IMG/VR virus record: IMGVR_UViG_3300046047_000103
Reading direction: 5' to 3' (one strand)
Origin: a virus
Taxonomy: Duplodnaviria; Heunggongvirae; Uroviricota; Caudoviricetes
DNA: 64,000 nucleotides
In this document: piece after piece, positions 1-64,000 of the stretch
Layout: the number at the start of each line of letters is the position of its first letter
Position numbering within the stretch: the stretch's first letter is position 1
Made by a program: the position numbers and the translations under genes
The notes under the pieces: model-generated
Told to the model about the DNA's origin: nothing
Databases searched by the model: none
What the model saw: the letters and a program-made list of their open reading frames with translations, nothing else

Positions 1-3
1 ATG

Positions 4-90
4 CCCATGCTAGGAATCAGGGTCGCCGTGAACGAGGATACTCGATAGCGGCGACGGGTCCAACCAAGAATAACGGTTTCTAGCAACTGT
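4..90. repeat. ~87-bp leader-like repeat, copy A (about 88% identical to copy B at 61652..61738). Sits just upstream of the first ORF and reaches the window edge.
   Basis: Direct alignment of cccatgctaggaatcagggtcgccgtgaacgagg...ccaagaataacggtttctagcaactgt with the 61652..61738 copy. Internal inverted repeats (tgctag/ctagca, gtcgccg/cggcgac). Confidence 0.7.
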
Positions 91-781
91 GGGTACAGAT
101 GGAAGCAGTGGGACCAGATCGGGAGCGATTGAAGACATGATCATACGTACATTCCAGGAGCATGGCGTCGTCCAGCAGGCAATCGATCGTGACGGTGTCT
201 ACATGGCCACGTCAGATCTGTCCGGATGGTTGAAGAGTGATCGTGATAATCATAGCTCCATGTTCACGGACGCTTACAGGTGGATGTCCGCAACGATGGA
301 AGCGTCTGGTCTGGAGAAGCCAGCGCAAGACGCTGTTCCCATCTGGTCATGGGCGCGGATGCTCTATGATGAGTATACTGATCACGCGGTATGGAAGCCA
401 CGGAATTGGATCGGCGCCCTGCGATTCAAGTACGGGAGATGCCGTGAGCTCACGGACTGGAGTCCACGGCATCTGAATGATCTCATTCCGTTCGAGGGAT
501 GGATCAACGGATTAGATCTTATCACGCTTGACGTGCCTGTGGACAGGATGCTCTGCACTGACCTCGACGGATGGAACTACGTGCTGAACCAGTGGCCGAT
601 CTTCAATGATGATGCGAGGGAGATGGCCTATGAGCAGGGCGACCTCACTGATGATGAGGTGATGAAGACGTGGGATGAGTGCATCGTGGATCCATCTGAC
701 ATCAGCAGGCATGATGAGGTGCAGGCTTGCATGTGGACAATCAGATCTGAGGACATCGTTTCCATAAAGATCATGAAGTGA
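89..781 (+). CDS. hypothetical protein
   Basis: 230-aa ORF directly downstream of repeat copy A. No recognisable motif. Confidence 0.5.
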   Translation: MGTDGSSGTRSGAIEDMIIRTFQEHGVVQQAIDRDGVYMATSDLSGWLKSDRDNHSSMFTDAYRWMSATMEASGLEKPAQDAVPIWSWARMLYDEYTDHAVWKPRNWIGALRFKYGRCRELTDWSPRHLNDLIPFEGWINGLDLITLDVPVDRMLCTDLDGWNYVLNQWPIFNDDAREMAYEQGDLTDDEVMKTWDECIVDPSDISRHDEVQACMWTIRSEDIVSIKIMK

Positions 782-828
782 CGTCAGTGAATATCTTCAT
801 CTTGTGAGCACGATACGACGGAGGGATC

Positions 829-1233
829 ATGGGCTTGTTCGGTAAGATGCGGAAGAGGTACGACTTCAGTGACTCTCAACCGGTGACAGCCATGTATGAC
901 GCGCTTAAGATCAGCAATGAGCAGCTTGAGCGCATTGACCTGAGCGCACTGGTGAACGACGATTCGATCCATGCTGTCGGGTACGAGCTCTTCCATCTGA
1001 CAGTGAATGGCGCTGCTCCACACGCCACCGAGCAAGACGTGCAGGATCAATGGCAAGCGCTGGATCCGTCTGATCGTAACAGATTCTTTTTAAGGGCGAA
1101 GATGCTGATACTTACGGCTGTCTACAATGATCCCAGGTATTCGGGGAAGAACGCTACAGATCCGGCTGGCAATGATGATCGGCGGCGAGATCATCTGAAG
1201 GATCTCGCTAATGGTCATTCAGGGGAAGAGTGA
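829..1233 (+). CDS. hypothetical protein
   Basis: 134-aa ORF, same strand and spacing as its neighbours. Confidence 0.45.
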   Translation: MGLFGKMRKRYDFSDSQPVTAMYDALKISNEQLERIDLSALVNDDSIHAVGYELFHLTVNGAAPHATEQDVQDQWQALDPSDRNRFFLRAKMLILTAVYNDPRYSGKNATDPAGNDDRRRDHLKDLANGHSGEE

Positions 1234-1328
1234 CCCGCCCACTCATCGTTACAGATCTGCATCGTTCAAGATCTCTCCATTACGACGATACCATAGGCTT
1301 ATCTGAAGATTAGGAAAGGAGCAAACTG

Positions 1329-2006
1329 ATGACGCATTTCATGGGCGTTCTCATCAATGAGGGCGATGCCCCGGACGGATCTATTCTAGACAAGTTCAGT
1401 GAGAACAGGAAGGTTCCGCAGTACGTGTACAAGACGAAGAGCCAGTGGATCAGTGACGAGCGGAAGCGGCTGCAAGATCAGCTCGATGATGATCATGCAC
1501 TGCGGACAGATCCGTCTACAGACCGCGGATGGATCAGGCCGTTGAATGACCGGCAGATCGTTGAGATCAGGGACAAGCTCTTACAAGACGATGAAGATTT
1601 CGCCGAGAGGTTCATGCGAGAAGATCCGCGCGGGATCACGTTCGCGGACAATGGGGACTGGCTGTCCACCTATAACACTGACTCTCACTGGGACTGGTAC
1701 TCGTACGGAAGGTACTGGTATGAGGATCATGAAGACATTGATGGCATGCCGGTCGAGGAGCTTGCCAAGATCATCGGATCTTTACCTCCACGCCAGCCTG
1801 AAGATGCGGAGACTGACGCTTACATCCCACGGAACTTCATCGCTCGTGATGAGCATGGGGAGCCGCAATGGCTGGAAGACGGCCCGACCGGCTGGTTCGG
1901 AGCTCATATCGTGGAGATAGAACCTGATGATTGGAAACAGATCGTACTCGACCTGCTAGCATCACACCCTGGTGAGAGGGCATGGGGGATCGACTTCCAT
2001 ATCTGA
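1329..2006 (+). CDS. hypothetical protein (Trp-rich)
   Basis: 225-aa ORF. GGAGC-type RBS region upstream (aggaaaggagcaaactgATG). Confidence 0.5.
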   Translation: MTHFMGVLINEGDAPDGSILDKFSENRKVPQYVYKTKSQWISDERKRLQDQLDDDHALRTDPSTDRGWIRPLNDRQIVEIRDKLLQDDEDFAERFMREDPRGITFADNGDWLSTYNTDSHWDWYSYGRYWYEDHEDIDGMPVEELAKIIGSLPPRQPEDAETDAYIPRNFIARDEHGEPQWLEDGPTGWFGAHIVEIEPDDWKQIVLDLLASHPGERAWGIDFHI

Positions 2007-2028
2007 TCTCCCATGCTCTCCAGATCGG

Positions 2029-2541
2029 TCACATGGTCTTGCCGCCGGCCGCGGCCTTCAGCTGCTTGAGCTTGTCCGTGTAAGCAATGGCTGCAAGCCT
2101 AAGATTCTCCATCCCGACATCAACGCTAAGATCTTGAAGACCGCTGTAGTCAGATCTCGCCACGGCGTCGTCAATGATCCCCGGGATCGTATCCACGGCT
2201 TCCTTCCTTGCCACGGCCAGGAAGGATCTGATGTCATCCGTGAATCCATCATCAGTCTGTTCCGACTCCGTCCAGTCAGTGACGCTGCTAGCCCTCACCG
2301 TACGATGCGGATAGACCCTCTTCACGTCATCAAGATCGTACTCATTCTCCTGAGACTCAGTAAGACCCTGCTGCCATCTGATACGATAATACTCGTCCCG
2401 GCCGTCAGACGGCTTGACGACCGTAGTCATGGCCCGTGTCCATCTGCCGTCATCGCCAGCCCACTGATCCACCGCGTTAGACCATATCGCGTCTTCAAGC
2501 TCTTCCTGATCTTCCGGCTTCCATTCGCTATTAGAATCCAT
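2029..2541 (-). CDS. hypothetical acidic protein
   Basis: 170-aa ORF opening a three-gene minus-strand block. Confidence 0.45.
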   Translation of the reverse strand: MDSNSEWKPEDQEELEDAIWSNAVDQWAGDDGRWTRAMTTVVKPSDGRDEYYRIRWQQGLTESQENEYDLDDVKRVYPHRTVRASSVTDWTESEQTDDGFTDDIRSFLAVARKEAVDTIPGIIDDAVARSDYSGLQDLSVDVGMENLRLAAIAYTDKLKQLKAAAGGKTM

Positions 2542-2553
2542 ATCTTATTCTCC

Positions 2554-3345
2554 TTATTCTGATCTTGCCGTGGACGCATGATCCACGGTCAGTCCTAATC
2601 GTTCGATGCGGTCAATGATCTTACGGACTGTATCCAGCAGATCGTCCTCATCATGTCCATAGATCGTCGGCCATGCCGGATCGTTCGGAGGAATGCTCCA
2701 AATCTTGCGTCCGTAGACCGGCTCGGACATGGTCGGCCTCCGCCTACGATCCCTCGGCCGGACCATCTTACTCTTACCGTCGTACGGATCAGCCAGGAGC
2801 GAGATCTTCGGCCAGAACCTGCCAGATGCCAGCAGCCTGTGCCCGATCATGGAATAGCCGTCTGCTGAGATGACAGACCAGATAGCCTCGCCAAGTCTTG
2901 CCTTCACCGGCTGAGCATGGAACAGATCATCAGGGACGTCGAGCGCCCCGATGAAGTCTTCACTGACCGTCTCCGATGTCTTCATGGGAGCATACCGTGC
3001 TTTCACGATACTGCTCGCATCCTCCCACTGCTGCTTCGAGATCTTATCGGAGAGGACAGCGCTTGGTGCGATCCTCCTATACGATGTGATCGGTTCTGTC
3101 TTCAAGGTGAACGTGACCGTGAACTCATCTCCGGCATGGATAAGATCATCAGTGGCGGCATCATCCGCCGGAGCGAGCTTGACCATCCGTCCGTTCGGAT
3201 CGATGCCGGAGCCCCGCATGATGACAGTCCCGGCCGCATCGGTGACGGTCACGCTCTCATGCTTGTCCGCCTGTCTTCCAAGGATCTTGAACCCTCCGTC
3301 GACTGGCTTGAGGATCACCATCTTCCTGTCTTCACTTGCTGTCAT
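2554..3345 (-). CDS. hypothetical protein (start moved to MTASEDRK)
   Basis: The ORF track gives 2554..3411. An AAGGAGG RBS sits 7 nt before the internal ATG at 3345, which overlaps the TGA of the upstream gene. Confidence 0.45.
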   Translation of the reverse strand: MTASEDRKMVILKPVDGGFKILGRQADKHESVTVTDAAGTVIMRGSGIDPNGRMVKLAPADDAATDDLIHAGDEFTVTFTLKTEPITSYRRIAPSAVLSDKISKQQWEDASSIVKARYAPMKTSETVSEDFIGALDVPDDLFHAQPVKARLGEAIWSVISADGYSMIGHRLLASGRFWPKISLLADPYDGKSKMVRPRDRRRRPTMSEPVYGRKIWSIPPNDPAWPTIYGHDEDDLLDTVRKIIDRIERLGLTVDHASTARSE

Positions 3346-4081
3346 TAGACGCCTCCTTGCCGGATGGAACGATCGCGTCTGACAAGACCTCCAGCAGCCT
3401 GTCCCGTACATGATCGTAATCGACGTCGATCATCGTTCGGACGTCGACGCTTACCGTGTGAGGTCTTTCACCGTAGATGATCTCCTCAGGGTCGGACGGA
3501 TCCCTCCATATCTTCATTGATCCAGGATCATCATTCGATGGAGCGTCATACGCCGTCTCCCATGACGGATCGATCTGCTTCAAGATCGATCTCATAAGCA
3601 CGTATGCCGAGTCCCTAGGAACGATCACGATTCCGGTGTCTTGTCCCATGACCAGATCTGCGGTAGCGTCATCATCATGATCAACGGGGTCAAGCTTGTA
3701 TCCATTGCCATCAGATCGTATGGATCCGCGATGATCTAGAACCACTGTGATAATGTCCCCGTACTGGCTCGTGATCTTCGGGATCTTAGCAAGATCATCC
3801 ATGCTGATCATGAATCGTTCCCACCTGTCCTGGTGCGGATCGTCATCGAATCTTAGCAGGCGGGATGATCTCATGATGTCAGCATCACTAGAACCGTCGA
3901 GTCTTACCACTGATGGCAGCCTGAATATTCTTGCATTCAGATCTGTCGTCAGCGAGTAATGATACACTATCGCCCTCCCGTGCCATCCATACCAGTGGAG
4001 GACGAGTGTCTTGCTGTCTTTATCCATATGATCATGATATCTTAATCTCGCGATGAAAGCAAACGGATGCGCTGCTTTCAC
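3332..4081 (-). CDS. hypothetical protein
   Basis: 249-aa ORF, translationally coupled to the downstream gene. Confidence 0.45.
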   Translation of the reverse strand: MKAAHPFAFIARLRYHDHMDKDSKTLVLHWYGWHGRAIVYHYSLTTDLNARIFRLPSVVRLDGSSDADIMRSSRLLRFDDDPHQDRWERFMISMDDLAKIPKITSQYGDIITVVLDHRGSIRSDGNGYKLDPVDHDDDATADLVMGQDTGIVIVPRDSAYVLMRSILKQIDPSWETAYDAPSNDDPGSMKIWRDPSDPEEIIYGERPHTVSVDVRTMIDVDYDHVRDRLLEVLSDAIVPSGKEASNDSK

Positions 4082-4140
4082 GGCGTGTCGCGGCTCGGAC
4101 TGTTATATGATGGAGCTGCAATCAACGATGGGAGTTCATC

Positions 4141-4335
4141 ATGAAAGATCAATACTACAAGCCCCAGTATCACGGTGCTGCTGACAATGCGTACGTGGAG
4201 AGGTTCTGGAAAACTCGCGCGGAGTACCCGGTGACGCCCGCGCTCATTCTCGTCGGAGCTGATGAGAACACGCCGAATCCGGACATCAGCAATGATGCCC
4301 CTCAGGACACGGTGGTGTCTGATGAAGATCAGTGA
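4141..4335 (+). CDS. small hypothetical protein
   Basis: 64-aa ORF. Its stop overlaps the start of the next + gene. Confidence 0.35.
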   Translation: MKDQYYKPQYHGAADNAYVERFWKTRAEYPVTPALILVGADENTPNPDISNDAPQDTVVSDEDQ

Positions 4336-4855
4336 GATCATGGCGCGGCTCACGAGTGATGATCCGCAGCCAGGAACCGTCGAGTATGATCTCACCCATG
4401 CACTCACCGATGACGACATGCTTTACATCATGATAGAGCACCAGATGTATGACGAGCTCGCCATGATGACGAAGATCTTGAAGCGGATGGATGACAGGTC
4501 CCTTGACAGCACGATCGTGAAGGCTGAGATGGTCATGGTGAATGGTGAGCACGCCAGGAACATCGACTTCGTCTTGAATCTGCCGGGGCGGCTTGCCATT
4601 CCGTATCATCAGCTGCTCATGCTCCGGTTCCATCTCAGGAAGAGCGTCACCATCCCCCGGCTTGACTCCAACATGTGGACATTCCTGGAAGATCAACGAT
4701 CCATCGCCCAGATGAGCAATGAAGATCATATCGTCAAGATGATCGATAAGAGCGTCAGAATAGGCGATAAGATCGCCGCGCTGATAAGATCGCATCCAGG
4801 TGCTGTCATCATCGACAATGATGCGTCTATCGTCCCTCCTTCGAAGCTGTTCTAG
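4322..4855 (+). CDS. hypothetical protein (start at MKISEIMARL)
   Basis: The + strand ORF is preferred over the His-rich antisense ORF 4286..4879. The ATG overlaps the upstream stop (GATCAGTGAGATCATGG). Confidence 0.4.
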   Translation: MKISEIMARLTSDDPQPGTVEYDLTHALTDDDMLYIMIEHQMYDELAMMTKILKRMDDRSLDSTIVKAEMVMVNGEHARNIDFVLNLPGRLAIPYHQLLMLRFHLRKSVTIPRLDSNMWTFLEDQRSIAQMSNEDHIVKMIDKSVRIGDKIAALIRSHPGAVIIDNDASIVPPSKLF

Positions 4856-5290
4856 CGCAGAGGGTCTCGCCGCTGTCATGGCAGGAGTCGGTCAGAAGTC
4901 TAATCTGTTGAAGAAGAGCGATTCTGACAGTGAGTTCAAGGATTTCGAGGAGAAGATGAGCGACGGGTCGAAGACGACTCGCGGTAAGTAGTAAGCATGA
5001 TCATGGTTGCCGTCATCTTGTAGACAGACCATTCTGACTGATGCTGACGAGATTCGATGGGTGATGATCATACAGATCTGAACATGCTTGTCTACATGAG
5101 ATCTGAGGACGATGTAAGCATGATCCATGCGGGAGAGATTCTGAGACCCCGAAGACTTGATCGTCCACAAGATCGTATTCAGTGTCTCCCGATCTGAACA
5201 CCGTATTAAGATCTTCATCACGGTCATGGAGCCGACGATCTTACAGTCTGACCTCAAATGCTTTACCATCGTTCAACTATCGTCTGGAAT

Positions 5291-5322
5291 CGTTGAAAAG
5301 CTCTCTAGAACCGTTGAAAAGC
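5291..5322. repeat. Two exact copies of cgttgaaaagc (14-bp aaYcgttgaaaagc) spaced 21 bp apart
   Basis: Seen directly at 5291..5301 and 5312..5322 in a region that is probably non-coding. Confidence 0.6.
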
Positions 5323-5389
5323 GTCCTCAGAACGCGAAAATGGAAAAGGGCGAGATGGCAACGTTTAGAGTGTAACATGCGGAAGCATA

Positions 5390-5640
5390 TCCTAGGATAC
5401 ACCCGTCTGGGCCGACGGCGCTCGAGGGCCGGGGACGCAGGGTCAACGGGGTCTCGCCCGCACGATGCTACGGCCGCGCCGCGGAGCTCATCTTGACGGC
5501 CCGCCGGACATGATTCAATGATGCCACTGGTCCGGGGGAGCTTAAGGGCTTGCCGGTGGTCCGAGGCGCTCATGGTCTGTGGGATGGTGCAAGCAGGAGG
5601 ACGAGATGCAGGACGAGACGAGATAAGCAAGTGCATGATG
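5390..5640. other. GC-rich (~68% GC) non-coding island. Candidate structured RNA or DNA element.
   Basis: Only Arg/Pro-rich junk ORFs on either strand. Composition is sharply different from the flanks. Confidence 0.35.
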
Positions 5641-5724
5641 CAAGCAGGGTCTTAAGATCTCCATGATCTTGGTCTCAGAATGATCTCAGTCTTAACGATC
5701 TTAAGATCTTAATTCTTAAGGAAG

Positions 5725-5808
5725 GCAAGTCTTCGAGTCCGCGAGATGGAGGCAAGCAAGTCTATGGGTCCGCGTGGAGGGGTGAAGCGAGTCCATGGAT
5801 CCGCGGCG
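5725..5808. repeat. Three degenerate tandem ~27-28-bp repeats (iteron-like). They follow a GATC/CTTAAG-rich AT stretch at 5651..5720.
   Basis: aagtcttcgagtccgcgagatggagg / aagtctatgggtccgcgtggagggg / gagtccatggatccgcggcgtcttcc. Confidence 0.55.
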
Positions 5809-6107
5809 TCTTCCTTCATCATTGTCCATGGATTCGAGCGATCGTTAAGACTCTTCAAGATCTTATGGCTCCGAGCGATCATTGACCGCATGTGGATGAG
5901 ATCATGTGAAGACGTAAGATGATCTTGTGATCCCCATGATGAAGGCTCTGTCAAGCATGATGATGTCTTCAAGTTGCTCTCCAAGCGCGTCCATCCGGTG
6001 AACGATCTGTCAGCATGATGGGGAATGATGACAGCGTCTGCTGGCTCCGTATTGCCGCGCATCGTCATCATTCCAGATCTGTATTCCTGGCGTCGTCGCC
6101 TTATGAA

Positions 6108-6213
6108 TCGTTCTAACGCGCCTTAGACGCGAGATCTTTATGGCCGGTAAAAAAACGCATGCCGCGCAGGTTCTCACGTCTATGGCGTCACAGACTGCGT
6201 CTGAGGGGCATGC
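6108..6213. repeat. Large imperfect inverted-repeat element, copy 1. Both arms flank an A7 tract.
   Basis: The left arm ttctaacgcgccttagacgcgagatc and the right arm ggttctcacgtctatggcgtcacagactgcgtctgagg are mutual reverse complements. The segment gcatgcc...ggcatgc is nested inside. The right arm is 48/52 identical to 29501..29552. Confidence 0.65.
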
Positions 6214-6264
6214 GATGATGTTCTGTCGCCATTCCCGGTGAGATATGATGATCTGGCGGTGAGA

Positions 6265-7077
6265 TCAACCGTTCGTGACGATACTGCTCCGATTCTTCAC
6301 GACTTCAAGCATTCGATCCCTGATGGCTTCGACGGGCCATAGCATCTTCCTCCCATTGACCGTGATGATCTTACTAGCAGCACGAGCTTCATCATCCGTC
6401 ACAAGGATCCATGAGAGCTTATCGACTGTCTCCCGTCTGTTCTCATCTGGTGACAGTCTTTCGAATCCGTGGTCCCTATGGCCGTACACGATGAAAGCGC
6501 TGTCCAGGCCGGCTATCGTCTTCTCGATCCATACCTGACGGACATACTTGTGATACTTGTCAGGATCATCCCTCTTCATGTCGACGATGGTCTTGCGAGC
6601 ACCGGTCTTGACCTCGATGGCAGCAGTGGACTCATCGTTGAATCTTGCGACGCCGTCAAGACTTGCATGGATCTTACCGCCGTCTTCATCCGTGAGCAGG
6701 TAGTACGATTCGTCATTCCAGCTGTACTCGCCCGGCTGCAGAAGATCAACCGGGACGTCCTTTCCGGCAGATCTGATGCCCCAGTCTGAGGCCCATCGTT
6801 GAAGCAGCTGCGGCTCATACTCGTGGCCGAATCTGAAGATGCATGACAGGAAGGTAGCCGTCCCGTCCGGATGCACGAACTCGGGACTCTTGGAGTACTC
6901 GTCCATCGTCATGTGAGACTCATGCCATGTCTTCAGTCTGTCCACTTCAGCCAGATCGGTGGCACCTGGGGAGAGTTGACGATTCTTGTACCATCCGTCA
7001 AGATCATGAAAGAGCGTGAAGGTCACATCTTCCACGCTCGTCAGATTCGATCCGTAATGCTTATCATATGCTATCAT
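6265..7077 (-). CDS. YqaJ / lambda-Exo-like PD-(D/E)XK exonuclease (recombination)
   Basis: Motifs FRFGHEYEP and HASLDGVARFNDESTAAIEVKTGARK match the YqaJ-domain pattern (wG..Ep ... aSPDG ... EIKcp). Confidence 0.5.
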   Translation of the reverse strand: MIAYDKHYGSNLTSVEDVTFTLFHDLDGWYKNRQLSPGATDLAEVDRLKTWHESHMTMDEYSKSPEFVHPDGTATFLSCIFRFGHEYEPQLLQRWASDWGIRSAGKDVPVDLLQPGEYSWNDESYYLLTDEDGGKIHASLDGVARFNDESTAAIEVKTGARKTIVDMKRDDPDKYHKYVRQVWIEKTIAGLDSAFIVYGHRDHGFERLSPDENRRETVDKLSWILVTDDEARAASKIITVNGRKMLWPVEAIRDRMLEVVKNRSSIVTNG

Positions 7078-7195
7078 GATTCCATCGTAACGCTATGACG
7101 GTGATCTGGCAATTCAAGATCTGCACGCCCTGCCGGTTGCATTCCCGCCGATCATTGATTAGAATAGGGTACTACGATAGGATGACCGGCCATGG

Positions 7196-7561
7196 ATGGA
7201 GGACATGATGGTGAATAGCGCTGGTGAGGTATTAAGATCGTTGTATTCTGACGCGGTTGGCAATGATGACGCGGACATGATGGAATTCGACGGTCTGATG
7301 GCCCAGCATGATGACGATCTTGCAAGCAAGCTGCTTTCATTCGATGAGTACGAGCTTGCCGTGGTGCGGGCTGTCTTCGACTCGTATTACGATCCGATCG
7401 ATGACAACGTGGAGGAGGCGTTCGTGAAGACGCTGAGGATTCTGCGCGGCAGGGCTGGTTCGATGGCTGGCACCATGAGAAAGACCGCCGTCGGTATGAT
7501 GAGTCATGGCAGGAAGGCCCCGGCGGCTAGGATCGTCAAGACGCTTAGGGCGTCTAGGTAA
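7196..7561 (+). CDS. hypothetical protein
   Basis: 121-aa ORF. Confidence 0.4.
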   Translation: MEDMMVNSAGEVLRSLYSDAVGNDDADMMEFDGLMAQHDDDLASKLLSFDEYELAVVRAVFDSYYDPIDDNVEEAFVKTLRILRGRAGSMAGTMRKTAVGMMSHGRKAPAARIVKTLRASR

Positions 7562-7573
7562 GGAGAGCGGAAG

Positions 7574-8323
7574 ATGGGCATACTGTTAGCATTCAGTGGG
7601 CACATGGGTTCGGGGAAGGACACGGTCGCCTCACCGGTGGTTCAGAACATCCCCGGCCCTGCGATCCACGGATCGTTCGCGGCCGCGCTGCGGTGCGAGC
7701 TGAATGCAGTGATCCGCATCATATCCGAGTCTGGCACGGTGTTCGAGGCGGTGATCGATACGATCATGTCGCTTGACGGGCTGTATGATGCGGAAGCGGT
7801 TGAGTCCACGGTGCGAGCATTGTATGATGACGTGAAGATGCATGGACTGGACGACATCAGCAAGCGGACTCCGTCCACGAGGTACGCGATGCAGGAGTGG
7901 GGGACGGAAGTCCGAAGATCTAAGGATCCCATGCACTGGGTGAACATCATCAAGCCGATGATACTGAACGATCTGTCCACTGGAAGCACGGTGTATCTCA
8001 CTGATGCCAGATTCCCGAATGAGCTGGATGCGGTGCATGATCTTGGCGGGTTCATCGTGCGGTTGAACGTGAGCCCTGAGGTGCAGGCGGAGAGGATCAT
8101 GAAGCGTGATGGTGTCCGGGTGACGGATGAGATGAGATCCCATCCGAGTGAGACTGCTGCCGATGATTACCCGGACTTTGATCTCGTGGTCGACACTGAC
8201 GATAAGACCGTGGATGAGATCACTCGGATCGTGGTGTCTAACATCGTGAATGAGTCAGACAAGATCAGGGAGTACGGTGACGGATCTGGCTCTGACGAGG
8301 ACGCTGGGGAAGATCAGGCTTGA
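7574..8323 (+). CDS. deoxynucleoside monophosphate kinase-like P-loop protein (T4 gp1-like)
   Basis: The N-terminus MGILLAFSGHMGSGKDTVA resembles T4 Dnk MKLIFLSGVKRSGKDTTA. GGAG RBS upstream. Confidence 0.55.
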   Translation: MGILLAFSGHMGSGKDTVASPVVQNIPGPAIHGSFAAALRCELNAVIRIISESGTVFEAVIDTIMSLDGLYDAEAVESTVRALYDDVKMHGLDDISKRTPSTRYAMQEWGTEVRRSKDPMHWVNIIKPMILNDLSTGSTVYLTDARFPNELDAVHDLGGFIVRLNVSPEVQAERIMKRDGVRVTDEMRSHPSETAADDYPDFDLVVDTDDKTVDEITRIVVSNIVNESDKIREYGDGSGSDEDAGEDQA

Positions 8324-8670
8324 TGTCTTCCCCACATCTTAGACGAAGGAGGCTGATGGATATGATTATGATCGGTGAGAGTAAGACGGTTCGTGATCGT
8401 ATCTGATTCCATGTCAGCAGGTTCATGATGTCAGAGCATGGTAGGGATCTTCCGGACGGTCTTAGGCGTGAGTACAGGCGCGGATTCGCCCGTGGGTACA
8501 GGCTTGCGGTGAGGGCGTGGAGACCGGCGTCGGAATGCTCGCGGTGCTGCACCGGATTCCATGGCCACGCTCCTCAAGATGGGTCTGTCTGATGGTCTCA
8601 GGATCGGGGAGGCCGAGACTCCCCACATCACAGATCTGTTCTGACCGGGATTAGCTCCGTTGATATCTTC

Positions 8671-9507
8671 ATGCTATCGATGATAGCAGGAATCCGAAGG
8701 AGATGCATTATGGCCTTACCGCATAGACACGGCCATCAAAGTTCGAGTCAGAATACCACACCGCAGTACAGGCAGCCGGATCAGGGATCGTTGCCGATGC
8801 CCGTTGATGATCAGCGGGCGATGCCGATGCCAGACCCTGATGATGGTAACGATCTGAATCCGCTCACGGAACCTGAGAACGGGAGTGTGGACAGCGCGCC
8901 GGCCGCCAGCTTCCAAGAACCATATCCGGCGGCCCCGCAGCAAGTCCAGGACCCATCCGTCACCTCGTATGGCAGTAGCACTGAAGATGAGACGGTCGAG
9001 GATGGTGGCGTAGCTCCGTCCATGACGTTCGATGAGGCTCGCAAGAGTCTCCTCAAGCACTTGTTCACGTTCAAGGGAAGGGCGAGTAGGAGCGAGTACT
9101 GGTGGGGTTATCTGCTCACCGTGATCATGGGGACAGCCCTGGGAGCACTGACAGATCTTGCCAAGAGCATGCTGGATAGCTCTTCAATGATCTTCAGCGT
9201 CGTATCCATCGTCATATTCATTGCTGACATTCTTGTGCTGATCATTTGTCTTGCACTGCTTACCAGGCGCGCTCATGACTCTAACAAGAGTGAGTGGTGG
9301 GTGACCTTACCGATGCTGCTTTCATTCCTCGCCGGATTCGTAGGAGTGGTCGCAGGGGTCATCGGGACGGTCGGCGGCCTGCGCTTGACCGCATTGATCG
9401 GCTTCGCAGCGGTGATTGTCTCCGCGATCGTGATCGTCATATTCTGGCTCGTCGTTGCTCTTGCGAAGCCGGATCCAGCAGGCGCCCGATTTGATCGTAA
9501 GAGGTGA
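8671..9507 (+). CDS. DUF805-family inner-membrane protein with a Pro/Gln-rich N-terminus
   Basis: RSEYWWGYLL motif followed by several predicted TM helices. Confidence 0.5.
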   Translation: MLSMIAGIRRRCIMALPHRHGHQSSSQNTTPQYRQPDQGSLPMPVDDQRAMPMPDPDDGNDLNPLTEPENGSVDSAPAASFQEPYPAAPQQVQDPSVTSYGSSTEDETVEDGGVAPSMTFDEARKSLLKHLFTFKGRASRSEYWWGYLLTVIMGTALGALTDLAKSMLDSSSMIFSVVSIVIFIADILVLIICLALLTRRAHDSNKSEWWVTLPMLLSFLAGFVGVVAGVIGTVGGLRLTALIGFAAVIVSAIVIVIFWLVVALAKPDPAGARFDRKR

Positions 9508-9514
9508 TCTCGAT

Positions 9515-9931
9515 ATGGATGGTGAGGTCGTCTACTTCTCATCGGTGTCCGGGAACACGGCAAGATTCATAGTAAGCTGTGAGTTCACCGTCCCCGTGGA
9601 GCGGGTGCCGTTGAAGGCGTCTGAACCCCAGCTTGTGGTCACGAGACCCTATGTGCTTATCACGCCGACGTACGGTGGTGGTGAGAGCGGGCATGCTGTC
9701 CCGGTGCAGGTGAAGAGATTCCTCCAATGGCATGATAACTGGAGGCTGATGCGCGGGGTGATAGCAGCTGGAAACATGAACTTCGGAACCGCGTACGGTA
9801 AGGCCGGTGACGTGCTGTCCAGCAGGTTCCATGTCCCCATGCTGTACAGATTTGAACTCACGGGTACGGAGAGGGATCGACAGATCGTCCGTGACGGCGT
9901 GGAGGAGTTCCTCAGATCGCTTCCCGCTTGA
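9515..9931 (+). CDS. nrdI: NrdI flavodoxin-like protein
   Basis: VYFSSVSGNTARF motif. Start placed at MDGEVVYF after an AAGAGGTGA RBS. Lies directly upstream of nrdE. Confidence 0.8.
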   Translation: MDGEVVYFSSVSGNTARFIVSCEFTVPVERVPLKASEPQLVVTRPYVLITPTYGGGESGHAVPVQVKRFLQWHDNWRLMRGVIAAGNMNFGTAYGKAGDVLSSRFHVPMLYRFELTGTERDRQIVRDGVEEFLRSLPA

Positions 9932-9934
9932 ACG

Positions 9935-10017
9935 CAGATCTGTGAACTTCATCACTATTTGATTAGCGCAGATCTGTACATGATCCGTCGATTCCGAGTG
10001 ATCGTACGATAGATCTG
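9935..10017. promoter_or_regulatory. Three CAGATCTG-type palindromic boxes in the nrdI-nrdE intergenic region
   Basis: gcagatctgt at 9934, gcagatctgt at 9968 and tagatctgt at 10010. The same palindrome recurs in other intergenic regions. Confidence 0.45.
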
Positions 10018-10045
10018 TTATTCGCGGATAAGGACAGACGATAAG

Positions 10046-12250
10046 GTGAAGGGTATGATGGATCATATGAGAACAATGACTGATGAAGATGTGAAGAGGT
10101 ACCGGGCTGAGGCGCAGTCTGCGGTCGCGGATGGGCTAGATCCCCGCGCTTTGAACGCAGAGTTGAATATCTGGGGTGCTGGCAGGCATATCCAGTTCGA
10201 GCGTGATCTTGTGGCCGAGCAGTCTTACATGATCACTGATGTCGAGCCGAATGAGAAGCGGTTCCCGACCGAGCATGATCGTGTCCACTGGCTCGTGGAC
10301 AACGGATATTATGAGCACGATCTCGTAGACCTGTACACGGATGAGTTCATTGACCGCATCCATGGCCTGGGAAGATCCGAGTGGAAGGCGTTCGGATCGT
10401 TCATGGGCGTCTACAAGTTCTATCAGCAGTACGCGATGCGGACAGGTGACGGCAAGACGCATCTTGAGGATTTCGTGGAGCGTGCTGTCGCCACCGCTCT
10501 CAAGCTAGCGCAGGGTGATGAGGACTTCGCCACGCGGATCGCCCACGCGATCATCACGAGACAGTACCAGCCAGCTACCCCGACCTTCCTGAACGCTGGG
10601 AAGGTGCGCCGCGGGGAGTACGTGTCATGCTATCTGCTCCGCACCGAGGACAACATGGAGAGCATCGGAAGGAACATCAACTCTGCCCTTCAGCTATCGA
10701 AGCGCGGTGGCGGTGTAGCTCTTGGTCTGAGCAATCTGCGTGAGCAGGGCGCCCCCATCAAGGGCATCGAGAACCAGTCAAGCGGCGTAGTCCCGGTGAT
10801 GAAGATCTTGGAGGACTCGTTCAGTTACGCGAACCAGCTCGGTGCTCGTCAGGGCGCCGGCGCCGTGTATCTCCATATGAATCATCCGGACATCATGAGA
10901 TTCCTTGACACGAAGCGGGAGAACGCTGACGAGAAGATAAGGATCAAGACACTGTCCCTTGGGATCGTGGTTCCGGACGTGGCTTTCAGGCTTGCTCGCG
11001 AGAATGCGGACATGGCGCTGTTCTCCCCGTACGGTCTGCAGAAGTACTATGGTAAGGGTCTTGCTGACATCGGGGTGAGTGATCATTATGACGAGCTGGC
11101 CGCAGATCCGAGGGTCGTCGCTGGTCATGTGAATGTCCGCAAGCTGTTCACGACGATAGCAGAGCTGCAATTCGAGTCAGGCTATCCGTACCTCATGTTC
11201 GAGGATACGGTGAACAGGGAGAATCCGATTCCTGGGCGGATCGTGCAGAGCAATCTCTGCTCCGAGATCTTGCAGTCGCAAGAGCCGTCCGAGTACGATG
11301 AAGATCTGTCCTACAAGTCCGTCGGCATTGACGTGTCTTGCAACCTCGGATCGTTGAACGTCGCGCGGGCCTTCGAGTCCGGCGATCTTGGCGGCGTGGT
11401 GAACACGGCGGTGCGATCATTGACAGCAGTGTCTGAACTCACTGATGTCGGCTCAGTGCCGTCACTCAGGAAGGCGAATGACACGAGGCATACGATCGGT
11501 CTTGGCGAGATGAATCTGCACGGATTCCTCATGAGTCACGGACTAGCATACGGTTCGCCCGAAGCGCTTGAGTTCGTGGACGCATACTTCCGCACCGTCT
11601 CGTACCATGCGATCTTGACGAGCAACAAGCTAGCGATCGAGCGTGGTGAACGCTTCCAGGGGTTCGAGGAGTCCGGGTACGCTGACGGATCATACTTCGA
11701 CAGATTCACTTCAAGAACGCGGGACTTCAAGTATGACGCTGTCCGCAGGCTGTTCGATGAGTACAGGGCGACTGTTCCCACGGTGGATGACTGGAACAAG
11801 CTAAGGGAATCCGTGATTGAGCATGGCATCTTCAATGCATATCTGCAGGCAGTGCCTCCAACTGGAAGCATCTCGTACATCAACGGATCAACATCATCGA
11901 TCCATCCCGTGGCTGCTGCCATCGAGATCCGTAAGGAGGGTAAGACCGGTAGGGTGTACTATCCGGCGTACGGTCTTACCGATGAGAACGTGAATGAGTA
12001 CAAGGATGCGTACCAGATCGGCCCTCGGGCGATCATCGACACGTATGCGGCCGCGCAGCCTTACGTGGATCAGGGCATGAGCCTCACGCTGTTCTATCCT
12101 GATACGGTGACGACTCGAGACGTGGTGAAGAATTACATCTACGCGTGGAGTAAGGGCGTGAAGACGCTGTACTACATGAGGCTTCGCCAGGCTGCTCTTG
12201 ACGGCACTGAGGTCGATAACGTGAGCGAGTGCATAAGTTGTCAATTATAA
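10046..12250 (+). CDS. nrdE: ribonucleotide reductase class Ib alpha subunit
   Basis: 734 aa with no ATP cone. Active-site NLCSEI, PTGSISYI, and a C-terminal CISC pair. Follows nrdI. Confidence 0.9.
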   Translation: MKGMMDHMRTMTDEDVKRYRAEAQSAVADGLDPRALNAELNIWGAGRHIQFERDLVAEQSYMITDVEPNEKRFPTEHDRVHWLVDNGYYEHDLVDLYTDEFIDRIHGLGRSEWKAFGSFMGVYKFYQQYAMRTGDGKTHLEDFVERAVATALKLAQGDEDFATRIAHAIITRQYQPATPTFLNAGKVRRGEYVSCYLLRTEDNMESIGRNINSALQLSKRGGGVALGLSNLREQGAPIKGIENQSSGVVPVMKILEDSFSYANQLGARQGAGAVYLHMNHPDIMRFLDTKRENADEKIRIKTLSLGIVVPDVAFRLARENADMALFSPYGLQKYYGKGLADIGVSDHYDELAADPRVVAGHVNVRKLFTTIAELQFESGYPYLMFEDTVNRENPIPGRIVQSNLCSEILQSQEPSEYDEDLSYKSVGIDVSCNLGSLNVARAFESGDLGGVVNTAVRSLTAVSELTDVGSVPSLRKANDTRHTIGLGEMNLHGFLMSHGLAYGSPEALEFVDAYFRTVSYHAILTSNKLAIERGERFQGFEESGYADGSYFDRFTSRTRDFKYDAVRRLFDEYRATVPTVDDWNKLRESVIEHGIFNAYLQAVPPTGSISYINGSTSSIHPVAAAIEIRKEGKTGRVYYPAYGLTDENVNEYKDAYQIGPRAIIDTYAAAQPYVDQGMSLTLFYPDTVTTRDVVKNYIYAWSKGVKTLYYMRLRQAALDGTEVDNVSECISCQL

Positions 12251-12403
12251 ATAAGTCTTATTGTTCGCTCGATTCGGGTTTGCTCATACTTAAGCAGATG
12301 AGCGATATACAGTCAAGTCGAATGCAGTTCCGTATCAGCCGGCCAGCACTTCATTGACAAGATAAGTCCGTGGAATGATGATACCAGGGGCGCGGACAAT
12401 TGA

Positions 12404-13432
12404 TCACCATCCGTACTCACCGAATGACGCGATGTACTTCTGCACCTTACCGGACGACTTGACCCTTGGATCATTCAGGAAGATAGTCCTCAGATCTCTT
12501 CCAGCGATGATCTTGTGGAAGTACCTCGCCAGAGCCAGCAGCACGGTGTCATCAACATGATCATTTGACAGGACGCCCATCGTGAACATGATCTCATTCG
12601 TCTGGCCGTAATCGTGCTTATCATGGTTCACGATCGTGAGTACGTCCTTGACGAGAATCTTCCCGATTCTGCGGCCGAACGCTATCCCCCTGACGGCTAT
12701 TGACTTAGACGACTCGCTGATACGATATGATGTCTTCGCCTTGTCGATGAGATCTGGAAGCAGCTCCCAGCCCTGCAGGCCCTTGGCCATGCACGCGGTC
12801 TCCAGGGACTTGACTGCACCGTCGCTGTCAATGCGGTCGAATGCGGATCGGACGCCCTTACCGGCGTAGAACTCAAGATCATCGTTGCTAAGATTCCCGT
12901 GACCGCAGAACGTCTCCAGCTGGCTACGATCACCGATCTTACTGATGGCCGAGGCCACCCAGTTAGCGAGCTTGCCGCCGTCTGGAAGCCTCTTCAAGAC
13001 GGCGTTGATCGTGCTATGAGATGGCTTCCAGAACAAGACGCTCTTCAGATCGTCCTCTCCAGACTTGGGATCATTAGCAATGTTAAGCGCATCTTCCTCG
13101 CTGATGTGCTTCCAGTCCACGTAGCCCGGCCGGGCCTTCCAGTCCCTGTCCTGGAGTTCCTTCACCCTGTTAAGCAGTCGAAGGGCCTCGCCTTCCGGCG
13201 TGGTCTCATACGTGAGGTCAGGTGAGTTGCCGTACATGTACGGGTCACGGACCCTGAATCCGTGACCGTATCTCACGCAATCTAGAATAGCTTCGATCGT
13301 GTCGTCGGAGAGATAGTCAGTGTCGCCGTTCTTGAGATACCGGCGGGCAGTGCTGACATCATTCGTGGAGAACTCTACGATCGCTCCATTATCTGACATG
13401 CTTGCATCCTTCCTTGTTGGTAAGACAATCAT
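12404..13432 (-). CDS. hypothetical protein
   Basis: 342-aa ORF convergent with nrdE. Confidence 0.5.
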   Translation of the reverse strand: MIVLPTRKDASMSDNGAIVEFSTNDVSTARRYLKNGDTDYLSDDTIEAILDCVRYGHGFRVRDPYMYGNSPDLTYETTPEGEALRLLNRVKELQDRDWKARPGYVDWKHISEEDALNIANDPKSGEDDLKSVLFWKPSHSTINAVLKRLPDGGKLANWVASAISKIGDRSQLETFCGHGNLSNDDLEFYAGKGVRSAFDRIDSDGAVKSLETACMAKGLQGWELLPDLIDKAKTSYRISESSKSIAVRGIAFGRRIGKILVKDVLTIVNHDKHDYGQTNEIMFTMGVLSNDHVDDTVLLALARYFHKIIAGRDLRTIFLNDPRVKSSGKVQKYIASFGEYGW

Positions 13433-13539
13433 AACATAGTCTTATGAGAACAGGTGACGGCGTGTCCCATCTGAAGGCGTCTTGAACGATCTGTAATGTG
13501 ACCGGTTCAACTGTTCACAGCTGATCTTACCCGGATCAG

Positions 13540-13815
13540 TCACTTACCGCCTCTGTCCCTGCCTCCGGTGTAGTCGATGAGTGGAAGATCCTGATCACGC
13601 TTGTCATCAACGGATACGATCTTGAAGTCACGGATCGTCATCAGTGAGTCCGTCCAATCCTCGCGCCGTCCGTCACCTCCGAAGATCTTAACCTGGCAGT
13701 CTTCCAGCTGGACGGGAACCTCGTCACCGATACGGAAGACCTTCATTCCGCGTCCGAGGGCCTTGGTCTGCCATTCATGATCATTCGTGTCTTTGATGGA
13801 ATCGTACATGCCCAT
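13540..13815 (-). CDS. small hypothetical protein
   Basis: 91-aa ORF. Confidence 0.35.
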   Translation of the reverse strand: MGMYDSIKDTNDHEWQTKALGRGMKVFRIGDEVPVQLEDCQVKIFGGDGRREDWTDSLMTIRDFKIVSVDDKRDQDLPLIDYTGGRDRGGK

Positions 13816-13842
13816 TAGTGAATCCCCTATTCTTCCATGGTC

Positions 13843-14121
13843 TCATAGTCTGTCGTCGGGCTGATGGCAATAGATGCAGTCGTCGTGACCCGGATCGTCA
13901 TCATCGTCATAGATGCAGCTCCCTGTCGGACTGTCCTCGCATGCCCATACTCCAAGATCTGGATGATTGATCCCCGTGATCTCGGATACGATCATCATGA
14001 TCTCAAGATCGTGCCCATTGATGATCCTAGCCCATGTCTTCATGGGCTCACGAGCATTACGGATCTTGTACTGGTGAACCCTGATCTTGGCGATCTCAAC
14101 TGCGGTCGCCGTTCTCATCAC
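13843..14121 (-). CDS. small Cys-rich hypothetical protein
   Basis: 92-aa ORF with C-terminal CIYDDDDDPGHDDCIYCH. Confidence 0.35.
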   Translation of the reverse strand: MMRTATAVEIAKIRVHQYKIRNAREPMKTWARIINGHDLEIMMIVSEITGINHPDLGVWACEDSPTGSCIYDDDDDPGHDDCIYCHQPDDRL

Positions 14122-14729
14122 AGATCCCTCTTGTTGGTGAGATCGATGTCAGATCTGCGCACGACGCTTCCGATGCGCTTGAACTTGTTCTTGGATGGGA
14201 TCAGGTCAAGATCCTTAAGACGGGCTTCCATGGTCTTCGCGGTCACCTTGAATCGTTTCGAGATCTGCTTCACGGTCTTGCCTGCAGTCCATTGCGCGGC
14301 CACGGCGTCCTCCGGCATGGAGAGATTGTATGCGAAGCGTCTGATCCACTTCTTGACGGGCGCGCTGGCATCGTTGCCTGCAAGCTTGATAGCAATCGTG
14401 TCCGTCGATCCGGAGGCATCAAGGGGATCCTGTAGGGCGTAGATACCAAGAGCGATGGCAAGGGCGATCGTCCTGTCCGCTTCAGACACTGTCTCATCAA
14501 GAACGATGGTCGACGGCAGACCGGACTCATGCTTGATGATGACGACGCCGTCCACATGATGATCTCGCGTGATGTTAGGCTTCCTGTACATGGGGATGTG
14601 CAGATCGTTGACAAGAGTTGACGGTGGCACCCTGTCAGCACCGGCTACTGATCTTCCCACTGACGCGATGACCCGCTCGACCGCTCTAGCGGGATCCGTC
14701 TTGATCGTTATGCCTTCCATCAGAATCAC
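14118..14729 (-). CDS. DNA-binding protein with a C-terminal helix-turn-helix
   Basis: TAGKTVKQISKRFKVTAKTMEARLKDL resembles sigma-70 region 4 / an HTH. Confidence 0.45.
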   Translation of the reverse strand: MILMEGITIKTDPARAVERVIASVGRSVAGADRVPPSTLVNDLHIPMYRKPNITRDHHVDGVVIIKHESGLPSTIVLDETVSEADRTIALAIALGIYALQDPLDASGSTDTIAIKLAGNDASAPVKKWIRRFAYNLSMPEDAVAAQWTAGKTVKQISKRFKVTAKTMEARLKDLDLIPSKNKFKRIGSVVRRSDIDLTNKRDL

Positions 14730-14878
14730 CTTCCTGTCCGCAGACTACCTGAGTCCATGATAACACGCTGACGCAGATCTGCAACCGGCGCGCTGGTCAC
14801 CGGCGCATGACCATGCTTCTCATCGTATGATGCGGAAAGGACTGCTTCCTGACACGATTCCTGAGACTGACGCCGCGG

Positions 14879-15298
14879 TTGATGGTCACGATCTTGTATC
14901 CCCGGACGGCGAAGGGGCAGATGCTTGCCCAGATGGCCTATGCGATGGGTGGACGGGCTGCCGAGGAGATCTTCACGGGGACGTCGACCACAGGTGCAAG
15001 CAATGACTTCGAGAAGGCCACGCAGATCGCCAGGGACATGGTGACGAAGTACGGTTACGGATCTGACACCGGGCTTGCAGCGTGGTCATCTGATGACAAG
15101 ATGATGTCAGAATCAACCAGATCTGCCATTGACCGGGAGGTGATCACCCTGCTGAATGATGCCATGGCGACCGCACGGAGGGCTATCACCGTGAACAAGA
15201 CAGTGCTGTCAGATCTTGTTGGCAGGCTGGTCGAGCATGAGACCATCAACGGATCAGAGCTTGATGGCGTGATCGCCAAGGTGTCCGCGGTGGATTGA
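14879..15298 (+). CDS. ftsH: FtsH protease C-terminal fragment. It lacks the AAA and HEXXH parts.
   Basis: VTILYPRTAKG...MGGRAAEEIFTGTSTTGASNDFEKATQIARDMVTKYGYG aligns with FtsH KVTIIPRG...LGGRAAEEI..STGASNDI..AT.IAR.MVT. TTG/ATG start. An in-frame stop 50 nt upstream excludes a longer protein. Confidence 0.55.
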   Translation: MMVTILYPRTAKGQMLAQMAYAMGGRAAEEIFTGTSTTGASNDFEKATQIARDMVTKYGYGSDTGLAAWSSDDKMMSESTRSAIDREVITLLNDAMATARRAITVNKTVLSDLVGRLVEHETINGSELDGVIAKVSAVD

Positions 15299-15308
15299 TC
15301 TTGATATC

Positions 15309-15896
15309 ATGATGCTGTATGGAGGGGAAGGCGTCTTGAATGGAATCATAGTACTGGAAATTGCGGATCTGATGTGCTTGATGATTCTTCCGTCTAGCAT
15401 CGTGATGACTGCCGGTGCACGGCGTCGTGAAGCTGCGGAAGAGTCATTCTTGAAGTCATGGATCGAATTCTGGACGCTGACGAGGGTCATGGCGGTGTCG
15501 ATCATCATCGGCGCGACAGCGCTGTTGAGCGTCATCATTCTTGGACCGATCCATTCGACGTTCGACAATGATGTCAGTGACGGAGCCCGAACTGCTGCCA
15601 TCATGGGTGGCAATGACACTGAATTAGTGTCTGCGTTCAATAAGGACGATGCTGGCGATGATCGCGGCCAAGTGGACAGTGTGGCCGATCTTCTGAAGAG
15701 TCAATTGATCAAGGATGGGTTCATCGTTACCAACGTCAAGTGTGATCCGAAGACGGCAGACGCTGGTGACAAGGTCAGCTGCTCGGTGGATGGACGGATT
15801 CCGGTTCCGTTCGCACCTGACATTCAGATCTCATCGTCCGCATCAGCTCTGTCCGAGGTCAATGCGTCACATAAGACCAGTGCGTCCACATCTTGA
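15309..15896 (+). CDS. membrane-anchored secreted protein with a DUF4333-like two-Cys domain
   Basis: TM helix, then IVTNVKCDPKTADAGDKVSCSVDG (DUF4333-like pattern). Confidence 0.4.
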   Translation: MMLYGGEGVLNGIIVLEIADLMCLMILPSSIVMTAGARRREAAEESFLKSWIEFWTLTRVMAVSIIIGATALLSVIILGPIHSTFDNDVSDGARTAAIMGGNDTELVSAFNKDDAGDDRGQVDSVADLLKSQLIKDGFIVTNVKCDPKTADAGDKVSCSVDGRIPVPFAPDIQISSSASALSEVNASHKTSASTS

Positions 15897-16043
15897 TGTC
15901 CGATAAGCATTGGAATAACAGTAGGGCATTCTCAGTCAATGGACGCGATCTGATTCCAGATGACAAGTAGCTCTTCAAGTTGCATCCGTCGCAGATCTGC
16001 GATATTTTAGTAACGTCAAGTAATCTTATAGGGAGGAAATTCC

Positions 16044-16616
16044 ATGCCGTCATTCTTAACCAAGAAGAATTCGTTCATCGGAGCGGTCATCATTGTAGTC
16101 ATCGTCGTCTTCGTCGGATTCTTCCTCGCCGCGCAGGGCGCTAAGAACTCCGCCATCAAGCAGGAGAACATGATCGAGCGCGAGCAGTCTAATGTCCAGA
16201 CGATCGTGCAGAAGCGTGTTGATGCACTCACTGAGCTCATCAACACCGTCAAGGCGTCTAGCAAGTTCGAGCAGGATACAATCACCAAGCTCACTGATGC
16301 TCGCAGCAAGGCGAAGACCGGTGATATCGAGGGCAGCGCTACCGTTCTTCAGGCGACCGCGGAAGCGTATCCAGATCTGAAGAGCATTGACCTGTTCTCT
16401 CAGGTGAACCAGGAGACCGTCACCATCGAGAATCAGCTGTCGAATTCAAGGCAAGCGTATAACACGGCCATCCGCGACTACAGGAATAAGACGCAGACCT
16501 TCCCGAACAGCAGTCTGCTTGCAATGGCAGGGTACACTGCGAAGGACTACAAGCCGTTCACGGCTAATAGCTCCGCGCAGGACTACGATCCGTCATCTGA
16601 CAATCTCTGGAACTGA
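16044..16616 (+). CDS. lemA: LemA family membrane protein
   Basis: N-terminal TM. VDALTELINTVKAS...AYPDLKS...TENQL..R.AYN.A.RDYN...FP matches the LemA family. Confidence 0.8.
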   Translation: MPSFLTKKNSFIGAVIIVVIVVFVGFFLAAQGAKNSAIKQENMIEREQSNVQTIVQKRVDALTELINTVKASSKFEQDTITKLTDARSKAKTGDIEGSATVLQATAEAYPDLKSIDLFSQVNQETVTIENQLSNSRQAYNTAIRDYRNKTQTFPNSSLLAMAGYTAKDYKPFTANSSAQDYDPSSDNLWN

Positions 16617-16688
16617 TCACATACTGCCGGCACAGTCCGGCACTCATCATTAAGACCGTGTCTATGTTCTTAAGGAAAGAAGACGATC

Positions 16689-17510
16689 ATGTCCTTCCTC
16701 TCTCGGGGAGTACTTGGTAAGCTCAAGGGTCGGACGTTCCTGATCCTGGTGGCCATTCTCACAGGTCTTATCATTCTGACGACGATCAACGCCGTTCTTA
16801 TCAACATGTGGAAGGATCATGACAGCGAGGTCAGGAGTAAGATCATATCTGGTCTCTCCGTGACCACGGCCAAAGATCTTGGCTGGCAGGTGAAGACCCA
16901 GGCGGGCAATCTTGTCGTTCAGGGTAAGGTCACGATCCCGAAGGATCAGTGCGCCAGGTTCAATGAGATGGACGGATCATACTGCGCCGCATCCGTGACG
17001 AAGACCGAGGAGATCTATACCCGTCATGAACGCAAGTATGATTGCGGGGCCGATGCTCATCCGAGGACTTGCACTGAGGTCTATTGGTCATGGGATCTGG
17101 CCGGATCGTGGTCAGATCAGGCAAGCAATGGTGTGATCCTCGGCAAGACGCTCCCGTATTCATGGCTGCGTGCAAGTGAAGACAGAGTGGATCCATCCGT
17201 CATTGGTATCAATGGATGCAGATTTAGGTACTGCTATGAGGGATCTGGCATCAGATACTCATACAAGGCCGCTCCGGGGAGGTATTCAGGGGTCGCTTAT
17301 CTTACATCTGACAGTGATGGCCTGTCAAGCTTCAACGGATTCGATGAAGATGAGACCGCGGATGGAGCGAAGAATGCAGCCCAGCACCCGTCTGTGATTC
17401 CCGACGTCGTGTTCTGGATCGTTGAGTTCATTCTGATGGCAGCTGCCAGCGCTATTGGATTCACCGTCGTCAGGAATGACCTTGATGACGGTGCAGACAA
17501 TGATTTCTGA
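16689..17510 (+). CDS. membrane protein with a Cys-rich extracytoplasmic domain
   Basis: N- and C-terminal TM segments. Downstream of lemA. Confidence 0.5.
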   Translation: MSFLSRGVLGKLKGRTFLILVAILTGLIILTTINAVLINMWKDHDSEVRSKIISGLSVTTAKDLGWQVKTQAGNLVVQGKVTIPKDQCARFNEMDGSYCAASVTKTEEIYTRHERKYDCGADAHPRTCTEVYWSWDLAGSWSDQASNGVILGKTLPYSWLRASEDRVDPSVIGINGCRFRYCYEGSGIRYSYKAAPGRYSGVAYLTSDSDGLSSFNGFDEDETADGAKNAAQHPSVIPDVVFWIVEFILMAAASAIGFTVVRNDLDDGADNDF

Positions 17511-17732
17511 TCTCACCAGTCATCTTCAGATCCAGCTATGCGCAGAAGCATAGACCCTACTGCCATTCTGAACGCAATCAGATCGGTCATGCGCTGGAAA
17601 GCGCGATCTAGTATGACGTTACTTCTTGAACGCTGTTGCGTCTTCAGATGCCAGATCTGTCATCATTGCCTTGACGGCGTGTCTGTCGTCAAGGCATGTT
17701 ATCATTGATGTATCCAATCATAATGGGAAGGC

Positions 17733-20507
17733 GTGAACATGGCATTGTCTACACTGTCCAAGGCTAACACCGCGGTCACCGGTCATAAGACCGTAGGGTT
17801 CATGGGTAGTACGATCAGCAAGCATACGATGACGTTCAGTGAGGACGTCATCCAGATGATCGTCCAGCAGTTGACGGATCTTTACAGTGATCCCATTGCT
17901 GCGACCGTGCGTGAGACCATATCGAACGCGATCGATGCGACCCTGCTGGCGAGGGAGCGGGGTGAGGATGCTCCAGATGTGGACGTGTCGACCCCATCTG
18001 CGTTCAGCCCCACGTTCACGGTGGAAGATCATGGCGTGGGCATGACGAGTGACCAGATCTACTCCAACTTCGCTGACTACGGCAATTCGACGAAGATCGA
18101 TGACATGACCGCAACGGGATCTAAGGGTCTTGGAGCTAAAGCGCCATTGGCCTACACGACGACGTGCGTGGTGTCGACCGTGAAGGATGGTCATAAGATC
18201 ATCCTCACCCTGAATCGTGGTGAGAATTCGAACGAGGCCGAGACCATCTTCGATGGTGATGTTGATGAGCATAATGGTACGAAGATAGAGATCCCGGTCC
18301 GCGCTGAGGATGCGGACAAGTTCCAGGAATGCATCAACAAGTACAAGATGAATGCAGACGCGAGCATCCCCCTGCGGATTGACGGTGAGCCGGCTTACAA
18401 GCAGTTCAATGAGATATGGTCGAAGCTCATCGACTTCCCGATCGCGAAGGACGCTGAGGGCAAAGACATCTATGGCACTCTGTACGTGAAGAAGTCTTAC
18501 ATCCGCCAAGCGTTCAAGGAATGGAGAGATCTTGTCAGAGCAGCCAGTAACCACGATTGGTCGACTGAGGACAGGAACAACATTGCAGAGATAACCTCGG
18601 TGTCGCTGATGGGCTGGAACTATGAGATGCGGGCCGGTCAGTATTACTACACGAAGAACGAGTTCTTGGTCAGGATAGCACCTGGCGTCGTCGACTTCCC
18701 TCCGTCTCGTGATTCGATCAAGCGGAATGACCGTCTTGACAGCCTGCTCGACGCTATCAGAGACGGCATGAAGATCAGGCCGTATGCCCCTGATGAATTC
18801 ACGGAGGAGTTCCCGGCTGCCGTGGCGGAGATCTGGGGATCGATATCCCCGGATGAACGCATCGAGGTTCTTGACCAGATAGCAGATATGGACTTCAAGA
18901 TGGACACCACTGCACTCATGAAGGTCTGGCCTGACGAGGTGAAGCTTTACACTGATGATTATGATGGGAAGTACTTCCGCGCGATTCTCGGATTCAACAT
19001 TCCGTACTCGACGACCTTTCCCATGATATCAAGTTCATTCATCTTCAGGAACAATTCGATGGCAGACAAGACGGAGTCACCGTTGTCCACATTCTCGATC
19101 CATGGGACGTCAGTGCGGAACATCAACATGCTTCTGAACAACTCTGCCGACGATGAGATCAATGATGACAAGACATCTGAGGCGCGTGCTGATGAGATCA
19201 ACGGTCTCTTCCGTGACGATGATGTTCTCGAAGATTGCTCTAAGCTGATCTCTGTCAGAATCGGTTGGATGAAGAAGCACGTATCACTGTTCGCGAGCGA
19301 TTACGCTTCGAACTCATGCCTGACCATCATCAAGGGCAAGTTCGAGGGCAGCAAGTCGTACAGAAGGCTGCGAAGGTACATCAAGTCGGATCAGATCAAC
19401 CATTCATCAAGACAGATCTGCTGCATCGTTGACGGGGATGTGGACGCTCACGACTTTGACGACATGAAGAAGTCCGCGGAGGCTAATCATGTCGAATGGG
19501 GTGGAGTCATCGACTGGGATGACGTGACGGTCAAGAGTAAGACTGTGAAGACTCCAGGCAAGAAGCAGGCCGAGAACGTTCCGGTCAGCGGATACCTGGA
19601 CGCAGCCGTGGGCAGCCCCCTCAGGCAGAGGTTCGCGGTGCTCCTGAACAGGAACGGTTCTTACCCCGACTTCAATGATACGCTTGATCTTCAGGATCTT
19701 AGAGACAATGATGGCACGGTGTGGATCTATTCCAGGAGCTGGGGGAATCGTGACGCTTGCATCTTGCTGACCGAGATGGTGAAGAACCGCGCCGTCGTTG
19801 ATGGAAAGCCGTTCGCTCTGATTAACGCCTCGGACCATGACCATGGACTGCGAGCAGCTGCCTTCAATGTCTTGTCAGGATATGACAAGATTTGGATCGT
19901 GGATGGTACTCCGAAGATCCCGCGCTACAAGGCTATGAAGGACGCTCACATCATCAAGTATGGTAGTGACCCTGGCTTAGCTATGAGCCAGGCTATACTG
20001 TCTGATGCTGACCATTGGTCTGACCTTGTCTATGAGTTCTTGTGTTCGACCGATCTGCTGACAGAGAAGTCGTCACTAGAGGCCAGGTTAATCAATCTGG
20101 CCGAGCAGATCACCGGAACCGTCAAGCATGCCAAGTCTTTTGACGCTAAGATGTACAAGGGCGTTCTTGACGTCATGCTGGAGGCGTCCAAACCTTACCA
20201 GTTCAAGCAGATCGTCGCCCCGTTGCTGAAGAATCCGCCTAAGAACGCCAAGGTGATGGAGGCGGCCAGGGAGCTGGCCTACCATTCCGAGCTTAAGTCC
20301 AAGATCCAGGATGACCAGTCTAACCTTGATGTCGTCATGGTGAAGTCCATGGTGACGACGAATTGGGGATGGGGATCATATGACATTCTCAAGGATCTCC
20401 CCAAGTTTGACCCCTCGACTTCCATGATCGCGCAGTCCATCAAGGAATGGTGGACTGGCTACGCGACCCCGATCTATAAGCATGCCGTCGCTAATTGCGG
20501 ATTCTGA
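17733..20507 (+). CDS. rIIA: rIIA-like protein with an N-terminal GHKL (Bergerat-fold) ATPase domain
   Basis: N box TVRETISNAIDA, G1 VEDHGVGMT and G2 GSKGLGAKAPLAY. 924 aa. A ~319-aa partner follows, as in T4 rIIA/rIIB. Confidence 0.55.
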   Translation: MNMALSTLSKANTAVTGHKTVGFMGSTISKHTMTFSEDVIQMIVQQLTDLYSDPIAATVRETISNAIDATLLARERGEDAPDVDVSTPSAFSPTFTVEDHGVGMTSDQIYSNFADYGNSTKIDDMTATGSKGLGAKAPLAYTTTCVVSTVKDGHKIILTLNRGENSNEAETIFDGDVDEHNGTKIEIPVRAEDADKFQECINKYKMNADASIPLRIDGEPAYKQFNEIWSKLIDFPIAKDAEGKDIYGTLYVKKSYIRQAFKEWRDLVRAASNHDWSTEDRNNIAEITSVSLMGWNYEMRAGQYYYTKNEFLVRIAPGVVDFPPSRDSIKRNDRLDSLLDAIRDGMKIRPYAPDEFTEEFPAAVAEIWGSISPDERIEVLDQIADMDFKMDTTALMKVWPDEVKLYTDDYDGKYFRAILGFNIPYSTTFPMISSSFIFRNNSMADKTESPLSTFSIHGTSVRNINMLLNNSADDEINDDKTSEARADEINGLFRDDDVLEDCSKLISVRIGWMKKHVSLFASDYASNSCLTIIKGKFEGSKSYRRLRRYIKSDQINHSSRQICCIVDGDVDAHDFDDMKKSAEANHVEWGGVIDWDDVTVKSKTVKTPGKKQAENVPVSGYLDAAVGSPLRQRFAVLLNRNGSYPDFNDTLDLQDLRDNDGTVWIYSRSWGNRDACILLTEMVKNRAVVDGKPFALINASDHDHGLRAAAFNVLSGYDKIWIVDGTPKIPRYKAMKDAHIIKYGSDPGLAMSQAILSDADHWSDLVYEFLCSTDLLTEKSSLEARLINLAEQITGTVKHAKSFDAKMYKGVLDVMLEASKPYQFKQIVAPLLKNPPKNAKVMEAARELAYHSELKSKIQDDQSNLDVVMVKSMVTTNWGWGSYDILKDLPKFDPSTSMIAQSIKEWWTGYATPIYKHAVANCGF

Positions 20508-20582
20508 CGGCAAGGCGTTTTCATTCCGTCAGCCCAATGATATAATGAGAAGTGAGCAAGTACATAAGATGGTAAGGAGAAG

Positions 20583-21542
20583 ATGATGGCAACTGTAACC
20601 AGTCTGTCCGGGAACTATAACACGCTGAACAAGGAGTACGACGAACTTCACGGCGCGCTTACTCTCGATGACGGGACTATGAAGACGTTCACCCTGCAAG
20701 GAGGTGGTGACCGCACCGAGGAATTCGATTCCATCGTCAAGGGCATCGATGAGGGTGTAAGCAATGCTGAGCTTGCTGAACTCATCTTGAAGGCGTCGGA
20801 TAAGATCGGCATCGTCGAATCCAGGATCTCATCGAATCTGGAGTCGATCGGATTTGATGATCGTCTGACGAGAAGCGGCAACCGCATCTTCGTTGACGGT
20901 GAGCCGATCGACCCGGTTCTTGAGCGCGAGATCTTGTCCATTCTCAATCATGAGTCCGCGTCAAGCGAGGATGACAACTCCAGGAACTGGAAGTCCCTGC
21001 TCATGTTCGTCAAGGATCTGTACTCGAACAGTAATGAGTACGTCCGGGGGCAGCTGTTCTCATGGCTCAAGGCGAACTTCGAGTCTTCGTCCAAGGGCTT
21101 CACGCTGCTTGACGATGGACGGATCGTCGGGTACAAGGGCGTTGCGCGTACGGATGACGGAACGCCGCAGAGCTCGTACACCGGTCTTGGTCTGGTCAAG
21201 GAGAAGGGCGAGACCGAGTTCCATGAGGTGAATGGCCATATCCCGAATAAGATCGGCTCCACCATCTCCATGCCGCGTAGCCTTGTCACTAATGACCCTA
21301 ACATTGGCTGCGCTCCGGGTCTGCATATCGGAACATGGGACTACGCTTACTCATGGGGCAACGGGTATGTCCTCACGGTCGCGTTCAGCGCGTCTGACGT
21401 GGTAAGCGTCCCTGTGGACTCCGGGTTCAAGAAGCTTCGTGTCTGCAAGTATGAGGTTCTGAACGTCACCGAGACGCCGCATCATGACATCAGTCTTGAC
21501 TATGATGATGACGACGACGAATATGATGATGGAGAGGATTGA
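20583..21542 (+). CDS. rIIB: rIIB-like protein (tentative) with an acidic C-terminal tail
   Basis: 319 aa, immediately downstream of the rIIA-like gene. The size matches T4 rIIB (312 aa). No independent motif evidence. Confidence 0.35.
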   Translation: MMATVTSLSGNYNTLNKEYDELHGALTLDDGTMKTFTLQGGGDRTEEFDSIVKGIDEGVSNAELAELILKASDKIGIVESRISSNLESIGFDDRLTRSGNRIFVDGEPIDPVLEREILSILNHESASSEDDNSRNWKSLLMFVKDLYSNSNEYVRGQLFSWLKANFESSSKGFTLLDDGRIVGYKGVARTDDGTPQSSYTGLGLVKEKGETEFHEVNGHIPNKIGSTISMPRSLVTNDPNIGCAPGLHIGTWDYAYSWGNGYVLTVAFSASDVVSVPVDSGFKKLRVCKYEVLNVTETPHHDISLDYDDDDDEYDDGED

Positions 21543-21832
21543 TCTGTAGTCAAGATCTGTCATCTTTAATGGCGTGACTTCCTGATATCTTGCCAGTGGA
21601 AGTCACGCCATTTTTCATATAAGGAGCCTGTCATGGCATTACCTAGAAGAGCCCGTCCGAGAGACCTTGAAGAGTACTCCGAGCCTGCGCCTGAGGTCAC
21701 CAGCACACCGAGTCAGATCCATTTTGATCTACCATCATATGGGGTTCGAAGCCGATCGTCATCCCCGATCCGGAGAGACCTGACCTTGAGGAGCATAAGC
21801 CTTCCGCAGATCACGGATCTAAGCATGACGCC

Positions 21833-22375
21833 ATGAGGGAGCAGTCGAGACCGGCCGTGCAGCCACCTGACCGCAGTCCAGCGCATCCAGATCCGGCTGT
21901 GAAGGAAGCAGGGGCTTCAGGATCTGATACTAGTCTGATAGCATTAGCCTTCGCCGTGGCCGGTCTCCCTCCATTCGCCTTGTTCATCGTGGTAGCCGTA
22001 TGGCTACTGAGCGGGAACGTCATGACCGGTCTGTTCACGGCCGGGCTTCTGATCTTACTACTTCCGGTCATTGGACTGGCGATGGGTATCATGGCTCTTG
22101 TCAAGAAGGGTAAGATGACGGCGATGGTCGCATCCGCGCTCGCTATCGTGCTTTCACTGATCTCACTGTCCGCATTCGGGATCGTGTACATGCGCAGGAG
22201 CGAGATCGTATCTAATGTGGAGTCCGGGATAGCCGGTCTCGTGTCATCGCAGATGGAGAAGAGTCTTGCGGGTGGATCGTCCAATAATGGATCCGGTGCT
22301 ACAGGGTCGGACGCAGTCCCGCCAGCTCCGGTACCATCAGACGACCCGCTCTATGATGAGATCAGCAACAGTTAA
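21833..22375 (+). CDS. polytopic membrane protein
   Basis: About four hydrophobic helices, then a Ser/Gly-rich tail. Confidence 0.45.
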   Translation: MREQSRPAVQPPDRSPAHPDPAVKEAGASGSDTSLIALAFAVAGLPPFALFIVVAVWLLSGNVMTGLFTAGLLILLLPVIGLAMGIMALVKKGKMTAMVASALAIVLSLISLSAFGIVYMRRSEIVSNVESGIAGLVSSQMEKSLAGGSSNNGSGATGSDAVPPAPVPSDDPLYDEISNS

Positions 22376-22386
22376 GGAGTGATCAT

Positions 22387-22995
22387 ATGATACGCGCAAT
22401 ACAGAGGGTAAGATCCCATCACGGATGGACGGGCATGCTTGTACTTCTCGGATCTGGAATGGGTCTGCTGGCATCGTTCATGCTTTCACTGGAAGCATAC
22501 TGGCGGGCGCTGAACCCGACTCAGGTGTTCTCATGTGACGTGAACGCGAAGCTCTCATGCTCCAGCGTGGCCGCGTCATGGCAGTCCACGCTCTTGCACT
22601 GGCCGGGCGGTGGAGCTATCCCGAACGCATTCCTCGGTCTTGGCATCTTCGCCGTGTTCGTGACGATCGGCGTGTTCATAGCGAGTCACGCGACCATCCC
22701 GGAATGGATACTCTGGGGCTTCAGATTGGGGGTCGTCGCTGAGCTGGTGTTCTCGACCTGGCTGTTATGGGAGTCGATGTTCGTGATCGGTGCGATGTGC
22801 CCATGGTGCCTGACCATGGATCTTGGATCCATCTTGCTTGCATTCGGTGCGTTCAGGGACTGGGCGCTTGCGAAGGGCGATCGGCATCCCAGAGCGTTGA
22901 GATTCACGATCGGAATGGAATCCCTGCTGGTATCTGTTCTCATCTTGCTAGCATTCGCCTTCATTGTCGTCTTGCATTACTTTGGATCAATTTAG
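22387..22995 (+). CDS. vitamin K epoxide reductase (VKOR) homolog
   Basis: Loop Cys pair CDVNAKLSC (Cx7C) plus the active-site CPWC in a TM helix. Polytopic. Confidence 0.65.
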   Translation: MIRAIQRVRSHHGWTGMLVLLGSGMGLLASFMLSLEAYWRALNPTQVFSCDVNAKLSCSSVAASWQSTLLHWPGGGAIPNAFLGLGIFAVFVTIGVFIASHATIPEWILWGFRLGVVAELVFSTWLLWESMFVIGAMCPWCLTMDLGSILLAFGAFRDWALAKGDRHPRALRFTIGMESLLVSVLILLAFAFIVVLHYFGSI

Positions 22996-23057
22996 TTTTG
23001 CAAAGCCCGTGATCTTTTGATATGATCGTATCATGTTCAATATGAGAGGAGCAGTGA

Positions 23058-24305
23058 ATGGCAAGCGCATCTAAAGCGGCAGTCCAGAGGGTCACCCCGG
23101 CTAAGGCTGACATTGATTCAGAGTTGCGGAAGGCTAGAGACCTTGCTGGAGCTACGAGGAAGTCGTATGACGAGCTTGACGGGCAGGTGGCGAAGACTAT
23201 TAAGACCATCTTCGATGTCAAGTCAGATAAGGATTCGACCCAGCTTGAGCATGTCTATGAGTTGCATGAGAAGTATTCTAACCTCGGCGCTGATGCGCTG
23301 AAGGGTCTCATGCCGGATCTGACGAACGAATCGTTCAACGTCTCCATGAAGGAGCTTGACTACGGATCAGAGGCTAGCAAGGACATCTCCAAGACCCTTG
23401 CCAAGGTGTCTGACTCCCTGGCTGATCTTGATGCTTCCAAGATCAGCCACCGGCCTAGCAACGCCTTGCTCAGGGCGGTCTATGATCCCGTGCGCGGGTT
23501 CTTCAACCGGAGCAGGAAGGCCGGCGCCGTCATCGAGAGCTGCATGAAGACGCTGACGAAGTACGAGCTGTCCCTGATATCAGACATCGCTGCGTACAAT
23601 AAGGACAGGGTGAGAGCTGCGAAGTGCGCTGAGGTGGCCACCCAGCAGGCGGAACTAGCCGATGAGATCATCAAGGAGCTCCGCAAGCAGCTTGCTTCCA
23701 TGACGTTCGACGAGTCCAACATCGATCTGAAGAATGCGATCGAGTCGGAGGTGCTTGCCACGCTTGAACGCAGGAAGACCGATCTGCTTGAGATCGCCAC
23801 CGGCCAGGCTACATACATCGCGTCCATTGATCTGCTCTCGAAGACGCATTACAAGATTCTTGAGATCGTGAAGAGCACGAAGAACACGGCTGTCATCCAG
23901 TTCCGTTCCGCGGTCCAGGTCGCGCACGGGATCTATGTCCAGGAGACCGCTCGCAAGGCTGTACTCACCACGAACAAGGCAAGCTCTGATCTTGACATGG
24001 ACAATGCGGTGAACTTGAAGGAGTCCGTTAAGAACATCAGTGATGTCAGTCATGTACTGCATGACAACATTGATTCCATGTCCGCAGCGCTGAACACGGT
24101 TCTGGAAGCCCATGACGCATTCAAGAGTGCTGAGGCGTCATCTGCCGACGTGGCGAGGGACGCTGCCGAGAGAGCGCAGAAGCAGCTCCGTCTCATGAAC
24201 AAGAAGCTGGAGCAGTCGAAGATTCTTGACGATACGAGAAACGATCTGCTGGCTAAGATCACCTCGTCGTCACATGAAGATGCGGCGGATGGTGATGTCC
24301 AGTGA
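23058..24305 (+). CDS. TelA/KlaA-like coiled-coil protein (tentative)
   Basis: 415 aa, all-helical and coiled-coil rich. The resemblance to TelA is weak and recalled from memory. Confidence 0.35.
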   Translation: MASASKAAVQRVTPAKADIDSELRKARDLAGATRKSYDELDGQVAKTIKTIFDVKSDKDSTQLEHVYELHEKYSNLGADALKGLMPDLTNESFNVSMKELDYGSEASKDISKTLAKVSDSLADLDASKISHRPSNALLRAVYDPVRGFFNRSRKAGAVIESCMKTLTKYELSLISDIAAYNKDRVRAAKCAEVATQQAELADEIIKELRKQLASMTFDESNIDLKNAIESEVLATLERRKTDLLEIATGQATYIASIDLLSKTHYKILEIVKSTKNTAVIQFRSAVQVAHGIYVQETARKAVLTTNKASSDLDMDNAVNLKESVKNISDVSHVLHDNIDSMSAALNTVLEAHDAFKSAEASSADVARDAAERAQKQLRLMNKKLEQSKILDDTRNDLLAKITSSSHEDAADGDVQ

Positions 24306-24408
24306 CCAAGATGCAGGAAGGCCCCTCCAGACGCGCGAGACTGCGTTCTAAACGCCGTTCCCATGTTGGATGCGTTTCCCTTCATAATGTGGCGTCTATG
24401 GTGTTAGC

Positions 24409-25035
24409 GTGTCGTCTGTCAATGGAGGAAGGATCATGAAGCATAGTGGAGTGATCAGTGAGAAATGGTGGTCAGTTCTTGACAAGAAGCGCGCTGAGAT
24501 GCGGTTGGCAGATAGTCAGCCGGGTGATCATCCAACGGACAATGACCCCGATGTGTCCAGCGAACGATTTGATCAGAAAAGAACGCTGGACGATCTTATC
24601 CAGGAGCTGCAGTCCATCAAGTACAAGAGGTACGATGGTGACGGCACTGTTCCAGTGGCCATCGCGTACCGTGATGATTCAGATCAGATCTCCATGGGAG
24701 CTGTTCTGGTTGACTGCAATGATGCTGACAGTCAGGTCATTCTGTCGGCAGATCGTCAGAACACGGTCATTGACGGCCTTGCGTCGAATGATGATTCCAG
24801 GTATGATGACGATGATGAAAGCATGACTGACCGGGTCATGAGGGTGGCGAAGGCTATCCATTCTGACGATATTGGAACGATCAATCACGCCAGGGCTGCT
24901 TATGACGAGTCCGTGTACACGGCTGCCAAGATAGCTGACGGTCTTGTCGAATCTACGCTTGAAGACTACCCGGACACTGACGAGGGTTGGGATGCAGCCG
25001 TTGCTTCCGCCATTCAGATCAACGGTGATCAGTGA
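24409..25035 (+). CDS. hypothetical acidic protein
   Basis: 208-aa ORF. Confidence 0.45.
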   Translation: MSSVNGGRIMKHSGVISEKWWSVLDKKRAEMRLADSQPGDHPTDNDPDVSSERFDQKRTLDDLIQELQSIKYKRYDGDGTVPVAIAYRDDSDQISMGAVLVDCNDADSQVILSADRQNTVIDGLASNDDSRYDDDDESMTDRVMRVAKAIHSDDIGTINHARAAYDESVYTAAKIADGLVESTLEDYPDTDEGWDAAVASAIQINGDQ

Positions 25036-25056
25036 TGGTCCAGTGAGGATGTCGAG

Positions 25057-25698
25057 ATGCAAGATCGTAAGTGTGAGGGTTGCTGGAGAAGAATAATGAG
25101 AAGAACATTCAATGATGAGAATAAGGTCCAATCAGTCGTAGACGGTCTTAAGATCAGGCCGATAGCGAATGGATGGTTGAAGAGCAGGGCTGTGGACAGG
25201 CTTGCCCTCAGTGAGGACGCTATCGATGCGTACTCCGTGCAGGCGAGGAACGTGAAGACGTACACGATGAAGTCGACGTATGAGGACATCACCCCTGAAC
25301 GCAGATGGGCGATGGCGTCGACCATCCGTAGGAGCCCGGGTCCGTTCGTCGCAAGGCTTGGTAGGGAACTGGCCGCTGCCGCGTTCCTTGAGAAGCCGGC
25401 CGCCATGCGAGTCGAGACGATCACGACTGAAGACATGTTCACAGATGAAGACGAAGATGAAGCATTCGCTCTTCATTATGATGAAGGATGGGAAGATCGG
25501 GTGAATGACAAGTTCACTGGAGAGATATCCGTCATCATCGATATGGAAGACTCCCCGCAGAGTGATGTAGATCTGATGGTAAGATGGTTGAAGGACACGG
25601 GGGCATACAAGCTGTTCGATACCGTTGATGGACCTAAGGCGTCTTATCGTGTCCATAGGGTGAGATCAACGGTCAGCGAGTATCTTCCATTCGACTGA
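25057..25698 (+). CDS. hypothetical protein
   Basis: 213-aa ORF. Confidence 0.45.
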   Translation: MQDRKCEGCWRRIMRRTFNDENKVQSVVDGLKIRPIANGWLKSRAVDRLALSEDAIDAYSVQARNVKTYTMKSTYEDITPERRWAMASTIRRSPGPFVARLGRELAAAAFLEKPAAMRVETITTEDMFTDEDEDEAFALHYDEGWEDRVNDKFTGEISVIIDMEDSPQSDVDLMVRWLKDTGAYKLFDTVDGPKASYRVHRVRSTVSEYLPFD

Positions 25699-25707
25699 GG
25701 AGGTCAG

Positions 25708-26109
25708 ATGTCTTCAAAGAATGCTAGACGCAGGCGCCGGCAGGATCTTATGAAGCGGCGTGAGCAGAGAAGGGAACGGGCGGAGCGTGAGATCGCCGCT
25801 GGAAAGAAGCGAGCATTGCTGGCAAGTTCTGGCGATGATAAGCCCGTTGATGATCAACCGGTAGTACAAGCGGTGAAGACGGCACCGGACAGACGATCAG
25901 TCAAGCGAAAGGTCGACGTGAAGATGCAGCAGGACATCAAGGATCTTGCCGGGAGACTACGGAAGCAGAACGCTGAGGATCAGCATGCTGCAAGCAGGAA
26001 GAACTCATCTGCGTCCAGATCTCGCAAGCAGGTCGTGGTAAGAATCATTGCTGTCATCGCGGCGGTGGCCACGTTAGGAATGTTCATCGTTCCGTCACTG
26101 CTGCTTTAG
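25708..26109 (+). CDS. basic protein with a C-terminal membrane anchor
   Basis: Arg-rich N-terminus and a C-terminal TM (VRIIAVIAAVATLGMFIV). Confidence 0.4.
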   Translation: MSSKNARRRRRQDLMKRREQRRERAEREIAAGKKRALLASSGDDKPVDDQPVVQAVKTAPDRRSVKRKVDVKMQQDIKDLAGRLRKQNAEDQHAASRKNSSASRSRKQVVVRIIAVIAAVATLGMFIVPSLLL

Positions 26110-26129
26110 TATGATCGGGGGATCATAGT

Positions 26130-27071
26130 TTGCGCATATCTTACACAACAATGAGGCACATATTCCACCAGCATGCAAGACATAAGGCCACCCGGTCGGG
26201 TGCGATCATATCACTGAATCGTAGGATCTCGCTAGTTCTGATAGCGGCCGCTGTCAGCATCGTATCCGCACTGACCGTCATTGATCGTCGTGCGGATGGA
26301 GCGGCAGGACCAGCTGCTTACACGGCTACCAGGACATGGAAGGAACCGGCCGTCAACAGTGATAGCACCGAGGTCTCCAGATCTGGACGGCGGCGTGCCC
26401 TGTTGACCGAGTCCACGTCAACAGATGCCGAGGGAAGCTGGGATCTTGGAGACGAGGAAGATATCGGCAAGAATCTTCAAGATCAGGCTAATGATCAGTC
26501 GAAGGCTATTGAGATCAGGTCGCGGATGACGGGCGACATCAATGGATGGAAGACGCTTGACAGCACTGCGTACACGGTTGACAGCTGGGCTGAATACTCG
26601 TCTGATCTTGATGCTGCCAATGATCTTGTCCATGACGGCAGTCTTGACGTCTCCGCTCTGCAGTCCACGCTTGACGATCTGGAACGATCCCACGCCGCCC
26701 TCAAGACCGTTCCCAAGATCGCTCCGGCGGTCAATCAAGGGCATGCGTCTGTTCCGAGCGGGCCAACCGTCCCGGTCAATGAGATCCAATCATACGCTCA
26801 TGATAAGGTCGTCAGCCGCGGATGGAGTGAGGCTGACTTCACCGCTCTTGTCTGGTTATGGAATCGGGAGTCAGGATGGAATCCGAATGCGTCTAATGCG
26901 TCATCAGGCGCGTACGGGATACCGCAGTGTCTTGGCCATGCGGAGTGTCAGTCCGATGCGTTCAAGACTGACTACAGGGTCCAGGTCGACTGGGGTCTCG
27001 GATATATTGCCGGCAGGTACGGTACCCCGTCGACAGCGCAGCAGCACAGTCTGTCTACAGGATGGTACTGA
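26130..27071 (+). CDS. membrane-anchored transglycosylase-like (IsaA/SceD/Rpf-type lysozyme-like) domain protein
   Basis: ESGWNPNASNASSGAYGIPQ matches the ESGGNYNAVNPSSGAAGKYQ transglycosylase-like signature. N-terminal TM. Confidence 0.5.
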   Translation: MRISYTTMRHIFHQHARHKATRSGAIISLNRRISLVLIAAAVSIVSALTVIDRRADGAAGPAAYTATRTWKEPAVNSDSTEVSRSGRRRALLTESTSTDAEGSWDLGDEEDIGKNLQDQANDQSKAIEIRSRMTGDINGWKTLDSTAYTVDSWAEYSSDLDAANDLVHDGSLDVSALQSTLDDLERSHAALKTVPKIAPAVNQGHASVPSGPTVPVNEIQSYAHDKVVSRGWSEADFTALVWLWNRESGWNPNASNASSGAYGIPQCLGHAECQSDAFKTDYRVQVDWGLGYIAGRYGTPSTAQQHSLSTGWY

Positions 27072-27904
27072 TGGCCGGCGGTGAAGACATGGATGAGCGC
27101 AAGATCTTAAGGGTGCGGTTCGTGATACCGGTCAAGTACTATAAGGGATCAAACACGAATGATGTCCCTGCGGTGTCCAGGAGCAAGAGTCAGTGGCTGC
27201 GACGGTATGGTGAACAGGTCTGGTCTGACGCGATCAGGAGAGACTTCGGGATCGTGGCGGATGAGCCCGACGACTGGAAGAAGTCCAGTACGGCGTACTC
27301 ACCATCAGAGCAGAAGACCCATGACGCATTCACGGATCAGGATATGATCGTGGAGACCGCTTCCAATCTGGTGAAGACGCTTGAGGCCGATCATGAGAAC
27401 ATCCGTACGACCCTGCATGATGTGGACAAGAAGTCGTATGAGCATGCCGAGCTGAAGGCGCAGCTTGCTTCCATCGAGGATGATCTGAAGACGGCGAAGC
27501 GGCGTCTTCAGATCGAGTCGAAGCTGTTGACGAAGACGCGGAATGCGTTCAAGACTGCCCACAGCCGTCAGGACTCCAGAAGGTCAAGGGCGGATCGGAA
27601 GTCATACATCAAGGAGAAGTCCAGGCTGAATGAGGGCAAGCTCTTGTTCCCAGGACGGGTCACTCTCGATGTCAGATCTAATATCATAACAGCCCATGAC
27701 TTTGATGCTCCGAACTGCTGGCCGTCCGTGAAGCCATTGCAAGACGGGGGTACAGACACTTGCATCTTATGGCATGATGACAACAACAACTTCATCACGC
27801 GGACAAGCTTCTACGGCGGAGGCAAGGAAGACAGCAAGAACTATGTGATCGATATGATCGTCCGTGAGGACGATGGTGACGGATCAGATCCGTTCCGTGA
27901 CTGA
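27062..27904 (+). CDS. hypothetical protein
   Basis: 280-aa ORF with a coiled-coil segment. Confidence 0.45.
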   Translation: MVLMAGGEDMDERKILRVRFVIPVKYYKGSNTNDVPAVSRSKSQWLRRYGEQVWSDAIRRDFGIVADEPDDWKKSSTAYSPSEQKTHDAFTDQDMIVETASNLVKTLEADHENIRTTLHDVDKKSYEHAELKAQLASIEDDLKTAKRRLQIESKLLTKTRNAFKTAHSRQDSRRSRADRKSYIKEKSRLNEGKLLFPGRVTLDVRSNIITAHDFDAPNCWPSVKPLQDGGTDTCILWHDDNNNFITRTSFYGGGKEDSKNYVIDMIVREDDGDGSDPFRD

Positions 27905-28003
27905 TCATCCCTCTGACTGATTGCAGGTTGGATTCAAGCGATGGTACAATGATCATTGCATCATGTCCATATGGAATGATCCATCGATCTACAAGGAGTT
28001 TAA

Positions 28004-29407
28004 GTGTCTATAGAGTTCATAGGGGTGGCTGCTATCGGCGTCATTGTCTTTCTGCTCGTATGGTTCTTGGTCAGCAGGTACAAGACGCCTACCATCAATG
28101 AAGCGTACATCATATCCGGCTCGACGAGCCGTGACTCGGAGGGGAACAAGTCCGTCCGCGTTCTGAGAAGTCGTGGAGGCTTCGTCTGGCCCATCTTCAA
28201 CAGGGTCGTCAGCATCTCCCTCCGTTCTCATCAGATCAGCACTGAATGCGAGGCGATCTCCAAGGATAAGATCAAGATCAAGCTCAAGGTCGTCACCACA
28301 TTCAAGGTGAATGACACCGAGGAAGACATCCGTCTTGCCGGGCAACGATTCTCCAAGCAAGAACAGCTCATGGAACCGTACGTGAAGGAGATCATTGAAG
28401 GCTCCATGCGTTCGATCGTCGGCGGCCTCTCGGTCGAGAGTCTGTTGAGTGATCGTGTCGAGTTCACGAAGCAGGTCAGAACTGAGGTCGCGGATTCGAT
28501 TGAGATCCAGGGTCTTAGACTTGATACGCTTCAGGTCCAGGACATCAGTGACCAGACCGGTTACATCGATGCGCTCGGCGCTCCGCAGGAAGCATCCGTG
28601 AAGAGGGATGCGGCGATCGCGGAGGCGAACGCTAAGCAGGAAGCCCAGAAGGCGCAGATCAGTGCTGACAAGGTCATTGCCCAGAGCCAGAAGGATCTGG
28701 CATTGCAGCAGGCTTCCATCAAGGCCGAGACCGGTAAGGCAGACGTGAACGCAGATGCCGTCAAGAATCTTGAACAGCAGGCGCAGAACAGGAAGATCGC
28801 AGAGGCCGAGGCGCTGGCCGAGGCCGAGAACGTGAAGCTTCAGAGAGTCAGGCTTGAATCTGAAGTGAACACGAAGGCCGACGCTGAGAAGTACAGGCGT
28901 CGTACTGAGGCCGAGGCGCAGGCTGAGGTCACGAAGCAGAACGCTGCCGCCGATGCCGAGTCCACAAGACTGAGCGCAGAGGCGTCCGCCAAGGCTATTA
29001 AACTTGAGGGCAATGCGAAGGCTGCCGCCGTGAGGGCGCAGGGTCTGGCTGAGGCCGAGGCGATGAACAAGAAGGCTGAGGCGTACCGTAAGTATGGTCA
29101 GGCCGCATTGCAGTCCCTGATCATCGAGAAGCTGCCGGAGCTTGCATCTGCCATCAGCAAGCCGCTTGAAGGCGCGAAGATCACGTCGGTTGGTACTGAC
29201 GCGCAGGACAGGACGTCGGGCCTTGTCACCGATCTTGCCGCCAAGCTGCCGACACTCGTGAACACGCTCACCGGTGTGGATCTTGCCGGGTCGCTTCGGA
29301 AGCTCGCTAATGGTAAGGCTGATGCTGACGCCGAGGCGCCCTCAGACAGCGCTGAATCTAAGAATGATGCTGCCGACGCCCTGGTCGAGACGACAGATGA
29401 GAAGTAG
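28004..29407 (+). CDS. SPFH/band-7 flotillin-like protein
   Basis: N-terminal TM, an SPFH core, and a long Ala/Glu/Lys coiled-coil (EAEA repeats) typical of flotillins. Confidence 0.8.
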   Translation: MSIEFIGVAAIGVIVFLLVWFLVSRYKTPTINEAYIISGSTSRDSEGNKSVRVLRSRGGFVWPIFNRVVSISLRSHQISTECEAISKDKIKIKLKVVTTFKVNDTEEDIRLAGQRFSKQEQLMEPYVKEIIEGSMRSIVGGLSVESLLSDRVEFTKQVRTEVADSIEIQGLRLDTLQVQDISDQTGYIDALGAPQEASVKRDAAIAEANAKQEAQKAQISADKVIAQSQKDLALQQASIKAETGKADVNADAVKNLEQQAQNRKIAEAEALAEAENVKLQRVRLESEVNTKADAEKYRRRTEAEAQAEVTKQNAAADAESTRLSAEASAKAIKLEGNAKAAAVRAQGLAEAEAMNKKAEAYRKYGQAALQSLIIEKLPELASAISKPLEGAKITSVGTDAQDRTSGLVTDLAAKLPTLVNTLTGVDLAGSLRKLANGKADADAEAPSDSAESKNDAADALVETTDEK

Positions 29408-29432
29408 TCATTCAGATCTGATGTGATCTCAC

Positions 29433-29475
29433 AATGGCGTCATAGAAATCAATCTATGACGCCATTCTCGTATTC
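29433..29475 (+). terminator. Rho-independent terminator-like hairpin after the flotillin gene
   Basis: aatggcgtcatag-aaatcaat-ctatgacgccatt gives a 13-bp perfect stem, followed by a T-rich run. Confidence 0.55.
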
Positions 29476-29555
29476 AGATCTGCCATGCAAAAAAAACACG
29501 TACCGTGCAGGTTCTCACGTCTATGGCGTCACAGATTGCGTCTGATGGGCATGCC
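29474..29555. repeat. Inverted-repeat element family, copy 2. A8 tract plus the right arm.
   Basis: caaaaaaaacacgtaccgtgcaggttctcacgtctatggcgtcacagattgcgtctgatgggcatgc. 48/52 identical to copy 1, in a different reading frame. Confidence 0.65.
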
Positions 29556-29975
29556 AGGTATCCGTGCGGCAATGATCGTCGTCCGATCGTCGTTCTAACT
29601 CCGGATAGATCAGATCTGCATTGCCGGCGATATCTTAACCGTATGGATACTATCGTCGTACATGTTGAAGATCATGATTACAAGTGCTTGGTGGACAATG
29701 CTCTCGGAAGGGTCGTATTCAAGCTCAAGAATGGAGTGATCTTTGACAGCAGTGAAGATCTGTTCAGTAGGATGATCACGGATGATCTTAATGAAGACGA
29801 GAAGAAGTCGGAAGATGAGATACTGTCCGTCTTATCCAGGTTAGCTGAGATCGATTCAGATCTGTCCATCAGTGTAAGCGATACGATCTTACAGCATGAT
29901 GACGATGAGGACGATCTGCCAGCACGCGGTGACTATCACGGATCTGGGTTGCTGATAGGGTCGGATTGGGAATGA
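29505..29975 (+). CDS. hypothetical protein. The 5' end overlaps the repeat element, so the true start may lie downstream.
   Basis: 156-aa ORF. Its first ~17 codons are repeat-element sequence. Confidence 0.35.
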   Translation: MQVLTSMASQIASDGHARYPCGNDRRPIVVLTPDRSDLHCRRYLNRMDTIVVHVEDHDYKCLVDNALGRVVFKLKNGVIFDSSEDLFSRMITDDLNEDEKKSEDEILSVLSRLAEIDSDLSISVSDTILQHDDDEDDLPARGDYHGSGLLIGSDWE

Positions 29976-30024
29976 CTCAAATGATGGAGGACGTCATCTG
30001 ATTCCAATGGAAGCGCTGTGAGAT

Positions 30025-31083
30025 CTACTTCTTCTTAGATCTGCGATACGTTCGCGGCTTCGGGGGATTCTGCTCCCAGATCGTCTTCACATCGTCAAGC
30101 GTGATCGTACGCGGATCGTTACCATCAGGAAGCGAGATGAACTGGGCTCGTCCCTTCGGTGTCTTCTTGAACCCGATCCATGGACCCCGCTTACCGATGC
30201 CAGTGAAGTAGCCCTCACCGATCTGTCGGGGAAGCTTGATCTCGCTGAACAGCTTGCTAGCAGCATCGAATGTGATCGTGTTCTCATCGTATCCATCTGG
30301 TATCGTCATGTTCACGGGCTTCGCGCTCTTCACCGGTGCGCCCTTCGTGTTCAGCTTCACGGCTTGCACGTATGCGCCGTACTTACCGCTCTTCGCCGTC
30401 AACTGGTAGCCAGCGTACGGACCGTCAGACAGTACTCCAAGAACATGATTCACGATCGGCTTCGCGTCGGCTAGCAGCTTCTTGCAAGCATTCGGGGATA
30501 GGGCGTCTTCACTGGTGAGAGCATCATCGTCCAATCTCACGCTCTTCACGTACCCGTCATCATTCTTCTGACCCGACGGATCTTCCAGCCATGCTCCTGC
30601 CTTGTTCACTCTCACCACGTACCCGCCGTTCAGATGGATCTCGGACAGCGTGTTGACCTCATCCCAATTGATGTTCTTGGCAAGTCCGTTCACCTTGCGG
30701 TCAATGCCGTCGGATCCCTTCCACGCCGTGTCCAGGAACTCCTTCAACGTGATCTTCCCGGACGCGATGTCGTCAAGCTGATCTTCCATGTGAGCGGTGA
30801 AGCCGTAATCAATGAAGTCGGGCATGGTCGCATCCAAGATCTGCGCGACCTTCATGCCGGTCCATGTCGGGACCATGGCCTTACCCTTCTTCTGGACGTA
30901 CCCGCGCTTCTGGTTAACGGTGACAAGATTCGCATACGTGGATGGCCGGCCGATGCCAAGCTCTTCCATCTTGGCGACCAGCTGCGGTTCCGTGTACCGT
31001 GGTGGCGGGGTAGTCGTATGGGTCTGTGGAGAGGCGTTCGAGATCACACACTCTTCCCCGACCTTGAAGTCATAGTCTGTCAT
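30025..31083 (-). CDS. topA: DNA topoisomerase IA, C-terminal cistron
   Basis: PPPRYTEPQLVAKMEELGIGRPSTYANLV. Its ATG overlaps the upstream TGA (TGATG) and is preceded by AGGAGGG. Confidence 0.8.
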   Translation of the reverse strand: MTDYDFKVGEECVISNASPQTHTTTPPPRYTEPQLVAKMEELGIGRPSTYANLVTVNQKRGYVQKKGKAMVPTWTGMKVAQILDATMPDFIDYGFTAHMEDQLDDIASGKITLKEFLDTAWKGSDGIDRKVNGLAKNINWDEVNTLSEIHLNGGYVVRVNKAGAWLEDPSGQKNDDGYVKSVRLDDDALTSEDALSPNACKKLLADAKPIVNHVLGVLSDGPYAGYQLTAKSGKYGAYVQAVKLNTKGAPVKSAKPVNMTIPDGYDENTITFDAASKLFSEIKLPRQIGEGYFTGIGKRGPWIGFKKTPKGRAQFISLPDGNDPRTITLDDVKTIWEQNPPKPRTYRRSKKK

Positions 31084-32504
31084 CAGTCCCTCCTACCGTC
31101 GTCATAGACCTTCAGGAATCCTGGGTCATCTATTCTTGTACTTGCCGTCGTGAAGACAGCCTTGCCGTCAGTTGACGTGATCGTGATCTTCTTCGTCACT
31201 CCACGGGCCGGATCCATCTGACTGGCCACGCTTCTCCTATAGACAAGATCGTACACGTCCCCGGCCTTGTCGTCGAATGCTGATCCGCCCGTCATCCTAC
31301 GGATCTTGGATGGGGCATAGAACACCCCGGTCGCCTCATCGATCACGGGACGGATGCATTCATGGCCCTCCTGCGCGTTCTTCGACTTTGACTTGTAGAC
31401 AATGGGCTTTGCCGGCATCTTGCCTCCATACTGCTTCCTGATGATAGCCCTGGCTGCATTGATCGCCTCGCTGGCCATTGCCGGGCTGTCCGTCCTGGAG
31501 TACGTCTGGTACGTGTGCTCGAAGAGCTGCTGGGCGATCGTCATAGATCTGCTTGCGGACAGTCCTAGCAGGCTTCCAACATTCTGCTGGTATGATGACG
31601 TGGTGTACGGGACGGGTGGACGTCTGGCGTACGGTCGTTCCGTGATGTCCGTGATCGTGTACGCTAATGTCTTCAAGTCGCTGACGGCCTGTTGCAGATC
31701 TTTACCTAGAAGGACGATCTTCCCCTTGTTCTTCAGCTTGCCGTCAGCCGTGAAGTCGCCGGATCCAGCCATCTTCCTGCCATTCCATTCGACGAGTGAC
31801 GCTGTGATCTCATTCGGTCTGCCTTCATTGAAGACAGCGTCAATAGATCCGTACTCTGATGGGATGAATCTGATCCGCTCCTTCTCCCGGTCGACCACGA
31901 GACGAAGCGCCGGACTCTGCGCCCTGCCGCCGGACGTTCCTGACCCTACGGTCTTCCAGAGGTACGGGCTGACGCTGAATCCGAAGAGACGATCATACTC
32001 CTGACGGGCTTGTGCAGACTGTGCTTTCAAGGTGTCCACAGATCCGTACGCTTCAAGTCCGGCAAGCACGGCCTTCTTCGTGATCTCATGCCATGATGCT
32101 CGCCTGACATCCATGTGCTGCTTCTTCAGATCGTTCTTAAGCGAGTCGGCCACCTCGTATCCGATGAGTTCGCCGGCTTCATCAGGGTCAGTGCTGACAT
32201 AGAAGTGCTTCCAGCGGCCAGATCTGACCGCATCCCTGATCTCATTCCATTGCTTCCTGTTCTGCGGATCGTGGTCAAGCAGCCGATCATAACTGCCATC
32301 ACTGACATTGATCGAGTATGATCCGTAGATCTGCTTCTCATCCTTGGAGAGCTTCTTCGGATCCTTCAGCTCGAACATGAATCCCTTGGTAGGCATGATC
32401 AGCCATTTGGATCCCAGGAATCCGGAGATCTCCCTAGCCTTCGTCGGTGACTCTACGATCATCAGACCGCCGTCGCTTAGTATCGTTTTGATGTCATCAC
32501 TCAT
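31083..32504 (-). CDS. topA: DNA topoisomerase IA, N-terminal cistron (Toprim plus catalytic Tyr)
   Basis: IVESPTKAREI, DPDEAGELIGYEV, SGRAQSPALRLV and QTYSRTDSPAMAS (catalytic Tyr). Confidence 0.85.
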   Translation of the reverse strand: MSDDIKTILSDGGLMIVESPTKAREISGFLGSKWLIMPTKGFMFELKDPKKLSKDEKQIYGSYSINVSDGSYDRLLDHDPQNRKQWNEIRDAVRSGRWKHFYVSTDPDEAGELIGYEVADSLKNDLKKQHMDVRRASWHEITKKAVLAGLEAYGSVDTLKAQSAQARQEYDRLFGFSVSPYLWKTVGSGTSGGRAQSPALRLVVDREKERIRFIPSEYGSIDAVFNEGRPNEITASLVEWNGRKMAGSGDFTADGKLKNKGKIVLLGKDLQQAVSDLKTLAYTITDITERPYARRPPVPYTTSSYQQNVGSLLGLSASRSMTIAQQLFEHTYQTYSRTDSPAMASEAINAARAIIRKQYGGKMPAKPIVYKSKSKNAQEGHECIRPVIDEATGVFYAPSKIRRMTGGSAFDDKAGDVYDLVYRRSVASQMDPARGVTKKITITSTDGKAVFTTASTRIDDPGFLKVYDDGRRD

Positions 32505-32546
32505 GGACAGTATGGTACCGTTATGATCATTCCATGATGCGGACGG

Positions 32547-33743
32547 CTAGTCCTGGACTATCTTGCAACGATCTGCGTAGACTGTCTTCTTCGCATCGTA
32601 GTGCCCCTGTGACGACTTGAAGTCTTCTGGCGAGTGCGTGTCCACGTACTCCTTGATCTCACTGATGACGGCAGTCGCCTGGTCGACGTCAATATAGCCG
32701 GGGTATCTTGTCTCCTTCATGACGCCAGGCGTCCCCTTGTCCGTCGGTACAAGAACGACGTATGCCTTGACCTCGTCACCGTACGGGAAGATCTTCTCGA
32801 ACGCATTGAGTGAGATCTCATCAGATCTGGTTTCAGCGTACTTCTTATCTTCCGTATGCAGTTGAAGGAAGTGCGGGACTTCTATCTCGACTCCGTGGGA
32901 GTCTTTGATGGACTCGTCACGGATCTTCCAGATATGCTTCCAGTCGTCGTCACTCATGTTCCGCAAGATGAGTTCGCCCTTGCCGTCAGGCCCGCCCTGA
33001 TCTATCATGTAGTCGTTCTCGTGTACTGGCGTGTAGTACTTCGCGTCAAGCATCCATGTCATGTCGCCGTACATGATGACGCAGTCCACATCAATGTCGA
33101 AGTTCGTATCAGGTGACTCTAGCGACCAGAACGTGAAGACATTCTTGTTCTCAAGGAGACCGCTCTTTGCGACCAGACCGGCTAGTATTCTCTCGCCTTT
33201 GGCTCCGTACTTCGCCCGATCACCGAACTTCTCCACGGTCGCTACACCGCCGCCGGGCGTCCCGTATGTCTGCCCTGCCGGCAGGGTTGTGGACAGTCTC
33301 TCCAGTTCAGCAACGTCGGCCGGAGGTTCTGGTCTCCGCTTGATCCCATCTGGCTGCAGCTCCCGGTACAGATCGATTGCGAATTCGACCCGGGCATTCG
33401 GCTTGTACCATTCCTCGAATCTCTTCGTTGGCTCCCCATAGAGCAGATAGATGAACGGGTAAGCGATCACGCACGGTACAAGCGCATAGACGTGGAAGAA
33501 CCACAGCGCGATGCCAATGGCCTCGAATATGGCGAATCTGTAGAACAGCCTGTGGGGATCATAGTTCTCGGCCTCGCAATGCGCTTTGAATAGCATGAGT
33601 GCAAGCACCGTGAAGACAGCGACGAACAGCCATCTTATGATCGTGATCGGCATGAAGATGGCGGCAAGACCAAGTCCAATGACGAGGAGATCCATCTTGA
33701 CGATACCCCAGTTGATGGGTTCTTTCTCAGTATTAGTATCCAT
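32547..33743 (-). CDS. membrane-anchored NERD (nuclease-related domain) protein
   Basis: N-terminal TM helices. GAKGERILAGLVAKSGLL...DIDVDCVIMYGDMTWMLDAKYYT resembles the NERD pattern (GE..V...L ... IDhvvi...fviEtK). Confidence 0.5.
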   Translation of the reverse strand: MDTNTEKEPINWGIVKMDLLVIGLGLAAIFMPITIIRWLFVAVFTVLALMLFKAHCEAENYDPHRLFYRFAIFEAIGIALWFFHVYALVPCVIAYPFIYLLYGEPTKRFEEWYKPNARVEFAIDLYRELQPDGIKRRPEPPADVAELERLSTTLPAGQTYGTPGGGVATVEKFGDRAKYGAKGERILAGLVAKSGLLENKNVFTFWSLESPDTNFDIDVDCVIMYGDMTWMLDAKYYTPVHENDYMIDQGGPDGKGELILRNMSDDDWKHIWKIRDESIKDSHGVEIEVPHFLQLHTEDKKYAETRSDEISLNAFEKIFPYGDEVKAYVVLVPTDKGTPGVMKETRYPGYIDVDQATAVISEIKEYVDTHSPEDFKSSQGHYDAKKTVYADRCKIVQD

Positions 33744-33893
33744 GTAATCTAAATATAATTGTAGATCTCACGGAATGCAAATTCTTATAGTCTTCTGAAG
33801 TCCATCATATCATGGATCGTGTCTGATAGCAACCTGTAGACGAACGATTCTTATACTGATCTATCGTTGCAGTCTCAACGAATCCGTATGATC

Positions 33894-34496
33894 TTACTCA
33901 GATGGTGATGGGGTTCCTTCCCCATGATCTTCAAGATCGTTCCCAGATGCATTCAGATCTTTCAAGACCGAGTCCATGTTCAGCCACGTCTTGTCCGCAA
34001 CGGCGCCTGCACTGTTGACGATGATCATGTTCTTCCGCTGATCATATCCGGTGATGATGATCTGCTCCTGGTCGCTGATCTCATCGTCACTCATGTAGTA
34101 TGATCGTCTCGGCCCGTCACCAAGATCAATGATGCCCTCGCCAACCTCACCCGGCTTCGTATCAGTTATGGACTTCCCTATCTTGCCGATAGATCTGGCC
34201 TTGGACTCCTCAGGTTCGCCGGCCGAGCGCCTGATCATAACAGATATGATCTTCACGATGATGGCTGACGCGATGAACCCGGACACCGTGGCCACGCCTG
34301 CTATCATGAATGTCGGCAGTCCAAGACCAAGCGTGATAAGACCTGAAGCGCCTCCGATACCGAGGAATGCGCCAAGCGCTCCGGTGACGGATGATCCTCC
34401 GCCTTCAAGTCCGAAGTCCACGCCGATGTCCGATCCGGACGCTGATAGGAAGAGCAGACCTGCCCCCACAATGGTCGCCAAGATAAGCCAGTTCAC
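33894..34496 (-). CDS. membrane protein
   Basis: 200-aa ORF with Gly-rich TM helices. Confidence 0.45.
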   Translation of the reverse strand: MNWLILATIVGAGLLFLSASGSDIGVDFGLEGGGSSVTGALGAFLGIGGASGLITLGLGLPTFMIAGVATVSGFIASAIIVKIISVMIRRSAGEPEESKARSIGKIGKSITDTKPGEVGEGIIDLGDGPRRSYYMSDDEISDQEQIIITGYDQRKNMIIVNSAGAVADKTWLNMDSVLKDLNASGNDLEDHGEGTPSPSE

Positions 34497-35347
34497 CGCT
34501 TCACGTCCTTACCGTCTTCAACGATGTCTTCAACGATCGCCGTTCCAGCCGGGTCACGAGCGATAGCCGGCATGGATAAGATGTCTTCACTGATGACGTT
34601 ATGATCGTACTTGTCTAACAATGATCGTACGCCGTACTGACTCAGGAATGCTTGCATCGTTGGCCGGGTGGGGCTATCCACCCAATCCCACTCGACCCTG
34701 GAGTACTTCCAGTCAGGGGCTGCCTCCAGTCTGCCGTCATGGACCGCCTTCAAGACGGTCTCATGGATCCCACTGTTCGTGTTCGCCGTGCAGAAGGCGT
34801 CATCGATCGTGCCCTCGGAGTTGATGCTTACCCGGATGGATGTGATCTTCACGATGTCGTCGCCCTGCCCGGCCTGCAAGAGAAGCCCGCCGTCCTCCAT
34901 CTTGCACGGGACGGTCAGCGGACGATCAGTATCGACGGTAGCCGTGCAGAACACGGGATCCCATTCCGTCAGTCTTGCCGTGATCCCACCCTTCTTCAAG
35001 ACGGCGAGCTCAGTGTCCTCAGATCTGTCCGCAGGCCTGCCGACAGAATCTTCACGAGATGCCGGATGAGACACCGGCTTCTTGCCGATCGTGGCAAGCA
35101 AGCCGTTGATGTCCACATGCTCGGTTCCGGCTAGTTCGAGAACGTTGACAAGCTCGTTGACCGCATCTTCATCGACCCCGACAAGCCCGTGCCGTTGGAT
35201 AGCGGCTACACCAGCGGCTAGTATCGTGATGATGATCTCCGACGGTTCAGGGGCGTCAGTGTCTATCCCAGCCTCCATGAGAACCCTATTCCGATTGACC
35301 TTCCTGACGATAGCCCTTACCAGATCAATCGTGCTCCGACTACTCAC
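34493..35347 (-). CDS. hypothetical protein
   Basis: 284-aa ORF with a 4-nt overlap onto its neighbour. Confidence 0.45.
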   Translation of the reverse strand: MSSRSTIDLVRAIVRKVNRNRVLMEAGIDTDAPEPSEIIITILAAGVAAIQRHGLVGVDEDAVNELVNVLELAGTEHVDINGLLATIGKKPVSHPASREDSVGRPADRSEDTELAVLKKGGITARLTEWDPVFCTATVDTDRPLTVPCKMEDGGLLLQAGQGDDIVKITSIRVSINSEGTIDDAFCTANTNSGIHETVLKAVHDGRLEAAPDWKYSRVEWDWVDSPTRPTMQAFLSQYGVRSLLDKYDHNVISEDILSMPAIARDPAGTAIVEDIVEDGKDVKR

Positions 35348-36633
35348 AGATCCTCCCTTGACAGCTGATCTTGAAGCTCTGGCATGTCATAGGTCTCACC
35401 GACGATGAAGATCTTCGTGCTGTCAGGGATGGTCAGTCTGTCACCATTGTCTGTTATGATCATCCTTGATTTGATCATTGTCTTCATCCATGAATCCTTC
35501 CGTGGATCTAGACTGATCGCCAAGATCATGGCGTTCCCGGAGATGACGGTGAAGATCCATGATGGAATGATGACCTTATCGTCATTTATGGTGACAGATC
35601 TGCTCAGCGTGCTGGCATCCGCGTCTAGGGCGACAAGCTCTTTGCCGGACGCTTGCGCGATCATATTGACCATGGACAGGTCGCCATGCTTGCCACCAGA
35701 CATGAAGACAAGATCTTCAGCATAATCAATCCTGGCGTCTGGTACAGTATCGTCCTTCCCTACCGGGGCTCCGGGTTCCTCATCATTGCTGACAGGATGA
35801 TCTGCAACCATGTCGTCATCCTCGTCCGGCAGATCGTTGAACTCGGAGTACCGTCCCATCAGATCCATGGCCCCTCCATGGGCGCCAGATCCGTCATGAG
35901 AGGAGATCATGCTCTCTATGGAGTCAGCGAGCTGCATCGGATCTATTGGATCATCATCCTCGTCTTCCGTCATGGCGGCAAGCTTGTCAGCATCAGTGCT
36001 TTCATCCAGATCTGTACCGACCTTGAATCCGTCCGGGGCTGATGACCAGACCGTCATTTCCATAAGGTTAGGTATCTTATCCAGTCCACCGTCCTTACGG
36101 ATCGATCCGATCGGGAAGTATGTCGTGGCATCATTACCGGCTAGCGTGATGATGACATCATTGCCTGACTTACTGATGAACCCCCTGATCTTCCCGTAGT
36201 CTTCCAGCTTGTAGCCAGTGAATCTGACCTCGGCCGGCTTGCCGTACAGATCGTTCAGACGAGCGCTGGAGAGATCAAGCTTTCTAGCCGGTTCCTGCTG
36301 ATCTTGATGATCATCCGTCAGAACGGTGCCATCATCTGGTTGATCATCAAGGGCATCCACGTCGTCCGCATCCACGTCAGCAATGATGTCAGCCCATTGC
36401 TTCGCGAAGATCTTACGCTGGGCGTCCTGCTTCACGTCAAGTCCATCGATCGTGTTGATCATGTTCCAGTACCGAAGCAGTGACGCTTTGTCCACGTACG
36501 CGCTGACATCTGGTATCAGTGAGATGTTGTCATAGTCTTTGAATGATCCGTCAAGATCACCGGAGCGTATCTTGCTAAGAGCTGAATCTTGCAGCCCTCT
36601 CGTCATCTTAAGAGATGCATTGTCATCAGTCAT
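35344..36633 (-). CDS. hypothetical acidic protein
   Basis: 429-aa ORF. Confidence 0.45.
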   Translation of the reverse strand: MTDDNASLKMTRGLQDSALSKIRSGDLDGSFKDYDNISLIPDVSAYVDKASLLRYWNMINTIDGLDVKQDAQRKIFAKQWADIIADVDADDVDALDDQPDDGTVLTDDHQDQQEPARKLDLSSARLNDLYGKPAEVRFTGYKLEDYGKIRGFISKSGNDVIITLAGNDATTYFPIGSIRKDGGLDKIPNLMEMTVWSSAPDGFKVGTDLDESTDADKLAAMTEDEDDDPIDPMQLADSIESMISSHDGSGAHGGAMDLMGRYSEFNDLPDEDDDMVADHPVSNDEEPGAPVGKDDTVPDARIDYAEDLVFMSGGKHGDLSMVNMIAQASGKELVALDADASTLSRSVTINDDKVIIPSWIFTVISGNAMILAISLDPRKDSWMKTMIKSRMIITDNGDRLTIPDSTKIFIVGETYDMPELQDQLSREDL

Positions 36634-36725
36634 GCTTCCTCCATGTTCTTATACGGCTCATAGTACCATAAGAAGATATTCAAGATGGCCCTTGTCAACA
36701 GGATGGGATATGATGATCACATAGG

Positions 36726-37139
36726 TTGACGACTAGTACGGAAGGACCTGATATGGCTGCGAGAACGGTCGAGTATGACAAGTTCAATAATTCCCTGCAA
36801 CGCGAGCTGAGTGAGAATGACGATCCGTCTCACGTTATGGACATTGACGTCCATGAGTATGATGGTATGATCGGCATCTGCAGGATGACGGACGCTAAGA
36901 ACAGTACGATCATGGGGCGGCTGGTAAGACGGAGGGATGGGGTGATGATGCTGTCATCTGACGTCAGTGAACTTGAAGAAGCATCAGAACCCGTCGAGCA
37001 AGGATTTGATCCCGTGGTTCTGTCCGACAGGTTCGGCCAGCCGGCCGTGGAGACCCTGGAGACGGTGAAGAGTCTGATCGTCGTGAGCTCACCTGACGGC
37101 AAGCATGTGGAGTCAACGATCGTATGGTCTCGCAGATGA
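36726..37139 (+). CDS. hypothetical protein
   Basis: 137-aa ORF between two minus-strand blocks. Confidence 0.4.
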   Translation: MTTSTEGPDMAARTVEYDKFNNSLQRELSENDDPSHVMDIDVHEYDGMIGICRMTDAKNSTIMGRLVRRRDGVMMLSSDVSELEEASEPVEQGFDPVVLSDRFGQPAVETLETVKSLIVVSSPDGKHVESTIVWSRR

Positions 37140-38597
37140 TCACATGGAGAACGGATTGATCGGACCGCCATTCAGATCTTCTATCGGGCTGACATGATCA
37201 TCCTTATGATCGTCATCATTGCCGGGTTCGGAAGATATGGACGGGGCGACGACGTTCACCGTGTCCTCGGCTGTCTGCACAAGACGCTTCCGTTCGATCT
37301 CGATGCCCTGCAGCCCGGCGTCAGCAGCAGCCTCGACCTGGGCTAGTCCGTCACCGTCAAGCTGGTACAGATCAGATCTCGCCAGCCGGATGGACGCATC
37401 CGCTATCTGGGTCGCGTGCGTGGAGTCGACGGCCGTGTTCCCCGCCACGATGGTCTTAAGATCATTGGCCTCGGCATCTAATGTCTTCAGCTTGTCAGCA
37501 ATGCTCTTCCTGTACTCGTCAGCCTCATTCCTGTCCGCGATCACTCCGTCTAGGGGATGTGCTTCAAGAGACTCGGAGTCATACCCGATCGTGCTGTTGA
37601 TCACAATGGGCTCATCGCCCTCGAACGATCTTATCGTGTTCCCCGCCGACTGGTGCTTCACGTAAAGACTCAAGTATCGCTCGGCTTCATATGGCTTCAA
37701 CGTGCATTCGGAGTCAAGCCTCCTATTAGACTGGAACCATGCCATTCGTCCATCGGAAGATACGGCCGTGTTCATAATCGCGGGCGGAACGGAATACTTC
37801 CCTCCATGCTTCGAGCCGATGTACTTCTCGACCTCCTTCGTAGCCGAGTCTGCGAGCTGGTGTGGCGTAGCCTTTCCGTCATTGTACTGCCAGCATAGCC
37901 AGCCGTCAGATGTCTCCAAGATGTAGCCAGGTCTGCGCACGGGCTTGGTGATCAACTTCTTCACGGTGTTGCTCTTCCTGATCCGCTTCAGGCCATAGAT
38001 CAGCATAGCCGCTCCAAGAATGCCTAGTCCGACACCTGAGTTGAAGGCAAGCATGATAACACCGGAGACGACGAGTGTGACGGCGCTTCCGTGCGTCGAT
38101 CGTCTGACGTCCATGAGAGCGCTGCTCATGGCCAGTTCATCAGCCGAGTACGCACTGGTAAGATCATCATTGAACGATGTGATATGATACGGCTCGTAAT
38201 TAGACAAGGCTTGCAGGACATCAGTCTCTATCGTGTATGACGGATCATACGAGACACCGATTGTCTGGCACTTGTTTGATCTCCAGTCCACGGATGAGAT
38301 CATGTCCTTCTGGACGATGTCCGCCCAATCTTCATGGCCCGTCTTCCGCATGTTCTCAATGACTTCACGGAGGATCACGCTGTTCTTGGACTTGAGAACA
38401 TCATCCTGGTAGCCGTACGGGAGCTGGATGTACAGCCCGCCGAATGATCCGTCAAGATTAGTTCTCGGCGTCCATCTGATCGCATGCTTGTCCAGGCTTG
38501 TCTGCCGGTAATTCCAGAATGGTCTCAGTTTGATGCCAGATCCGTCATGGTCAAGCCTGTCATGGACGAGATCTGTGCGAGATACTAATTCAGTCAT
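37140..38597 (-). CDS. hypothetical protein with a central TM hairpin
   Basis: 485-aa ORF. AVTLVVSGVIMLAFNSGVGLGILGAAMLIYGL. Confidence 0.45.
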   Translation of the reverse strand: MTELVSRTDLVHDRLDHDGSGIKLRPFWNYRQTSLDKHAIRWTPRTNLDGSFGGLYIQLPYGYQDDVLKSKNSVILREVIENMRKTGHEDWADIVQKDMISSVDWRSNKCQTIGVSYDPSYTIETDVLQALSNYEPYHITSFNDDLTSAYSADELAMSSALMDVRRSTHGSAVTLVVSGVIMLAFNSGVGLGILGAAMLIYGLKRIRKSNTVKKLITKPVRRPGYILETSDGWLCWQYNDGKATPHQLADSATKEVEKYIGSKHGGKYSVPPAIMNTAVSSDGRMAWFQSNRRLDSECTLKPYEAERYLSLYVKHQSAGNTIRSFEGDEPIVINSTIGYDSESLEAHPLDGVIADRNEADEYRKSIADKLKTLDAEANDLKTIVAGNTAVDSTHATQIADASIRLARSDLYQLDGDGLAQVEAAADAGLQGIEIERKRLVQTAEDTVNVVAPSISSEPGNDDDHKDDHVSPIEDLNGGPINPFSM

Positions 38598-38605
38598 GCT
38601 TCCTC

Positions 38606-39184
38606 CTACAGGTCAAGATGAGCTTTCTTGAGGGCTGGTGATGATCCGCCGTTCGCCACGATCCTAACCCTGCCGCTATTCAGCTGTATGGTACCCCGCA
38701 CGGTAAGATTACCGCTAGACGGCATCCATACCGCATCATACGTACCACCCTTGATGTCCTTGACGACGATGCCGTCACCATTTGACGTGAGGACGCTCTT
38801 GTCAGCAGTCGTGGCCAGTGAGATCGACTTGATCTCATACTCATTCACGATGTCGCGGAACTTGATGGTGGTTGGCCCTAACGGGGGTAAGAACATCTGC
38901 GTCAAGATCGTGACCGCGATGAGGATGACCGTGGATAAGATTCCGTTCCGGACCTTATCCCTGATCTTACCAGGGTCGATGGTGTTGATCGTCTGCATGA
39001 TCTTATGCTCTCGTCCCGTAGCCCTGTCAACCAGATCTGCACCGGCTTTCCATGTGATCAGTGCTGTCACTGCGAACACGCAAGCAATGATGAGTACCAG
39101 CATGATCATTCTCTTGATGCCACCGGTCTGGACGGCGACCGGATACTTTGACGCATCGACTCCAATGGCTAATATCGTGAACAT
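38606..39184 (-). CDS. membrane protein
   Basis: 192-aa ORF with an N-terminal TM. Confidence 0.4.
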   Translation of the reverse strand: MFTILAIGVDASKYPVAVQTGGIKRMIMLVLIIACVFAVTALITWKAGADLVDRATGREHKIMQTINTIDPGKIRDKVRNGILSTVILIAVTILTQMFLPPLGPTTIKFRDIVNEYEIKSISLATTADKSVLTSNGDGIVVKDIKGGTYDAVWMPSSGNLTVRGTIQLNSGRVRIVANGGSSPALKKAHLDL

Positions 39185-39263
39185 TCCAGCTCCCTAGCAA
39201 GGTTGATCTTCATGGAATGAAGATATTCAGGGTGATGTTAGATCTCATTCGTAGGGAGGTCTT

Positions 39264-40751
39264 ATGAGCGTGAAGATCAGGTACGGTGTGGATGATCATG
39301 GCATGTTAAGCCCGTGCAGAGCTAAGCATGGCAATGAGGGCAAGTACGGCTGCCATCACGTTGATCATGTAGAGTTGACGCGAGACGAGTATCAAGAGCG
39401 AATGGAGCAGGCTTACAAGAACAGCGTGCTCGGTGAATCCTCTGCTCTTGGTCACAGAAATGATGGCCATTCTGAGGCCAGGAAGATCTCGCACATTGCC
39501 AAGCCTATCACTGAGATACCACATATAGATTCCGGTCAATATGATCGCACTACTGGAAGATTTCTCAATTCTCCAATAGCTCTTATGGAATACGATCATG
39601 AGAGCATGAAGAACGGGTACGCAAGCATCTTCACGGTCGTAGGTCATGATGGTGTGGATAAGATCGCATTAGACGATAAGATCCGGGGCCTGTCAGCATT
39701 GTCGCCAGATGAGGTCGAGGCCCGTGGCGCTAAGATCGCTAGTGAATTGGGTCTTGATGCGAATCATGTCAAGTCTGATGAGCTCGTCCGCAGATGGTTC
39801 CATGATAATAACGATGGAAGCAATGATCATCATGATGAGATCGTTGGTCCACTTCGTAATGATCTCATGAGGGAGATCGTTCCATTCCTTCCGCGTTCGG
39901 TCACGTCTTCCCATGACAGTATTCCGTTGAGCGCATCATACGCTAAGGCTGACACGATCCAGAGACGATACGGTCAGAAGGATACGAAGGAGGGTAAAGT
40001 CGCTGGATTCTACTCGACCGCTGGAACATGGTCTGAGAACGTTGTTCATGAGGTTGGGTTCAATAAGACCATGACGTTCGGAGCCAAGGATGTGTTGGAG
40101 TCGATACCAATCGGCCATGTTTTCTATAATGGATCGGGGCACGGGATGGGTGACCCAGTGAATGATACCCCTGACGCTCTGTCGAATGCAGCCGGAGGAA
40201 TGGAGGCCGGTGTAGGATGGATGAAGGTCAGTGATTCTACATGCAAGAAGGTTTGGATCGGTAAACGTCCAAGAGGTCATGACGGGACAAGATACGTGAA
40301 GATATCTGATTCGGTGACCTTATCAGGATGGAAGAAAGACAGATCTACTCATCATGTGAAGGTGTATGAAGTCCAGTCACAGGATGATAAGGCCGGTCAT
40401 ATCATCGTCATCAGGAGGCACGGATCCAGGGACAGTGTGAATTCAAAAGATTTCATGCTGAATCAGCTTGCTCATGAGTACACGCATTATCTCACGCATC
40501 AGCATCCGGGGCTTATGGATCCGGTCGGGAAGATGTATGACTCCCTCAAGGAGAAGAACGGATTCCCGAGGGCTAACGAGTATGCGGAGAGTCCGATCTA
40601 CATGGAGACGAATCCAACCGAATTCATCGCTGAGGCAACCGCGAGGATGATCCAGCCAAAAGGGCTGGCATCGTTATACGGATCTGACCATGACGAGCAG
40701 CTGAAGCGTCTTAGGAACTGGACGATAGGGTTCTGGGCGTCCCTCGCATAA
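39264..40751 (+). CDS. Cys/His-module family protein with a C-terminal HExxH zincin-like domain
   Basis: N-terminal SPCRAKHGNEGKYGCHH...HVELTRDEYQERMEQ. C-terminal LAHEYTHYLTHQ (HExxHxxxQ, zincin / DUF4157-like). Confidence 0.55.
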   Translation: MSVKIRYGVDDHGMLSPCRAKHGNEGKYGCHHVDHVELTRDEYQERMEQAYKNSVLGESSALGHRNDGHSEARKISHIAKPITEIPHIDSGQYDRTTGRFLNSPIALMEYDHESMKNGYASIFTVVGHDGVDKIALDDKIRGLSALSPDEVEARGAKIASELGLDANHVKSDELVRRWFHDNNDGSNDHHDEIVGPLRNDLMREIVPFLPRSVTSSHDSIPLSASYAKADTIQRRYGQKDTKEGKVAGFYSTAGTWSENVVHEVGFNKTMTFGAKDVLESIPIGHVFYNGSGHGMGDPVNDTPDALSNAAGGMEAGVGWMKVSDSTCKKVWIGKRPRGHDGTRYVKISDSVTLSGWKKDRSTHHVKVYEVQSQDDKAGHIIVIRRHGSRDSVNSKDFMLNQLAHEYTHYLTHQHPGLMDPVGKMYDSLKEKNGFPRANEYAESPIYMETNPTEFIAEATARMIQPKGLASLYGSDHDEQLKRLRNWTIGFWASLA

Positions 40752-40835
40752 GGTCACGGATCCATTTGCCGTATGATCTTATCTGTTGTATGATGATCTT
40801 GATCGAAGCGTTCTCCTCGATGAAAGAAATGATCA

Positions 40836-41894
40836 ATGAACATCATAGAGTCAAACAACTCGTTAAGCATCTTCCCTGATGGGGTGAAGGTCTATAAGAC
40901 CATACCGGCCGGCGTCTATAAGATAGAGTCAAGCGCTACTTCCGGATTCTATCTGGTGCGGCGCGGTGATCTTCCGGTGGACGGTAAGGTCTACGGGAAT
41001 CGTGATCATGAGGTCGATAAGGTCTTCACCATGTTCAATCACGTGGACAAGTCCCTCGGAGTGATCCTCTCCGGTCCTAAGGGCATTGGTAAGACCCTGT
41101 TCTCAAGAATGCTTGCACGGCATGCGATCAGTGTTGGGATTCCGGTCATTCTCGTGACTGACAACACTGATGGGATCCAGAATTATCTTGAAAGCATTGA
41201 CCAGAAGGCCATGATCTTGTTCGACGAGTTCGAGAAGACCTTCCTGAACGTCTCATCGGACAATACAGGTGGATGCACTCAGGACGATCTGCTCTCCCTG
41301 TTCGATGGGCTATCCACCGCCAAGCACTTGAACGTGATTACCGTGAATGACATCGGCAGGGTAAGCTCATTCCTCGTGAATCGTCCTGGAAGATTCCATT
41401 TCAACATCAGGTTCATGTATCCAACCGCTGATGAGATCAGGGAGTACTTGCATGATCAGCTGGATGACCAGGAGTATGAAGACATCGATGAGATCGTCCA
41501 GTTCTCCGGGAAGTACCCGTTGAATTACGATTGCCTCAAGGCCATCGTCGATGAGGTCAATCTGTTCCATGAGCCGTTCGAGGACACGATCAAGGACCTT
41601 AACATCGTCAACTGGGGCATCGAATCGATCTTCAAGTATCAGGTCGTATGGAAGAATGGAAGGGTATGGTCTACAACCGAGACTGATGCTCCGTTCAATG
41701 ATAGCATGTCATTCATCTTCGACGATGGGAATTACTGCGATAACGTCGAGATACCCACGTCTAATATGGAGAGGGACAGGAATGGGAACATCGTGGTGAC
41801 AGATCTCAGCTTCATAGATAGCCATTTCCCTGATCGAGCGAATCTTGAGAAGATCGTGATCTCAATTGACCGGAAGGACTACCTGGCATTCTGA
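40836..41894 (+). CDS. AAA+ ATPase
   Basis: Walker A GPKGIGKT and Walker B ILFDEFE. Confidence 0.6.
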   Translation: MNIIESNNSLSIFPDGVKVYKTIPAGVYKIESSATSGFYLVRRGDLPVDGKVYGNRDHEVDKVFTMFNHVDKSLGVILSGPKGIGKTLFSRMLARHAISVGIPVILVTDNTDGIQNYLESIDQKAMILFDEFEKTFLNVSSDNTGGCTQDDLLSLFDGLSTAKHLNVITVNDIGRVSSFLVNRPGRFHFNIRFMYPTADEIREYLHDQLDDQEYEDIDEIVQFSGKYPLNYDCLKAIVDEVNLFHEPFEDTIKDLNIVNWGIESIFKYQVVWKNGRVWSTTETDAPFNDSMSFIFDDGNYCDNVEIPTSNMERDRNGNIVVTDLSFIDSHFPDRANLEKIVISIDRKDYLAF

Positions 41895-42012
41895 TCATTC
41901 AAGGGGCTAGATGCATCATTGCGTCTAGCCCCTTATTGGCATGTTAACCCCCTCTTCACGCATGAGATTGACCTAACATGTTGTTAGATTGATTCCATGG
42001 TAGATAGATCTA

Positions 42013-42603
42013 TTGACGGAGGTGTCTATGAGATGTCATCTTGGTAAGAATGGTAAGATGGCTCCATGCCACGCGGAGAAGAAGGCATGTCCACTTGGAT
42101 CTAGTCGGCACGTTGATCTTAAAGACATCGAGTCGGTAAGACAGTACAATGACTTCAGCGGAAGCGATGACTACAGTCACCTGTCATCACATGTGAGAGC
42201 AACGATCATACGCCGCGGATCGTTGAATGATCGGCAATACGAGTCAAGCGTCGGTGACGCTATGCAAGCCGGTGATGATCCAAGCTCTCCAGGATACATC
42301 ACCCAGGCCGTTCGGAATGGGGACGCGGCTGCGTTCATGAGGGTCGCGGAAACTGACAAGTTCAATTCTTTACCAGATGAGATTGTAGACAAGACCTATG
42401 AACGGATCGTCAATGATGCGGCCATTGATCCAGAGTCAAGGTCTGGCGAGAATGAGGAGGCGTTGCAGTCTATCCACTCCATGTTCGTTGGCATGAGAAA
42501 CAATGATGCGATAGATAAAAGAACGCGTGGATGGGCTACGTACATGGCCATGAAGATGGAGAGATCTGTACCCGTCCATTACTACACGACCGTGGGAGCA
42601 TAG
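42013..42603 (+). CDS. Cys/His-module family protein
   Basis: N-terminal GKNGKMAPCHAEKKACP. Confidence 0.45.
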   Translation: MTEVSMRCHLGKNGKMAPCHAEKKACPLGSSRHVDLKDIESVRQYNDFSGSDDYSHLSSHVRATIIRRGSLNDRQYESSVGDAMQAGDDPSSPGYITQAVRNGDAAAFMRVAETDKFNSLPDEIVDKTYERIVNDAAIDPESRSGENEEALQSIHSMFVGMRNNDAIDKRTRGWATYMAMKMERSVPVHYYTTVGA

Positions 42604-42613
42604 GAGGCGGCTG

Positions 42614-43738
42614 ATGCTGTACGGAATCAAGAAGAGTAATGACGGATCGGTTAAGATCACTCCGTGCAGAGCGAAGGATCCGGAGCACTGCCCGTATCAT
42701 ACGAAGCATGTGGAATGGTCTAAGCAGGAGTATCAGGATAAGATGGAAGAGCTGCTAGCGCCTGTCACCGGCAACAAGCTCAGCAAGATGTCCACAGACG
42801 GTGAATACGATGAACCGGCATCAATCATCATGTTCGATCATACGATACTAGATCATCTTGAGCATAAGAACTACGACCCCCAGTATGACATGATCGATGA
42901 CTACCGCAGTCTGGATACGGCTGGTCTTAGCGCTGGCGATGCAAGAGCAGTGAGGTCTCAGGCCGAGAACATTCTTGCTGACAGGATCAGCGCCAACAGC
43001 CCCGTGGCCGGCGACAGCATAGCCATGGAGCTCATCGAGGGCGATGATGAGCATCGTGGTCTTGGCAGGCCGTTCGCTATGAAGCTTCTTGAGCGCATGG
43101 ACGATCTGTCGTCAGACATGGCGAACGATCTGATCACATATGATCTCTCCACGGAGGGCGATGAAGATCATGCCGTCACGATGAAGATCATCAAGGACAC
43201 TGGCCGTCGGAACAAGTACGGGGTCCATCTGCATCGGATCGTATCCCAGCGTGGGGACATCAGCGACCCCATCGTGCAGGCAGCCGTGAAGAAGATCGAT
43301 TGGTCTAAGATGGATCTTGACATCTCATTCGGTGACAAGGTGTGGGATGACAAGGCCACCCGTGCGTCCATGGTAAGCAGGTTGAAGCGTCTGGCCCCGA
43401 AGAACGTGAGTCAGTCACTGTACGTTGATCTTTATGATCCGAGGGTCAAGCTCTCGTATGATCATAAGAATGAGCTTGCAGGCAAGTTGACCAGGTATGA
43501 TGACAGGGTTACGTTCTTGAAGAATCTTGATCTTGCCAATGATGTCGAGCCTGTTCGCATCATGTTTGATCATATGGATCGTGACCATAGTGCTAGCGGT
43601 TTTGCCTTCAAGTCGACCGTTGCCAGGGCGGTCACCGAGGGCCGTAAGGTGCACCGATCCATCCTCCATGAGATCGGGTTCGATGACGAGAAGGCGGCTG
43701 GGGTCTGGCTCCGAAAGCTTCAGGGAACTCATCGCTGA
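42614..43738 (+). CDS. Cys/His-module family protein
   Basis: N-terminal DGSVKITPCRAKDPEHCPYHTKHVEWSKQEYQDKMEE. Confidence 0.5.
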   Translation: MLYGIKKSNDGSVKITPCRAKDPEHCPYHTKHVEWSKQEYQDKMEELLAPVTGNKLSKMSTDGEYDEPASIIMFDHTILDHLEHKNYDPQYDMIDDYRSLDTAGLSAGDARAVRSQAENILADRISANSPVAGDSIAMELIEGDDEHRGLGRPFAMKLLERMDDLSSDMANDLITYDLSTEGDEDHAVTMKIIKDTGRRNKYGVHLHRIVSQRGDISDPIVQAAVKKIDWSKMDLDISFGDKVWDDKATRASMVSRLKRLAPKNVSQSLYVDLYDPRVKLSYDHKNELAGKLTRYDDRVTFLKNLDLANDVEPVRIMFDHMDRDHSASGFAFKSTVARAVTEGRKVHRSILHEIGFDDEKAAGVWLRKLQGTHR

Positions 43739-43838
43739 CCGTTAGCTTCGGCGCGTCTGAACGATCTGCGTGATACGATAGAATTGTTCGATGACGGAAG
43801 CACCGTTCTAGCGGACTGGCGGAGAATGGAATGGTAAG

Positions 43839-45323
43839 ATGGCAGATTCAAGGATCTGGGGATCCGGCGAGGCGAAGCCTATCCATATCAGTGACGATGG
43901 TCTGATACGGCCATGTGAAGATCCAGGGCATTGCAGATTCAAGGAGAGGAATCTGCAGGTCGCCGTGCGCGCGGATGCGGATCATGAATCCATGGTGCTG
44001 GCACTTGCCGCCAGACTCTTCCACGAGAATCTTCTCAAGCTCCCGGCTGGTCATATCGCCGTAAGAGACATGGATGAGCGCGGCATACCGATTACTGACG
44101 AGCATCTGGGATGGATGCCGTCACGACAAGCAGCGCTGCGGCAGCTGCGAGCATCTGGTCTCACAGATCTTGACCTGCTAGAGTCAGGTCTGGCTGATCT
44201 TGCCGCTGGAAGTACTGATCTACAGATCTTCGCTCATGACAGGCTGACGATCTCCGTCCATGATGCTGGCAGGGTGGCCGCATTCTATGCAAGATCATAC
44301 GCTGATAAGACCTGCGGCCCTAGGACAGCTAAGATCGGTGACGCTACGGCTACCATGACATCGGGTCTTAAGTACGTGAGGTCAAGACCGGCGTCATACA
44401 TGGTTCCGCCGCGTGATCCAAAGAGTCAGAGATTCACGAAGCCGTACGAGGACCCGATGTTCCTTCTTGACGAGAATCAGGGGGAGATCCGCAAGCGTGA
44501 CGCGATCATCATCGTGGAGGGTCAGCTGGATGCGCTTGCTTGCACGGCTGCGGGCATTAAGAACGTGGTGGCCATAGCCGGGATGACGAACTTCTACCAG
44601 CATCAGCTTGATGAGTGCAAGTGTCTGCTGACAAGCGCAGGCAAGATCATCCTATGCCTTGATGCGGATGACGCCGGTATCCGTGGTCTCTCCAGCGTGA
44701 TCAGAAGATTCCCGGATGAGGACATCCGTGCGTGCAGCCTGCCGGACGGGAAGGACCCCTGCGAGTACCGGGCTGAGCACGGTGACGACGCTCTGAGAAG
44801 AGCGCTTGATGATCATGAAGATGGTAAAAGGTTCATGGTCCGAAGGACGCCGTATGGTGAGATCCCGCGGCTTATCGCTGCCGTCAACGATGCTGGCAAG
44901 AGGGATGATCTGATACGATTCGCGGCAGGTCTTGACGCTAACACATGGACGGTTGACGGTCTTGCCGATCATGTCCGCAAGCTGTATCCGGTTGAGAGCC
45001 ATCATGCTCACCAGCGTCCGTACCGTGAGCGCAGGCGCTGGGTGAGAGCGCTTGGAGTCTATCCAGGCTCACTGACACCCAGTAAGAGCTTTGAGGATCG
45101 GTTACGATCTAATGACAGACTCAGACTGATCGCGTCCGTCGCCCTTCTGGCAAGACGAGATGGAGTCACCCTGGATAGCACTGTACGTAGCATGGTCCCA
45201 AAGAAGTTGAGATCCGCCGATGATGCTGACCCGATCTGGAAGATCGTGGAGGATGTCATGGATGAGGGATCTTTACAAGATCTTCTCGATAAGATCAGAT
45301 CCGCGACGTTACGGCATGTCTAA
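43839..45323 (+). CDS. Cys/His-module family protein with a Toprim domain (primase-like)
   Basis: N-terminal DDGLIRPCEDPGHCRF. Toprim signature IIIVEGQLDALACTAAGIKNVVAIAGMT...ILCLDADDAG. Confidence 0.55.
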   Translation: MADSRIWGSGEAKPIHISDDGLIRPCEDPGHCRFKERNLQVAVRADADHESMVLALAARLFHENLLKLPAGHIAVRDMDERGIPITDEHLGWMPSRQAALRQLRASGLTDLDLLESGLADLAAGSTDLQIFAHDRLTISVHDAGRVAAFYARSYADKTCGPRTAKIGDATATMTSGLKYVRSRPASYMVPPRDPKSQRFTKPYEDPMFLLDENQGEIRKRDAIIIVEGQLDALACTAAGIKNVVAIAGMTNFYQHQLDECKCLLTSAGKIILCLDADDAGIRGLSSVIRRFPDEDIRACSLPDGKDPCEYRAEHGDDALRRALDDHEDGKRFMVRRTPYGEIPRLIAAVNDAGKRDDLIRFAAGLDANTWTVDGLADHVRKLYPVESHHAHQRPYRERRRWVRALGVYPGSLTPSKSFEDRLRSNDRLRLIASVALLARRDGVTLDSTVRSMVPKKLRSADDADPIWKIVEDVMDEGSLQDLLDKIRSATLRHV

Positions 45324-45332
45324 GGGCCCCTT

Positions 45333-46613
45333 ATGATGATAGACTCCATGAACATGAACAGAACAAGGATCTACTTCTTACAGGGATGCCATGGATCCGG
45401 TAAGACTAATTTCATTGCTAGTAACGGACTTCAAGACTATACGGTGTCCATAGATGAGATCATAACGGCCTTGCATCCAACGGCCGACCGGTATGATCCG
45501 GTTACTGGGGAGATCCGATCCCATGAGGTTGATGTCACTAGGGACACCCTGTCATCAGCTCTTGACGTCGCGCAGTCCATCATCGAGCGTCGGATGCAGC
45601 TAGGCTCCGTCATCATCGTGGACTGGCTAGACGTGAAGCGGAGACGGATCGGTAAGATGATTGATCTCGCCTCGAAGTACCGGTACGGCGTGTCATTCGT
45701 TGACGTCCAGCGCGGGCTGACGCTCGATGAAGCTGTGGACAGATCGTATCCGTTATGGCCGCAGGATGAGGTCATGAAGACATGGACTGACAAGCACCAT
45801 TTCGAGTACGGTCGAGACGATGAGGTGATCACGCCAGCCGAGCTTGCCAGCAGGATGCATGTGAGTGAGGTCGATCTGTCCCCATATGATCGCGTCAACG
45901 TGGTTGGTGACATCCAGGGGTGCTTCCATGCGCTGGAGAGATCCGGTCTTGACAAGCATGCGGACAATGAGTACACGATCTTCTGTGGAGATCTGTTCGA
46001 CAGGGGTCCAGCTGATGAAGCCGGTCCGATGTTCGACTGGCTGGTTGATCATATCAGTGATGATCATATGACGTTCGTCCGTGGGAACCATGACTCGTAC
46101 ATCAAGTACTATGGTAATCCCGTGTACAAGCCGTACTCCAAGTCTACGGTCGACACGATCAATGAGATCATGCAGGATGCGGCCAGTGTCCGCGGATCGG
46201 ATAAGATGCTGCGCCGGCATGGTCACCGGATCAATGATGGGATGGTCGACTTCTTCCCGTTCAGGATCAATGGGAAGCATTACTTCGCATCTCATGCCGG
46301 TGTCCATCCGAATGATCTTCCGTACACAGATCTGGGAGGGTCGAGGACATATGAGATCGGCTTCGATACCGGAGCTAAGTACTGGTACGGAACAGGGTTA
46401 AGACCAGGATTCCATGACTACAGGATCGACATCGACAAGATCGTGGACGCTACGGACACTGACATCATCCAGTTCCATGGCCACAGGAATGAGTACAAGC
46501 ATCGTCCTGATGAGTACGGCAAGATCTTCAATCTTGAGACCGGAGTGGAGAAGGGCGGCAAGCTGAGTACGGCGACGATCGTGAACGGCGGGGTAACCAT
46601 CCAGCAATTCTGA
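45333..46613 (+). CDS. polynucleotide kinase-phosphatase-like protein (P-loop kinase plus calcineurin-like metallophosphoesterase)
   Basis: GCHGSGKTNF (T4 Pnk-like Walker A). GDIQGCF, FCGDLFDRGP and VRGNHD (metallophosphatase motifs). Confidence 0.6.
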   Translation: MMIDSMNMNRTRIYFLQGCHGSGKTNFIASNGLQDYTVSIDEIITALHPTADRYDPVTGEIRSHEVDVTRDTLSSALDVAQSIIERRMQLGSVIIVDWLDVKRRRIGKMIDLASKYRYGVSFVDVQRGLTLDEAVDRSYPLWPQDEVMKTWTDKHHFEYGRDDEVITPAELASRMHVSEVDLSPYDRVNVVGDIQGCFHALERSGLDKHADNEYTIFCGDLFDRGPADEAGPMFDWLVDHISDDHMTFVRGNHDSYIKYYGNPVYKPYSKSTVDTINEIMQDAASVRGSDKMLRRHGHRINDGMVDFFPFRINGKHYFASHAGVHPNDLPYTDLGGSRTYEIGFDTGAKYWYGTGLRPGFHDYRIDIDKIVDATDTDIIQFHGHRNEYKHRPDEYGKIFNLETGVEKGGKLSTATIVNGGVTIQQF

Positions 46614-46619
46614 CTCTGG

Positions 46620-47204
46620 TCACTTGGATCCGGTTGGCAGGTTCCGTCCCCACTGGATGAGCTCGGTGGTGACCGCACCATGGACGCCATCATCAATGGT
46701 GACGGTGATGATCTTGTGCTTCAGATCATCACCGTCACTGGTTGAGGTCTTCACGATCTTCCACTGCTTCCAGGCGGTGAGGTCAGACTTGTTCTCACCG
46801 GTCGCATGATCTTTCCGGATGCAGGTCTTCAGATCGTTCTTGGCATACGTGGCACGGATCATCATATGCAGATCATTGGTGTCAGCATCAGTACTCATGG
46901 TGACGGATGGGGTGCAGTCCCTCCACGTCTTGAACTGGATGATCAGGCTCTTGTCCGCATTCTGCTTCCACGATGGTGACGGGTCTCTAGACGGCAGCGT
47001 CGAATAGATGATCGACGGCTTGCTGATCTGTGAGATCGTGTACCCCCGGTCACCACGGTTGAGTGCGCTGATGACCGCAGGTGCGGATAGGGCCGCAACC
47101 AGCATGACGGCAAGCAGGGACATGAATACGATCTTATTCTTATCCCATCTGGAGGGAATCAGTTGCATGCGATCCATGATACCGCCCTGATATCTTGCTG
47201 TCAT
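46620..47204 (-). CDS. signal-anchored secreted hypothetical protein
   Basis: 194-aa ORF with an N-terminal TM. Confidence 0.4.
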   Translation of the reverse strand: MTARYQGGIMDRMQLIPSRWDKNKIVFMSLLAVMLVAALSAPAVISALNRGDRGYTISQISKPSIIYSTLPSRDPSPSWKQNADKSLIIQFKTWRDCTPSVTMSTDADTNDLHMMIRATYAKNDLKTCIRKDHATGENKSDLTAWKQWKIVKTSTSDGDDLKHKIITVTIDDGVHGAVTTELIQWGRNLPTGSK

Positions 47205-47213
47205 GGTTGATGA

Positions 47214-47651
47214 TTGCAGGAGTGCAGCGGCGTCCAGATGAAGATCTTAGGATTCAGGGGCATGAAGAGATGGACTACTGATCCATCATATGTGAGATCG
47301 AGTGACCCCAGGGTATGGAGGAACATGGATGACGATACCCTGAACACCCTGGTGTCAGTGCTGGATACGCAGCCCGATGACGATGAGAACTATCCCCTGC
47401 TCGATCTGCTTGACGAGCATCATTGCTATATTGTCGATGACCTGATGGTGGTCTCTCCACCGTCACCGGTAAGAATCGGTGACAGCTGGTGCATCCATGT
47501 AGCCAGGAATCTGAAATGGTTCGATGGTGTTGATGATGAGAACGCTGGATCCGACATGCAAGATCTGATCTCATATGAGGGCAAGGACATCTCATCCGTC
47601 ATTGATGATGACGGGCGTGTAGATCTTATCGTGAACGTGGATCAGTCATGA
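47214..47651 (+). CDS. hypothetical acidic protein
   Basis: 145-aa ORF. Its stop overlaps the next start. Confidence 0.4.
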   Translation: MQECSGVQMKILGFRGMKRWTTDPSYVRSSDPRVWRNMDDDTLNTLVSVLDTQPDDDENYPLLDLLDEHHCYIVDDLMVVSPPSPVRIGDSWCIHVARNLKWFDGVDDENAGSDMQDLISYEGKDISSVIDDDGRVDLIVNVDQS

Positions 47652-48085
47652 CCGTGATCACGTCCCCGGAGCGGATACCAGAGCATGCTGGCTGCTTCCT
47701 TGCCGGAGGGACATCGAACTGTCCTGACTGGCAGCATGATGTTCTCGCGACGCTGGATGCAGGTGACGGCAGGGTGATAGCAAACCCGCGGAGGAGAGGA
47801 TCGTTCCGCCCGGAGGATGCGGAGGATCAGATCACCTGGGAGTGGAATGCGATGCGGGTGAGCAGGATGATCTCATTCTGGTTCCCGTGCGAGACGCTGT
47901 GCCCGATCGCCCTATTCGAGCTTGGCAAGGCTATCATGAGGACAAGCGTGCGGACAGTCGTCGGCGTCCATCCCTCTTATGCCCGTAAGATGGACATTGA
48001 GACGCAATTAGGGCTGGAACGATCTGACATCATGATCGTGTACAGTCTTGATGACCTGTTGCGGATGATACGGATGACGATCTGA
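47648..48085 (+). CDS. nucleoside 2-deoxyribosyltransferase-like (Rcl/DNPH1-family) protein
   Basis: FLAGGTSNCPDWQ and CPIALFELGKAI resemble the family's Rossmann-like and G..E.G motifs. Confidence 0.4.
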   Translation: MTVITSPERIPEHAGCFLAGGTSNCPDWQHDVLATLDAGDGRVIANPRRRGSFRPEDAEDQITWEWNAMRVSRMISFWFPCETLCPIALFELGKAIMRTSVRTVVGVHPSYARKMDIETQLGLERSDIMIVYSLDDLLRMIRMTI

Positions 48086-48096
48086 TATCATTCATC

Positions 48097-48498
48097 ATGA
48101 ATGGTAATGATCGATGGGAGGTAAGCATGGACGAGAATGGTAAGATCACGTATGATGATCCGTCTAATAAGGATAGATCTGTGGCTAGTGAGAGTCAGGT
48201 GCGTAAAGATCGTTCACAGTATGCTTCCACGCAGATGCCAATCGACGTGAATGCTCCGGTGAAGTCTAAGATCGTTGCTGGTCTGTTAGGCGTCTTCCTC
48301 GGAATGTTCGGTGCCCATAACTTCTATCTCGGTAAGACGTCCAAGGCTATGACGCAGCTACTCATGACGGTATTATCGCTTGGAATCCTCAGCTTCGTGA
48401 GTGAGGCATGGGGCTTCATCGAGGGGATCATGATACTGTCTAGCCAGACCGGATCCCCATGGCATCTTGACGGGTATGGAAGAGATCTGACTGATTGA
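48097..48498 (+). CDS. TM2 domain membrane protein
   Basis: KSKIVAGLLGVFLGMFGAHNFYLGKTSKAMTQLL. Confidence 0.65.
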   Translation: MNGNDRWEVSMDENGKITYDDPSNKDRSVASESQVRKDRSQYASTQMPIDVNAPVKSKIVAGLLGVFLGMFGAHNFYLGKTSKAMTQLLMTVLSLGILSFVSEAWGFIEGIMILSSQTGSPWHLDGYGRDLTD

Positions 48499-48577
48499 TT
48501 TGATGAACGATCTGTGATTCTGTAAATAAGTTGCATGAATCCAGATTATGTGGTATAGTGAATTCTGTAAGGTTCGC

Positions 48578-48785
48578 GGCCATGTCGGAGAGTTCTTCTA
48601 CTCGCATAAAATCAATGCTCCGGCGCCTTCCACGATCTTCAGTAGTGATAATTGAATGAGGCCATCTGCAAGAGTTCTTCTCTTTTCATAGGATAAAAAA
48701 TGCTTGCAGGCTTTCCTCTATTCTTTTTGATCGTATTGGGGCGGTGGTCAGGAATGGCCATCGCCTTTTTCATACGATAATGATC
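48578..48785. promoter_or_regulatory. Three direct repeats of a ~40-bp motif (GGCCAT..TTCTTCT..TCATA.GATAA) upstream of the 837-aa ORF
   Basis: ggccatgtcggagagttcttctactcgcataaaatcaatgc / ggccatctgcaagagttcttctcttttcataggataaaaaatgc / ggccatcgcctttttcatacgataatgatc. Confidence 0.55.
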
Positions 48786-48795
48786 AGGAGGACAT

Positions 48796-51309
48796 ATGAG
48801 GGTTACCACGAGGGAAGAGCTTATCAACGGGAAGCATGAGAACGATCAGGGCGGATCTGACCATGCAGATCGGGATACGATCATTGACGATCGTTCCATT
48901 GCTGGCAAGGACGTGGGCTCACGCGAGGACACGATCATGTCAGATCTGTACAAGGCGAACAAGTATCTTGTCTTGAATAAGGGTCAGATCTTCATTCCGA
49001 AGACCGACCTGCTTGCCAGGATATCGGTTGACCATAAGACTGCCGGCCATGATGACCTCATTGCATTCACGGCGAACGCGATCTCCCTGAACTATGTGAT
49101 CAATTGGAGGGGAGGCCATGGCGACCCGGACGCAGATGATCTTTTCGGAGCGTTCGATGGGCTCAACCCGACAAGCGTGGGAGTGCTGGAGTCCGCGCTC
49201 AGCGTTCTGAAGGACTCCCGCGGAATCGTCGTCGACTATTCATACGAACCGATGTACCCCGACTTCCCGAAGCAGGTGGTCGAAGCGTCTGATGAAGAGC
49301 TGATCGTGAATGCGTTCATGCATTACCTCGGTGACCTGGTCGGTGCTCGCATCATGCCCGACTACAAGCCGTCTGACAGGCTCCCCCTCATTGATGGCGT
49401 GAAGCCGGTCTCTTTGACGGTGATTGATCAGGGTCCGCTGATCGAGGCGTACCAGACCGTGATCTCATCTGGTCAGGTATGGTCTGATGATCAGAAAGAC
49501 TTCGTGCGCGGCGTGGTCAGCGTCTTGGGGACATCAGTGACTGCACCGGCGCAGCCAGGATACCCGAAGATCAGGGAGAACGCCGTTCTGCTGTACTCCC
49601 TGTTCAAGAACGTCGTTCTTATCAAGAGCCCGACTGACGTTCTTCGTCTTGCTGCTCTGTACTCGGATGGTGACCCGTCGCTGGCCGCGCCAACAAGATT
49701 CAAGTTGACGAGGTCGCAGAGGCGTGAGATCATGCATCTGCTTACTAACGTGCTTACGCATAGTGAGGACAATGAGTTCATCAGTGATGAGTTCTATAAG
49801 CATGCGGAGGAATGGAAGCGTCTCGCCACCACGCTTCATCACTGGGAGCTGACGAAGAAGGATCAGGCGACGACGCAGGCGTCCCAATGGCTGAACAAGG
49901 TCCAGCAGGGCGAGTCAGAGTCGCTTGATGGACAGATCGATCGTGACTTCCAGGACATTCTGCATCCATCTGCTCTCAGGGCAGCGTACATCAGTAGTCC
50001 AAGCTATGATGGAAGACTTGACGGTTATGATCTTATCAAGGATCTGAGCAAGCGTCCAGGCGTCTATGCTCGTCGTCTTGTCGAAGCTCTCCGTAAGACT
50101 CCGGTCGAGTATCACGATGCTATCATCAGTGGGTTCAAGAACGTGGCCGGGAGGATAAGCAATCGGGTTCTTATCCAGATGTGGGGTCTGTTCACGACTC
50201 GGATCGAGGGCAAGGTGACCGACCTGCCGATGAGATCTGTCATCGAGAGAACAGCGCATGGTCAGAAGAGCGTTCTGATCGATAACAAGATCTTCGATGA
50301 CGTGACGGTTGATGAGGCTAGGAAGATCGTATCCATCATCGAGGAAGCGCTGACCTCCCATAAGAAGCAGATCTTGACGAAGTTCATTGATGACAAGAAT
50401 AGCTCGTACGTGGTTCCGATGGGCGTGTCGTCAGCAAGCTCTGGCGTGCGGATCATTGGACGCGGATCTAGGTTCAAGATCAGTGACTGGTCCAGGGACA
50501 AGGTGGTAAGGCTCTTCGTCCACTGGCACGATCTTACCGAACCCGATCTGGATTCATACGACAATTCAAGAGTAGATCTTGATCTGTCGGCCGTGCTCTA
50601 TTCATACGATCTGAAGACGTCAAGGCAGGTGTCATACACGAATCTGCGTGAGGGCCGCGCCGTGCATTCAGGCGACATCACGAGCGCACCTGAAGGCGCG
50701 TCTGAGTTCATTGACATACCGGTGAGGGAGGCTCTGGCTTCAGGCGTGCGGTACGTGATGCCATCAGTCTACTCGTTCACGCGCCAGAGGTTCTCTACTA
50801 TTCCGGAGGCGTGGGCTGGCGTCATGATGAAGACGGAGCTTGGTCAGCAGACCGGTGAGATCTTTGACGCCAGGACGGTTGCACAGAAGTGGGATCTGAC
50901 GAAGAACTCCATGAACTTGACCCCATTCGCGCTTGACATGCAGACAGGTGAGGTCATCTGGATGGACTCTGATGTCGGATCAGATCAGTACTTGAACAGG
51001 GTTGACGGGAATGAGAACATGCTCGCTCTCCAGCTCCGATCCGCGCTGTACACTCGTGTGATGCCGGTACGGAAGGCCGTGGAGCTGCTGTCCAATCCGG
51101 TTGCACCTGCGGGAGGTCTCCCGACCCCGTCCACGATCCATTCTAAGATGCTTAAGGTCGTGAATGGAAGGAAGTTCCCCTCCGCAGATCTTCCAGACAA
51201 GGCTATCATCAAGAAGGCGAATCCGTCCGACAAGGACTATGATTCCAGCAGCATGAGGACCATCCGTGGTGACGACGCCGCCGCGATCTTGTCACTGATG
51301 TCAGATTGA
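48796..51309 (+). CDS. large hypothetical protein
   Basis: 837-aa ORF after a CAGGAGG RBS. Confidence 0.55.
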   Translation: MRVTTREELINGKHENDQGGSDHADRDTIIDDRSIAGKDVGSREDTIMSDLYKANKYLVLNKGQIFIPKTDLLARISVDHKTAGHDDLIAFTANAISLNYVINWRGGHGDPDADDLFGAFDGLNPTSVGVLESALSVLKDSRGIVVDYSYEPMYPDFPKQVVEASDEELIVNAFMHYLGDLVGARIMPDYKPSDRLPLIDGVKPVSLTVIDQGPLIEAYQTVISSGQVWSDDQKDFVRGVVSVLGTSVTAPAQPGYPKIRENAVLLYSLFKNVVLIKSPTDVLRLAALYSDGDPSLAAPTRFKLTRSQRREIMHLLTNVLTHSEDNEFISDEFYKHAEEWKRLATTLHHWELTKKDQATTQASQWLNKVQQGESESLDGQIDRDFQDILHPSALRAAYISSPSYDGRLDGYDLIKDLSKRPGVYARRLVEALRKTPVEYHDAIISGFKNVAGRISNRVLIQMWGLFTTRIEGKVTDLPMRSVIERTAHGQKSVLIDNKIFDDVTVDEARKIVSIIEEALTSHKKQILTKFIDDKNSSYVVPMGVSSASSGVRIIGRGSRFKISDWSRDKVVRLFVHWHDLTEPDLDSYDNSRVDLDLSAVLYSYDLKTSRQVSYTNLREGRAVHSGDITSAPEGASEFIDIPVREALASGVRYVMPSVYSFTRQRFSTIPEAWAGVMMKTELGQQTGEIFDARTVAQKWDLTKNSMNLTPFALDMQTGEVIWMDSDVGSDQYLNRVDGNENMLALQLRSALYTRVMPVRKAVELLSNPVAPAGGLPTPSTIHSKMLKVVNGRKFPSADLPDKAIIKKANPSDKDYDSSSMRTIRGDDAAAILSLMSD

Positions 51310-51331
51310 TCACGCAAGGAGAGGAAAGACA

Positions 51332-52324
51332 ATGGAATCGTTAACCATCCATATGACCAAGACCGTCAAGCCTTATAAGGCAAGGAATGGTGAGATCTTG
51401 GTACGGCTCCCGTTCTCACGGATGTCCCCAGATGAGATCTCTGACCTAGATCTGAGAGATCTGGACGCCGGATCTGCCGTCATCATCTTTGATGATCATG
51501 ACGTTTCATACGCTGGAGCTGTGAAGAACGTGACTCAGAATATGATCATCGTGGTGCTGGATGAGGACACTGAGGACGATGCTGGCAATGATCATCCGGC
51601 CGGCGAACCTGCTGATCGCGCATCTGCTCCACCGGCCGCGCCTGATGAAGATGCCGGTGATGATCCATCCGATGCCCGGCCGTCACCGTTCGTGAGGGTC
51701 AAGACGTGGCTCGGTGATCTTGGTGACAAGTTGTATGATGCGCTTCCAGATTCGATCCGGTCTGTCTACTGGTGGCTGCATCGGAATGTCTCCAATGGCA
51801 GATCTGCCGTGAAGCATGCTGGTCAGCGGGCGATCAGGGGATATGACGATCTCACCCTGTGGAATCTTGGCGGATCAGAGCTTGAACGATTGGCCAATCT
51901 GCTTCATGTCTTCGCCATGCATACTCACGGGTACCCGGCTGCGTACATCGAAGATGACTCGGATCTTGGTATCAGGAATGGCCGCAAGCATTGGCTGAAC
52001 AAGCATCTTGAAGACAATGCAGAATGGTTGAGGTCGTCTGCCCTCGGCGTCCCCAGTCATCTTTACGATGACAAGAGGAAACTGTCCGAGCATGATCTGA
52101 ACATGACCGTGAAGGAGTATTCTCCGGCTGCTGCCGCATGGAGTCAAGATCTTGAGTATGCATCGATAGTGATCCGTGAATACTTGAGAGTGAATAATGA
52201 TGTTGACCATATCATGGATCGTGATGATAAGCTCGGGACGAGGAATCATTATGATAAGGTGGAGAAGGAGTTCCATAGGGTGTGGACATGGCTCGGTACG
52301 GTCATGCTGGGCATCTGGGACTGA
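51332..52324 (+). CDS. hypothetical protein
   Basis: 330-aa ORF. Confidence 0.5.
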   Translation: MESLTIHMTKTVKPYKARNGEILVRLPFSRMSPDEISDLDLRDLDAGSAVIIFDDHDVSYAGAVKNVTQNMIIVVLDEDTEDDAGNDHPAGEPADRASAPPAAPDEDAGDDPSDARPSPFVRVKTWLGDLGDKLYDALPDSIRSVYWWLHRNVSNGRSAVKHAGQRAIRGYDDLTLWNLGGSELERLANLLHVFAMHTHGYPAAYIEDDSDLGIRNGRKHWLNKHLEDNAEWLRSSALGVPSHLYDDKRKLSEHDLNMTVKEYSPAAAAWSQDLEYASIVIREYLRVNNDVDHIMDRDDKLGTRNHYDKVEKEFHRVWTWLGTVMLGIWD

Positions 52325-52341
52325 CGGAAGATCGGAGGATC

Positions 52342-53211
52342 ATGTTACGTACGCGGAGGGGAGCTCATGCCGCTGGAAGGTTCAGGCACCGGAGGGAACG
52401 GCACGCGATCCATGCTCGTCAGGGCGCGGTGACGGCAGCTGCTGTCACCAGCGTGATCCCGATAATCATCTTGTCAGCACCGTTGCTGATGTCCGTGAAG
52501 ACCTATGCAGCGCCCTCAGGATCGTCCTCATCTTCCAGAGTGAAGCAGGCCGGTAGTGTCAGGGATAAGATTGTCTCATACTCCGTGTCCTCGGAGAAGC
52601 AATCATTCTGGGATCTTAACGATGGAGATCTTGACATCCCGTACTCACCGACGGCGCTTGAACAGGCGGTCAAGGCCATGTCGTCTAGGCGTGCTGAAGA
52701 TCTGGATAGAGTGCAAGCATTCATATCGTCAGAGAAGCCGGGGAACGATCTGGTGAAACCTGCCAAGCTTACGCTGACCGCACAGATCGTCAAGGGTCTG
52801 AACACGATGTATGAAGGCAAGACACCTGATGGATTCGATGCGAGTCATGAGGTTGACGATCATGGTAGCGCATATGAGTTCAGCCAGTGCACCTGGTGGG
52901 CGTATCTGCGGAGGCATCAGCTTGGCCTGCCGGTCGGATCGCATATGGGCAATGGGAACATGTGGGCAGACTCCGCCCGCGCTAGGGGATACTGGGTTGA
53001 TCATGATCCGCATGTTGGTGACATCATGGTCTTCAGATCTGGTCAGCTGGGGTCAGACCCTGTCTACGGTCATGTGGCAATCGTTGAAGATGTGGTCGTC
53101 GTCAATGGTGCGTCATACGTGATCACCTCGGAATCAGGTTCATCATTCAATGGTGTCCCGGTGTCACGGGTGATCGGTGACGTCAATGCATACAGCTATG
53201 TTCACTTCTGA
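52342..53211 (+). CDS. CHAP-domain peptidoglycan hydrolase with an N-terminal signal anchor
   Basis: Catalytic Cys in SQCTWWAY and His in GHVAIVED. Start moved to MLRTRRG after a GGAGGA RBS. Confidence 0.6.
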   Translation: MLRTRRGAHAAGRFRHRRERHAIHARQGAVTAAAVTSVIPIIILSAPLLMSVKTYAAPSGSSSSSRVKQAGSVRDKIVSYSVSSEKQSFWDLNDGDLDIPYSPTALEQAVKAMSSRRAEDLDRVQAFISSEKPGNDLVKPAKLTLTAQIVKGLNTMYEGKTPDGFDASHEVDDHGSAYEFSQCTWWAYLRRHQLGLPVGSHMGNGNMWADSARARGYWVDHDPHVGDIMVFRSGQLGSDPVYGHVAIVEDVVVVNGASYVITSESGSSFNGVPVSRVIGDVNAYSYVHF

Positions 53212-53245
53212 ATGAAAGTATGTTAGATGTGACATGTAAATCAAC

Positions 53246-53530
53246 GTGAGCAGAAGCCAGGAGCATCATATGAAGTATGTCATCGTCGATGGGCGGGTCA
53301 CGCCCTGTCGGGCAGCAGACCCGAATCATTGCCGGTATCATGTCGGCGCTACGCACTACGCTTCAAAGCACGATGCTACTGTAGAACTTGAACGGGAGAT
53401 CAGGAATGATGTCCCCGCGAAGAATGGTCTTAGGAAGAACGACGTCGTTGAAGAGGAGACCGTGAGATCATGCATCAAGACCGGCAAGCATCTTGTTGAC
53501 CTGGCCGCAGGTAGGGTCACTAAATGGTAG
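53246..53530 (+). CDS. small Cys/His-module family protein
   Basis: VIVDGRVTPCRAADPNHCRYH. Confidence 0.45.
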   Translation: MSRSQEHHMKYVIVDGRVTPCRAADPNHCRYHVGATHYASKHDATVELEREIRNDVPAKNGLRKNDVVEEETVRSCIKTGKHLVDLAAGRVTKW

Positions 53531-53580
53531 CATCTGAACGCAATCTGCGATGATGTGGCCATCCATGGACGGCAGCATGT

Positions 53581-53672
53581 CATCAGACGCATTCTAACGC
53601 GCCATAGACGTGAGATCACCAATGGTGTGAGTAAAAAAACGTGGTTGCGGTCAAGCGCGTTAGAAGGGCGTT
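53581..53672. repeat. Inverted-repeat element family, copy 3. It lies between convergent genes and probably acts as a bidirectional terminator.
   Basis: catcagacgcattctaacgcgccatagacgtgagatc...gtaaaaaaacg...cgcgttagaa. The ttctaacgcg/cgcgttagaa pair is a perfect inverted repeat. Confidence 0.6.
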
Positions 53673-54455
53673 CTATCGAATCTCACGCATAGAGTATATC
53701 TTGCGTGATCTAGGATCTGCGGGGTCAACCACCCCGACCTCATTCCAGAATCCCGCGTACTTGCGGCGGAAGTTCTTCCGATTCACGTCTGACTCCATGG
53801 AACCGAACAGCCCGCAGCGCAGACGGATCGCGTCGTCAAGCGTGAATTCATCTGGAAGCGTGTAGAAGACATTCGGTATCCAGTCGAACTGCTCCTGGAG
53901 TCTCCGGACAAGAACTTTCACCATAAGATCGTGATCGAATGCCAGTCCCCCGTTCACGGCGAGATCTAGCATCGGCACCCATTCGCCCTCAAGATCATTG
54001 ATCTTCCAGTTGATCGCGTCTTTCAGATAGATCGTATGCAGAATGCTGACGACTTGTCCGCGCGGATCACGATGCAGACCGGCGAACGTCCGGATCTGCT
54101 GGATACTGTACCGTGGCAGCGTATGGAACAGGTATCGCATCGTCCTATTCACCGCGTCCACAGCGTCGTTCTCATCTGTATGCAGGAATGTTCCCGTGAT
54201 GGCCATTGATCCCAGGAACGGATGCGTGGTCCGCTTCGTGACCAGCATCTTCAACGACTCGTTCGCAGGGCCATTGGGATCATATGTCAGCATAGCGCAG
54301 TCGACCGTGACATCAGGATGATCATACGCTTCCCGTCCAGCCGGCTCGCCCGGAGCCCTGTCCTTAGGATCTCGCGTCCACCACGCAAGCCATTCAGACT
54401 CCGTCGCTTCGCTCTCATACCATTGCTTGGTTCGTCTTGTCATGATCTCCTCCAA
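53673..54455 (-). CDS. hypothetical protein (weak Nudix-like resemblance)
   Basis: 260-aa ORF. Confidence 0.35.
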   Translation of the reverse strand: MEEIMTRRTKQWYESEATESEWLAWWTRDPKDRAPGEPAGREAYDHPDVTVDCAMLTYDPNGPANESLKMLVTKRTTHPFLGSMAITGTFLHTDENDAVDAVNRTMRYLFHTLPRYSIQQIRTFAGLHRDPRGQVVSILHTIYLKDAINWKINDLEGEWVPMLDLAVNGGLAFDHDLMVKVLVRRLQEQFDWIPNVFYTLPDEFTLDDAIRLRCGLFGSMESDVNRKNFRRKYAGFWNEVGVVDPADPRSRKIYSMREIR

Positions 54456-54572
54456 TTACGATGATGTGGTCATCGTGCGCACAGATTGATTCCATCGTAA
54501 CATAATGAGGTCAGAACGGAACCTTGTTGCAAGATCTTCGATCTGTTGATACTATAGGGTTATACCGTCTAT

Positions 54573-55022
54573 ATGGAGGATGAGATGACTGATCGCAAGA
54601 ATAATGATGACGATCTTGAAGTCCACGGCGCCGGGACTTCAAGTACTGCTCCAGTCGAGGAGGACAAGGATCCCGTCGTGTCGAGGGTCGGAGAGATCTT
54701 CGGTAAGGTGAAGCGTGGATGGGATGAGTACACGGCTGATGTCAGGGTTGCGGACGACCCTGCTTCCAGTGACAGCGCTGGCGACGAGCCGGCTGCACCT
54801 GCGCCGAGGGCTGAAGGTGTTAGCATCGTGCGCCGTGGCAGGGATGTAGCATCATCATTCCTGGATGGTCTTAAAGGGAGGAAGCATGGGCCGGCGACGC
54901 CGGGTCGTCACGGATCTGGGTTCAAGCTCGCCTTCAAGATCGTTGTCGGTATCTTCGCCGTACTGGGAGCGCTTGCCACGGTGAGTGCTGTACTTGACGC
55001 CTTCAAGTCAAGTCGCCATTAA
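54573..55022 (+). CDS. tail-anchored membrane protein
   Basis: C-terminal TM (FKIVVGIFAVLGALATVSAV). Confidence 0.4.
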   Translation: MEDEMTDRKNNDDDLEVHGAGTSSTAPVEEDKDPVVSRVGEIFGKVKRGWDEYTADVRVADDPASSDSAGDEPAAPAPRAEGVSIVRRGRDVASSFLDGLKGRKHGPATPGRHGSGFKLAFKIVVGIFAVLGALATVSAVLDAFKSSRH

Positions 55023-55043
55023 GTCGGGCAGGGCAATATCTTC

Positions 55044-56093
55044 ATGATGAGAACAGGAGGGAATGCAATGGCTCGTAAGAAGAATCCAGATCCATCTGAA
55101 TACAATAAGGGGCTGAAGAAATCAGAGCTTCTGCAACGGAGGATCTTCATCACGACCCTACTGTACATCGGAATGAATGAAGATCTTATCTCCGAGAAGC
55201 TGGAGATACCAATGAACATCATCATGGATGATCTGAACTGGATATTCATGAACAGGCCCGACGTGATCGCGCAGGCGAAGCAGCAGTTCATCGATCTGTG
55301 GAAGATCGATCCGAGTTCTGACATCACCAGCGAGTTCGCGGACAAGATCACGAAGGTCTATAGCGAGCTTGACCCCAAGACCCTGCAGGGCGCGTTGAAG
55401 CAGATGGAAGGGCTGAGTGAGTCTGAACCAGATCTGGATACGATCCTTGGCGCGGATGAAGACGCTGACGATGACGTTGACATGTTCCAGATGGATGAAG
55501 ATGAAGACGACGATGAGGACACGGATGAAGACCCTGTGGAGCGGAAGTCCACGCTGTCACCTGAGGAAGAGTCTGAGTTCAATGATCTGGCGAGTGAGCT
55601 CAATGGGATCAGTGCTGGCGTCTATAAGGACGTGTATCTTAAGGCCGCTATGATCGTATCAGTCCAATGGGTAGCCCGTCCAGTGCTTGGCGGTCACCTG
55701 TTCGGAAGGGTCAATATGATCAACAGCTTCCTGGACAGTGTGATGCAGGACGTGAAGACGGGGATGTATAAGCTGCATTCATCGCCAATGGTTATGGGCG
55801 TCGCGGCCACCCTCGTTGACGTCATCCATGGCGGTGGCAAGACGCTAGATCCGTCCGTCATGCTGGCCGTATCCCTCAGACCAGACTGGATGGCGAATGG
55901 GGGAGCGACCCGGGGAGCTAAGCCGGATGAGATCGAAGCGATCTCGACATGGTTCTCGGCGCTGAAGAGCAATGATCCGGAGGCCATGGCTTATGTCGAC
56001 TCGATACCGACCCCCATTGGAGTCCAGATCGATGATGAAGGCAATCTGACCCCGGGGAACCTGCCTCCAGATCTGGACGCAGGATCATGGTAG
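55044..56093 (+). CDS. hypothetical protein with an acidic central region
   Basis: 349-aa ORF. Confidence 0.45.
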   Translation: MMRTGGNAMARKKNPDPSEYNKGLKKSELLQRRIFITTLLYIGMNEDLISEKLEIPMNIIMDDLNWIFMNRPDVIAQAKQQFIDLWKIDPSSDITSEFADKITKVYSELDPKTLQGALKQMEGLSESEPDLDTILGADEDADDDVDMFQMDEDEDDDEDTDEDPVERKSTLSPEEESEFNDLASELNGISAGVYKDVYLKAAMIVSVQWVARPVLGGHLFGRVNMINSFLDSVMQDVKTGMYKLHSSPMVMGVAATLVDVIHGGGKTLDPSVMLAVSLRPDWMANGGATRGAKPDEIEAISTWFSALKSNDPEAMAYVDSIPTPIGVQIDDEGNLTPGNLPPDLDAGSW

Positions 56094-56114
56094 GCATGAC
56101 GTCGTGATGGTATT

Positions 56115-57284
56115 ATGATCATCATGGCAAAGAAATATGAAGAGCTGTATAAGAAGTACAGGCCGAGGACGTGGGATGAGATCGTCGGCCAGGACAAGAT
56201 CGTCAGTAATCTGAGATCTAGCGTGGCGAATGACAGGCTGGCCACCGCATACTTGTTCGCCGGCCCGTACGGCTGCGGTAAGACGACCACCGCGCTGATC
56301 TTCGCGAAGGCTATCAACTGTGAGCGCCCTGACGGCAAGGGCAATCCTTGCAATGAGTGCGCCACCTGCAAGTCTATTGACGCTGGGGCTAACATTGCTG
56401 TGCATTACGTAAGCGCGGCTAACTTCGAGGGTGGCGGCGTCAATGACATCAAATCGATCGTTGATCAGGCGAAGCGCCGGTCGGCCATAGCGAAGCCGAT
56501 ATGGATCATCGATGAGATCCAGAGACTGTCCCCGAATGCGAAGGACGCGCTTCTGATACCGCTTGAAGATCCCAGCATGCCATCGATCTTCATCTTCTGC
56601 ACGACCGAGATCGATCGGATCCCCGAGACGATCACGAGCCGTGTCCAGCAGAGAGCGTTCAAGCTGGTCTCAAGGAAGCGTCTTAAAGAGCTCTGCGTGA
56701 GCGTTCTCGCCCGTGAGGGCTATAAGCCGTCAACCGTGGACAATGCTGAAGAGCAGGATGCGGGCGGCAAGACCTTCACGGATGATCTTGTCAACAAGGT
56801 CATCAAGGACGCTGGAGTGACCTTCGAGGGTGGATCCGCCCGTCAAGTGCTTTCAGAGCTTGATCACATCTTGTCCACACCGGAGGCGTACAAGGCTGAC
56901 TGGACACGGATGATCGAGGCAGATCTGTTCCTTGACTCCGTGAAGAACCCTCTCGGCAACGCGACCAAGGCTCTTCTTGATCTGTCGAACGCGGTGTCTG
57001 ACGGAGTGAACGTGAAGACGCTGACGAGATCAATCGTAGACTTCATGAGGGAGATGGTTCTTATCTTGAGTCTTCCGGATGACATGGTGAAGACCTATCC
57101 GGCGAAGAGGGTGGACATGGCGAGAAGATTAGGTCCCGTCACCCTGCTGAAATGCTTCAAGATCATGGCGAAGGCGCAGCGAGACTCCACTCTTGACAAT
57201 GATACAAGAACATACTGTGAGGTCGCTCTGATAGAGATCAGCAGCATCCTCAGGAAGCGCAAGAAGGAACTGGAGACAGGCTGA
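56115..57284 (+). CDS. dnaX: DNA polymerase III gamma/tau-like clamp-loader subunit
   Basis: KYRPRTWDEIVGQ, AYLFAGPYGCGKTT, the zinc module NCERPDGKGNPCNECATC, IIDEIQRL, and the SRV sensor. Confidence 0.8.
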   Translation: MIIMAKKYEELYKKYRPRTWDEIVGQDKIVSNLRSSVANDRLATAYLFAGPYGCGKTTTALIFAKAINCERPDGKGNPCNECATCKSIDAGANIAVHYVSAANFEGGGVNDIKSIVDQAKRRSAIAKPIWIIDEIQRLSPNAKDALLIPLEDPSMPSIFIFCTTEIDRIPETITSRVQQRAFKLVSRKRLKELCVSVLAREGYKPSTVDNAEEQDAGGKTFTDDLVNKVIKDAGVTFEGGSARQVLSELDHILSTPEAYKADWTRMIEADLFLDSVKNPLGNATKALLDLSNAVSDGVNVKTLTRSIVDFMREMVLILSLPDDMVKTYPAKRVDMARRLGPVTLLKCFKIMAKAQRDSTLDNDTRTYCEVALIEISSILRKRKKELETG

Positions 57285-57850
57285 TGGCAATCTCGATACG
57301 ATACGCGGACGGATCATACCAGGTAGTGAATGGTGGTAAGACGGTGGCGCTAGACCCCGCGGCCGACGCTACTGTCCGCATCGTGGATACGATACTTGAC
57401 CATGATGCGTTCACCGGTCTTGCACCGTTGTATGATACAGATCTTGATTCAGATCCGTACAAGAATGGACTGCCTAAAGATGCGCTCACCGTCGACATCA
57501 ATGCCCTCAGCTGGATCGCGTGGAAGATCCGGAATGGTGAAGCCGTGGTTCCGGAGGGGAAGCGCGCTGCGCTGTCCTTCACCTATGTCAGACTGTATGA
57601 TCGTAGGGAGGTCACCATATCGGACGTATGGATCGTTGACGGATCTGAAGACGGGTCATCATTCCTTGTCGCCATCCGTGAAGATGGGTACATCGGTTAC
57701 CGTAGGTGCAGATTCGATGGGATCAGATCTGACATCACCGTCAAGATCATGGACGATGAAGACCCCGCCGTCGAAGGCAACGATCTTGACAACGTTGATC
57801 CGTTCCATGATGATCATAAGCGCGGCGTCTTGTCTAAGATCTTCGGCTGA
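57284..57850 (+). CDS. hypothetical protein
   Basis: 188-aa ORF. Confidence 0.45.
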   Translation: MAISIRYADGSYQVVNGGKTVALDPAADATVRIVDTILDHDAFTGLAPLYDTDLDSDPYKNGLPKDALTVDINALSWIAWKIRNGEAVVPEGKRAALSFTYVRLYDRREVTISDVWIVDGSEDGSSFLVAIREDGYIGYRRCRFDGIRSDITVKIMDDEDPAVEGNDLDNVDPFHDDHKRGVLSKIFG

Positions 57851-57950
57851 ACCGCGCTATACGATGTTGCCGTCATGGTCGCACGATGTTATAATAGATG
57901 CATATCTTGCATACGGAAGACAAGATCATGTACCTAGGAGGACGAGGTAA

Positions 57951-58469
57951 TTGGCAGATCATTCCGCCGGTCGTAGAGTGAACAAGCAGATCAGGTCTAA
58001 GAGGATCACTCTGATCGACATCAATGGTAAGAACGTTGGCGTGTACGATACGGATGTGGCTCTACAGATGGCCGAACGTGATGGATACGATCTGATAGAG
58101 ATGAATGATCATCAGGATCCCCCTATCGTGAAGATCGGTGATTACTCCAGGGAGAAGTACAAGCAGCAGCAGCGTGAGAAGCAGCAGCGGAAGAGTGCTC
58201 GAGCTCAGCAGGTCAAGGAGATCAGGCTGGGTCCGAAGATCGGTGAGCATGATCTTGAGACCAAGTGCAATCAGGCGCTCAAGTTCTTGCAGAGCGGTGA
58301 TAAGGTGAAGTTCAACGTCCAGCTCCGTGGCCGTGAACGTGATCACAGGTCGATCGCATTTGACCTCATCAACAAGGTCGCCAAGTCCCTGGCCGAGGAC
58401 AGCGTGGTCTCAACGCAAGCGTCGGCTAATGGCTCGTTCGTCAGCATGACTCTCTCGCCGTTGCGCTAG
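57951..58469 (+). CDS. infC: translation initiation factor IF-3
   Basis: Matches across both IF-3 domains (RLIDINGKNVGV, DLIEMNDHQDPPIVKIGDY, VKEIRLGPKIGEHDLETK, QSGDKVKFNVQLRGRE). The ORF begins with TTG. Confidence 0.8.
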   Translation: MADHSAGRRVNKQIRSKRITLIDINGKNVGVYDTDVALQMAERDGYDLIEMNDHQDPPIVKIGDYSREKYKQQQREKQQRKSARAQQVKEIRLGPKIGEHDLETKCNQALKFLQSGDKVKFNVQLRGRERDHRSIAFDLINKVAKSLAEDSVVSTQASANGSFVSMTLSPLR

Positions 58470-58508
58470 TACGGCATGTCTTCACGGACGACGTGATATG
58501 ATCGTCAT

Positions 58509-59972
58509 GTGGAGGTGATGAGATTGATGATGAAGAATGGTAAGGTCATGATAGATGACCAAGATCTCTCCGTTGAGATCGGTGAAGCGAAGCGGCTTGG
58601 ATCGCAGTACGCGGAGTCAGATCACGATCTTGCTCTTGTTGGAGGACCGGTACGTGACCTGATGCTCGGATCGCATCCGAAGGACTTCGATATGACCACG
58701 GACGCCAGACCGGATGTCTCCGAGCGGATCTTGAAGGCGTGGGGATCGTCATTCTGGAACGTGGGTAAGAAGTACGGTACGATCGGTGCTGGCAGGGATG
58801 TCAGCAATGGTGTCCACATGGACGTCGAGGTCACCACGTACCGCAGCGATTCGTATGATGGGCGATCTCGCAAGCCTGCCGTGAAGTGGGGATCATCCCT
58901 GGAGGGTGACCTGCATCGTCGTGACTTCACCATGAATGCAATGGCCATCACCCTCCCCGGAATGAAGCTCGTGGATCCGTTCCATGGAGCGGAGGCTATA
59001 AAGAACAAGATCATCATGACGCCGGGTTCCCCGTATGACTCATTCAATGATGACCCGCTGCGGATGCTTCGTGCGGTCAGGTTCGCTGGCAAGCTTGGAT
59101 TCCATCTTGACGGCAGGGTGCTTGACGCGATCCGTGAGATGGCGCCGCGTCTGGATGAGATCAGCCGTGAACGGGTGTCTGACGAGTTGTCGAAGATCAT
59201 GCTGTCCGCCCATCCTGTGGACGCTCTGAAGCTGATGATGGATTCAGGTCTGATGGATCATGTGCTTCCTGAGTTCTCGGAGCTGAAGAGAAGTGATGCG
59301 ACGAGCCGTGGGATGCATAAGCTGAATTACGAGCATTCCCTCACGGTGCTGGAGAACGCGATCAGCATGGAGGACAGGCTCGGTAACGGGCCAGATCTGA
59401 TTCTTCGACTGTCCGCATTGCTTCATGATGTCGGCAAGGCCAGGACTCGCAGGTTCAATGGTCGCAGGAAGGTCACGTTCGACCAGCATGAATTCGTTGG
59501 TGCAGACATGATTCGGAAGCGTCTGAGGGCATTGAAGTATCCGAATGACGTGGTGAAGACCGTGAGTGATCTTATCGGACTGCATATGAGGGCTCACGGG
59601 TATGAGAGCAACGGATGGACTGATTCAGCCGTGCGGAGATTCGTGCATGAGGTTGGACCGTTGTATGATCGTCTCATGATTCTTACAAGAGCGGATGTGA
59701 CCACGTCCCATGCATCAAAAAAGGTGCGGGTGATGAAGAGCATCGACTCTCTTGAAGCGCATGTGGACAAGCTCTGGAAGATGGACGATCTGAATGCTGT
59801 CAGACCTGAGATCGATGGGAATGAGATCATGAAGATCCTTCAGATTCGACCTGGTAAGATCGTTGGCCAGTGCTATCGTCATATGCTTGAGTACAGGATC
59901 GTGAACGGTGCGGTCGGCCATGCAGCCGCGGTCCAGGAGCTGAAGAGATTCTACGCGGAGATCGCAGGTTGA
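58509..59972 (+). CDS. cca: CCA-adding tRNA nucleotidyltransferase with an HD domain
   Basis: LVGGPVRDLMLG, DFDMTTDARP, RRDFTMNAMA and LHDVGK. Confidence 0.8.
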   Translation: MEVMRLMMKNGKVMIDDQDLSVEIGEAKRLGSQYAESDHDLALVGGPVRDLMLGSHPKDFDMTTDARPDVSERILKAWGSSFWNVGKKYGTIGAGRDVSNGVHMDVEVTTYRSDSYDGRSRKPAVKWGSSLEGDLHRRDFTMNAMAITLPGMKLVDPFHGAEAIKNKIIMTPGSPYDSFNDDPLRMLRAVRFAGKLGFHLDGRVLDAIREMAPRLDEISRERVSDELSKIMLSAHPVDALKLMMDSGLMDHVLPEFSELKRSDATSRGMHKLNYEHSLTVLENAISMEDRLGNGPDLILRLSALLHDVGKARTRRFNGRRKVTFDQHEFVGADMIRKRLRALKYPNDVVKTVSDLIGLHMRAHGYESNGWTDSAVRRFVHEVGPLYDRLMILTRADVTTSHASKKVRVMKSIDSLEAHVDKLWKMDDLNAVRPEIDGNEIMKILQIRPGKIVGQCYRHMLEYRIVNGAVGHAAAVQELKRFYAEIAG

Positions 59973-60517
59973 TCTGATCCGTGATGGAAGTAGATCGTAT
60001 CGATCCCCGGTCCCCGATGATCTTTCAAGACCTTGCCTACCGTCCAGCCCCTCTTCCCAAGGATATGGATCTGCGTGGCGTTAGTGCTCCATGTTCTGAG
60101 CCATATGCCCTCCGGGTGCATGGACTTGACGGTCGAGTACAGGGCGTGAGCATGGCCCTGACCGCGATGATCCCCACGAATGGCTATCACCTGCAGATAC
60201 GTCACGTCATGCAGATCTGCATCGTCCTCGTCATGATGTGATTTTATGATGGCTATTCCGACAAGTTCACGATCATCATAGAGGAAGACTCCTTCAAGCC
60301 CTATCAGCTCTTGCACATACCCGTCAAGGCCCGATGGGAAGCGTGTGGACAGTGGCGGGAGGAACATGCTGTCCACATCAGCGAGTAACGATCTGATCTC
60401 AATCTTCATGGTGTCAGGAATGTGGTCAATGATCGTCAAGGCAACGGGTTTCTTATCCATGAGGATGTCCTTGTATAGGGTCGATACTGATGTGAGGTCT
60501 TGCTCGATGCAGATCAA
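59951..60517 (-). CDS. GNAT-family acetyltransferase (tentative)
   Basis: IAIRGDHRGQGHAHALY resembles GNAT motif A. Confidence 0.4.
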   Translation of the reverse strand: MICIEQDLTSVSTLYKDILMDKKPVALTIIDHIPDTMKIEIRSLLADVDSMFLPPLSTRFPSGLDGYVQELIGLEGVFLYDDRELVGIAIIKSHHDEDDADLHDVTYLQVIAIRGDHRGQGHAHALYSTVKSMHPEGIWLRTWSTNATQIHILGKRGWTVGKVLKDHRGPGIDTIYFHHGSDQPAISA

Positions 60518-60522
60518 CGATA

Positions 60523-61401
60523 TCAGAACGTGAACACGATCTTGAGTCTGCAGGTGTCAAGCAGCTTCAGATTGTATGAGAGACGATCGATGTCTGACAG
60601 CATGGACTGCAACGATCTGCTGCTACCGAGTCTGGATAAGATCATGCCTTCAGGTGAGATCACCCATTCAGGATGCTGCGCGTCTTGATGGTCGAAGATC
60701 TTGGGCTTCCTGCCGATCCATGCAAGAGCTGGCTTCATAGATGCGGACAGGTTGAGGACAGCGTCAGACCACGCTTCAGCATAAGCGGTCTTCACGCCCT
60801 CCTTCCTCAGATCGTTCCAGGTGATGTCCTCATTCCTGATAGCATCATAGATCCCGACACTTACCGTCTTATGAATGATCGTGCTGTCCTTACTGATCCC
60901 CTCCGACCATGACGCGATCTGCTCCAGTCCACCCGAGTACAAGCCCATACGATCGAGTTCACCGTCTGATGAGACGCTCCGGACGTCTGACCACCATTCG
61001 GGTCTGCGCATGATCGAATCTGCGGAAGGCCTCCATATGGGCTCGAAGATCAATGGTTCTCCAGATCTGTGATGATCCCGCACCATGCGGATGAGTCGCA
61101 TGCTGATGAGCGCGCGGGCTGACGACATCTCCTGGGATGCAGGTGTCCGCAGTGTCTTCATGACCGGGGGATCAGTCTTGTCATGATCTTCCAGCCAGGC
61201 CACGGCTGCATTCTTGTCCGTCCAGTGTCTCATGGGCTTCCCGTTCTTATCCCTATGATTACGGCACTGCTTCGGGTCTTTCGCATAGCATTTCTCAAGA
61301 CGTCCATCAGATATGACCCAGGAGATCTTCGACATGGTATGAAGATATGCAGATCTGGGCTCTTGTAGGATGCGGACAAGACCTGGCGGCGATGATAGCA
61401 T
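60523..61401 (-). CDS. Cys/His-module family protein
   Basis: VISDGRLEKCYAKDPKQCRNH. Confidence 0.45.
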   Translation of the reverse strand: MLSSPPGLVRILQEPRSAYLHTMSKISWVISDGRLEKCYAKDPKQCRNHRDKNGKPMRHWTDKNAAVAWLEDHDKTDPPVMKTLRTPASQEMSSARALISMRLIRMVRDHHRSGEPLIFEPIWRPSADSIMRRPEWWSDVRSVSSDGELDRMGLYSGGLEQIASWSEGISKDSTIIHKTVSVGIYDAIRNEDITWNDLRKEGVKTAYAEAWSDAVLNLSASMKPALAWIGRKPKIFDHQDAQHPEWVISPEGMILSRLGSSRSLQSMLSDIDRLSYNLKLLDTCRLKIVFTF

Positions 61402-61523
61402 CTACGGCCACCGGGTACGTCTGGACTCTCGTGGACACGCCGGCTAAGTAAGATCATAAAAAGTTTTTTGGCTACGGGTCTCAACGTTTAGAGCATATCT
61501 GCAAAAGATCTTCCTGATAGATG

Positions 61524-61552
61524 TTGCATTCATGCTAGCTCCGTGATATATT
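61524..61552 (+). promoter_or_regulatory. sigma-70-like promoter (TTGCAT, 17-nt spacer, TGaTATATT)
   Basis: Read directly from the sequence. Sits in an AT-rich region upstream of repeat copy B and the tRNA cluster. Confidence 0.4.
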
Positions 61553-61651
61553 ATCTATTGTATTTGAAAGTTAAACAACTTGAATACAAGTTCGGGTTGA
61601 GCACCGTGTTACAGACGGAACGCTCCTGGCGTCCGAGAGGCGTCAGTCAAA

Positions 61652-61738
61652 CCCCTGCTAGTAATCAGGGTTGACGTGAACGAGGATTCTCGGTAACGGC
61701 GACGGGTTTAACCAAGAATAACGGTTACTAGCAACTGT
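61652..61738. repeat. ~87-bp leader-like repeat, copy B
   Basis: About 88% identical to 4..90. Confidence 0.7.
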
Positions 61739-61779
61739 CAACGTTCATAGGGAACGCTACTGATAAGGAACTGGAGGTC

Positions 61780-61929
61780 ATGATGGCAGCATTGCGTACA
61801 GTCAAATCAATGCGGTCGGCTCTTCAGGGCCAGTGGCCGCTTCAATCAGCTATGGATTATCAGCGCCTGAGTAGCGCAACGGCGTGCCTGATTAAGCATG
61901 TCTTTAATCCAGCGAGGATGATTGCGTAA
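61780..61929 (+). CDS. possible small ORF (48-49 aa) downstream of repeat copy B
   Basis: GGAGG RBS and ATGATG start. A terminator follows immediately. Confidence 0.25.
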   Translation: MMAALRTVKSMRSALQGQWPLQSAMDYQRLSSATACLIKHVFNPARMIA

Positions 61930-61952
61930 CGTTGTAGATCTGTGGAAACAGA

Positions 61953-61992
61953 AACGGCGCAATCTTATCACGGGGATTGCGCCGTTCTTTGT
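61953..61992 (+). terminator. Rho-independent terminator-like hairpin
   Basis: aacggcgcaatc-ttatcacggg-gattgcgccgtt gives a 12-bp perfect stem, then ctttgtatctg. Confidence 0.55.
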
Positions 61993-62015
61993 ATCTGTCA
62001 CATAATTGAAGATTA

Positions 62016-62089
62016 CGGGTCGTAGCCCAGCTTGGTAGGGCGCCTCGTTCGGGACGAGGAGGCCGCGGGTTCAAATCCCGCCAACCCGA
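62016..62089 (+). tRNA. tRNA-Pro (anticodon CGG)
   Basis: Cloverleaf folded by hand. D arm gccc/gggc, anticodon arm cctcg-ttcggga-cgagg, T arm gcggg-ttcaaat-cccgc. One C.A mismatch in the acceptor stem. No encoded CCA. Confidence 0.7.
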
Positions 62090-62180
62090 CACGCCGTGGG
62101 AACACGATTGTCAACGACCGTGTTATCATGGATAACGCCGCGCTTCACGGAGCGTCGATAACTTAAGAATGCACCATCAA

Positions 62181-62254
62181 CGGGATGTAGCGCAGCTTGG
62201 TAGCGCGCTTGCTTTGGGAGCAAGATGCCGCAGGTTCGAATCCTGTCATCCCGA
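62181..62254 (+). tRNA. tRNA-Pro (anticodon UGG)
   Basis: Acceptor cgggatg/catcccg is a perfect pair. Anticodon arm cttgc-tttggga-gcaag. T arm gcagg-ttcgaat-cctgt. Confidence 0.75.
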
Positions 62255-62792
62255 CGATGATCGCCTGATTCTCGTGACTGACTGATCGAGTGACGCTCGT
62301 GAAGATCAGCCGCGATGGTGATCTGAATAACTGAATACAGAACTGCTCGCACCAGTTGGAAGCAAAGTGCGCGACGGCCCGGGTACCGGAATGTGAAAGA
62401 ACTCACCCTGCTTGGTCACGAAGATCACCATGTAGTCGATGGTGCAGTGACGGAGCGCCTGAATACAGGATCGAGCATGGGGAAGCCATCGCCCTGATTC
62501 TTGAAGGTCCGTATGGATCTGATGGAGATGTACATTGTACGTCAGCAACGCGATGATAACTCATGAACGGGATTACCAGCGTCATTCATGGAATGTTGAC
62601 GACCCGTAGACATAAACAAGTTCCTTCAGATTATCTTCAAAACGATGCAGATCTGCGGTCGGTGCGATGCAGATCTGAGGTCGTCGTCCCACCGGTGAGA
62701 TGCACCGGCAACCGTTGATGATGCTGTGACCGCATCATTGACAGCACATGTGGTCATCGTCGTGCTGGCGGACGTGAAACGCCAGTTCTTAT

Positions 62793-62867
62793 TCCCCGGG
62801 AGCAACCTTCGGCGGCTGCGATCGACTGTTAATCGATAGAGAGCTGGTTCGACTCCAGTCCGGGGAG
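62793..62867 (+). tRNA. tRNA-Asn (anticodon GUU), with an atypical D arm
   Basis: Acceptor tccccgg/ccgggga. Anticodon arm atcga-ctgttaa-tcgat. T arm gctgg-ttcgact-ccagt. The D region is 2 nt longer than canonical. Confidence 0.55.
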
Positions 62868-63069
62868 CGATGGTTGAAAAGGGCGAAGATTGTTAAAAGA
62901 TTGCTCATCATTCTGAATCCACGTGGTAGCTCCTCGTGGACGATGATAGGAAAGTCCGGAATCGAAAACTGATGACGATCATACTCTGGTCAATGTGCCA
63001 TACAATCGGGAGGTCCATATCGTAATTCAGCGAGGCCTAGCGAGTAATTGACCTCAAGGTCCATCCAAT

Positions 63070-63146
63070 GCTTTCATGGCCCAATCGGCAGAGGCGCAGG
63101 GCACACTGCAGACCTGTTCATACTGGTTCGACTCCAGTTGGAAGCA
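63070..63146 (+). tRNA. tRNA-like element with a non-canonical anticodon region (possible pseudo- or unusual tRNA)
   Basis: Good acceptor (gctttca/tggaagc) and T arm (actgg-ttcgact-ccagt), and a D arm of the Leu/Ser type (ccaatcggcagaggc). No 5-7-5 anticodon hairpin can be drawn; the best fit is gcagg-gcacactgcaga-cctgt with a 12-nt loop. Confidence 0.3.
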
Positions 63147-63259
63147 CGCAGTATCAGTAGGCTATGAGCTGGCAGCGTGACGCAAGTCATCTTGGTTATC
63201 TGTGACCACCAGCGAGCTGAATGCAATAGCAGACGGGTGAGTGCAAGGCTCACCATCAT

Positions 63260-63344
63260 GGATGATTCGCATAGAGGCCTAGTGCACTTGTCTTGAAAAC
63301 AAGAGTGGGTCACACCACCGGGGGTTCGAATCCCTCATCATCCG
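63260..63344 (+). tRNA. tRNA-Ser (anticodon UGA), type II
   Basis: Acceptor ggatgat/atcatcc is a perfect pair. 3-bp D stem. Anticodon arm cttgt-cttgaaa-acaag. Long variable arm gtgg-gtcaca-ccac. T arm ggggg-ttcgaat-ccctc. Confidence 0.75.
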
Positions 63345-63454
63345 CGACCCGTACGTTGGGTCCATCTGGCGACACGATGGATTGGCGGTCCATCTTCTCC
63401 TGGCGGGGGATAGCCGGTTGATGTGATCGCATACGGATTGCATCGCATACAGAT

Positions 63455-63539
63455 GCCCTCATGGCTGGAATAGGTAGACGCGGACGGCTCAAACCCGTCT
63501 CCCGTAATGGGGATCTCGGTTCGACTCCGAGTGAGGGTA
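63455..63539 (+). tRNA. tRNA-Leu (anticodon CAA), type II
   Basis: Acceptor gccctca/tgagggt. D loop ggaataggtagac. Anticodon arm gacgg-ctcaaac-ccgtc. Long variable arm. T arm ctcgg-ttcgact-ccgag. Confidence 0.7.
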
Positions 63540-63804
63540 CGACGAACACATCGGGCGGCTTAATCACCCGTCCGGTCGTGGGCATACATATGTCGCGCGT
63601 GGACGTGATTGATCCACGTGGATAGCCCGTTGCCAGGCATGTCCCGGCGGAAGTTTGATGCAGATTCTGCGTAGTTCGTCTTCCGTTGGGATCACTTGAA
63701 GACAGGTGCGGCCCGTTGGCTGCGGTGGAAGTGGGGTCCGAGTACCCAACGGTACCGGTTAGACTCCGGCTCCGGCGCGTGGGAACTCATCCATCTCCAT
63801 ATCT

Positions 63805-63878
63805 GCTCTCTTAGCCCAATTGGTAGAGGCGATAGACCAAGGATCTATTCAGTGCGGGTTCGAGTCCCGTGGAGAGCA
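63805..63878 (+). tRNA. tRNA with an unusual anticodon loop CCAAGGA (apparent anticodon AAG, with C at position 33)
   Basis: Acceptor gctctct/ggagagc. Anticodon arm ataga-ccaagga-tctat. T arm gcggg-ttcgagt-cccgt. Confidence 0.45.
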
Positions 63879-64000
63879 CAGATCTCATGACATCCTTACG
63901 GATGTCCTCTGAGATTCAGGGTCGATTCACTGTGGTGGTGATGAACATGCTCAAGGCCCGTCATGCAAGCATAGGAGTATGGAGCGAAGTTCCTATGTGG

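Follow-up and report, generated by a model that had tools for sequence, protein, structure and literature searches.

Repeated structured sequences in a huge phage as probable remnant right ends of an IS607-family transposon

The structured repeat occurring twice in the 64,000-nt stretch of phage DNA analysed here, i.e., the window, very probably corresponds to remnant right ends of a transposon of the IS607 family, encoding a serine-recombinase TnpA and an RNA-guided nuclease TnpB, and not to a regulatory leader. The homology of the repeat with the 3' end of tnpB and the right end of such an insertion sequence (IS), as well as its sharp 3' boundary, is directly observed. By analogy with characterised systems, the corresponding RNA would be made, bound in trans by TnpB and used to guide cleavage, and the right-end DNA would, from the biology of the family, be a substrate of TnpA; we infer the role of the RNA from architecture and homology. 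This kind of element, namely an IS607-family right end with an omega-RNA scaffold, is already known, the scaffold being new in having no Rfam family and its TnpB in being long and divergent. What is also new here is that the copies found in huge phages are TnpB-less derivatives, which keep a promoter-bearing left end and the complete scaffold.

The preliminary description of the window reported an 87-bp repeat at positions 4..90 and 61652..61738, and these two copies (A and B, respectively) are indeed 88.5% identical over 87 nt without any gap. They share the 3' terminus AGCAACTGT and the nested inverted repeats described at that stage, namely an outer stem GCTAGNAATC/GGTTNCTAGC and an inner stem GTCGCCG/CGGCGAC, the latter being imperfect in copy B. 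A 28-base core pattern matches two sites in the window, both corresponding to the repeat copies, where 0.00 would be expected (100 shuffles). While the repeat is real, its length had been underestimated, as comparison with other contigs gives a unit of 148 nt, complete in copy B; copy A had been suspected of extending past the window edge and is effectively only the last 90 nt of the unit, truncated by the start of the window. Both statements follow from the alignment of a third copy (C), which is 88% identical to copy B over 148 nt and 94.5% identical to copy A over 91 nt. Copy C was the single extra copy retrieved by a gapped pattern scan of IMG/VR, where it lies in the contig of a related 420-kb phage; exact and gapped pattern scans for the element returned it as the sole match in IMG/VR and gave none in metagenome_contigs and genome_contigs. 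Further copies thus exist elsewhere, i.e., copy C and a fourth one (D) on the contig L024 described below, whereas none was found in the window or the next 6 kb of the genome. A search with R1, a covariance model built from copies A, B and C, likewise detected no further copy in the window, in these next 6 kb or in about 150 kb of related loci, and megablast and blastn searches with window segments found no relatives among GenBank phages.

When the four copies (A, B, C and D) are aligned, similarity ends precisely after ...CAACTGT in all of them, and the flanks beyond are unrelated, namely a DUF3841 gene (copy A), a short open reading frame (ORF) and a tRNA array (copy B), a CRISPR leader (copy C) and AT-rich intergenic DNA (L024). 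Against the right end of the full-length L024 IS, copy A shows 96.7% identity over its 90 nt; copy B is 88% identical to both L024 2302..2447 and copy C, which puts it at a divergence of about 12% from the intact IS. Between the window phage and the phage carrying copy C, orthologous coding DNA is only 68-76% identical, to be compared with 88% between copies B and C, and the element is therefore either unusually conserved or recently transferred.

The source of the repeat was reached through a 63-aa ORF located just 5' of copy C, an 84%-identical relative of which is present on L024 (JGI Ga0455790_014614, 2762 bp), a contig obtained from the metagenome that also yielded the 420-kb phage. This contig is a complete IS of the IS607 family, with overlapping tnpA and tnpB genes (Table 1). 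Its TnpB exhibits the motifs GFDIG, AVEDL, CPAC/CGAC (two CxxC pairs) and DKDDAAG, of D/E/D type, and scores below the curated NCBIfam cut-off for guided_TnpB; its best relatives of solved structure are Cas12f and TnpB. The nearest annotated relative, at 26% identity, is a 552-aa TnpB-like protein paired with a recombinase on a Bifidobacterium longum plasmid, in which the RNA model gives no match, and IMG/VR contains no close relatives of the L024 TnpB. The element copy of L024 spans the last 46 codons of tnpB, the TAG stop (within GGTTTCTAGCAACTGT) and six more bases, after which AT-rich DNA begins. On inspection, the IS lacks terminal inverted repeats, its left end ATTCATTAGATACC and right end ...TCTAGCAACTGT not being reverse complements of each other, and there is no target duplication around it. 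The trinucleotide TGT precedes the three clear left-end junctions, and the right end also terminates in TGT. Positions 1..290 of L024 contain a tandem left end, where a first left end followed by 43 tnpA codons is broken after ...TATGT by a second, complete copy; the IS was apparently inserted into a copy of itself.

Compared with L024, the elements of the window lack their genes. Searching the window by tblastn with the L024 proteins gave no TnpA and, for TnpB, only residues 504-549 in copy B and 526-549 in copy A; as such, these copies are not autonomous, having no tnpA and tnpB of their own, with the caveat that the window starts within copy A. No source of TnpB was found in 70 kb of the window phage. 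Upstream of copy B, positions 61527..61554 match the left end/tnpA promoter region of L024 at 21 of 28 bases, a score equalled by 4 out of 2000 shuffles. From this sequence, copy B looks like a miniature IS of about 215 bp, composed of a degenerate left end with a promoter and of the scaffold. In copy C, a left end and the first 37 codons of tnpA are joined, out of frame, to the final 87 codons of tnpB and the right end. Copies B and C are deletion derivatives, and copy A may be the right end of a longer or full-length IS lying outside the window. The "good sigma-70-like promoter" formerly credited to copy B, namely TTGCAT-17-TATATT, shows 8 matches out of 12 to the consensus and is not listed by a consensus scan; since it resembles the left-end (tnpA) region of the IS, it belongs to the mobile element and not to a tRNA operon. 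Other readings of the repeat were rejected: (i) protein-coding window copies on the + strand, given stops in all three frames of copy A (inspection) and a stop in the tnpB frame of copy B, (ii) a tRNA-like or tmRNA nature, with no ARAGORN call at the copies, and (iii) a template/variable repeat (TR/VR) pair of a diversity-generating retroelement, the mismatches not being adenine-specific.

Table 1. Features of the window and of the IS-bearing contig L024 (positions are those of the window unless L024 is given).
Feature	Position	Strand	Description
Copy A	1..90	+	IS607-type right end / putative omega-RNA scaffold, positions 59-148; R1 108.7 bits, 5' truncation flagged
tnpB relic in copy A	9..83	+	last 24 codons and TAG, frame intact; 95.8% identity (tblastn); ARNQGRRERGYSIAATGPTKNNGF, stop
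Flank of copy A	91..110	+	would-be guide of an omega-RNA read through from copy A
Left-end-like region of mini-IS B	61522..61554	+	TGT 61522..61524; TTGCAT (61524..61529)-17-TATATT (61547..61552)
Copy B	61591..61738	+	complete 148-nt right end / putative omega-RNA scaffold; R1 187.1 bits
tnpB pseudogene relic in copy B	61591..61731	+	codons 504-549, 74% identity, in-frame TGA; FGLSTVLQTERSWRPRGVSQTPASNQG, stop, RERGFSVTATGLTKNNGY, stop
Stem-loop 1 (candidate nexus)	61599..61625	+	GAGC-A-CCGU / loop GUUACAG / ACGG-AAC-GCUC; RNAfold, RNAalifold
Stem-loop 2	61626..61646	+	CUGGCGU / CCGAGAG / GCGUCAG
Stem-loop 3	61656..61733	+	11-bp outer stem, inner hairpin, conserved single-stranded GGGUNNAACCAAGAAUAAC
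Flank of copy B	61739..61758	+	CAACGTTCATAGGGAACGCT; would-be guide of an omega-RNA read from copy B
49-aa ORF after copy B	61780..61929		GGAGG ribosome-binding site
Terminator-like hairpin	61953..61986		14-bp stem; 30 nt before the first tRNA
tnpA	L024 286..831		HTH_17/MerR and Resolvase; NCBIfam transpos_IS607 E 1.2e-31, 109.7 bits (cut-off 110)
tnpB	L024 791..2440		549 aa; Cas12f1-like_TNB E 1e-12, guided_TnpB E 1.2e-14
Element copy in L024 (copy D)	L024 2297..2449		R1 182.6 bits; overlaps tnpB

The repeat is predicted to fold preferentially as + strand RNA, with -44.1 kcal/mol (z -5.9) against -32.3 for the - strand in copy A, and -28.3 against -22.1 kcal/mol in copy B; the + strand folds better because its G-U pairs become C-A mismatches on the other strand. 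For the complete copy B (61591..61738), the value reaches -54.1 kcal/mol (z -2.7). The repeat cassette is structured and non-coding, and is probably transcribed from the + strand. RNAfold and RNAalifold agree on three consecutive stem-loops for copies B, C and D. In the first one, all eight stem pairs are invariant among the copies that include them, and its loop ACAG (61611..61614) is complementary to the terminal CUGU (61735..61738), the four pairs of this candidate pseudoknot being likewise invariant, hence showing no covariation. In the second one, two pairs are altered on both sides between copy B and copies C and D, i.e., U-A to C-G and G-U to U-A, and one more pair is so altered in the outer stem of the third (G-U to U-A). 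Covariation across copies is only suggestive: 98.7% of the cells are paired with three both-side changes, but the set comprises four sequences with one divergent lineage, and 16-40 of 500 shuffles equal it. The element region is also protein-coding in the intact IS, which could alone account for part of the conservation. At the gathering threshold, Rfam found only tRNAs over the whole window and nothing at either copy, and up to an E-value of 10 nothing relevant, including no RAGATH-18, in the region of copy B and the L024 copy; lacking a match in Rfam, the scaffold lies outside any curated omega-RNA family.

As regards the genome context, the window is identical to the JGI metagenome contig Ga0455797_000015 (349,703 bp) over all stretches compared, and the phage, a huge one of about 350 kb, encodes a class I ribonucleotide reductase, a primase, a clamp loader, an initiation factor IF3 and a CCA-adding enzyme. 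The genes for IF3 (57951..58469) and the CCA-adding enzyme (58527..59972) form a pair conserved in related phages, and an SPFH/flotillin-like protein is encoded at 28004..29407. The element interrupts assemblies: the first base of the JGI record corresponds to window position 92, one base past the last position of copy A common with copy C, that of two Logan contigs assembled from separate samples corresponds to position 63, and two independent others end exactly at 61738. Such breaks point to a dispersed multicopy repeat with further A-like and B-like copies in those samples, and IS copies would explain why independent assemblies of the window phage break at these coordinates. The window begins 91 nt before the first base of Ga0455797_000015, a contig carried by five samples, and given this 91-nt extension it must derive from a different assembly, or a different sample, of this phage.

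Downstream of copy A lies the DUF3841 gene (89 or 137..781), the product of which has no relatives in IMG/VR; for a neighbouring 292-aa protein, the protein database yields no match beyond the JGI call of the gene itself. Copy B sits within a divergent intergenic region, and nothing is on record for the short ORF that follows it. By eye, a promoter-like site, TTGCGC-18-CATAAT, overlaps the terminator-like hairpin at 61953..61986. Beyond, a giant tRNA array extends from window position 62016 to 64000 and further to about window position 69,900 (13490..21370 of contig L021), on the + strand throughout; 7 of its tRNA genes fall within the window, the whole array counting at least 38, and gene calling places no protein gene among them. 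A single strong terminator-like hairpin is present in the array, and strong consensus promoters are absent. ARAGORN calls the tRNA-like gene at 63070..63147, the anticodon loop of which has 8 nt, as "tRNA-???, anticodon actg", and the Rfam tRNA model gives it 36.5 bits; it may be a four-base-decoding or otherwise unusual tRNA.

Downstream of copy C, at a distance of about 105 nt, begins a CRISPR array whose repeat is I-E-like. In the same phage, a second array next to cas1/cas2-like ORFs (L014) has the same 94-nt leader without the element. By eye, a promoter-like sequence, GATGCTTGATAT.TTAATAT, directly adjoins the leader of one array and lies upstream of the mini-IS at the other; since promoter and leader adjoin in the former, mini-IS C looks inserted between them in the latter. 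This 420-kb phage (IMGVR_UViG_3300044557_000292, JGI Ga0455790_000002) has two CRISPR arrays with the I-E-like repeat GTATTCCCCGCGTTGCGGGGTTGAACC, namely one of 30 repeats beside the cas1/cas2-like ORFs and one of 22+2 repeats with an internal 272-aa ORF (L011 1..608, L015 11670..13420 and L014 1128..2980). At the site of the mini-IS and second array, which occupy about 3.1 kb in this phage (L011 reverse 2740..3982 and L015 reverse 1..1880), a 98%-identical strain from the window's own metagenome (L018 13605..14645) carries a CHAP-domain gene, as does the window phage; this exchange of a CHAP gene and a mini-IS plus array is a recent cassette replacement. No CRISPR array was found in the window, and a CRISPR leader was ruled out as the identity of the repeat given this absence, the L014 leader without the element and the distance of about 105 nt between copy C and the first repeat. 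A 12-mer, GGTCTCAACGTT, common to the DNA upstream of copy B and the end of the CRISPR leader was dismissed as being at chance level by our own estimate.

Taking the repeat as an IS607-family right end, the following mechanism can be proposed from what is known of related elements. As DNA, the 148-bp stretch would serve TnpA as right-end substrate. As RNA, it would form the scaffold of an omega-RNA, also called reRNA, the guide of which would be the flank of about 16-20 nt following ...CAACUGU. Loaded with this RNA, TnpB would cut insertion-free copies of the genome at a site composed of the adjacent motif and a match to the guide, and repair of the cut DNA would reinstall the element. The location of copies ahead of genes would then reflect insertion sites and not a regulatory design.

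How much of this activity may persist in the window is a separate question, and the view that the copies are inert debris, i.e., pieces of dead insertion sequences that are decaying and no longer function as DNA or RNA, is possible though not favoured. It accords with the in-frame stop of copy B, its divergence of about 12% from the intact element and one broken pair in its inner stem, with a window devoid of tnpA and tnpB, and with the fact that recent transfer without selection could explain an identity of 88% between copies B and C next to 68-76% for the flanking genes. However, copy B retains exactly the 148-nt scaffold together with a promoter-bearing left-end-like piece, and the substitutions it carries in stem-loop 2 and the outer stem of stem-loop 3 are compensatory. 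L024, from a metagenome of the same JGI numbering series, moreover offers a TnpB that appears intact together with a scaffold of 97% identity, and the ends of the Logan contigs point to additional A-like and B-like copies in the samples concerned.

At the opposite end of the range, TnpB-less mini-elements combining a left-end promoter and a complete scaffold, such as B and C, might be stand-alone guide-RNA genes kept in huge phages or, alternatively, an outward-reading cassette co-opted to drive or protect transcription of such long, untranslated arrays; this is a speculative proposal to which we grant a rather low probability. If true, a TnpB encoded elsewhere in the phage or by the host would load the RNAs of the mini-elements, and co-infecting phages without the insertion would be cut, resulting in homing of the marked locus, i.e., the tRNA array or the CRISPR array.

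Much less plausible is a processive antitermination RNA of the HK022 put, EAR or canT type heading long untranslated operons to let RNA polymerase pass the terminators, possibly as an exapted transposon end. Copy B does head a unit with a terminator-like hairpin of 14 bp (61953..61986) followed by at least 38 tRNA genes without strong internal promoters, copy C heads a CRISPR array of 22+2 repeats, HK022 too has two similar promoter-proximal RNA copies per genome (PMC9378689), and CRISPR arrays are known to require antitermination (PMC7665894). Yet transposon origin fully accounts for the sequence, the boundary and the distribution of the copies, the other CRISPR array of the phage carrying copy C shows the leader but lacks the element, copy A lies ahead of ordinary protein genes and no terminator occurs there within 3 kb, copy D is also without such a context, and Rfam reveals no likeness to the put, EAR or boxA families. 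A put-like antiterminator for untranslated arrays was abandoned once the ORF upstream of copy C had led to the full-length IS.

Equally improbable is the reading originally put forward, where the repeat would be a 5' leader or cis-regulatory cassette for downstream genes, e.g., riboswitch-like, stabilising or acting on translation. Copies B and C do lie 35-40 nt 3' of -10-like TATAT(T/C)AT boxes and 5' of transcription units on the same strand, and the predicted fold favours the + strand. The repeat is nonetheless no 5' leader because the identical sequence in L024 is the coding 3' end of tnpB together with the right end of an IS607-family element, followed by AT-rich non-genic DNA. [quoted passage not shown] Least credible of all are terminal redundancy, a signal at the genome end and an artefact of assembly. 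In their favour, copy A opens the window, and the JGI contig that matches the window identically begins immediately past this copy. As rightly argued before, however, the copies are only 88% identical with unrelated flanks. Copy B is moreover internal and assembled identically in JGI and Logan data, and the assemblies break at differing points of the element (63, 92 and 61738), as at a dispersed repeat and not at one fixed physical end.

With the remnant right ends of an IS607-family element as the preferred explanation, the apparent leader ahead of the 38-tRNA array would be transposon debris, and for this reason copy B would be unfit for modelling the regulation of the tRNA array or of genes. 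An uncatalogued omega-RNA scaffold would be added to those known, together with a divergent TnpB of 549 aa and an apparent adjacent motif ending in TGT, a pair that may interest those mining for compact RNA-guided nucleases. IS607-type elements would also move among huge phages, one insertion having taken place between a phage CRISPR promoter and its leader.

The closest known systems include the IS607 family (Chen et al., 2018, PMC6188088), with which the element shares a serine-recombinase TnpA with an N-terminal MerR-like HTH, an overlapping downstream tnpB and, by inspection of the L024 IS, the lack of terminal inverted repeats and target duplication. It differs by its huge-phage setting, by phage copies that are internal-deletion or miniature forms, and by a TnpA just under the family cut-off (109.7 vs 110). 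An IS607 element is reported to need no more than 40 bp at its left end and 60 bp at its right end to be excised, and in IS607 elements core nucleotides are common to the adjacent motif and the end of the scaffold (bioRxiv 10.1101/2023.11.20.567912). This is paralleled here, the UGU at the end of the present scaffold equalling the TGT before the left end, and TGT being also found before the left-end-like piece of copy B.

Regarding the RNA, the reRNA of the ISDra2 TnpB consists of about 150 nt from the 3' end of tnpB and the right end, with a flank-derived 3' guide of about 16 nt (Karvelis et al., 2021, PMC8612924), and in characterised TnpB systems such an RNA directs the nuclease to the empty donor joint, which is cut. 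Scaffolds of IS605 and IS607 elements form three consecutive stem-loops, the first loop pairing with the 3' end of the scaffold (bioRxiv 10.1101/2023.11.20.567912). [quoted passage not shown] Unlike known TnpB omega-RNAs, it has no sequence or covariance-model match to curated families; unlike known TnpB systems, its boundary motif is TGT and not GG/TGGG, it goes with a long (549 aa), highly divergent TnpB, and the window copies are devoid of tnpB. The RAGATH-18 reRNAs (Cell Res 2024, PMC11061315) similarly are conserved structured RNAs overlapping or just downstream of an IS607-type tnpB, where they act as guide scaffolds, but Rfam up to an E-value of 10 gave no RAGATH-18 match on copy B or the L024 copy, and the scaffold is of a different class.

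The putL/putR sites of HK022 (PMC9378689) bear a resemblance in being two similar structured RNA copies per phage, located near promoters and before long operons. Put RNAs, however, have about 70 nt, two stems and no link to a transposon (PMC9378689), whereas the element is a tnpB 3' end and IS right end. Lastly, as in MITE/PATE-like elements and IStrons lacking a full tnpA, the ends are kept and the genes deleted, so that mobilisation and a nuclease would be needed in trans. The difference with MITE/PATE-like elements is that the retained right end is the whole putative omega-RNA scaffold, joined to the left-end promoter, and from its sequence such a mini-element looks like a stand-alone guide-RNA gene.

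What the first reader, a model, noticed from the sequence alone, without database searches (positions are those of the whole stretch)
4860..6260. 1.4-kb gene-poor control region (candidate replication origin)
Between two coding blocks only low-quality Arg/Pro-rich ORFs exist. Instead the region carries: (i) aaYcgttgaaaagc twice with 21-bp phasing (5288..5322); (ii) a 250-bp, ~68% GC island; (iii) a 70-bp stretch with six GATC and three CTTAAG palindromes in AT-rich context; (iv) three tandem ~27-bp iteron-like repeats (5725..5808); (v) inverted-repeat element copy 1. Phased direct repeats, an AT/GATC-rich unwinding-type segment and iterons together are the classic anatomy of an origin or a major regulatory hub.
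Basis: inference. Interest (0 to 1): 0.55.

Follow-up and report, generated by a model that had tools for sequence, protein, structure and literature searches.

The report
Repeat-rich non-coding gap, possible replication origin
A roughly 1-kb stretch without genes in a very large, orphan phage-like genome carries two arrays of evenly spaced DNA repeats beside an easily melted AT-rich block and a GC-rich island, which looks like a replication origin, but nothing available here can prove that it is one.

Summary
The observation mostly holds. Positions 5198-6264 are the largest stretch of the 64-kb window with no coding signal, and they lie between two converging genes. The stretch contains:
- a 21-bp phased array (5266-5349);
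- the window's highest-GC segment (5396-5620, 67.6% GC), which has no GATC and holds the window's only G-quadruplex motif;
- one of the window's four least stable duplex blocks (5649-5728), the only one of them without a promoter;
- the window's only three-copy tandem array with a period of at least 15 bp (31 bp, 5716-5811).

There are five GATC, not six. The GATC cluster is not special, because GATC is 4.6-fold over-represented across the whole genome. Inverted-repeat element "copy 1" belongs to a dispersed terminator-like family found at gene 3' ends.

The anatomy matches an iteron-type origin (iterons, AT-rich unwinding block, GC-rich segment). However, there is no initiator gene, no DnaA-box cluster and no strong promoter, and no relatives exist for comparison. 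The strand-independent GC-skew component is positive to the right and about zero to the left, which fits an origin here but has too little data behind it. I put origin at about 0.35. The rivals are another protein-binding site, a non-coding RNA, or non-functional or foreign spacer DNA.

The parts
4322..4855 (+). Left flanking gene, 177 aa, an orphan of unknown function. Its 3' end faces the region.
   Evidence: Coding score 90. No Pfam, PHROGs or PDB match. Only four weak remote relatives among 1.84 billion representative proteins. AlphaFold model unusable, pLDDT 35.
4878..5197 (+). Two doubtful small ORFs (4878-4991, 37 aa; 5057-5197, 46 aa), plus exact 12-mers GTAAGCATGATC at 4991 and 5114.
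   Evidence: Called as genes on Logan contig L002. Weak coding scores of 23 and 10, and no Shine-Dalgarno sequence. No family match. 12-mer repeat is family D8.
5266..5349 (+). Array of four 21-bp phased units. The two central units carry the exact core GAAYCGTTGAAAAGC (5287-5301, 5308-5322).
   Evidence: Tandem Repeats Finder: period 21, 89% matches. Exact copies occur only here in the window. Three- and four-copy in-phase identity is 0.64 and 0.59. Units are printed.
5345..5650 (.). GC-rich island with no GATC (core 5396-5620, 67.6% GC). Contains 16-bp direct repeats at 5522 and 5551 and GCAAGCAGG repeats at 5584-5648.
   Evidence: Highest-GC 200- and 250-bp stretch of the window. The GATC-free gap 5237-5656 (419 bp) is the third longest in the window; the two longer gaps lie in the tRNA cluster. 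Repeat families D15 and D16. Tetranucleotide composition is about 4 SD from the window mean. RNA fold z-scores are +1.1 on both strands. No Rfam match.
5426..5451 (+). G-quadruplex motif GGGCCGGGGACGCAGGGTCAACGGGG.
   Evidence: The only G3+N1-7 x4 motif on either strand of the 64-kb window.
5649..5728 (.). AT-rich block of overlapping palindromes, a candidate DNA unwinding element. It has five GATC, three CTTAAG, two TCTTAAGATCT, and 10-bp palindromes at 5698 and 5702.
   Evidence: 34% GC. Third or fourth least stable 40-80-bp duplex block of the window, in the top 0.06-0.17% of positions. Highest density of inverted k-mers in the window, top 0.1%. No promoter-like site here.
5716..5811 (+). 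Three tandem 31-bp units (iteron-like), each with GCAAGyrAGTC followed by yATGGrTCCGCG.
   Evidence: The only three-copy in-phase array of period 15-60 at 68% identity or more in the window. Ten shuffles gave one hit in total. The 23-nt consensus with up to 3 mismatches is found only here, against 0 expected.
5822..5885 (+). Two further half-units (GTCCATGGATTCGAGCG and a CTTATGGCTCCGAGCG-type copy), 31-32 bp and then 37 bp downstream.
   Evidence: Family D11, 84% identity, spacing 37. Phased print-out.
5688..5852 (.). Perfect 13-bp inverted repeat (AGTCTTAACGATC at 5688-5700, GATCGTTAAGACT at 5840-5852) bracketing the 31-bp array.
   Evidence: Pair I13, 100% complementary, 139 nt between the arms.
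6100..6214 (-). Inverted-repeat element ('copy 1') with a hairpin and a T7 run on the minus strand. Probably the terminator of the YqaJ-like gene, and not part of the repeat core.
   Evidence: Terminator-like hit at 6167-6155. Copies at 29490-29554 (91%) and 53585-53672, all at gene 3' ends. One compensatory G-C to A-T change in the small hairpin between copies 1 and 2.
6265..7077 (-). Right flanking gene, a YqaJ/RecE-like recombination exonuclease. Its 3' end faces the region.
   Evidence: Pfam PF09588, E = 1.3e-5. phrog_434 RecE-like exonuclease. Its promoter-like site lies at 7112-7084.

Best explanation
The core at 5266-5885 is most likely a DNA-level (cis-acting) site where a sequence-specific protein assembles in multiple copies on phased repeats. 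The most likely role is an iteron-type replication origin of this roughly 350-kb phage-like element.

Proposed mechanism (inferred, not shown): an unidentified initiator binds cooperatively to the three to five 31-bp units at 5716-5885, all on one face of the helix. This stress melts the adjacent AT-rich palindromic block (5649-5728). The GC-rich island (5345-5650) acts as a barrier that limits melting to one side. The element's own primase, clamp loader and topoisomerase then build forks. The 21-bp array (5266-5349) would be a second binding or control array.

Shown here: the region is non-coding, the repeats are unique and phased, duplex stability is extreme, and the setting is convergent with no promoter. 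Inferred: protein binding, melting and replication initiation.
For: - It is the largest non-coding stretch of a densely coded window. It lies between converging genes, where only terminators would be needed.
- It holds the only three-copy tandem array of period 15 bp or more in 64 kb, and a second phased array 370 bp away.
- The periods of 21 and 31 bp equal two and three helical turns. Cooperative initiator binding to iterons needs such phasing (PMC4980987, read).
- The AT-rich block is among the four least stable duplex segments. The other three coincide with the best promoters, and this one does not.
- The order GC-rich segment, AT-rich block, iterons matches what plasmid-origin finders score: iterons plus an AT-rich region, with GC-rich regions also marked in their output (PMC12230664; PMC4980987).
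- The strand-independent GC-skew component is +0.02 (all positions) and +0.044 (third codon positions) to the right. It is -0.01 and 0.00 in the 4.8 kb to the left.
- The neighbourhood is DNA metabolism: a RecE-like exonuclease, dNMP kinase and NrdI/NrdE, with primase, clamp loader and topoisomerase further along.
Against: - No initiator or any DNA-binding protein could be identified next to the arrays, whereas iteron origins normally sit beside or inside their rep gene.
- There is no DnaA-box cluster, only one 8/9 match.
- The repeats are degenerate (65-74% identity), and Tandem Repeats Finder missed them.
- GC skew in this genome mainly follows gene strand. The left flank is too short for the apparent switch to be significant.
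- There are no relatives, so there is no evidence of conservation.
- The GATC argument is void, because GATC is enriched genome-wide.
Confidence: 0.35

Rival explanations
1. The region is a cis-acting protein-binding site with another role: a partition (centromere-like) site, a packaging (pac) or terminase-recognition site, or a silencing or nucleoid-organising site. Phased repeats recruit a multimeric protein, but DNA synthesis does not start here.
For: The same anatomy applies: unique phased arrays and palindrome-dense DNA. Public k=31 assemblies from several samples break at exactly 5343. That could reflect a physical DNA end, a repeat or a polymorphism at the edge of the arrays. GATC-dense, AT-rich pac sites are known in phage P1 (from my own knowledge).
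Against: No ParA/ParB, terminase or integrase family was found in the flanking genes. The 349.7-kb source contig reads straight through position 5343. The GATC density is simply the genome background.
Confidence: 0.2
2. The region is non-functional spacer: decayed gene remnants and/or a recently acquired foreign GC-rich fragment, plus the terminators of the two converging transcription units. The repeats are leftovers of local duplications.
For: The GC island is the compositional extreme of the window. It lacks the genome's signature GATC, as recently acquired DNA would. Assemblies break exactly at its left edge, which fits a presence/absence polymorphism. The repeats are degenerate. The right end is a dispersed terminator-like element.
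Against: The rest of the window is tightly packed, with the next largest gaps at 300-480 bp, so 1 kb of junk would be unusual. The repeats keep helical phasing. The AT-rich block is an extreme in duplex stability without being a promoter. Outside the island, GATC density equals the genome average.
Confidence: 0.2
3. The GC-rich island (about 5345-5650, plus strand) is a non-coding RNA gene or a long structured 3' UTR. The 21-bp array is its promoter/operator region.
For: The only other comparably long GATC-free stretches of the window lie in the tRNA gene cluster. A weak promoter-like site, TTGAAA-16-GAAAAT at 5314-5341, ends just before the island. The plus strand is G-rich, with skew +0.20.
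Against: There is no Rfam match even at E = 10. Folding energy is worse than shuffled sequence on both strands, z = +1.1. The promoter match scores 9, against 12-13 for the genome's real promoters. No plus-strand terminator follows.
Confidence: 0.15
4. The region encodes ordinary small proteins that codon statistics miss, for example 5229-5375, where the 21-bp repeat would be a heptad repeat (IVEKLSR/TVEKRPQ), or 5709-6071 on the minus strand.
For: ORFs exist. A 21-bp period equals seven codons. Gene callers called 4878-4991, 5057-5197 and 4892-5269(-) on public contigs.
Against: Per-codon scores are zero or negative, against 0.3-0.5 per residue for real genes. There are no Shine-Dalgarno sequences and no family matches. 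ORFs 5709-6071 and 5277-5636 are not on record as called genes anywhere.
Confidence: 0.07

Closest known systems
Iteron-type theta origins of plasmids and phage-plasmids (RK2 oriV, P1 oriR, pSC101, R6K gamma ori)
   Same: Several direct repeats in helical phase lie next to an AT-rich unwinding element. RK2 oriV is also described as having a GC-rich segment (from my own knowledge). In P1 oriR the AT-rich part carries clustered GATC (from my own knowledge). Iteron number (2-7) and the need for helical phasing are described in PMC4980987.
   Different: The units here are 31 bp long and 65-74% identical, whereas classical iterons are 17-22 bp and nearly identical. There is no adjacent Rep gene, no DnaA boxes and no sequence similarity to any PLSDB plasmid. 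The host element is a roughly 350-kb phage-like genome.
Phage and satellite origins with repeats in non-coding DNA (lambda ori, SaPI ori, PLE NCR3 of Vibrio cholerae)
   Same: These have repeats bound by an element-encoded initiator next to AT-rich DNA. In PLE the iterons lie in a non-coding region and are needed for replication (PMC7145576). In SaPI, two repeat sets flank an AT-rich segment (from my own knowledge).
   Different: In those systems the initiator gene is adjacent to or overlaps the origin, and function was shown experimentally. Here no initiator is known and nothing has been tested.
Transcription-primed (R-loop) origins: T4 ori(uvsY)/ori(34), T7 primary origin, ColE1
   Same: A G-rich transcribed-strand segment (skew +0.20, unique G4 motif) lies directly upstream of an easily melted block.
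   Different: These origins need a promoter. Only a weak match (9 points, against 12-13 for real promoters) precedes the island.
P1 pac site
   Same: Clustered GATC in short AT-rich DNA (from my own knowledge).
   Different: The GATC density here is the genome-wide background. No terminase gene was seen nearby.

Membership tests
Iteron-type theta replication origin | Two or more direct repeats (iterons) in helical phase | tested here: met
   Three full and two half units at 31, 31, 31-32 and 37 bp. This is the only such array in the window. A second 21-bp array is present. The units are more degenerate and longer than classical iterons.
Iteron-type theta replication origin | Adjacent AT-rich DNA unwinding element | tested here: met
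   5649-5728 is 34% GC and is the third or fourth least stable block of the window. It abuts the first 31-bp unit. Actual unwinding was not tested.
Iteron-type theta replication origin | Cognate Rep/initiator gene beside or overlapping the origin | tested here: not met
   The flanking genes are an orphan 177-aa protein and a YqaJ-like exonuclease. No Rep, winged-helix or initiator family appears in Pfam, PHROGs or PDB searches of eight neighbouring proteins. An unrecognisable initiator cannot be excluded.
Iteron-type theta replication origin | Host DnaA boxes (present in many, not all, members) | tested here: not met
   There is one 8/9 match in the region. The window holds 13 matches against 11.9 expected.
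Iteron-type theta replication origin | Supports autonomous or initiator-dependent replication; peak of marker frequency; skew switch | not testable with these tools
   Only 64 of 349.7 kb is available, and no reads. The partial skew decomposition is compatible but not significant.
Transcription-primed (R-loop) phage origin (T4/T7/ColE1 type) | Promoter directing transcription into the unwinding element | tested here: inconclusive
   The best match in the region is TTGAAA-16-GAAAAT, scoring 9, while promoters upstream of genes score 11-13. Promoters specific to a phage RNA polymerase could not be modelled.
Known structured RNA family (Rfam) | Covariance-model match | tested here: not met
   No hit at gathering threshold. 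The permissive scan returned only chance-level hits, E of 1 or more.
Partition site or pac site | Adjacent ParA/ParB or terminase genes | tested here: not met
   No such families were found in the neighbouring proteins scanned.

The most novel reading that the evidence does not exclude
In a genome saturated with GATC and CAGATCTG palindromes, a 419-bp island free of GATC and carrying the window's only G-quadruplex motif abuts a GATC-dense unwinding block and 31-bp iterons. Together these would form a new kind of origin for a huge actinobacterial phage. A methylation-free, G4/R-loop-forming segment would prime or license initiation, and an unrecognised initiator family would read three-turn iterons.
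Probability: 0.05. Interest if true: 0.7.

Novelty: new member of a known kind. Interest (0 to 1): 0.35.

Why it matters
Replication origins of huge phages and other very large extrachromosomal elements are almost all unmapped, and their initiators are unknown. A defined 600-bp candidate gives a concrete fragment for marker-frequency analysis, protein pull-down and origin-function assays. That could uncover the initiator of an orphan lineage, possibly one infecting Bifidobacterium-like hosts. If the fragment is not an origin, it is still the one place in this window where a sequence-specific multimeric DNA-binding protein should be sought.

Tried and rejected
- Known RNA: Rfam at gathering and permissive thresholds found nothing. 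MFE z-scores are +1.1 on both strands.
- Hidden protein genes: Pfam and PHROGs on all ORFs of the region gave nothing. Exact-protein look-up of ORFs 5709-6071 and 5277-5636 found neither on record.
- Comparative genomics:
  - blastn against INPHARED and PLSDB gave no match.
  - Flanking proteins against IMG/VR gave none.
  - The metagenome scans (an exact 30-mer, and a YqaJ alignment) gave none.
  - Searches of 5.8 billion proteins returned only the query itself, plus one 44%-identical YqaJ relative on a 5-kb contig that ends at the gene.
- A double-repeat pattern searched in IMG/VR gave two hits, both coding VEK repeats, so they are chance matches.
- Initiator hunt: AlphaFold on the 177-aa neighbour gave pLDDT 35. 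HMMER over 1.84 billion representatives gave four weak, unannotated relatives. PDB sequence searches gave nothing.
- DnaA boxes: no cluster.
- GATC as an origin signal: rejected, because the enrichment is genome-wide in both coding and non-coding DNA.
- Palindrome richness: high (top 1% for 600-bp windows) but not unique.
- Megaplasmid identity: there are no plasmid relatives, while PHROGs ATPase and primase hits point to a phage.

Full report
**Context.** The window is part of a 349,703-bp JGI metagenome contig. Its genes are phage-like and centred on DNA metabolism:
- NrdI/NrdE, a dNMP kinase and a YqaJ/RecE-like exonuclease;
- a topoisomerase IA, a Toprim primase and a pol III gamma/tau-like clamp loader;
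- a CCA-adding enzyme, a PHROGs ATPase (E = 2.5e-98) and seven tRNA genes.

The element has no DNA relatives among INPHARED phages or PLSDB plasmids. Searches with the proteins flanking the region found no relatives in IMG/VR or the JGI metagenome contigs. Weak hints point to a Bifidobacterium-like host. NrdE is at best 62% identical to Bifidobacterium. The YqaJ-like protein hits only eight Bifidobacterium phages, at 26-28% identity.

**Is the region really non-coding?** I trained a codon-usage model on 20 long genes. Flanking genes score +0.3 to +0.7 bits per codon in their own frame. From about 5200 to 6264 no frame is positive.

With greedy gene calling, the window is densely packed and this is its largest uncalled stretch. 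Two of them are not on record as called genes anywhere.

The left 340 bp (4856-5197) holds two small ORFs that gene callers did call on public contigs. They have weak scores and no Shine-Dalgarno sequence, unlike most genes here.

The flanking genes converge. 4322-4855 is on the plus strand and the YqaJ-like gene 6265-7077 is on the minus strand. The region is therefore a 3'-end zone, not a promoter zone.

**What the region contains.** From left to right:
- 5266-5349: four 21-bp phased units. The two central units carry the exact 15-mer GAAYCGTTGAAAAGC, which occurs nowhere else in the window.
- 5345-5650: a GC-rich island.
  - Its core, 5396-5620, is 67.6% GC, the maximum of the window.
  - It carries the only canonical G-quadruplex motif of the window on either strand, at 5426-5451.
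  - It sits in a 419-bp GATC-free gap (5237-5656). This is the third longest such gap in the window, and the two longer ones are in the tRNA cluster.
- 5649-5728: a block that is 34% GC and made of overlapping palindromes (TCTTAAGATCT twice, CTTAAG three times, two 10-bp palindromes). It ranks third or fourth for lowest nearest-neighbour duplex stability in 40-80-bp windows.
- 5716-5811: three tandem 31-bp units, followed by two half-units 31-32 and 37 bp further on.
- 5688-5700 and 5840-5852: a perfect 13-bp inverted repeat that brackets the 31-bp array.
- 6100-6214: an inverted-repeat element with a hairpin and a T7 run on the minus strand.

**Is this more than chance?** I scanned the whole window for three in-phase copies at periods of 15-60 bp and at least 68% identity. 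The scan returns only 5716-5808. Ten shuffled windows gave one hit in total.

At looser thresholds, the only non-coding, non-tRNA arrays of period 15 bp or more are this one and the 21-bp array. The region is in the top 0.1-0.5% of the window for inverted k-mers and the top 1-6% for direct k-mers.

The three other least stable blocks (61.5, 33.7 and 48.5 kb) coincide with the best promoter matches. Those matches are of the TTGCAT-N17-TATAAT type, which I found upstream of many genes. The region has no match above 9 points, against 11-13 for the real ones. The AT-rich block is therefore the one extreme low-stability segment that is not a promoter.

- The tandem period is 31 bp, not 27.
- There are five GATC, not six.
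- GATC cannot be used as an origin signature in this genome.
  - The window has 1143 GATC, 4.6 times expectation, in coding and intergenic DNA alike.
  - In coding sequence there are 1007, against 656 ± 20 after synonymous-codon shuffling.
  - Local clusters of five to seven per 100 bp are therefore common.
- 'Inverted-repeat element copy 1' belongs to a dispersed family, with further copies at 29.5 and 53.6 kb. All copies lie at gene 3' ends. One compensatory base-pair change occurs in the small hairpin before the T-run. It is best read as the terminator of the YqaJ-like gene, not as part of an origin.

**Tests of the origin idea.** In favour:
- The order GC-rich segment, AT-rich block, phased repeats is the anatomy of iteron-type origins.
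- Iteron number, length range and the need for helical phasing are described in PMC4980987.
- Origin-finding software scores exactly iterons plus AT-rich regions (PMC12230664).
- A phage-satellite origin with iterons in non-coding DNA is documented in PMC7145576.
- I split GC skew into a gene-strand term and a strand-independent term. To the right of the region the strand-independent term is +0.02 (all positions) and +0.044 (third positions). In the 4.8 kb to the left it is -0.01 and 0.00. This is what a nearby origin predicts, but the left sample is far too small to be significant.

Against:
- No initiator was found. The adjacent 177-aa protein is an orphan with no usable model. Other neighbours have no informative matches.
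- There is no DnaA-box cluster.
- The repeats are degenerate.
- Conservation cannot be assessed.

**Rivals.**
- An RNA gene in the GC island would explain the absence of GATC, as in the tRNA cluster. But Rfam is silent. Folding is no better than shuffled sequence. The upstream promoter match is weak and no terminator follows.
- A foreign or decaying insert would explain the compositional extreme.
- It would also explain a curious fact. Public k=31 assemblies from several samples end at exactly 5343, the left edge of the island, and resume at 6162.
- The 6162 break falls in the dispersed repeat. The 5343 break is unexplained: it may be a repeat elsewhere in the genome, a polymorphism, or a physical end. 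I could not resolve this, because the exact 30-mer is absent from the searchable metagenome collection.
- A partition or packaging site would use the same anatomy, but lacks the partner genes nearby.

**Verdict.** The most economical reading is a DNA-level protein-assembly site. I rate an iteron-type origin at about 0.35, ahead of the other readings, none of which is excluded. If it is an origin, it is a new member of a known kind, with unusually long three-turn, degenerate iterons and no recognisable initiator. Interest is moderate.

Noticed in passing
whole window 1-64000: GATC occurs 1143 times, 4.6 times expectation, or one per 56 bp. It is enriched in coding DNA, intergenic DNA and all codon phases. 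In coding sequence there are 1007, against 656 ± 20 after synonymous shuffling. AGATCT is 10.9-fold over-represented. The 8-bp palindrome CAGATCTG occurs 43 times against about 1 expected (29 in coding sequence, against 2.9 after shuffling). It is three times denser in intergenic DNA, often just after stop codons. This resembles the hyper-abundant HIP1 palindrome of cyanobacteria. CTAG, AATT, TTAA and TATA are depleted three- to four-fold. No methyltransferase was seen among the proteins scanned.
   Followed up: partly
window 6100-6214, 29430-29560, 53585-53672: A dispersed family of inverted-repeat elements. The core is TCTCACGTCTATGGCG...TGCGTCTGAKGGGCATGC, next to an A7-8/T7-8 run. All three copies lie at the 3' ends of genes. 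One compensatory pair occurs in the small hairpin between copies 1 and 2. The family is probably terminators or 3'-end elements.
   Followed up: partly
window 5343/5344 and 6161/6162; also 62/63: Logan k=31 contigs from several sequencing runs are 100% identical to the window but stop at exactly 5343 (two different contigs) and restart at 6162. Another contig starts at 63. The 5343 break is unexplained: a repeat outside the window, a polymorphism of the GC island, or a physical end.
   Followed up: partly
window 30025-32504 (minus strand): The topoisomerase IA appears split into two adjacent ORFs. 31083-32504 carries Toprim plus the N-terminal part of the Topoisom_bac domain. 30025-31083 carries the end of that domain (profile positions 299-410) plus the C-terminal repeats. 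The two ORFs meet at position 31083.
   Followed up: no
window 63070-63147: ARAGORN reports a tRNA of undetermined identity with a four-base anticodon (actg) within the seven-tRNA cluster. Rfam scores it at only 36.5 bits.
   Followed up: no
window 7137-7165, 15980-16008, 22998-23026, 27921-27950, 33780-33752, 48531-48559, 54527-54555, 57867-57895, 61524-61552: Clear host-type promoters with -35 TTGCAT/TTGCAA/TTGCCG, a 17-bp spacer and a TATAAT-like -10 sit upstream of genes and of the tRNA cluster. The element therefore seems to rely on a sigma-70-type host polymerase for many genes.
   Followed up: partly
window 10046-12250 and 6265-7077: Host hints. NrdE is at best 62% identical to Bifidobacterium species and 60% to Cellulomonas. 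The YqaJ-like exonuclease has tblastn hits only to eight Bifidobacterium phages. A roughly 350-kb phage of a Bifidobacterium-like host would itself be unusual.
   Followed up: partly
window 48499-48795 and 61336-62015: These are two other non-coding stretches that are strong compositional outliers (lowest GC, top tetranucleotide distance). Each carries one of the best promoter matches. They are useful for comparison with the region studied.
   Followed up: no
window 2554-3345 and 3332-3967 (minus strand): Two adjacent orphan proteins look paralogous at their C-termini (KIW..P.DP...IYG... motif, by eye). Neither matches any family or solved structure.
   Followed up: no

Follow-up and report, generated by a model that had tools for sequence, protein, structure and literature searches.

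A dispersed intergenic palindromic repeat at gene ends in two related huge phages

Between two genes near the start of a huge-phage contig lies a long inverted repeat with a run of A residues at its centre, and two further intergenic loci in the same DNA look much like it. Are the three loci related, and what might such an element do in the gaps that it occupies? We analyzed a stretch of 64,000 nt (the window), which is the start of the 349,703-bp JGI metagenome contig Ga0455797_000015 (window coordinate = contig coordinate + 91). The phage encodes rIIA, rIIB, NrdA, NrdI, a split topoisomerase, a clamp-loader-like ATPase, IF3, and a CCA-adding enzyme. The window also encodes SPFH, TelA, VKOR, and LemA-type membrane proteins, and the IF3 homologue and CCA-adding enzyme lie near its tRNA region (57951-59972). 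Its GC content is 53.5%, and nothing close to the window DNA was found among GenBank phages.

The composition of this DNA is unusual in its own right. GATC occurs 1143 times in the 64 kb (4.6 times expectation) and CATG is 2.2-fold over-represented; CTAG, TATA, AATT, and TTAA stand at 0.25-0.36 times expectation. GATC density is 8-14 per kb in the related 420-kb phage described below and 4.5-7 per kb in more distant relatives found through DnaG, and the excess could reflect Dam-type methylation or another DNA modification. To our knowledge, the punctuation of transcription and the organization of the genomes of huge phages of 350-490 kb are largely obscure, and their non-coding DNA has hardly been catalogued.

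Three related loci in the window

The three loci are related far beyond chance and are present where the earlier note had placed them. Read from the A-run, copies 1 and 2 (6149-6213 and 29490-29554) are identical at 59 of 65 positions; for their right arms, previously given as 48/52 identical, a recount yields 49/52. Copy 3 has an arm at 53581-53615 that is the reverse complement of the arms of copies 1 and 2 (85-86% over 33-35 nt), and the left arms of copies 1 and 3 agree at 23 of 26 positions. An nhmmer arm profile detects five 45-nt arms in 71 kb with E-values of 2e-13 to 3e-11, the next match having an E-value of 0.1, and CGCCATAGACGTGAGA is the sole 16-mer that is present at least three times in the window when both strands are counted. 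The proposed poly-A centre holds as well; A/T runs of seven or more occur in the 64-kb window solely at 6149, 29489, and 53633, all of them as A on the + strand. The run is the centre of an oriented core, which makes it more than a spacer.

Independent gene calls place all three copies between genes, as had been proposed, and the JGI gene calls agree that copy 3 lies between convergent genes. In the JGI annotation, moreover, the small gene that follows copy 2 begins at 29643, in line with the suggestion that the ORF start overlying the arm of this copy is spurious and the arm non-coding. Other parts of the original description need revision. Copy 2 was thought to retain the right arm alone; its left arm is present at 29450-29465 and pairs with 29523-29538 at 15 of 16 positions. 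The nested gcatgcc/ggcatgc repeat can be seen in copy 1, but it is peculiar to that copy and is not a feature of the family. Wider bounds than those first drawn fit all three elements better (Table 1), and what was taken for a three-copy family numbers at least five copies in the source phage, with at least 13 more in a related one.

Table 1. Elements in the window and their parts (window coordinates)
Feature	Position	Strand	Basis
Copy 1, whole element	6096..6213		full-length nhmmer match 6102-6204, E 5.7e-20
Copy 1 arm, type B: ...TCTCGCGTCTAAGGCGCGTTAGAACGATTC	6096..6140	-	nhmmer arm profile, E 2.7e-11
Copy 1 core: mini-hairpin GCGCG-GCA-TGCGT, then T7	6149..6167	-	terminator-like scan
Copy 1 arm, type A: GCAGGTTCTCACGTCTATGGCGTCACAGACTGCGTCTGAGGGGCATGC	6166..6213	+	nhmmer, E 2e-12
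Copy 2, whole element	29431..29555		full-length nhmmer match 29443-29545, E 3.6e-16
Copy 2 hairpin, 15/16 bp: ACAATGGCGTCATAGA..TCTATGACGCCATTCT	29431..29468		hairpin scan and fold
Copy 2 core: mini-hairpin GCACG-GTA-CGTGT, then T8	29489..29508	-	terminator-like scan
Copy 2 arm, type A	29507..29554	+	nhmmer, E 7.3e-13
Copy 3, whole element	53574..53672		full-length nhmmer match 53584-53668, E 1.3e-9
Copy 3 full arm, type B; two AGACG 21 nt apart	53574..53621	-	nhmmer, E 2.3e-13
Copy 3 core: GTGAGT-A7-CGTGG	53627..53644	+	read from sequence
Copy 3 short arm GCGCGTTAGAAGGGCG	53655..53670	+	pairs with 53590-53602, 12/13 bp (hairpin scan and fold)

Copy 1, which folds as a long hairpin on both strands, lies between two genes on the - strand, a YqaJ-like gene upstream (6265..7077) and an ORFan (5709..6071) that starts 25 nt downstream. 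Three small ORFs adjoin this copy (4892-6071, -); they have poor codon-usage scores and no family matches, and may be recently acquired genes. The T7 of the core reads as A7 on the + strand (6149-6155), and between the core mini-hairpins of copies 1 and 2 a change from G-C to A-T, read by eye, keeps the pair. The SPFH gene stops at 29407, 24 nt ahead of copy 2, which extends to 88 nt short of the small gene 29643..29975. The left arm of copy 2 is the 3' half of the 15/16-bp hairpin in Table 1, and the 57-nt loop that separates this arm from its partner holds the A8 (29489-29496, +; T8 on the other strand). Copy 3 occupies the gap between the gene 53270..53530 (+) and the NrtR-like gene 53673..54455 (-), and on the - strand its core reads CCACG-T7-ACTCAC, the same core as in the copies of the relative. 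Logan (De Bruijn) assemblies of the same phage break within copy 1 and within the type A arm of copy 2, and the element has a practical effect: it breaks short-read assemblies, and at copy 2 it misleads the calling of ORF starts.

Anatomy and distribution of the family

When the strand with the T-run is placed on top, the elements of the family align over their full length. A full arm consists of AGACG-N16-AGACG around TTCTAACGCGCC, or, written in more general form, (GTCAT)yAGACG-yr-module-wTAGACG, in which the module is TTCTAACGCGCC, RTCTGTGACGCC, or TTCCATGACGCC; each full arm contains the small palindrome TCTAAcgcgccTTAGA. About 20 variable nucleotides follow, usually ending in a mini-hairpin of 4-5 bp with a GNA triloop, then the core of T7-8 and, in most copies, ACTCAC(CTGG), then about 16 variable nucleotides and the short inverted arm GCGCGTTAGAA-yrCrTCy. 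Most copies have the full arm 5' of the T-run; in copy 3 and L131 it is on the 3' side, and L133, with copy 1 in part, carries it on both. Conservation exceeds 90% in the arms and core, and the remainder has diverged (mean column identity 67%). By eye, the core was also compared with an SD-like AGGTGA followed by ATG or GTG, with a DnaA box, and with a T7/SP6 promoter; each was dropped as inconsistent between copies.

The geometry is strict. In 13 of 16 copies the two AGACG motifs are spaced by exactly 21 nt, close to two helical turns, and the elements measure either 93-96 nt or, where both sides have the extra module, 105-106 nt, a step of 11 nt that corresponds to about one helical turn. 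Arm types are mixed across the two sides of copy 1, L132b, L133, L163, L164, and L166, which indicates that copies exchange sequence.

Every copy can be folded as a long hairpin in which the inverted arms span 74-85 nt, and the inverted symmetry of the outer arms exceeds that of displaced alignments (72% of cells paired, against 29-49% with the partner columns slid). Within the outer helix there was no covariation beyond column composition (71.9% paired versus 72.6% in shuffles), folding energy did not differ between sense and antisense strands, and a test for G-U asymmetry was null. The proposal that each copy maintains its own complementary inner stem was rejected, the two halves matching each other no better than they match halves taken from other copies (p = 0.62). 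Three structure tests thus gave no support to a selected RNA structure, and the conserved property is sequence and geometry and not a base-paired helix in itself.

Outside the window, the source phage carries a fourth copy between tRNA-Ala and tRNA-Ile of its tRNA array (L128, in which 7.3 kb were read beyond the window) and a fifth after dnaG (L173). The copy in the tRNA array keeps the arms and has a perfect 15-bp central hairpin in place of the T/A run. An arm-pattern scan of IMG/VR returned seven matches on a single contig of 419,707 bp (IMGVR_UViG_3300044557_000292, hereafter the relative), and further scans together with a profile search raised the count to at least 13 copies, with positions at 1.3, 22, 26, 35, 121, 124, 210, 256, 276, 377, 398, and 399 kb. 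In a 99%-identical strain of the relative (L174) the expected copy is in place; it carries four base substitutions and has T6 where the relative has T8. The three window copies are nearly evenly spaced (23.3 and 24.1 kb apart), a regularity that the copies of the relative do not show.

The family was not found in the rest of IMG/VR or in 50,697 GenBank phages, nor in relatives identified by RNR (L143-161) or more distant ones identified by DnaG (L176-179). The exact arm pattern has no counterpart among 185,579 GTDB species (one genome per species). An exact 16-mer search of IMG/VR gave four matches, all unrelated, a degenerate 16-mer run against metagenomes gave at least 120 matches, all due to chance, and the pattern matches L162, L165, and L170-172, like four matches in GTDB, were chance hits in unrelated DNA. 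At the gathering threshold of Rfam the sole matches were tRNAs, and for copies 1 and 3 at E-values up to 10 there was nothing other than chance-level matches.

The tRNA array begins at 62016, with seven tRNAs inside the window (62016-63879), and reaches window-equivalent 71295 (L128 41-9320), giving at least 46 tRNAs in 9.3 kb; one call, 63070-63147, has an odd four-base anticodon. Two other repeats were noted in this DNA. An 87-nt direct repeat, 89% identical, lies at 4-90 (upstream of the first gene) and 61652-61738 (upstream of the tRNA array), its first copy falling outside the JGI record, whose base 1 is 91 nt after the window start. A second intergenic motif, GGCGTGTC, occurs at 4082, 13459, and 17676 on the + strand and at 61434, 62088, and window-equivalent 65083 on the - strand, in several cases with (C)ATAACATAGTC about 20 nt ahead of it. 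One copy of this motif forms the loop of the hairpin at 17667-17696, and the motif could represent a promoter of the phage or a further repeat family.

Gene-end positions and inheritance

All 19 copies that could be located are intergenic, and in most cases a stop codon is 0-65 nt away. Strictly convergent junctions are filled by copy 3, L131, and L136, and L138 probably lies at another; among the 19 copies there is no clear case of a divergent promoter gap, L133 being ambiguous. Where the flanking genes are co-directional, the sense strand carries the T-run in about four cases (copy 1, L132a, L164, and the dnaG copy L173) and the antisense strand in about six (copy 2, L130a, L130b, L163, L166, and L133b), and the run therefore cannot be a working U-tract across the family. 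A hairpin followed by a T-run, the signature of a terminator, is present on one strand in two of the three window copies (1 and 2) and in both dnaG copies; copy 3 has no such feature. The sole copy without a T-run is the one inside the polycistronic tRNA array. A promoter scan found no sigma-70-like promoter in or beside copies 1-3.

Some copies flank ORFans, a Doc/Fic gene, or a two-gene segment. The small ORFs that follow copy 2, L130b, and L163 were considered as a shared downstream gene and proved to be mutually unrelated. In the relative, at about 398-399 kb, a Doc/Fic-family toxin gene (Pfam E 1.3e-5) lies between two copies of the element (L133 268-1314), and upstream of this gene are direct repeats of TTAGTGACGGTTATAGT that are operator-like in look.

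Comparison of the two phages shows that copies have been kept in place. Their orthologues are 66% identical for DnaG, 73% and 66% for the two parts of the topoisomerase, and 84% over 330 residues for SPFH, and other proteins of the topoisomerase block are 31-51% identical. A figure of 24-32% identity between the two phages proved wrong, having come from a comparison of non-orthologous primases; real orthologues are 66-84% identical. An element lies 6-15 nt past the dnaG stop in both phages (L173 3089-3180 and L136), with the T-run on the dnaG sense strand. Another element comes after the SPFH gene in each phage, its A-run on the sense strand, so that copy 2 has a positional counterpart in the relative (L175 1129-1223), and the A8-CACGTAC core that these two elements have in common is 81-82 nt from the SPFH stop in each genome. 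The family is thus present in a related genome, positional counterpart included, and the outcome named in advance as fatal to the idea, namely that the three loci would prove unrelated in relatives, was not observed.

Since ordinary intergenic DNA would no longer align at such divergence, we infer that purifying selection acts on the arms and core and that the copies are inherited in place; the orthologous position and orientation at two loci likewise mark them as inherited, selected gene-end elements. At the same time, the nearest neighbour of a copy is mostly another copy of the same genome (up to 0.88 identity in the relative), which points to gene conversion or local spread. Within the relative, some copies form clusters with 80-88% identity to one another, against an overall identity between copies of 62-69%. 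Copies that are inherited in place and also exchange sequence would give rise to the chimeric arms and to the resemblance within each genome.

Next to each of the two orthologous elements is an inverted gene block. One of these, the 9-kb block with the topoisomerase genes (window 30025-39184, L175 1359-12517), is convergent to SPFH in the source phage and co-directional with it in the relative. The type IA topoisomerase in this block is split into two adjoining ORFs on the - strand (31083..32504 and 30025..31083), with an identical split in the relative (L175 10001-11404 and 11447-12517), and the window genes 39264-45323 are missing from the corresponding place there. Beside dnaG, a block encoding a 473-aa protein, an S26 peptidase, and a 486-aa protein is inverted in both phages compared with the distant relative L177 (DnaG 46% identical), in which a plain 10-bp hairpin follows dnaG in the place of the element.

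Possible functions and known counterparts

Judged by its sequence and surroundings, the element is a cis-element of about 95-125 bp kept in short gaps after genes by two related GATC-rich huge phages (350-420 kb). The reading that we tentatively prefer, which we consider plausible though short of probable, is that it acts as an orientation-tolerant boundary between transcription units, as a terminator, a 3'-end hairpin, or a roadblock. Transcription arriving from the T-run side would produce a small hairpin followed by U7-8, resembling a weak intrinsic terminator. From either side, the inverted arms would close the hairpin of 74-85 nt, a structure that could make RNA polymerase stall, shield the 3' end upstream of it, or undergo processing.

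Several observations argue for such a boundary: the location at gene ends and convergent junctions, the retention of elements at the same gene ends in both phages, the mini-hairpin and U-run on one strand, the loss of the T-run inside the polycistronic tRNA operon, and the plain hairpins at equivalent places in relatives and elsewhere in the window. Strong hairpins of 11-15 bp, mostly without a T-run, lie just past genes at 1980-2016, 17667-17696, 21568-21612, 41901-41934, and 61953-61986; canonical terminators with a hairpin and a T-run number 4 in the first 20 kb, fewer than the 9.6 expected from shuffled sequence. Against a boundary role, the strand of the T-run does not track the transcription of the flanking genes, and neither covariation, nor complementarity of the inner halves, nor an energy difference between strands was detected. 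Copy 1 also ends 25 nt before the next start codon, where full termination would silence the downstream genes. Among the four kinds of function first proposed for these loci, a terminator or boundary role is the best supported, but a classical bidirectional intrinsic terminator does not fit a T-run that is internal and whose strand is independent of flanking transcription.

A hairpin terminator, moreover, does not need some 45 conserved nucleotides. The near-invariant sequence of arms and core, the phased AGACG motifs, and the 11-nt step in length suggest that a dedicated protein may also recognize the element.

Much of the anatomy would equally suit a REPIN- or MITE-like non-autonomous mobile element, whose arms would be terminal inverted repeats for a transposase or RAYT-like enzyme encoded elsewhere, and which would be found at gene ends because insertions are least harmful there. 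The family is multi-copy, non-coding, and uniform in size, with conserved inverted arms around a more variable interior and the small palindrome TCTAAcgcgccTTAGA in each full arm. The clusters of similar copies in the relative, the copy in a tRNA spacer, and the Doc/Fic toxin gene and separate two-gene segment that are each flanked by two copies are also what mobility would lead one to expect, and MITEs in viral genomes are known, if rare (PMC11602168). We nevertheless consider mobility unlikely, because at two loci the elements of the two phages, whose proteins are 66-84% identical, agree in position, orientation, and spacing, a result that weakens the miniature mobile element of the earlier note. 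An overall identity of 62-69% with conserved blocks also speaks for long-term selection and not for a recent burst. No target-site duplication is visible, there being no direct repeats in the flanks of 15 aligned copies, though their fuzzy ends could hide a very short one. Transposase, recombinase, and HNH domains are absent from the window proteins and from those adjoining the copies of the relative, no Y1/RAYT domain was found in the window, a listing of the flanks showed no GTAG at the arm ends, and the exact arm pattern lacks a counterpart in the GTDB genomes.

If sequence and not structure is conserved, the element could instead work as DNA: a phage protein would bind the phased AGACG/TTCTAAC motifs of both arms around an A-tract bend, in the service of recombination (block inversion or cassette exchange), replication, or genome organization and not of transcription. 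The 21-nt spacing and the 11-nt length step agree with such a nucleoprotein site, as do an orientation that is independent of transcription, the position of two elements at the edges of inverted blocks (copy 2 at the topoisomerase block and the copy at dnaG), and chimeric arms as signs of sequence exchange between copies. In the relative, eight of the nine sites from 1 to 276 kb have the T-run on the - strand and all three from 377 to 399 kb have it on the + strand, an apparent polarity based on 12 sites and on a boundary set once the data had been seen. However, the inverted block in the window has no element at its far end (39185-39263), no recombinase or candidate binding protein was identified, and strict adjacency to stop codons is not something that such a site would predict. 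On balance we give this explanation a low likelihood. A broader version strikes us as more doubtful: the copies would be sites of a phage protein system that organizes huge-phage genomes, either as polar boundaries, insulators, or roadblocks or as recombination sites, inherited in place and homogenized by gene conversion. Were it true, the family would be a phage counterpart of the bacterial REP/BIME or Ter/KOPS-type sequences that impart architecture to chromosomes.

Very improbable, finally, is a small-RNA gene or a PeSL-type promoter-plus-terminator cassette: the element is structured and conserved and some copies flank variable small ORFs as PeSLs do (PMC4122927), but the window copies have no sigma-70-like promoter in or at them, no Rfam match stood out even at an E-value of 10, the core taken as a promoter would leave 6-7 downstream genes co-oriented and 7 opposed, and folding energy favors neither strand, so that the sRNA genes once proposed here lack a promoter, an Rfam match, and a preferred strand.

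Whichever function applies, the family is a defined and easily searched cis-element, kept by purifying selection at the same gene ends in two lineages, and its strict length, phased motifs, and oriented core point to a specific trans-acting partner. With block inversions and accessory-gene cassettes close by, it may also help to explain how modules are shuffled in these genomes.

Of the known systems, Rho-independent (intrinsic) terminators, including the bidirectional ones at convergent genes, have some features in common with the element. Like them, the element follows stop codons, occupies convergent junctions, and has a small hairpin and then a T-run on one strand; unlike them, it carries the T-run inside a large palindrome on a strand that does not track transcription and conserves about 45 nt. 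PeSLs of T4-type phages consist of a sigma-70-type promoter and a short stem-loop (PMC2839356, PMC4122927). They share with our family the character of repeated, regulatory-looking intergenic motifs of large virulent phages that are conserved within a genome; in both, some copies adjoin variable ORFs and a part in recombination and in the shuffling of modules is suggested, and the source phage also has rIIA and rIIB. The present element differs in having no detectable promoter and in its long palindrome with specific arms.

Among bacterial repeats, the Correia/NEMIS elements of Neisseria and the ERIC elements of enterobacteria are imperfect intergenic palindromes of 100-150 bp that are co-transcribed with their neighbors and form hairpins; RNase III cleaves the Correia elements, at whose centre lies an IHF site. 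All of these are MITEs with TA target duplications, present in tens to hundreds of copies. The phage family is likewise an imperfect intergenic palindrome that folds into a hairpin, but it has few copies, occupies orthologous positions, and shows no duplication. With MITEs in general it shares terminal inverted repeats, small size (93-106 nt), absence of coding, and multiple copies (at least 5 and at least 13), but not the target-site duplication.

Also among the closest analogues are REPINs, which are reportedly inverted doublets of REP sequences mobilized by RAYT transposases in bacterial chromosomes. Like them, the phage elements are about 100 nt long, intergenic, and multi-copy, with inverted arms that contain small palindromes and are joined through a spacer into one hairpin, and their arms are better conserved than the interior and have persisted for long. 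The unit of a REPIN, an imperfect palindrome of 20-40 nt that forms a larger hairpin when doubled in inverted orientation, has its equivalent in TCTAAcgcgccTTAGA and the 74-85-nt span of the arms. In contrast to REPINs, this family is borne by phages, with no RAYT gene seen in the window and no GTAG at the arm ends, and it has an oriented T7-ACTCAC core, unequal arms (one full, one short), and positional conservation across genomes. By its sequence, then, it is a previously undescribed dispersed intergenic palindromic repeat, set apart from these systems by its unequal arms, T7-ACTCAC core, strict length, and conserved positions.

Follow-up and report, generated by a model that had tools for sequence, protein, structure and literature searches.

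A composite 14.5-kb block of a jumbo phage as a possible expanded rII locus

The 14.5-kb block at positions 14879-29407 of the 64-kb stretch of phage DNA analysed here (the window) is a composite of four hairpin-bounded units and not one machine. Within it, the core of units 3 and 4, i.e., rIIA, rIIB, g180, VKOR, TelA and g208, seems to be held together by selection. The explanation that we tentatively favour is that these four neighbouring units constitute an expanded rII locus that would maintain the envelope and time lysis, a function that we infer from gene content only. What is established here, as described below, are the homologies, the intact catalytic residues, the predicted topologies, the limits of the units, the conservation of linkage and the action of purifying selection.

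Organisation of the block

The window is part of a 349.7-kb jumbo-phage contig whose host is probably an actinobacterium; a relative is present in the IMG/VR viral contig collection. The size of the contig and its phage hallmarks (a tRNA array, NrdE/NrdI, a primase and an RNA ligase) bear out an earlier interpretation, hereafter the sequence-only reading, in which the element was considered phage-borne. Its description as a single co-directional block was also correct in coordinates and strand, since all 17 ORFs in 14879-29407 lie on the + strand. One of these, at 17538-17708, contains a terminator hairpin and is therefore unlikely to be a gene.

That reading also took the block as one module, which is contradicted by the intergenic hairpins that cut it into four units. 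Unit 1 is formed by an FtsH C-terminal fragment and g195, and is found in this phage alone; unit 2 by LemA and g273, its Cys-rich partner with two transmembrane (TM) segments; unit 3 by rIIA-rIIB, and unit 4, of 7.8 kb, by g67/g180, VKOR, TelA, g208, g213, g133, a transglycosylase, g280 and a flotillin. A terminator-like hairpin with a 13-bp stem (17667..17696, + strand; z = -3.6) separates the LemA cassette from rIIA, and a second hairpin, with a 15-bp stem followed by a T run (21568..21612, + strand), is located 3' of rIIB, an intergenic spot where eight relatives also have a strong hairpin. A third hairpin, a strong one with a 14-bp stem (29433..29466; z = -5.5 on both strands), closes the + strand unit and faces converging minus-strand topoisomerase genes. 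The loop of the hairpin that follows rIIB contains a TGATAT extended -10-like element. Of the four such elements that are well placed in the window, three precede rIIB, g67/g180 and TelA at a distance of 40-50 nt; the count of promoter-like elements over the region is not above that of shuffled sequences (16 versus 12.3 +/- 3.2). The conserved hairpin 3' of rIIB suggests that the VKOR-TelA unit can be transcribed independently of rII; hence, the adjacency of both does not necessarily imply a joint function.

Profile searches agreed with the homologies previously assigned to the FtsH C-terminal fragment, LemA, rIIA, rIIB, VKOR, TelA, the transglycosylase and the SPFH protein, but not with that to DUF4333. 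TM prediction upheld the topology calls for g273 (for which it gave two TM segments), g180 (polytopic) and g133 (basic and tail-anchored), and several of the block families are indeed known from bacterial envelope-stress responses. Four products (the FtsH fragment, g208, g213 and g280) themselves lack any membrane feature. TM proteins account for 8/15 of the products in the block versus 14/57 elsewhere (Fisher p=0.036), a modest enrichment; stronger evidence against a chance grouping is the gene order, which is kept in relatives with rearranged flanks.

A conserved core around rIIA-rIIB

Relatives were compared within +/-10 kb around the locus. The core rIIA-rIIB-g180-VKOR-TelA-g208 is contiguous in eight related lineages with rIIA proteins 32-41% identical, and this synteny includes L003, L012 (= L008), L004, L006, L043, L044 and L046. 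Around the core, gene order is scrambled between lineages: genes from 36-55 kb of the window adjoin the block in L012, L043 and L004, and the transglycosylase is shifted across the topoisomerase in L043 and L046. The rest of the block is less constant; several relatives do without flotillin, without LemA and g273, or without the FtsH fragment, and the synteny does not extend to the FtsH fragment and g195. Two distant lineages have a partial locus, since L047 keeps TelA, the transglycosylase and g280 with no VKOR, and L048 has VKOR four genes after rIIB with no TelA detected; therefore, neither VKOR nor TelA is obligatory.

These observations bear on a possibility that we consider improbable, namely that the block has no joint function and gathers independently acquired auxiliary genes in a permissive early region, its order reflecting shared ancestry and a lack of recombination break-points instead of selection. 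The division into four units, the accessory parts that come and go among relatives, the dispensability of VKOR or TelA in L047 and L048, and the absence of the other block genes from bacterial VKOR loci are all in line with it. However, it does not easily account for a six-gene core that stays contiguous at such levels of divergence amid scrambled surroundings, nor for an association of rII with VKOR or TelA that recurs in two further distant lineages, and g180 and g208 are clade-specific and not imports from the host. The earlier view that the grouping is meaningful holds in part: the core synteny and the purifying selection on LemA and flotillin (dN/dS ~0.12, with dS>1) indicate that part of the block is under selection, but LemA and g273 are an independent cassette.

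The rIIA homologue (17739..20507, + strand) was identified with PHROG rIIA (phrog_612 3.9e-43) and HATPase_c_3 (5.7e-8). It consists of an N-terminal GHKL (Bergerat-fold) ATPase followed by a long family-specific C-terminal region, and the residues E59/N63/D66, D97xGxG101 and G127..G130xG132 are invariant across 60 homologues. The full length of its AF2 model (pLDDT 78) matches rIIA proteins, which are its best viral fold matches (E 1e-19 to 1e-22), and its best PDB matches are Hsp90/TRAP1. The rIIB homologue (20583..21542, + strand; phrog_609 2.4e-29, and a precomputed PF26926 Phage_T4_rIIB assignment) comes after rIIA in every relative examined. This arrangement of adjacent rIIA and rIIB resembles the T4-type locus, and profile and fold matches reach the rIIA/rIIB proteins of T4-like, Vibrio, Streptomyces and Rhodococcus phages. 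Nevertheless, rIIA has here 922 aa and is only ~29% identical, over its first third, to its nearest counterparts in isolate phages, and the locus is extended by g180, VKOR, TelA and g208; in Streptomyces phage Faust and Aerococcus phage AVP, rII lacks these neighbours. It has been reported that T4 rII counters RexAB and adjoins anti-defence genes, and that the rII neighbourhood of other phages hosts counter-defence genes, such as pCARD beside rIIAB (PMC10312443).

Unit 4 starts with a gene that in relatives is a single ORF of 310-384 aa and here is split at an ATGA overlap into g67 (21633..21836, + strand) and g180 (21833..22375, + strand). The start of g67 (MALPRR...) matches that of the orthologues of L003, L012, L008 and L043, and its sequence is identical in two independent assemblies; g180, between rIIB and VKOR, has three predicted TM segments and no Cys. 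In a jackhmmer search, L003, L008, L012, L043, L044, L046, L004 and L006 had a member of this family in the equivalent position, and L047 a marginal one.

The next gene encodes a VKOR-family quinone-dependent thiol oxidoreductase of the actinobacterial type (22387..22995, + strand; Pfam VKOR 5.4e-28). Its catalytic Cys residues are intact, with C50, C58 and C138-P-W-C141 invariant across five phage sequences. All 28 of its 28 confirmed bacterial relatives are Actinomycetota. It matched no PHROG family and, among GenBank phages, just three records, metagenomic and unannotated. Actinobacteria use VKOR together with MdbA/DsbA in oxidative folding, as exemplified by Mycobacterium tuberculosis VKOR and Actinomyces oris MdbA/VKOR. 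The phage protein belongs to the same family and retains the loop Cys pair, the CxxC motif and 4-5 predicted TM helices; in contrast with its cellular counterparts, to which it is 32-40% identical, it is phage-encoded and has a thioredoxin-like partner neither fused nor adjacent, and no thioredoxin-fold protein was found within the window.

VKOR is followed in all close relatives by TelA (23058..24305, + strand), a soluble helical protein with no TM segment (Pfam TelA 8.2e-17, 61.7 bits with a cut-off of 30), for which tblastn gave no match among GenBank phages. Stand-alone TelA genes in jumbo phages were already noted by Iyer et al. 2021 (PMC7824862); those phages have proteobacterial hosts, unlike the probable actinobacterial host here, and in our case TelA is fixed beside VKOR and rIIAB. 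TerB/C/D/F genes were missing from the block and from the other scanned ORFs of the window. The core ends with g208 (24409..25035, + strand), an acidic soluble protein restricted to this phage clade; its family is present in L003, L012, L043, L046, L044, L006 and L004, amounts to just four clusters among 1.84 billion representatives, and has no Pfam or PDB match. The sequence-only reading knew of no phage module with this composition, a claim that holds only in part given TelA in jumbo phages and the Kayvirus set discussed below (PMC7150955); phage VKOR and the rII-VKOR-TelA linkage appear to be undescribed in the phage literature.

The distal genes and lysis

The distal part of unit 4 begins with g213 (25057..25698, + strand), a soluble protein that matched no family in profile searches and has orthologues only in the closest sub-clade, L003 and L012 (50-55%). 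It is followed by g133 (25708..26109, + strand), which is very basic (34 K+R) and has a single predicted C-terminal TM anchor; L003 and L012 have orthologues of it, and L047 has a marginal one that immediately precedes the transglycosylase. The latter (26130..27071, + strand) is an exported protein with a weakly predicted N-terminal membrane anchor and a C-terminal lytic-transglycosylase domain of the IsaA/SceD/Apf type (phrog_12661 3.4e-21; NCBIfam NF052397, AggPromo_Cterm, 4e-26, above cut-off). Its motifs W-N-R-E-S-G-W, with the catalytic E-S, and P-Q-C-L-G-H-x-E-C, with a Cys pair, are conserved in VKOR-bearing lineages. The gene end is overlapped by g280 (27062..27904, + strand), a soluble protein with a possible central coiled coil suggested by weak, sub-threshold profile matches; its orthologues are directly 3' of the transglycosylase in L003, L012 and L047. 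The last gene encodes an SPFH/flotillin protein of the FloT type with an N-terminal membrane anchor (28004..29407, + strand; Band_7 3.1e-24), for which the Flot domain (7.5e-5) and NCBIfam FloT (1.2e-68, 232 bits versus a 700-bit equivalog cut-off) were below their cut-offs. L012 has it in the equivalent position, with 79-81% identity (dN/dS ~0.11), and it is missing at the corresponding site in L003, L004, L006, L043, L044 and L046; its absence from all relatives but one speaks against its previous inclusion in a single module.

In Kayvirus, a large phage of a Gram-positive host, as is probably the phage analysed here, the lytic module includes a basic TM protein, an SPFH protein and a secreted transglycosylase (mbpV, mbpS and tgl); tgl has a host-type early promoter, and its product is Sec-exported and causes lysis only once the proton-motive force is lost (PMC7150955). 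The parallel with g133, flotillin and the transglycosylase is by component type; the SPFH protein is here a 467-aa flotillin, the basic protein is anchored C-terminally instead of N-terminally, g280 is inserted as an extra gene, and neither a holin nor a LysK-type endolysin lies nearby. This component-for-component match raises the possibility, rather unlikely in our opinion, that g133, the transglycosylase, g280 and flotillin form with rII an accessory lysis module that mainly executes and times lysis instead of protecting the membrane. The order g133-transglycosylase-g280 survives even in the distant L047, and PHROG files both rIIA and rIIB under lysis; however, neither the block nor the window yielded a recognisable holin or canonical endolysin, L043 and L046 have the transglycosylase at a distance from the core, and VKOR, TelA and g208 have no known role in lysis. 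This possibility overlaps the expanded rII locus and does not exclude it.

The LemA cassette

LemA (16044..16616, + strand; Pfam LemA 1.5e-25, phrog_1383 4.7e-27) has an N-terminal membrane anchor, and is 85% and 76% identical to its orthologues in L012 and L003, respectively, where it lies on the opposite strand (dN/dS ~0.13). Its partner g273 (16689..17510, + strand; phrog_3886 8.4e-17) has N- and C-terminal TM helices predicted to enclose a Cys-rich domain of ~200 aa with six Cys, presumably extracytoplasmic; C88, C99, C119 and C128 are invariant across four homologues, and its AF2 model is poor. The g273 family adjoins LemA in L003, L012, L041 and L042. Among Firmicutes phages, both are paired in two, Latilactobacillus phage TMW 1.46 P1 and Lysinibacillus phage LC76P1, where the g273-family gene comes directly after LemA or one gene later, although with identities of just 24-35%. 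Given this distribution and the inversion in relatives, both genes form an independent, self-contained mobile membrane cassette and not part of one module.

In the temperate Latilactobacillus phage, the cassette lies where morons are typically found, between the early genes and RinA/terminase. This location and the predicted exposure of the Cys-rich domain outside the membrane fit with superinfection exclusion or inter-phage competition, in which TelA, LemA with g273, and flotillin would alter the membrane against DNA injection by a second phage, a role of the kind that Iyer et al. propose for the TelA/Ter genes of jumbo phages (PMC7824862). We give this explanation a small probability, since none of the ten block products scanned matched a PADLOC defence family, the literature search found no experimental precedent for an exclusion role of LemA or flotillin, and it leaves VKOR, the transglycosylase and the tight rIIAB linkage unexplained.

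A possible role of the expanded rII locus

For the favoured explanation, an expanded rII locus, we infer every activity, its timing and any physical interaction of the products. The genes of the block would be read early by the host RNA polymerase, and, by analogy with T4, rIIA, as an Hsp90-like GHKL ATPase, would act together with rIIB on the inner membrane face, where both could avert an early collapse of the membrane or an abortive infection. TelA, flotillin and LemA could scaffold or stabilise the membrane. VKOR would pass electrons from a host MdbA/DsbA-type oxidoreductase to menaquinone, and could sustain disulfide formation in the exported phage proteins in which prediction and alignment reveal Cys pairs, i.e., g195, g273 and the transglycosylase. 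The last of these, once exported, might pre-load the wall and be restrained until the membrane is de-energised at lysis, like Kayvirus Tgl. The net effect would be an envelope that is maintained, and a lysis whose timing is controlled, through a long latent period.

The FtsH fragment and g195

The B. subtilis sigma-W envelope-stress genes include FloT/YuaG and the TelA-like YceH, and SPFH proteins form complexes with FtsH, such as HflK/C-FtsH; FtsH is in turn inhibited by lambda CIII. Similarly, a flotillin, TelA and a piece of FtsH are co-located in this block, and, given that SPFH proteins and FtsH are known to be functionally linked, a phage might have reason to carry both. Unlike in those systems, the FtsH piece has neither the ATPase module nor the zinc site; it is restricted to this phage, and its unit is not that of flotillin, which is 13 kb away.

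The second gene of unit 1, g195 (15309..15896, + strand), encodes a protein with a predicted membrane anchor, a pair of Cys towards its C-terminus (C145/C158) and no Pfam, PHROG or NCBIfam match. Its previous assignment as a DUF4333-like lipoprotein was not borne out, since no DUF4333 match appeared even at E<=10 and there is no lipobox, given that no Cys follows the membrane anchor. Neither this gene nor the FtsH fragment has an orthologue in the loci of the relatives. The fragment (14879..15298, + strand) corresponds to the C-terminal helical subdomain of an M41 protease of the FtsH type, present here on its own; it matches PF01434 (Peptidase_M41, 1.4e-30) at positions 58-189 of the 191 of the profile, has no HEXXH motif, and no remnant of FtsH was found in any frame upstream of it. 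Its likeness to cellular FtsH begins ~20 aa past their HEXXH, and its best non-self matches are cellular FtsH fragments, 40-46% identical.

The rII genes and the core linked to them

The rIIA gene (17739-20507, + strand; phrog_612, 3.9e-43; HATPase_c_3, 5.7e-8) is on record with the ATG at 17739 as its start; an exact-protein look-up with a GTG start gave no match. The match to phrog_612 is limited to the N-terminal ~180 residues; the Bergerat ATP-binding motifs ExxxNxxD, DxGxG and GxxGxG of an N-terminal GHKL ATPase are present, and residues E59/N63/D66, D97-G99-G101 and G127/G130/G132 are invariant in 60 homologues. An AF2 model of the protein (pLDDT 78, pTM 0.70) was compared with BFVD using Foldseek, and retrieved, along its length, rIIA proteins of many phages, among them KVP40, RB43, and Streptomyces and Rhodococcus phages, with E values of 1e-18 to 1e-22 over ~900 aligned columns, yet with TM scores of merely 0.27-0.43. 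The best matches among solved structures were the N-terminal and middle domains of Hsp90/TRAP1 (E 6e-12, TM 0.25-0.47), and the model suggests an Hsp90-like architecture. The rIIB gene (20583-21542, + strand) follows after a gap of 75 nt, and rIIA is immediately upstream of rIIB in all the relatives; its product matches phrog_609 (2.4e-29), four further rIIB PHROGs and, in precomputed annotation, PF26926, while our local copy of Pfam returned no match. No transmembrane (TM) segment was predicted in either protein by the hydropathy scan. The rII proteins of T4 are membrane-associated and allow escape from the membrane-depolarising RexAB system (PMC10312443).

The sequence-only reading had presented the membrane-related genes of this region as a grouping, and synteny in related phages bears this out for a core of six genes. 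Relatives were defined by rIIA similarity, so carriers of VKOR or TelA without rII fall outside the sample; the comparison covered 10 kb on either side of each locus, with products compared by tblastn and iterative HMM searches. The order rIIA, rIIB, a member of the g180 family, VKOR, TelA, none or one ORF, and a member of the g208 family is kept in the window and in the rII loci L012 (= L008), L003, L043, L046, L004, L006 and L044, with rIIA identities of 32-41% among the lineages with an intact core. Two more distant loci show parts of it: L047 has rIIA, rIIB, a g180-like gene and TelA and, further on, a g133-like gene, the transglycosylase and g280, with no VKOR; in L048, VKOR is the fourth gene past rIIB, and TelA was not detected. 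None of these additional genes was found in L045, a still more distant rIIA locus, or in the isolate phages Faust and AVP. Around rIIA-rIIB and VKOR, L048 (1-22481) also encodes an M50 site-2 protease, an S26/S24-like peptidase, ThyA, DHFR and an IS605-type transposase.

One explanation for such a neighbourhood is that its genes have no joint function and are merely co-located auxiliary genes, in which case the result would be useful for annotating a clade of metagenomic jumbo phages but not much beyond that. The surroundings of the core bear on this point. In L043, L004, L006 and L044 the genes beside the core are homologues of genes found 11-35 kb away in the window, on either side; in L012 the flotillin gene is followed by an inverted counterpart of window 36726-39184, which carries three proteins of a second run of membrane proteins; and in L043 and L046 the transglycosylase gene has moved across the topoisomerase. 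The persistence of the core while its surroundings were rearranged argues for selection on the linkage, and not for common descent alone. In the comparison of the window with L012, dS is above 1 (saturated), and dN/dS is ~0.11-0.13 for flotillin and LemA and ~0.21 for rIIB and VKOR; judged from these ratios, the four are constrained, long-resident genes and not recent debris.

VKOR, TelA and the clade-specific proteins

The VKOR gene (22387-22995, + strand) was identified with Pfam VKOR at 5.4e-28 (98.2 bits versus a gathering score of 27.5). The loop pair C50 and C58, and the CxxC motif C138-P-W-C141, are invariant in five phage sequences, and a simple hydropathy scan placed four TM helices above threshold with room for a fifth. 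In actinobacteria, VKOR is needed to re-oxidise an oxidoreductase of the DsbA/MdbA type. No thioredoxin-fold partner was detected, fused or nearby, and no other exported CxxC protein is encoded in the 64-kb window; the partner would have to come from the host or from another part of the 350-kb genome. In bacterial loci, none of the other block genes adjoins VKOR, for which reason the capture of the gene set from a host as a unit was rejected. Among GenBank phages, VKOR was found in only three unannotated metagenomic records (human-faecal "Bacteriophage sp."), and the two of these that were examined have no other block gene nearby. A phage-encoded VKOR appears to be new, since it has no PHROG family, these three records are unannotated, and a full-text literature search found no report of one.

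Between rIIB and VKOR, g67 (21633-21836) and g180 (21833-22375) overlap by ATGA and together (21633-22375) correspond to one gene of 310-384 residues in the relatives; two independent assemblies agree exactly on this split, which is hence not a random sequencing error. The g180 product has three TM segments according to the hydropathy scan. TelA (23058-24305, + strand; Pfam TelA 8.2e-17, 61.7 bits versus a gathering score of 30, profile positions 39-328 of 332) has no TM segment in the same scan and has the character of a soluble helical protein; its profile found no solved structure among PDB sequences. The last core gene, g208 (24409-25035), belongs to a family of merely four clusters among 1.84 billion representatives, and its profile gave a single non-significant match against PDB (E 0.86).

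Organization of the block

Every sizeable ORF between 14879 and 29407 is on the + strand, in agreement with the co-directional arrangement described earlier. Profile searches confirmed most of the family assignments made from the sequence, and the hydropathy scan supported the topology of the membrane proteins. The single failure was g195 (15309-15896), which had been read as a DUF4333-like lipoprotein; it has no DUF4333 match at E<=0.01 or at E<=10, and no lipobox. The view of the region as a single block did not hold: of the only dozen or so strong intergenic hairpins across the 64 kb, three cut the block into parts, so that it is composite. These are located at 17667-17696 between g273 and rIIA (13-bp stem, z = -3.6), at 21568-21612 after rIIB (15-bp stem followed by a T run) and at 29433-29466 after the flotillin gene (14-bp stem, z = -5.5); a weaker hairpin after g195 is non-significant. 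Since hairpins separate the genes, four units are distinguished: the FtsH fragment with g195; LemA with g273; rIIA with rIIB; and g67/g180, VKOR, TelA, g208, g213 (25057-25698), g133, the transglycosylase, g280 (27062-27904) and flotillin. Both the hairpin and the TM calls come from simple scans. A hairpin-free unit reaching from rIIA to flotillin had been considered and was rejected when a scan with longer loops revealed the hairpin after rIIB; a strong hairpin is present in the region downstream of rIIB in 8/8 relatives inspected. The ORF at 17538-17708 (56 codons) has no ribosome-binding site and contains the 13-bp terminator hairpin; it is probably not a gene.

An extended -10-like element, TGATAT(nnT), is found at 20538, 21583 and 23018, at a distance of 40-50 nt before the rIIB, g67/g180 and TelA genes, with the -35 partners TTTTCA for rIIB and TTTGCA for TelA. 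These are three of the four well-placed TGATAT elements in the window, and five relatives (L004, L006, L043, L044 and L046) also have the element in the equivalent spacer, past the hairpin that follows rIIB. They may be conserved early promoters, and their placement hints at transcription by the host polymerase early in infection; the total count of promoter-like elements over the region is not above that of shuffled sequence.

The upstream units: FtsH fragment, LemA and g273

The first gene of the block (14879-15298, + strand) matches PF01434 at 1.4e-30 over profile positions 58-189 of 191, the C-terminal two-thirds of the protease domain. Its similarity to cellular FtsH starts ~20 residues past the HEXXH motif of those proteins; it has no TM segment, AAA+ module or HEXXH, and no upstream FtsH remnant was found in any frame. 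By these features it is a fragment and not an FtsH protease. A recent origin as a host-derived pseudogene was considered and is unlikely, given that identity to any cellular FtsH is at most 46% and that the frame of 139 codons is intact. Neither this fragment nor g195 has a counterpart in the loci of the relatives. An ImmA/IrrE-type M78 peptidase-like gene (14118-14729, minus strand; 9.3e-6) lies between NrdE and the block, and its position is kept in L012, where the slot between it and the LemA pair is empty.

LemA (16044-16616, + strand; Pfam LemA 1.5e-25, 90.2 bits versus a gathering score of 26.2; TM at 11-29) is followed by g273 (16689-17510), which according to the hydropathy scan has a TM helix at each end and six cysteines between them. 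Four of these are invariant, in a homologue search that returned only four proteins, and the AF2 model built on this four-sequence alignment is too poor to use (pLDDT 49). The two genes travel together: in L012 and L003 both have the opposite orientation, and the pair recurs in a temperate Latilactobacillus phage and in a 165-kb Lysinibacillus phage. The occurrence of this cassette in phages of two phyla places the LemA family, which is uncharacterised, in a genetic context.

The distal genes and the proposed role of the locus

The distal part of the fourth unit includes g133 (25708-26109), a very basic protein with a C-terminal anchor in the hydropathy scan; a predicted exported transglycosylase (26130-27071, + strand) with a C-terminal domain of the IsaA/SceD/Apf type (phrog_12661, 3.4e-21; NF052397, 4e-26, 91.3 bits versus a cut-off of 40); and an SPFH/flotillin-like protein (28004-29407, + strand; Band_7 3.1e-24, 86.4 bits versus a gathering score of 23.6; TM at 5-23). 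The same scan gave N-terminal anchors for LemA, the transglycosylase and flotillin. In the transglycosylase, the sequence N-R-E-S-G-W, with a putative catalytic Glu-Ser, is conserved in six orthologues, and a C-x5-C pair is kept in the VKOR-bearing lineages. The C-terminal domain of flotillin scored 23.3 bits with Flot, below the cut-off of 27, and the protein aligned over 8-434 with the NCBIfam FloT model at 232 bits, below its 700-bit equivalog cut-off. Flotillin is found at the equivalent position only in L012, with 79-81% identity. TelA-like and flotillin proteins are part of envelope-stress responses in Gram-positive bacteria.

The distal trio parallels mbpV-mbpS-tgl of kayviruses, where Tgl is made early, is exported by Sec, and lyses the cell only after the proton-motive force has been dissipated (PMC7150955). 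This likeness would fit a pure accessory-lysis role; on the other hand, the lytic module of Kayvirus has an adjacent holin and a major endolysin, and the block and its flanks yielded no recognisable counterpart of either. Superinfection exclusion is another possible explanation, and has already been proposed for the TelA/Ter genes of jumbo phages (PMC7824862); no TerB, TerC, TerD or TerF domain was found among the block products and the further ORFs of the window that were scanned. Among the ten products scanned with the PADLOC defence models none matched at E<=0.001, and the sole match under the 0.01 limit was that of ZorA to LemA (E 0.006, 13 bits). The best-supported reading is that of an expanded rII locus that would keep the envelope of the infected cell functional and time its failure, in which the phage VKOR would sustain disulfide formation in exported phage proteins carrying Cys pairs, three of which are encoded here. 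A bolder proposal, which we consider rather improbable, is that rIIA/rIIB, g180, VKOR, TelA and g208 form one membrane-associated system, with rII tied to redox at the envelope (quinone-linked disulfide formation) and to a TelA scaffold beneath the membrane. If it were true, this clade would offer a new handle on the role of the rII proteins, and the phage VKOR would represent a new class of auxiliary gene, one through which phages take over the oxidative folding of proteins in actinobacterial hosts.

To our knowledge, the biochemical function of rIIA and rIIB is still unknown despite their study since the 1950s, and the main value of the present results is a lead on this problem: rII is linked, despite heavy rearrangement, to VKOR, TelA and two clade-specific proteins, which are concrete and testable partners. 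A phage VKOR also implies that the phage depends on, and supports, disulfide formation in the actinobacterial envelope, a step against which the inhibitors already known for bacterial VKOR could be directed. The suggestion that no phage module of this composition had been described stands in part. The rIIAB-g180-VKOR-TelA-g208 linkage, like the phage VKOR, appears to be new. Each family taken singly is known, and there were already records of rII loci, of jumbo-phage TelA genes standing alone, of PHROGs for LemA and Band-7, and of the SPFH/transglycosylase cluster of Kayvirus.

Genome context and host

The rIIA protein is on record within a 349,703-bp JGI metagenome contig; the contigs of the relatives measure 291-491 kb, and one relative is in the IMG/VR viral contig collection. 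Contigs in this size range are Ga0455797_000015, IMGVR_UViG_3300044557_000292, ENA VALL22-1 scaffold_8 and one of 491 kb from SRR16378897. Scans of IMG/VR with rIIA alone or with the TelA alignment returned nothing, and the scan with the VKOR alignment returned one relative; the flotillin alignment found nothing in the genome collection, a result that is uninformative given that the scan patterns were N-terminal. No GenBank phage matched the block at the DNA level by megablast, and the nearest rIIA proteins from isolates are those of Streptomyces phages (~29% identity over the first third). All the confirmed bacterial relatives of VKOR (28/28) are Actinomycetota, the best being Candidatus Ancillula hodotermitis (40%), with Actinotalea, Actinomyces, Timonella and Nanopelagicales next. 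The FtsH fragment has few named relatives; these include Actinomycetota, which are among the top-scoring, and other phyla. From these two sets of relatives, the host is most likely an actinobacterium.

The window also encodes a class Ib ribonucleotide reductase with NrdI, a primase, an RNA ligase and a split type IA topoisomerase. The latter (30025-32504, minus strand) consists of two abutting ORFs, 31083-32504 for the N part, in whose orthologues from relatives Toprim was found, and 30025-31083 for the C part; the split is shared with L003, L043 and L046, and a single ORF of 915-917 residues is present in L004 and L044. A DUF805 membrane protein (8671-9507; 6e-17) is encoded upstream of NrdI/NrdE, outside the block. 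The second run of predicted membrane proteins (32547-39184, minus strand; 398, 200, 284, 429, 485 and 192 residues) gave no Pfam match, and no PHROG match in any of the four scanned.

GATC sites number 1143 in the window versus an expectation of ~250, and there are 43 copies of the palindrome CAGATCTG; the AT-only hexamers TTTAAA, AAATTT, ATTAAT and TATATA are absent. The excess of GATC and CAGATCTG was rejected as a specific motif, since it is explained, like the missing hexamers, by a strong genome-wide dinucleotide bias (GA/AT/TC ~1.45; TA 0.57; AA/TT ~0.7). Finally, ARAGORN detected an array of seven tRNA genes at 62016-63879, within which a tRNA-like gene at 63070-63147 has a four-base anticodon (actg).
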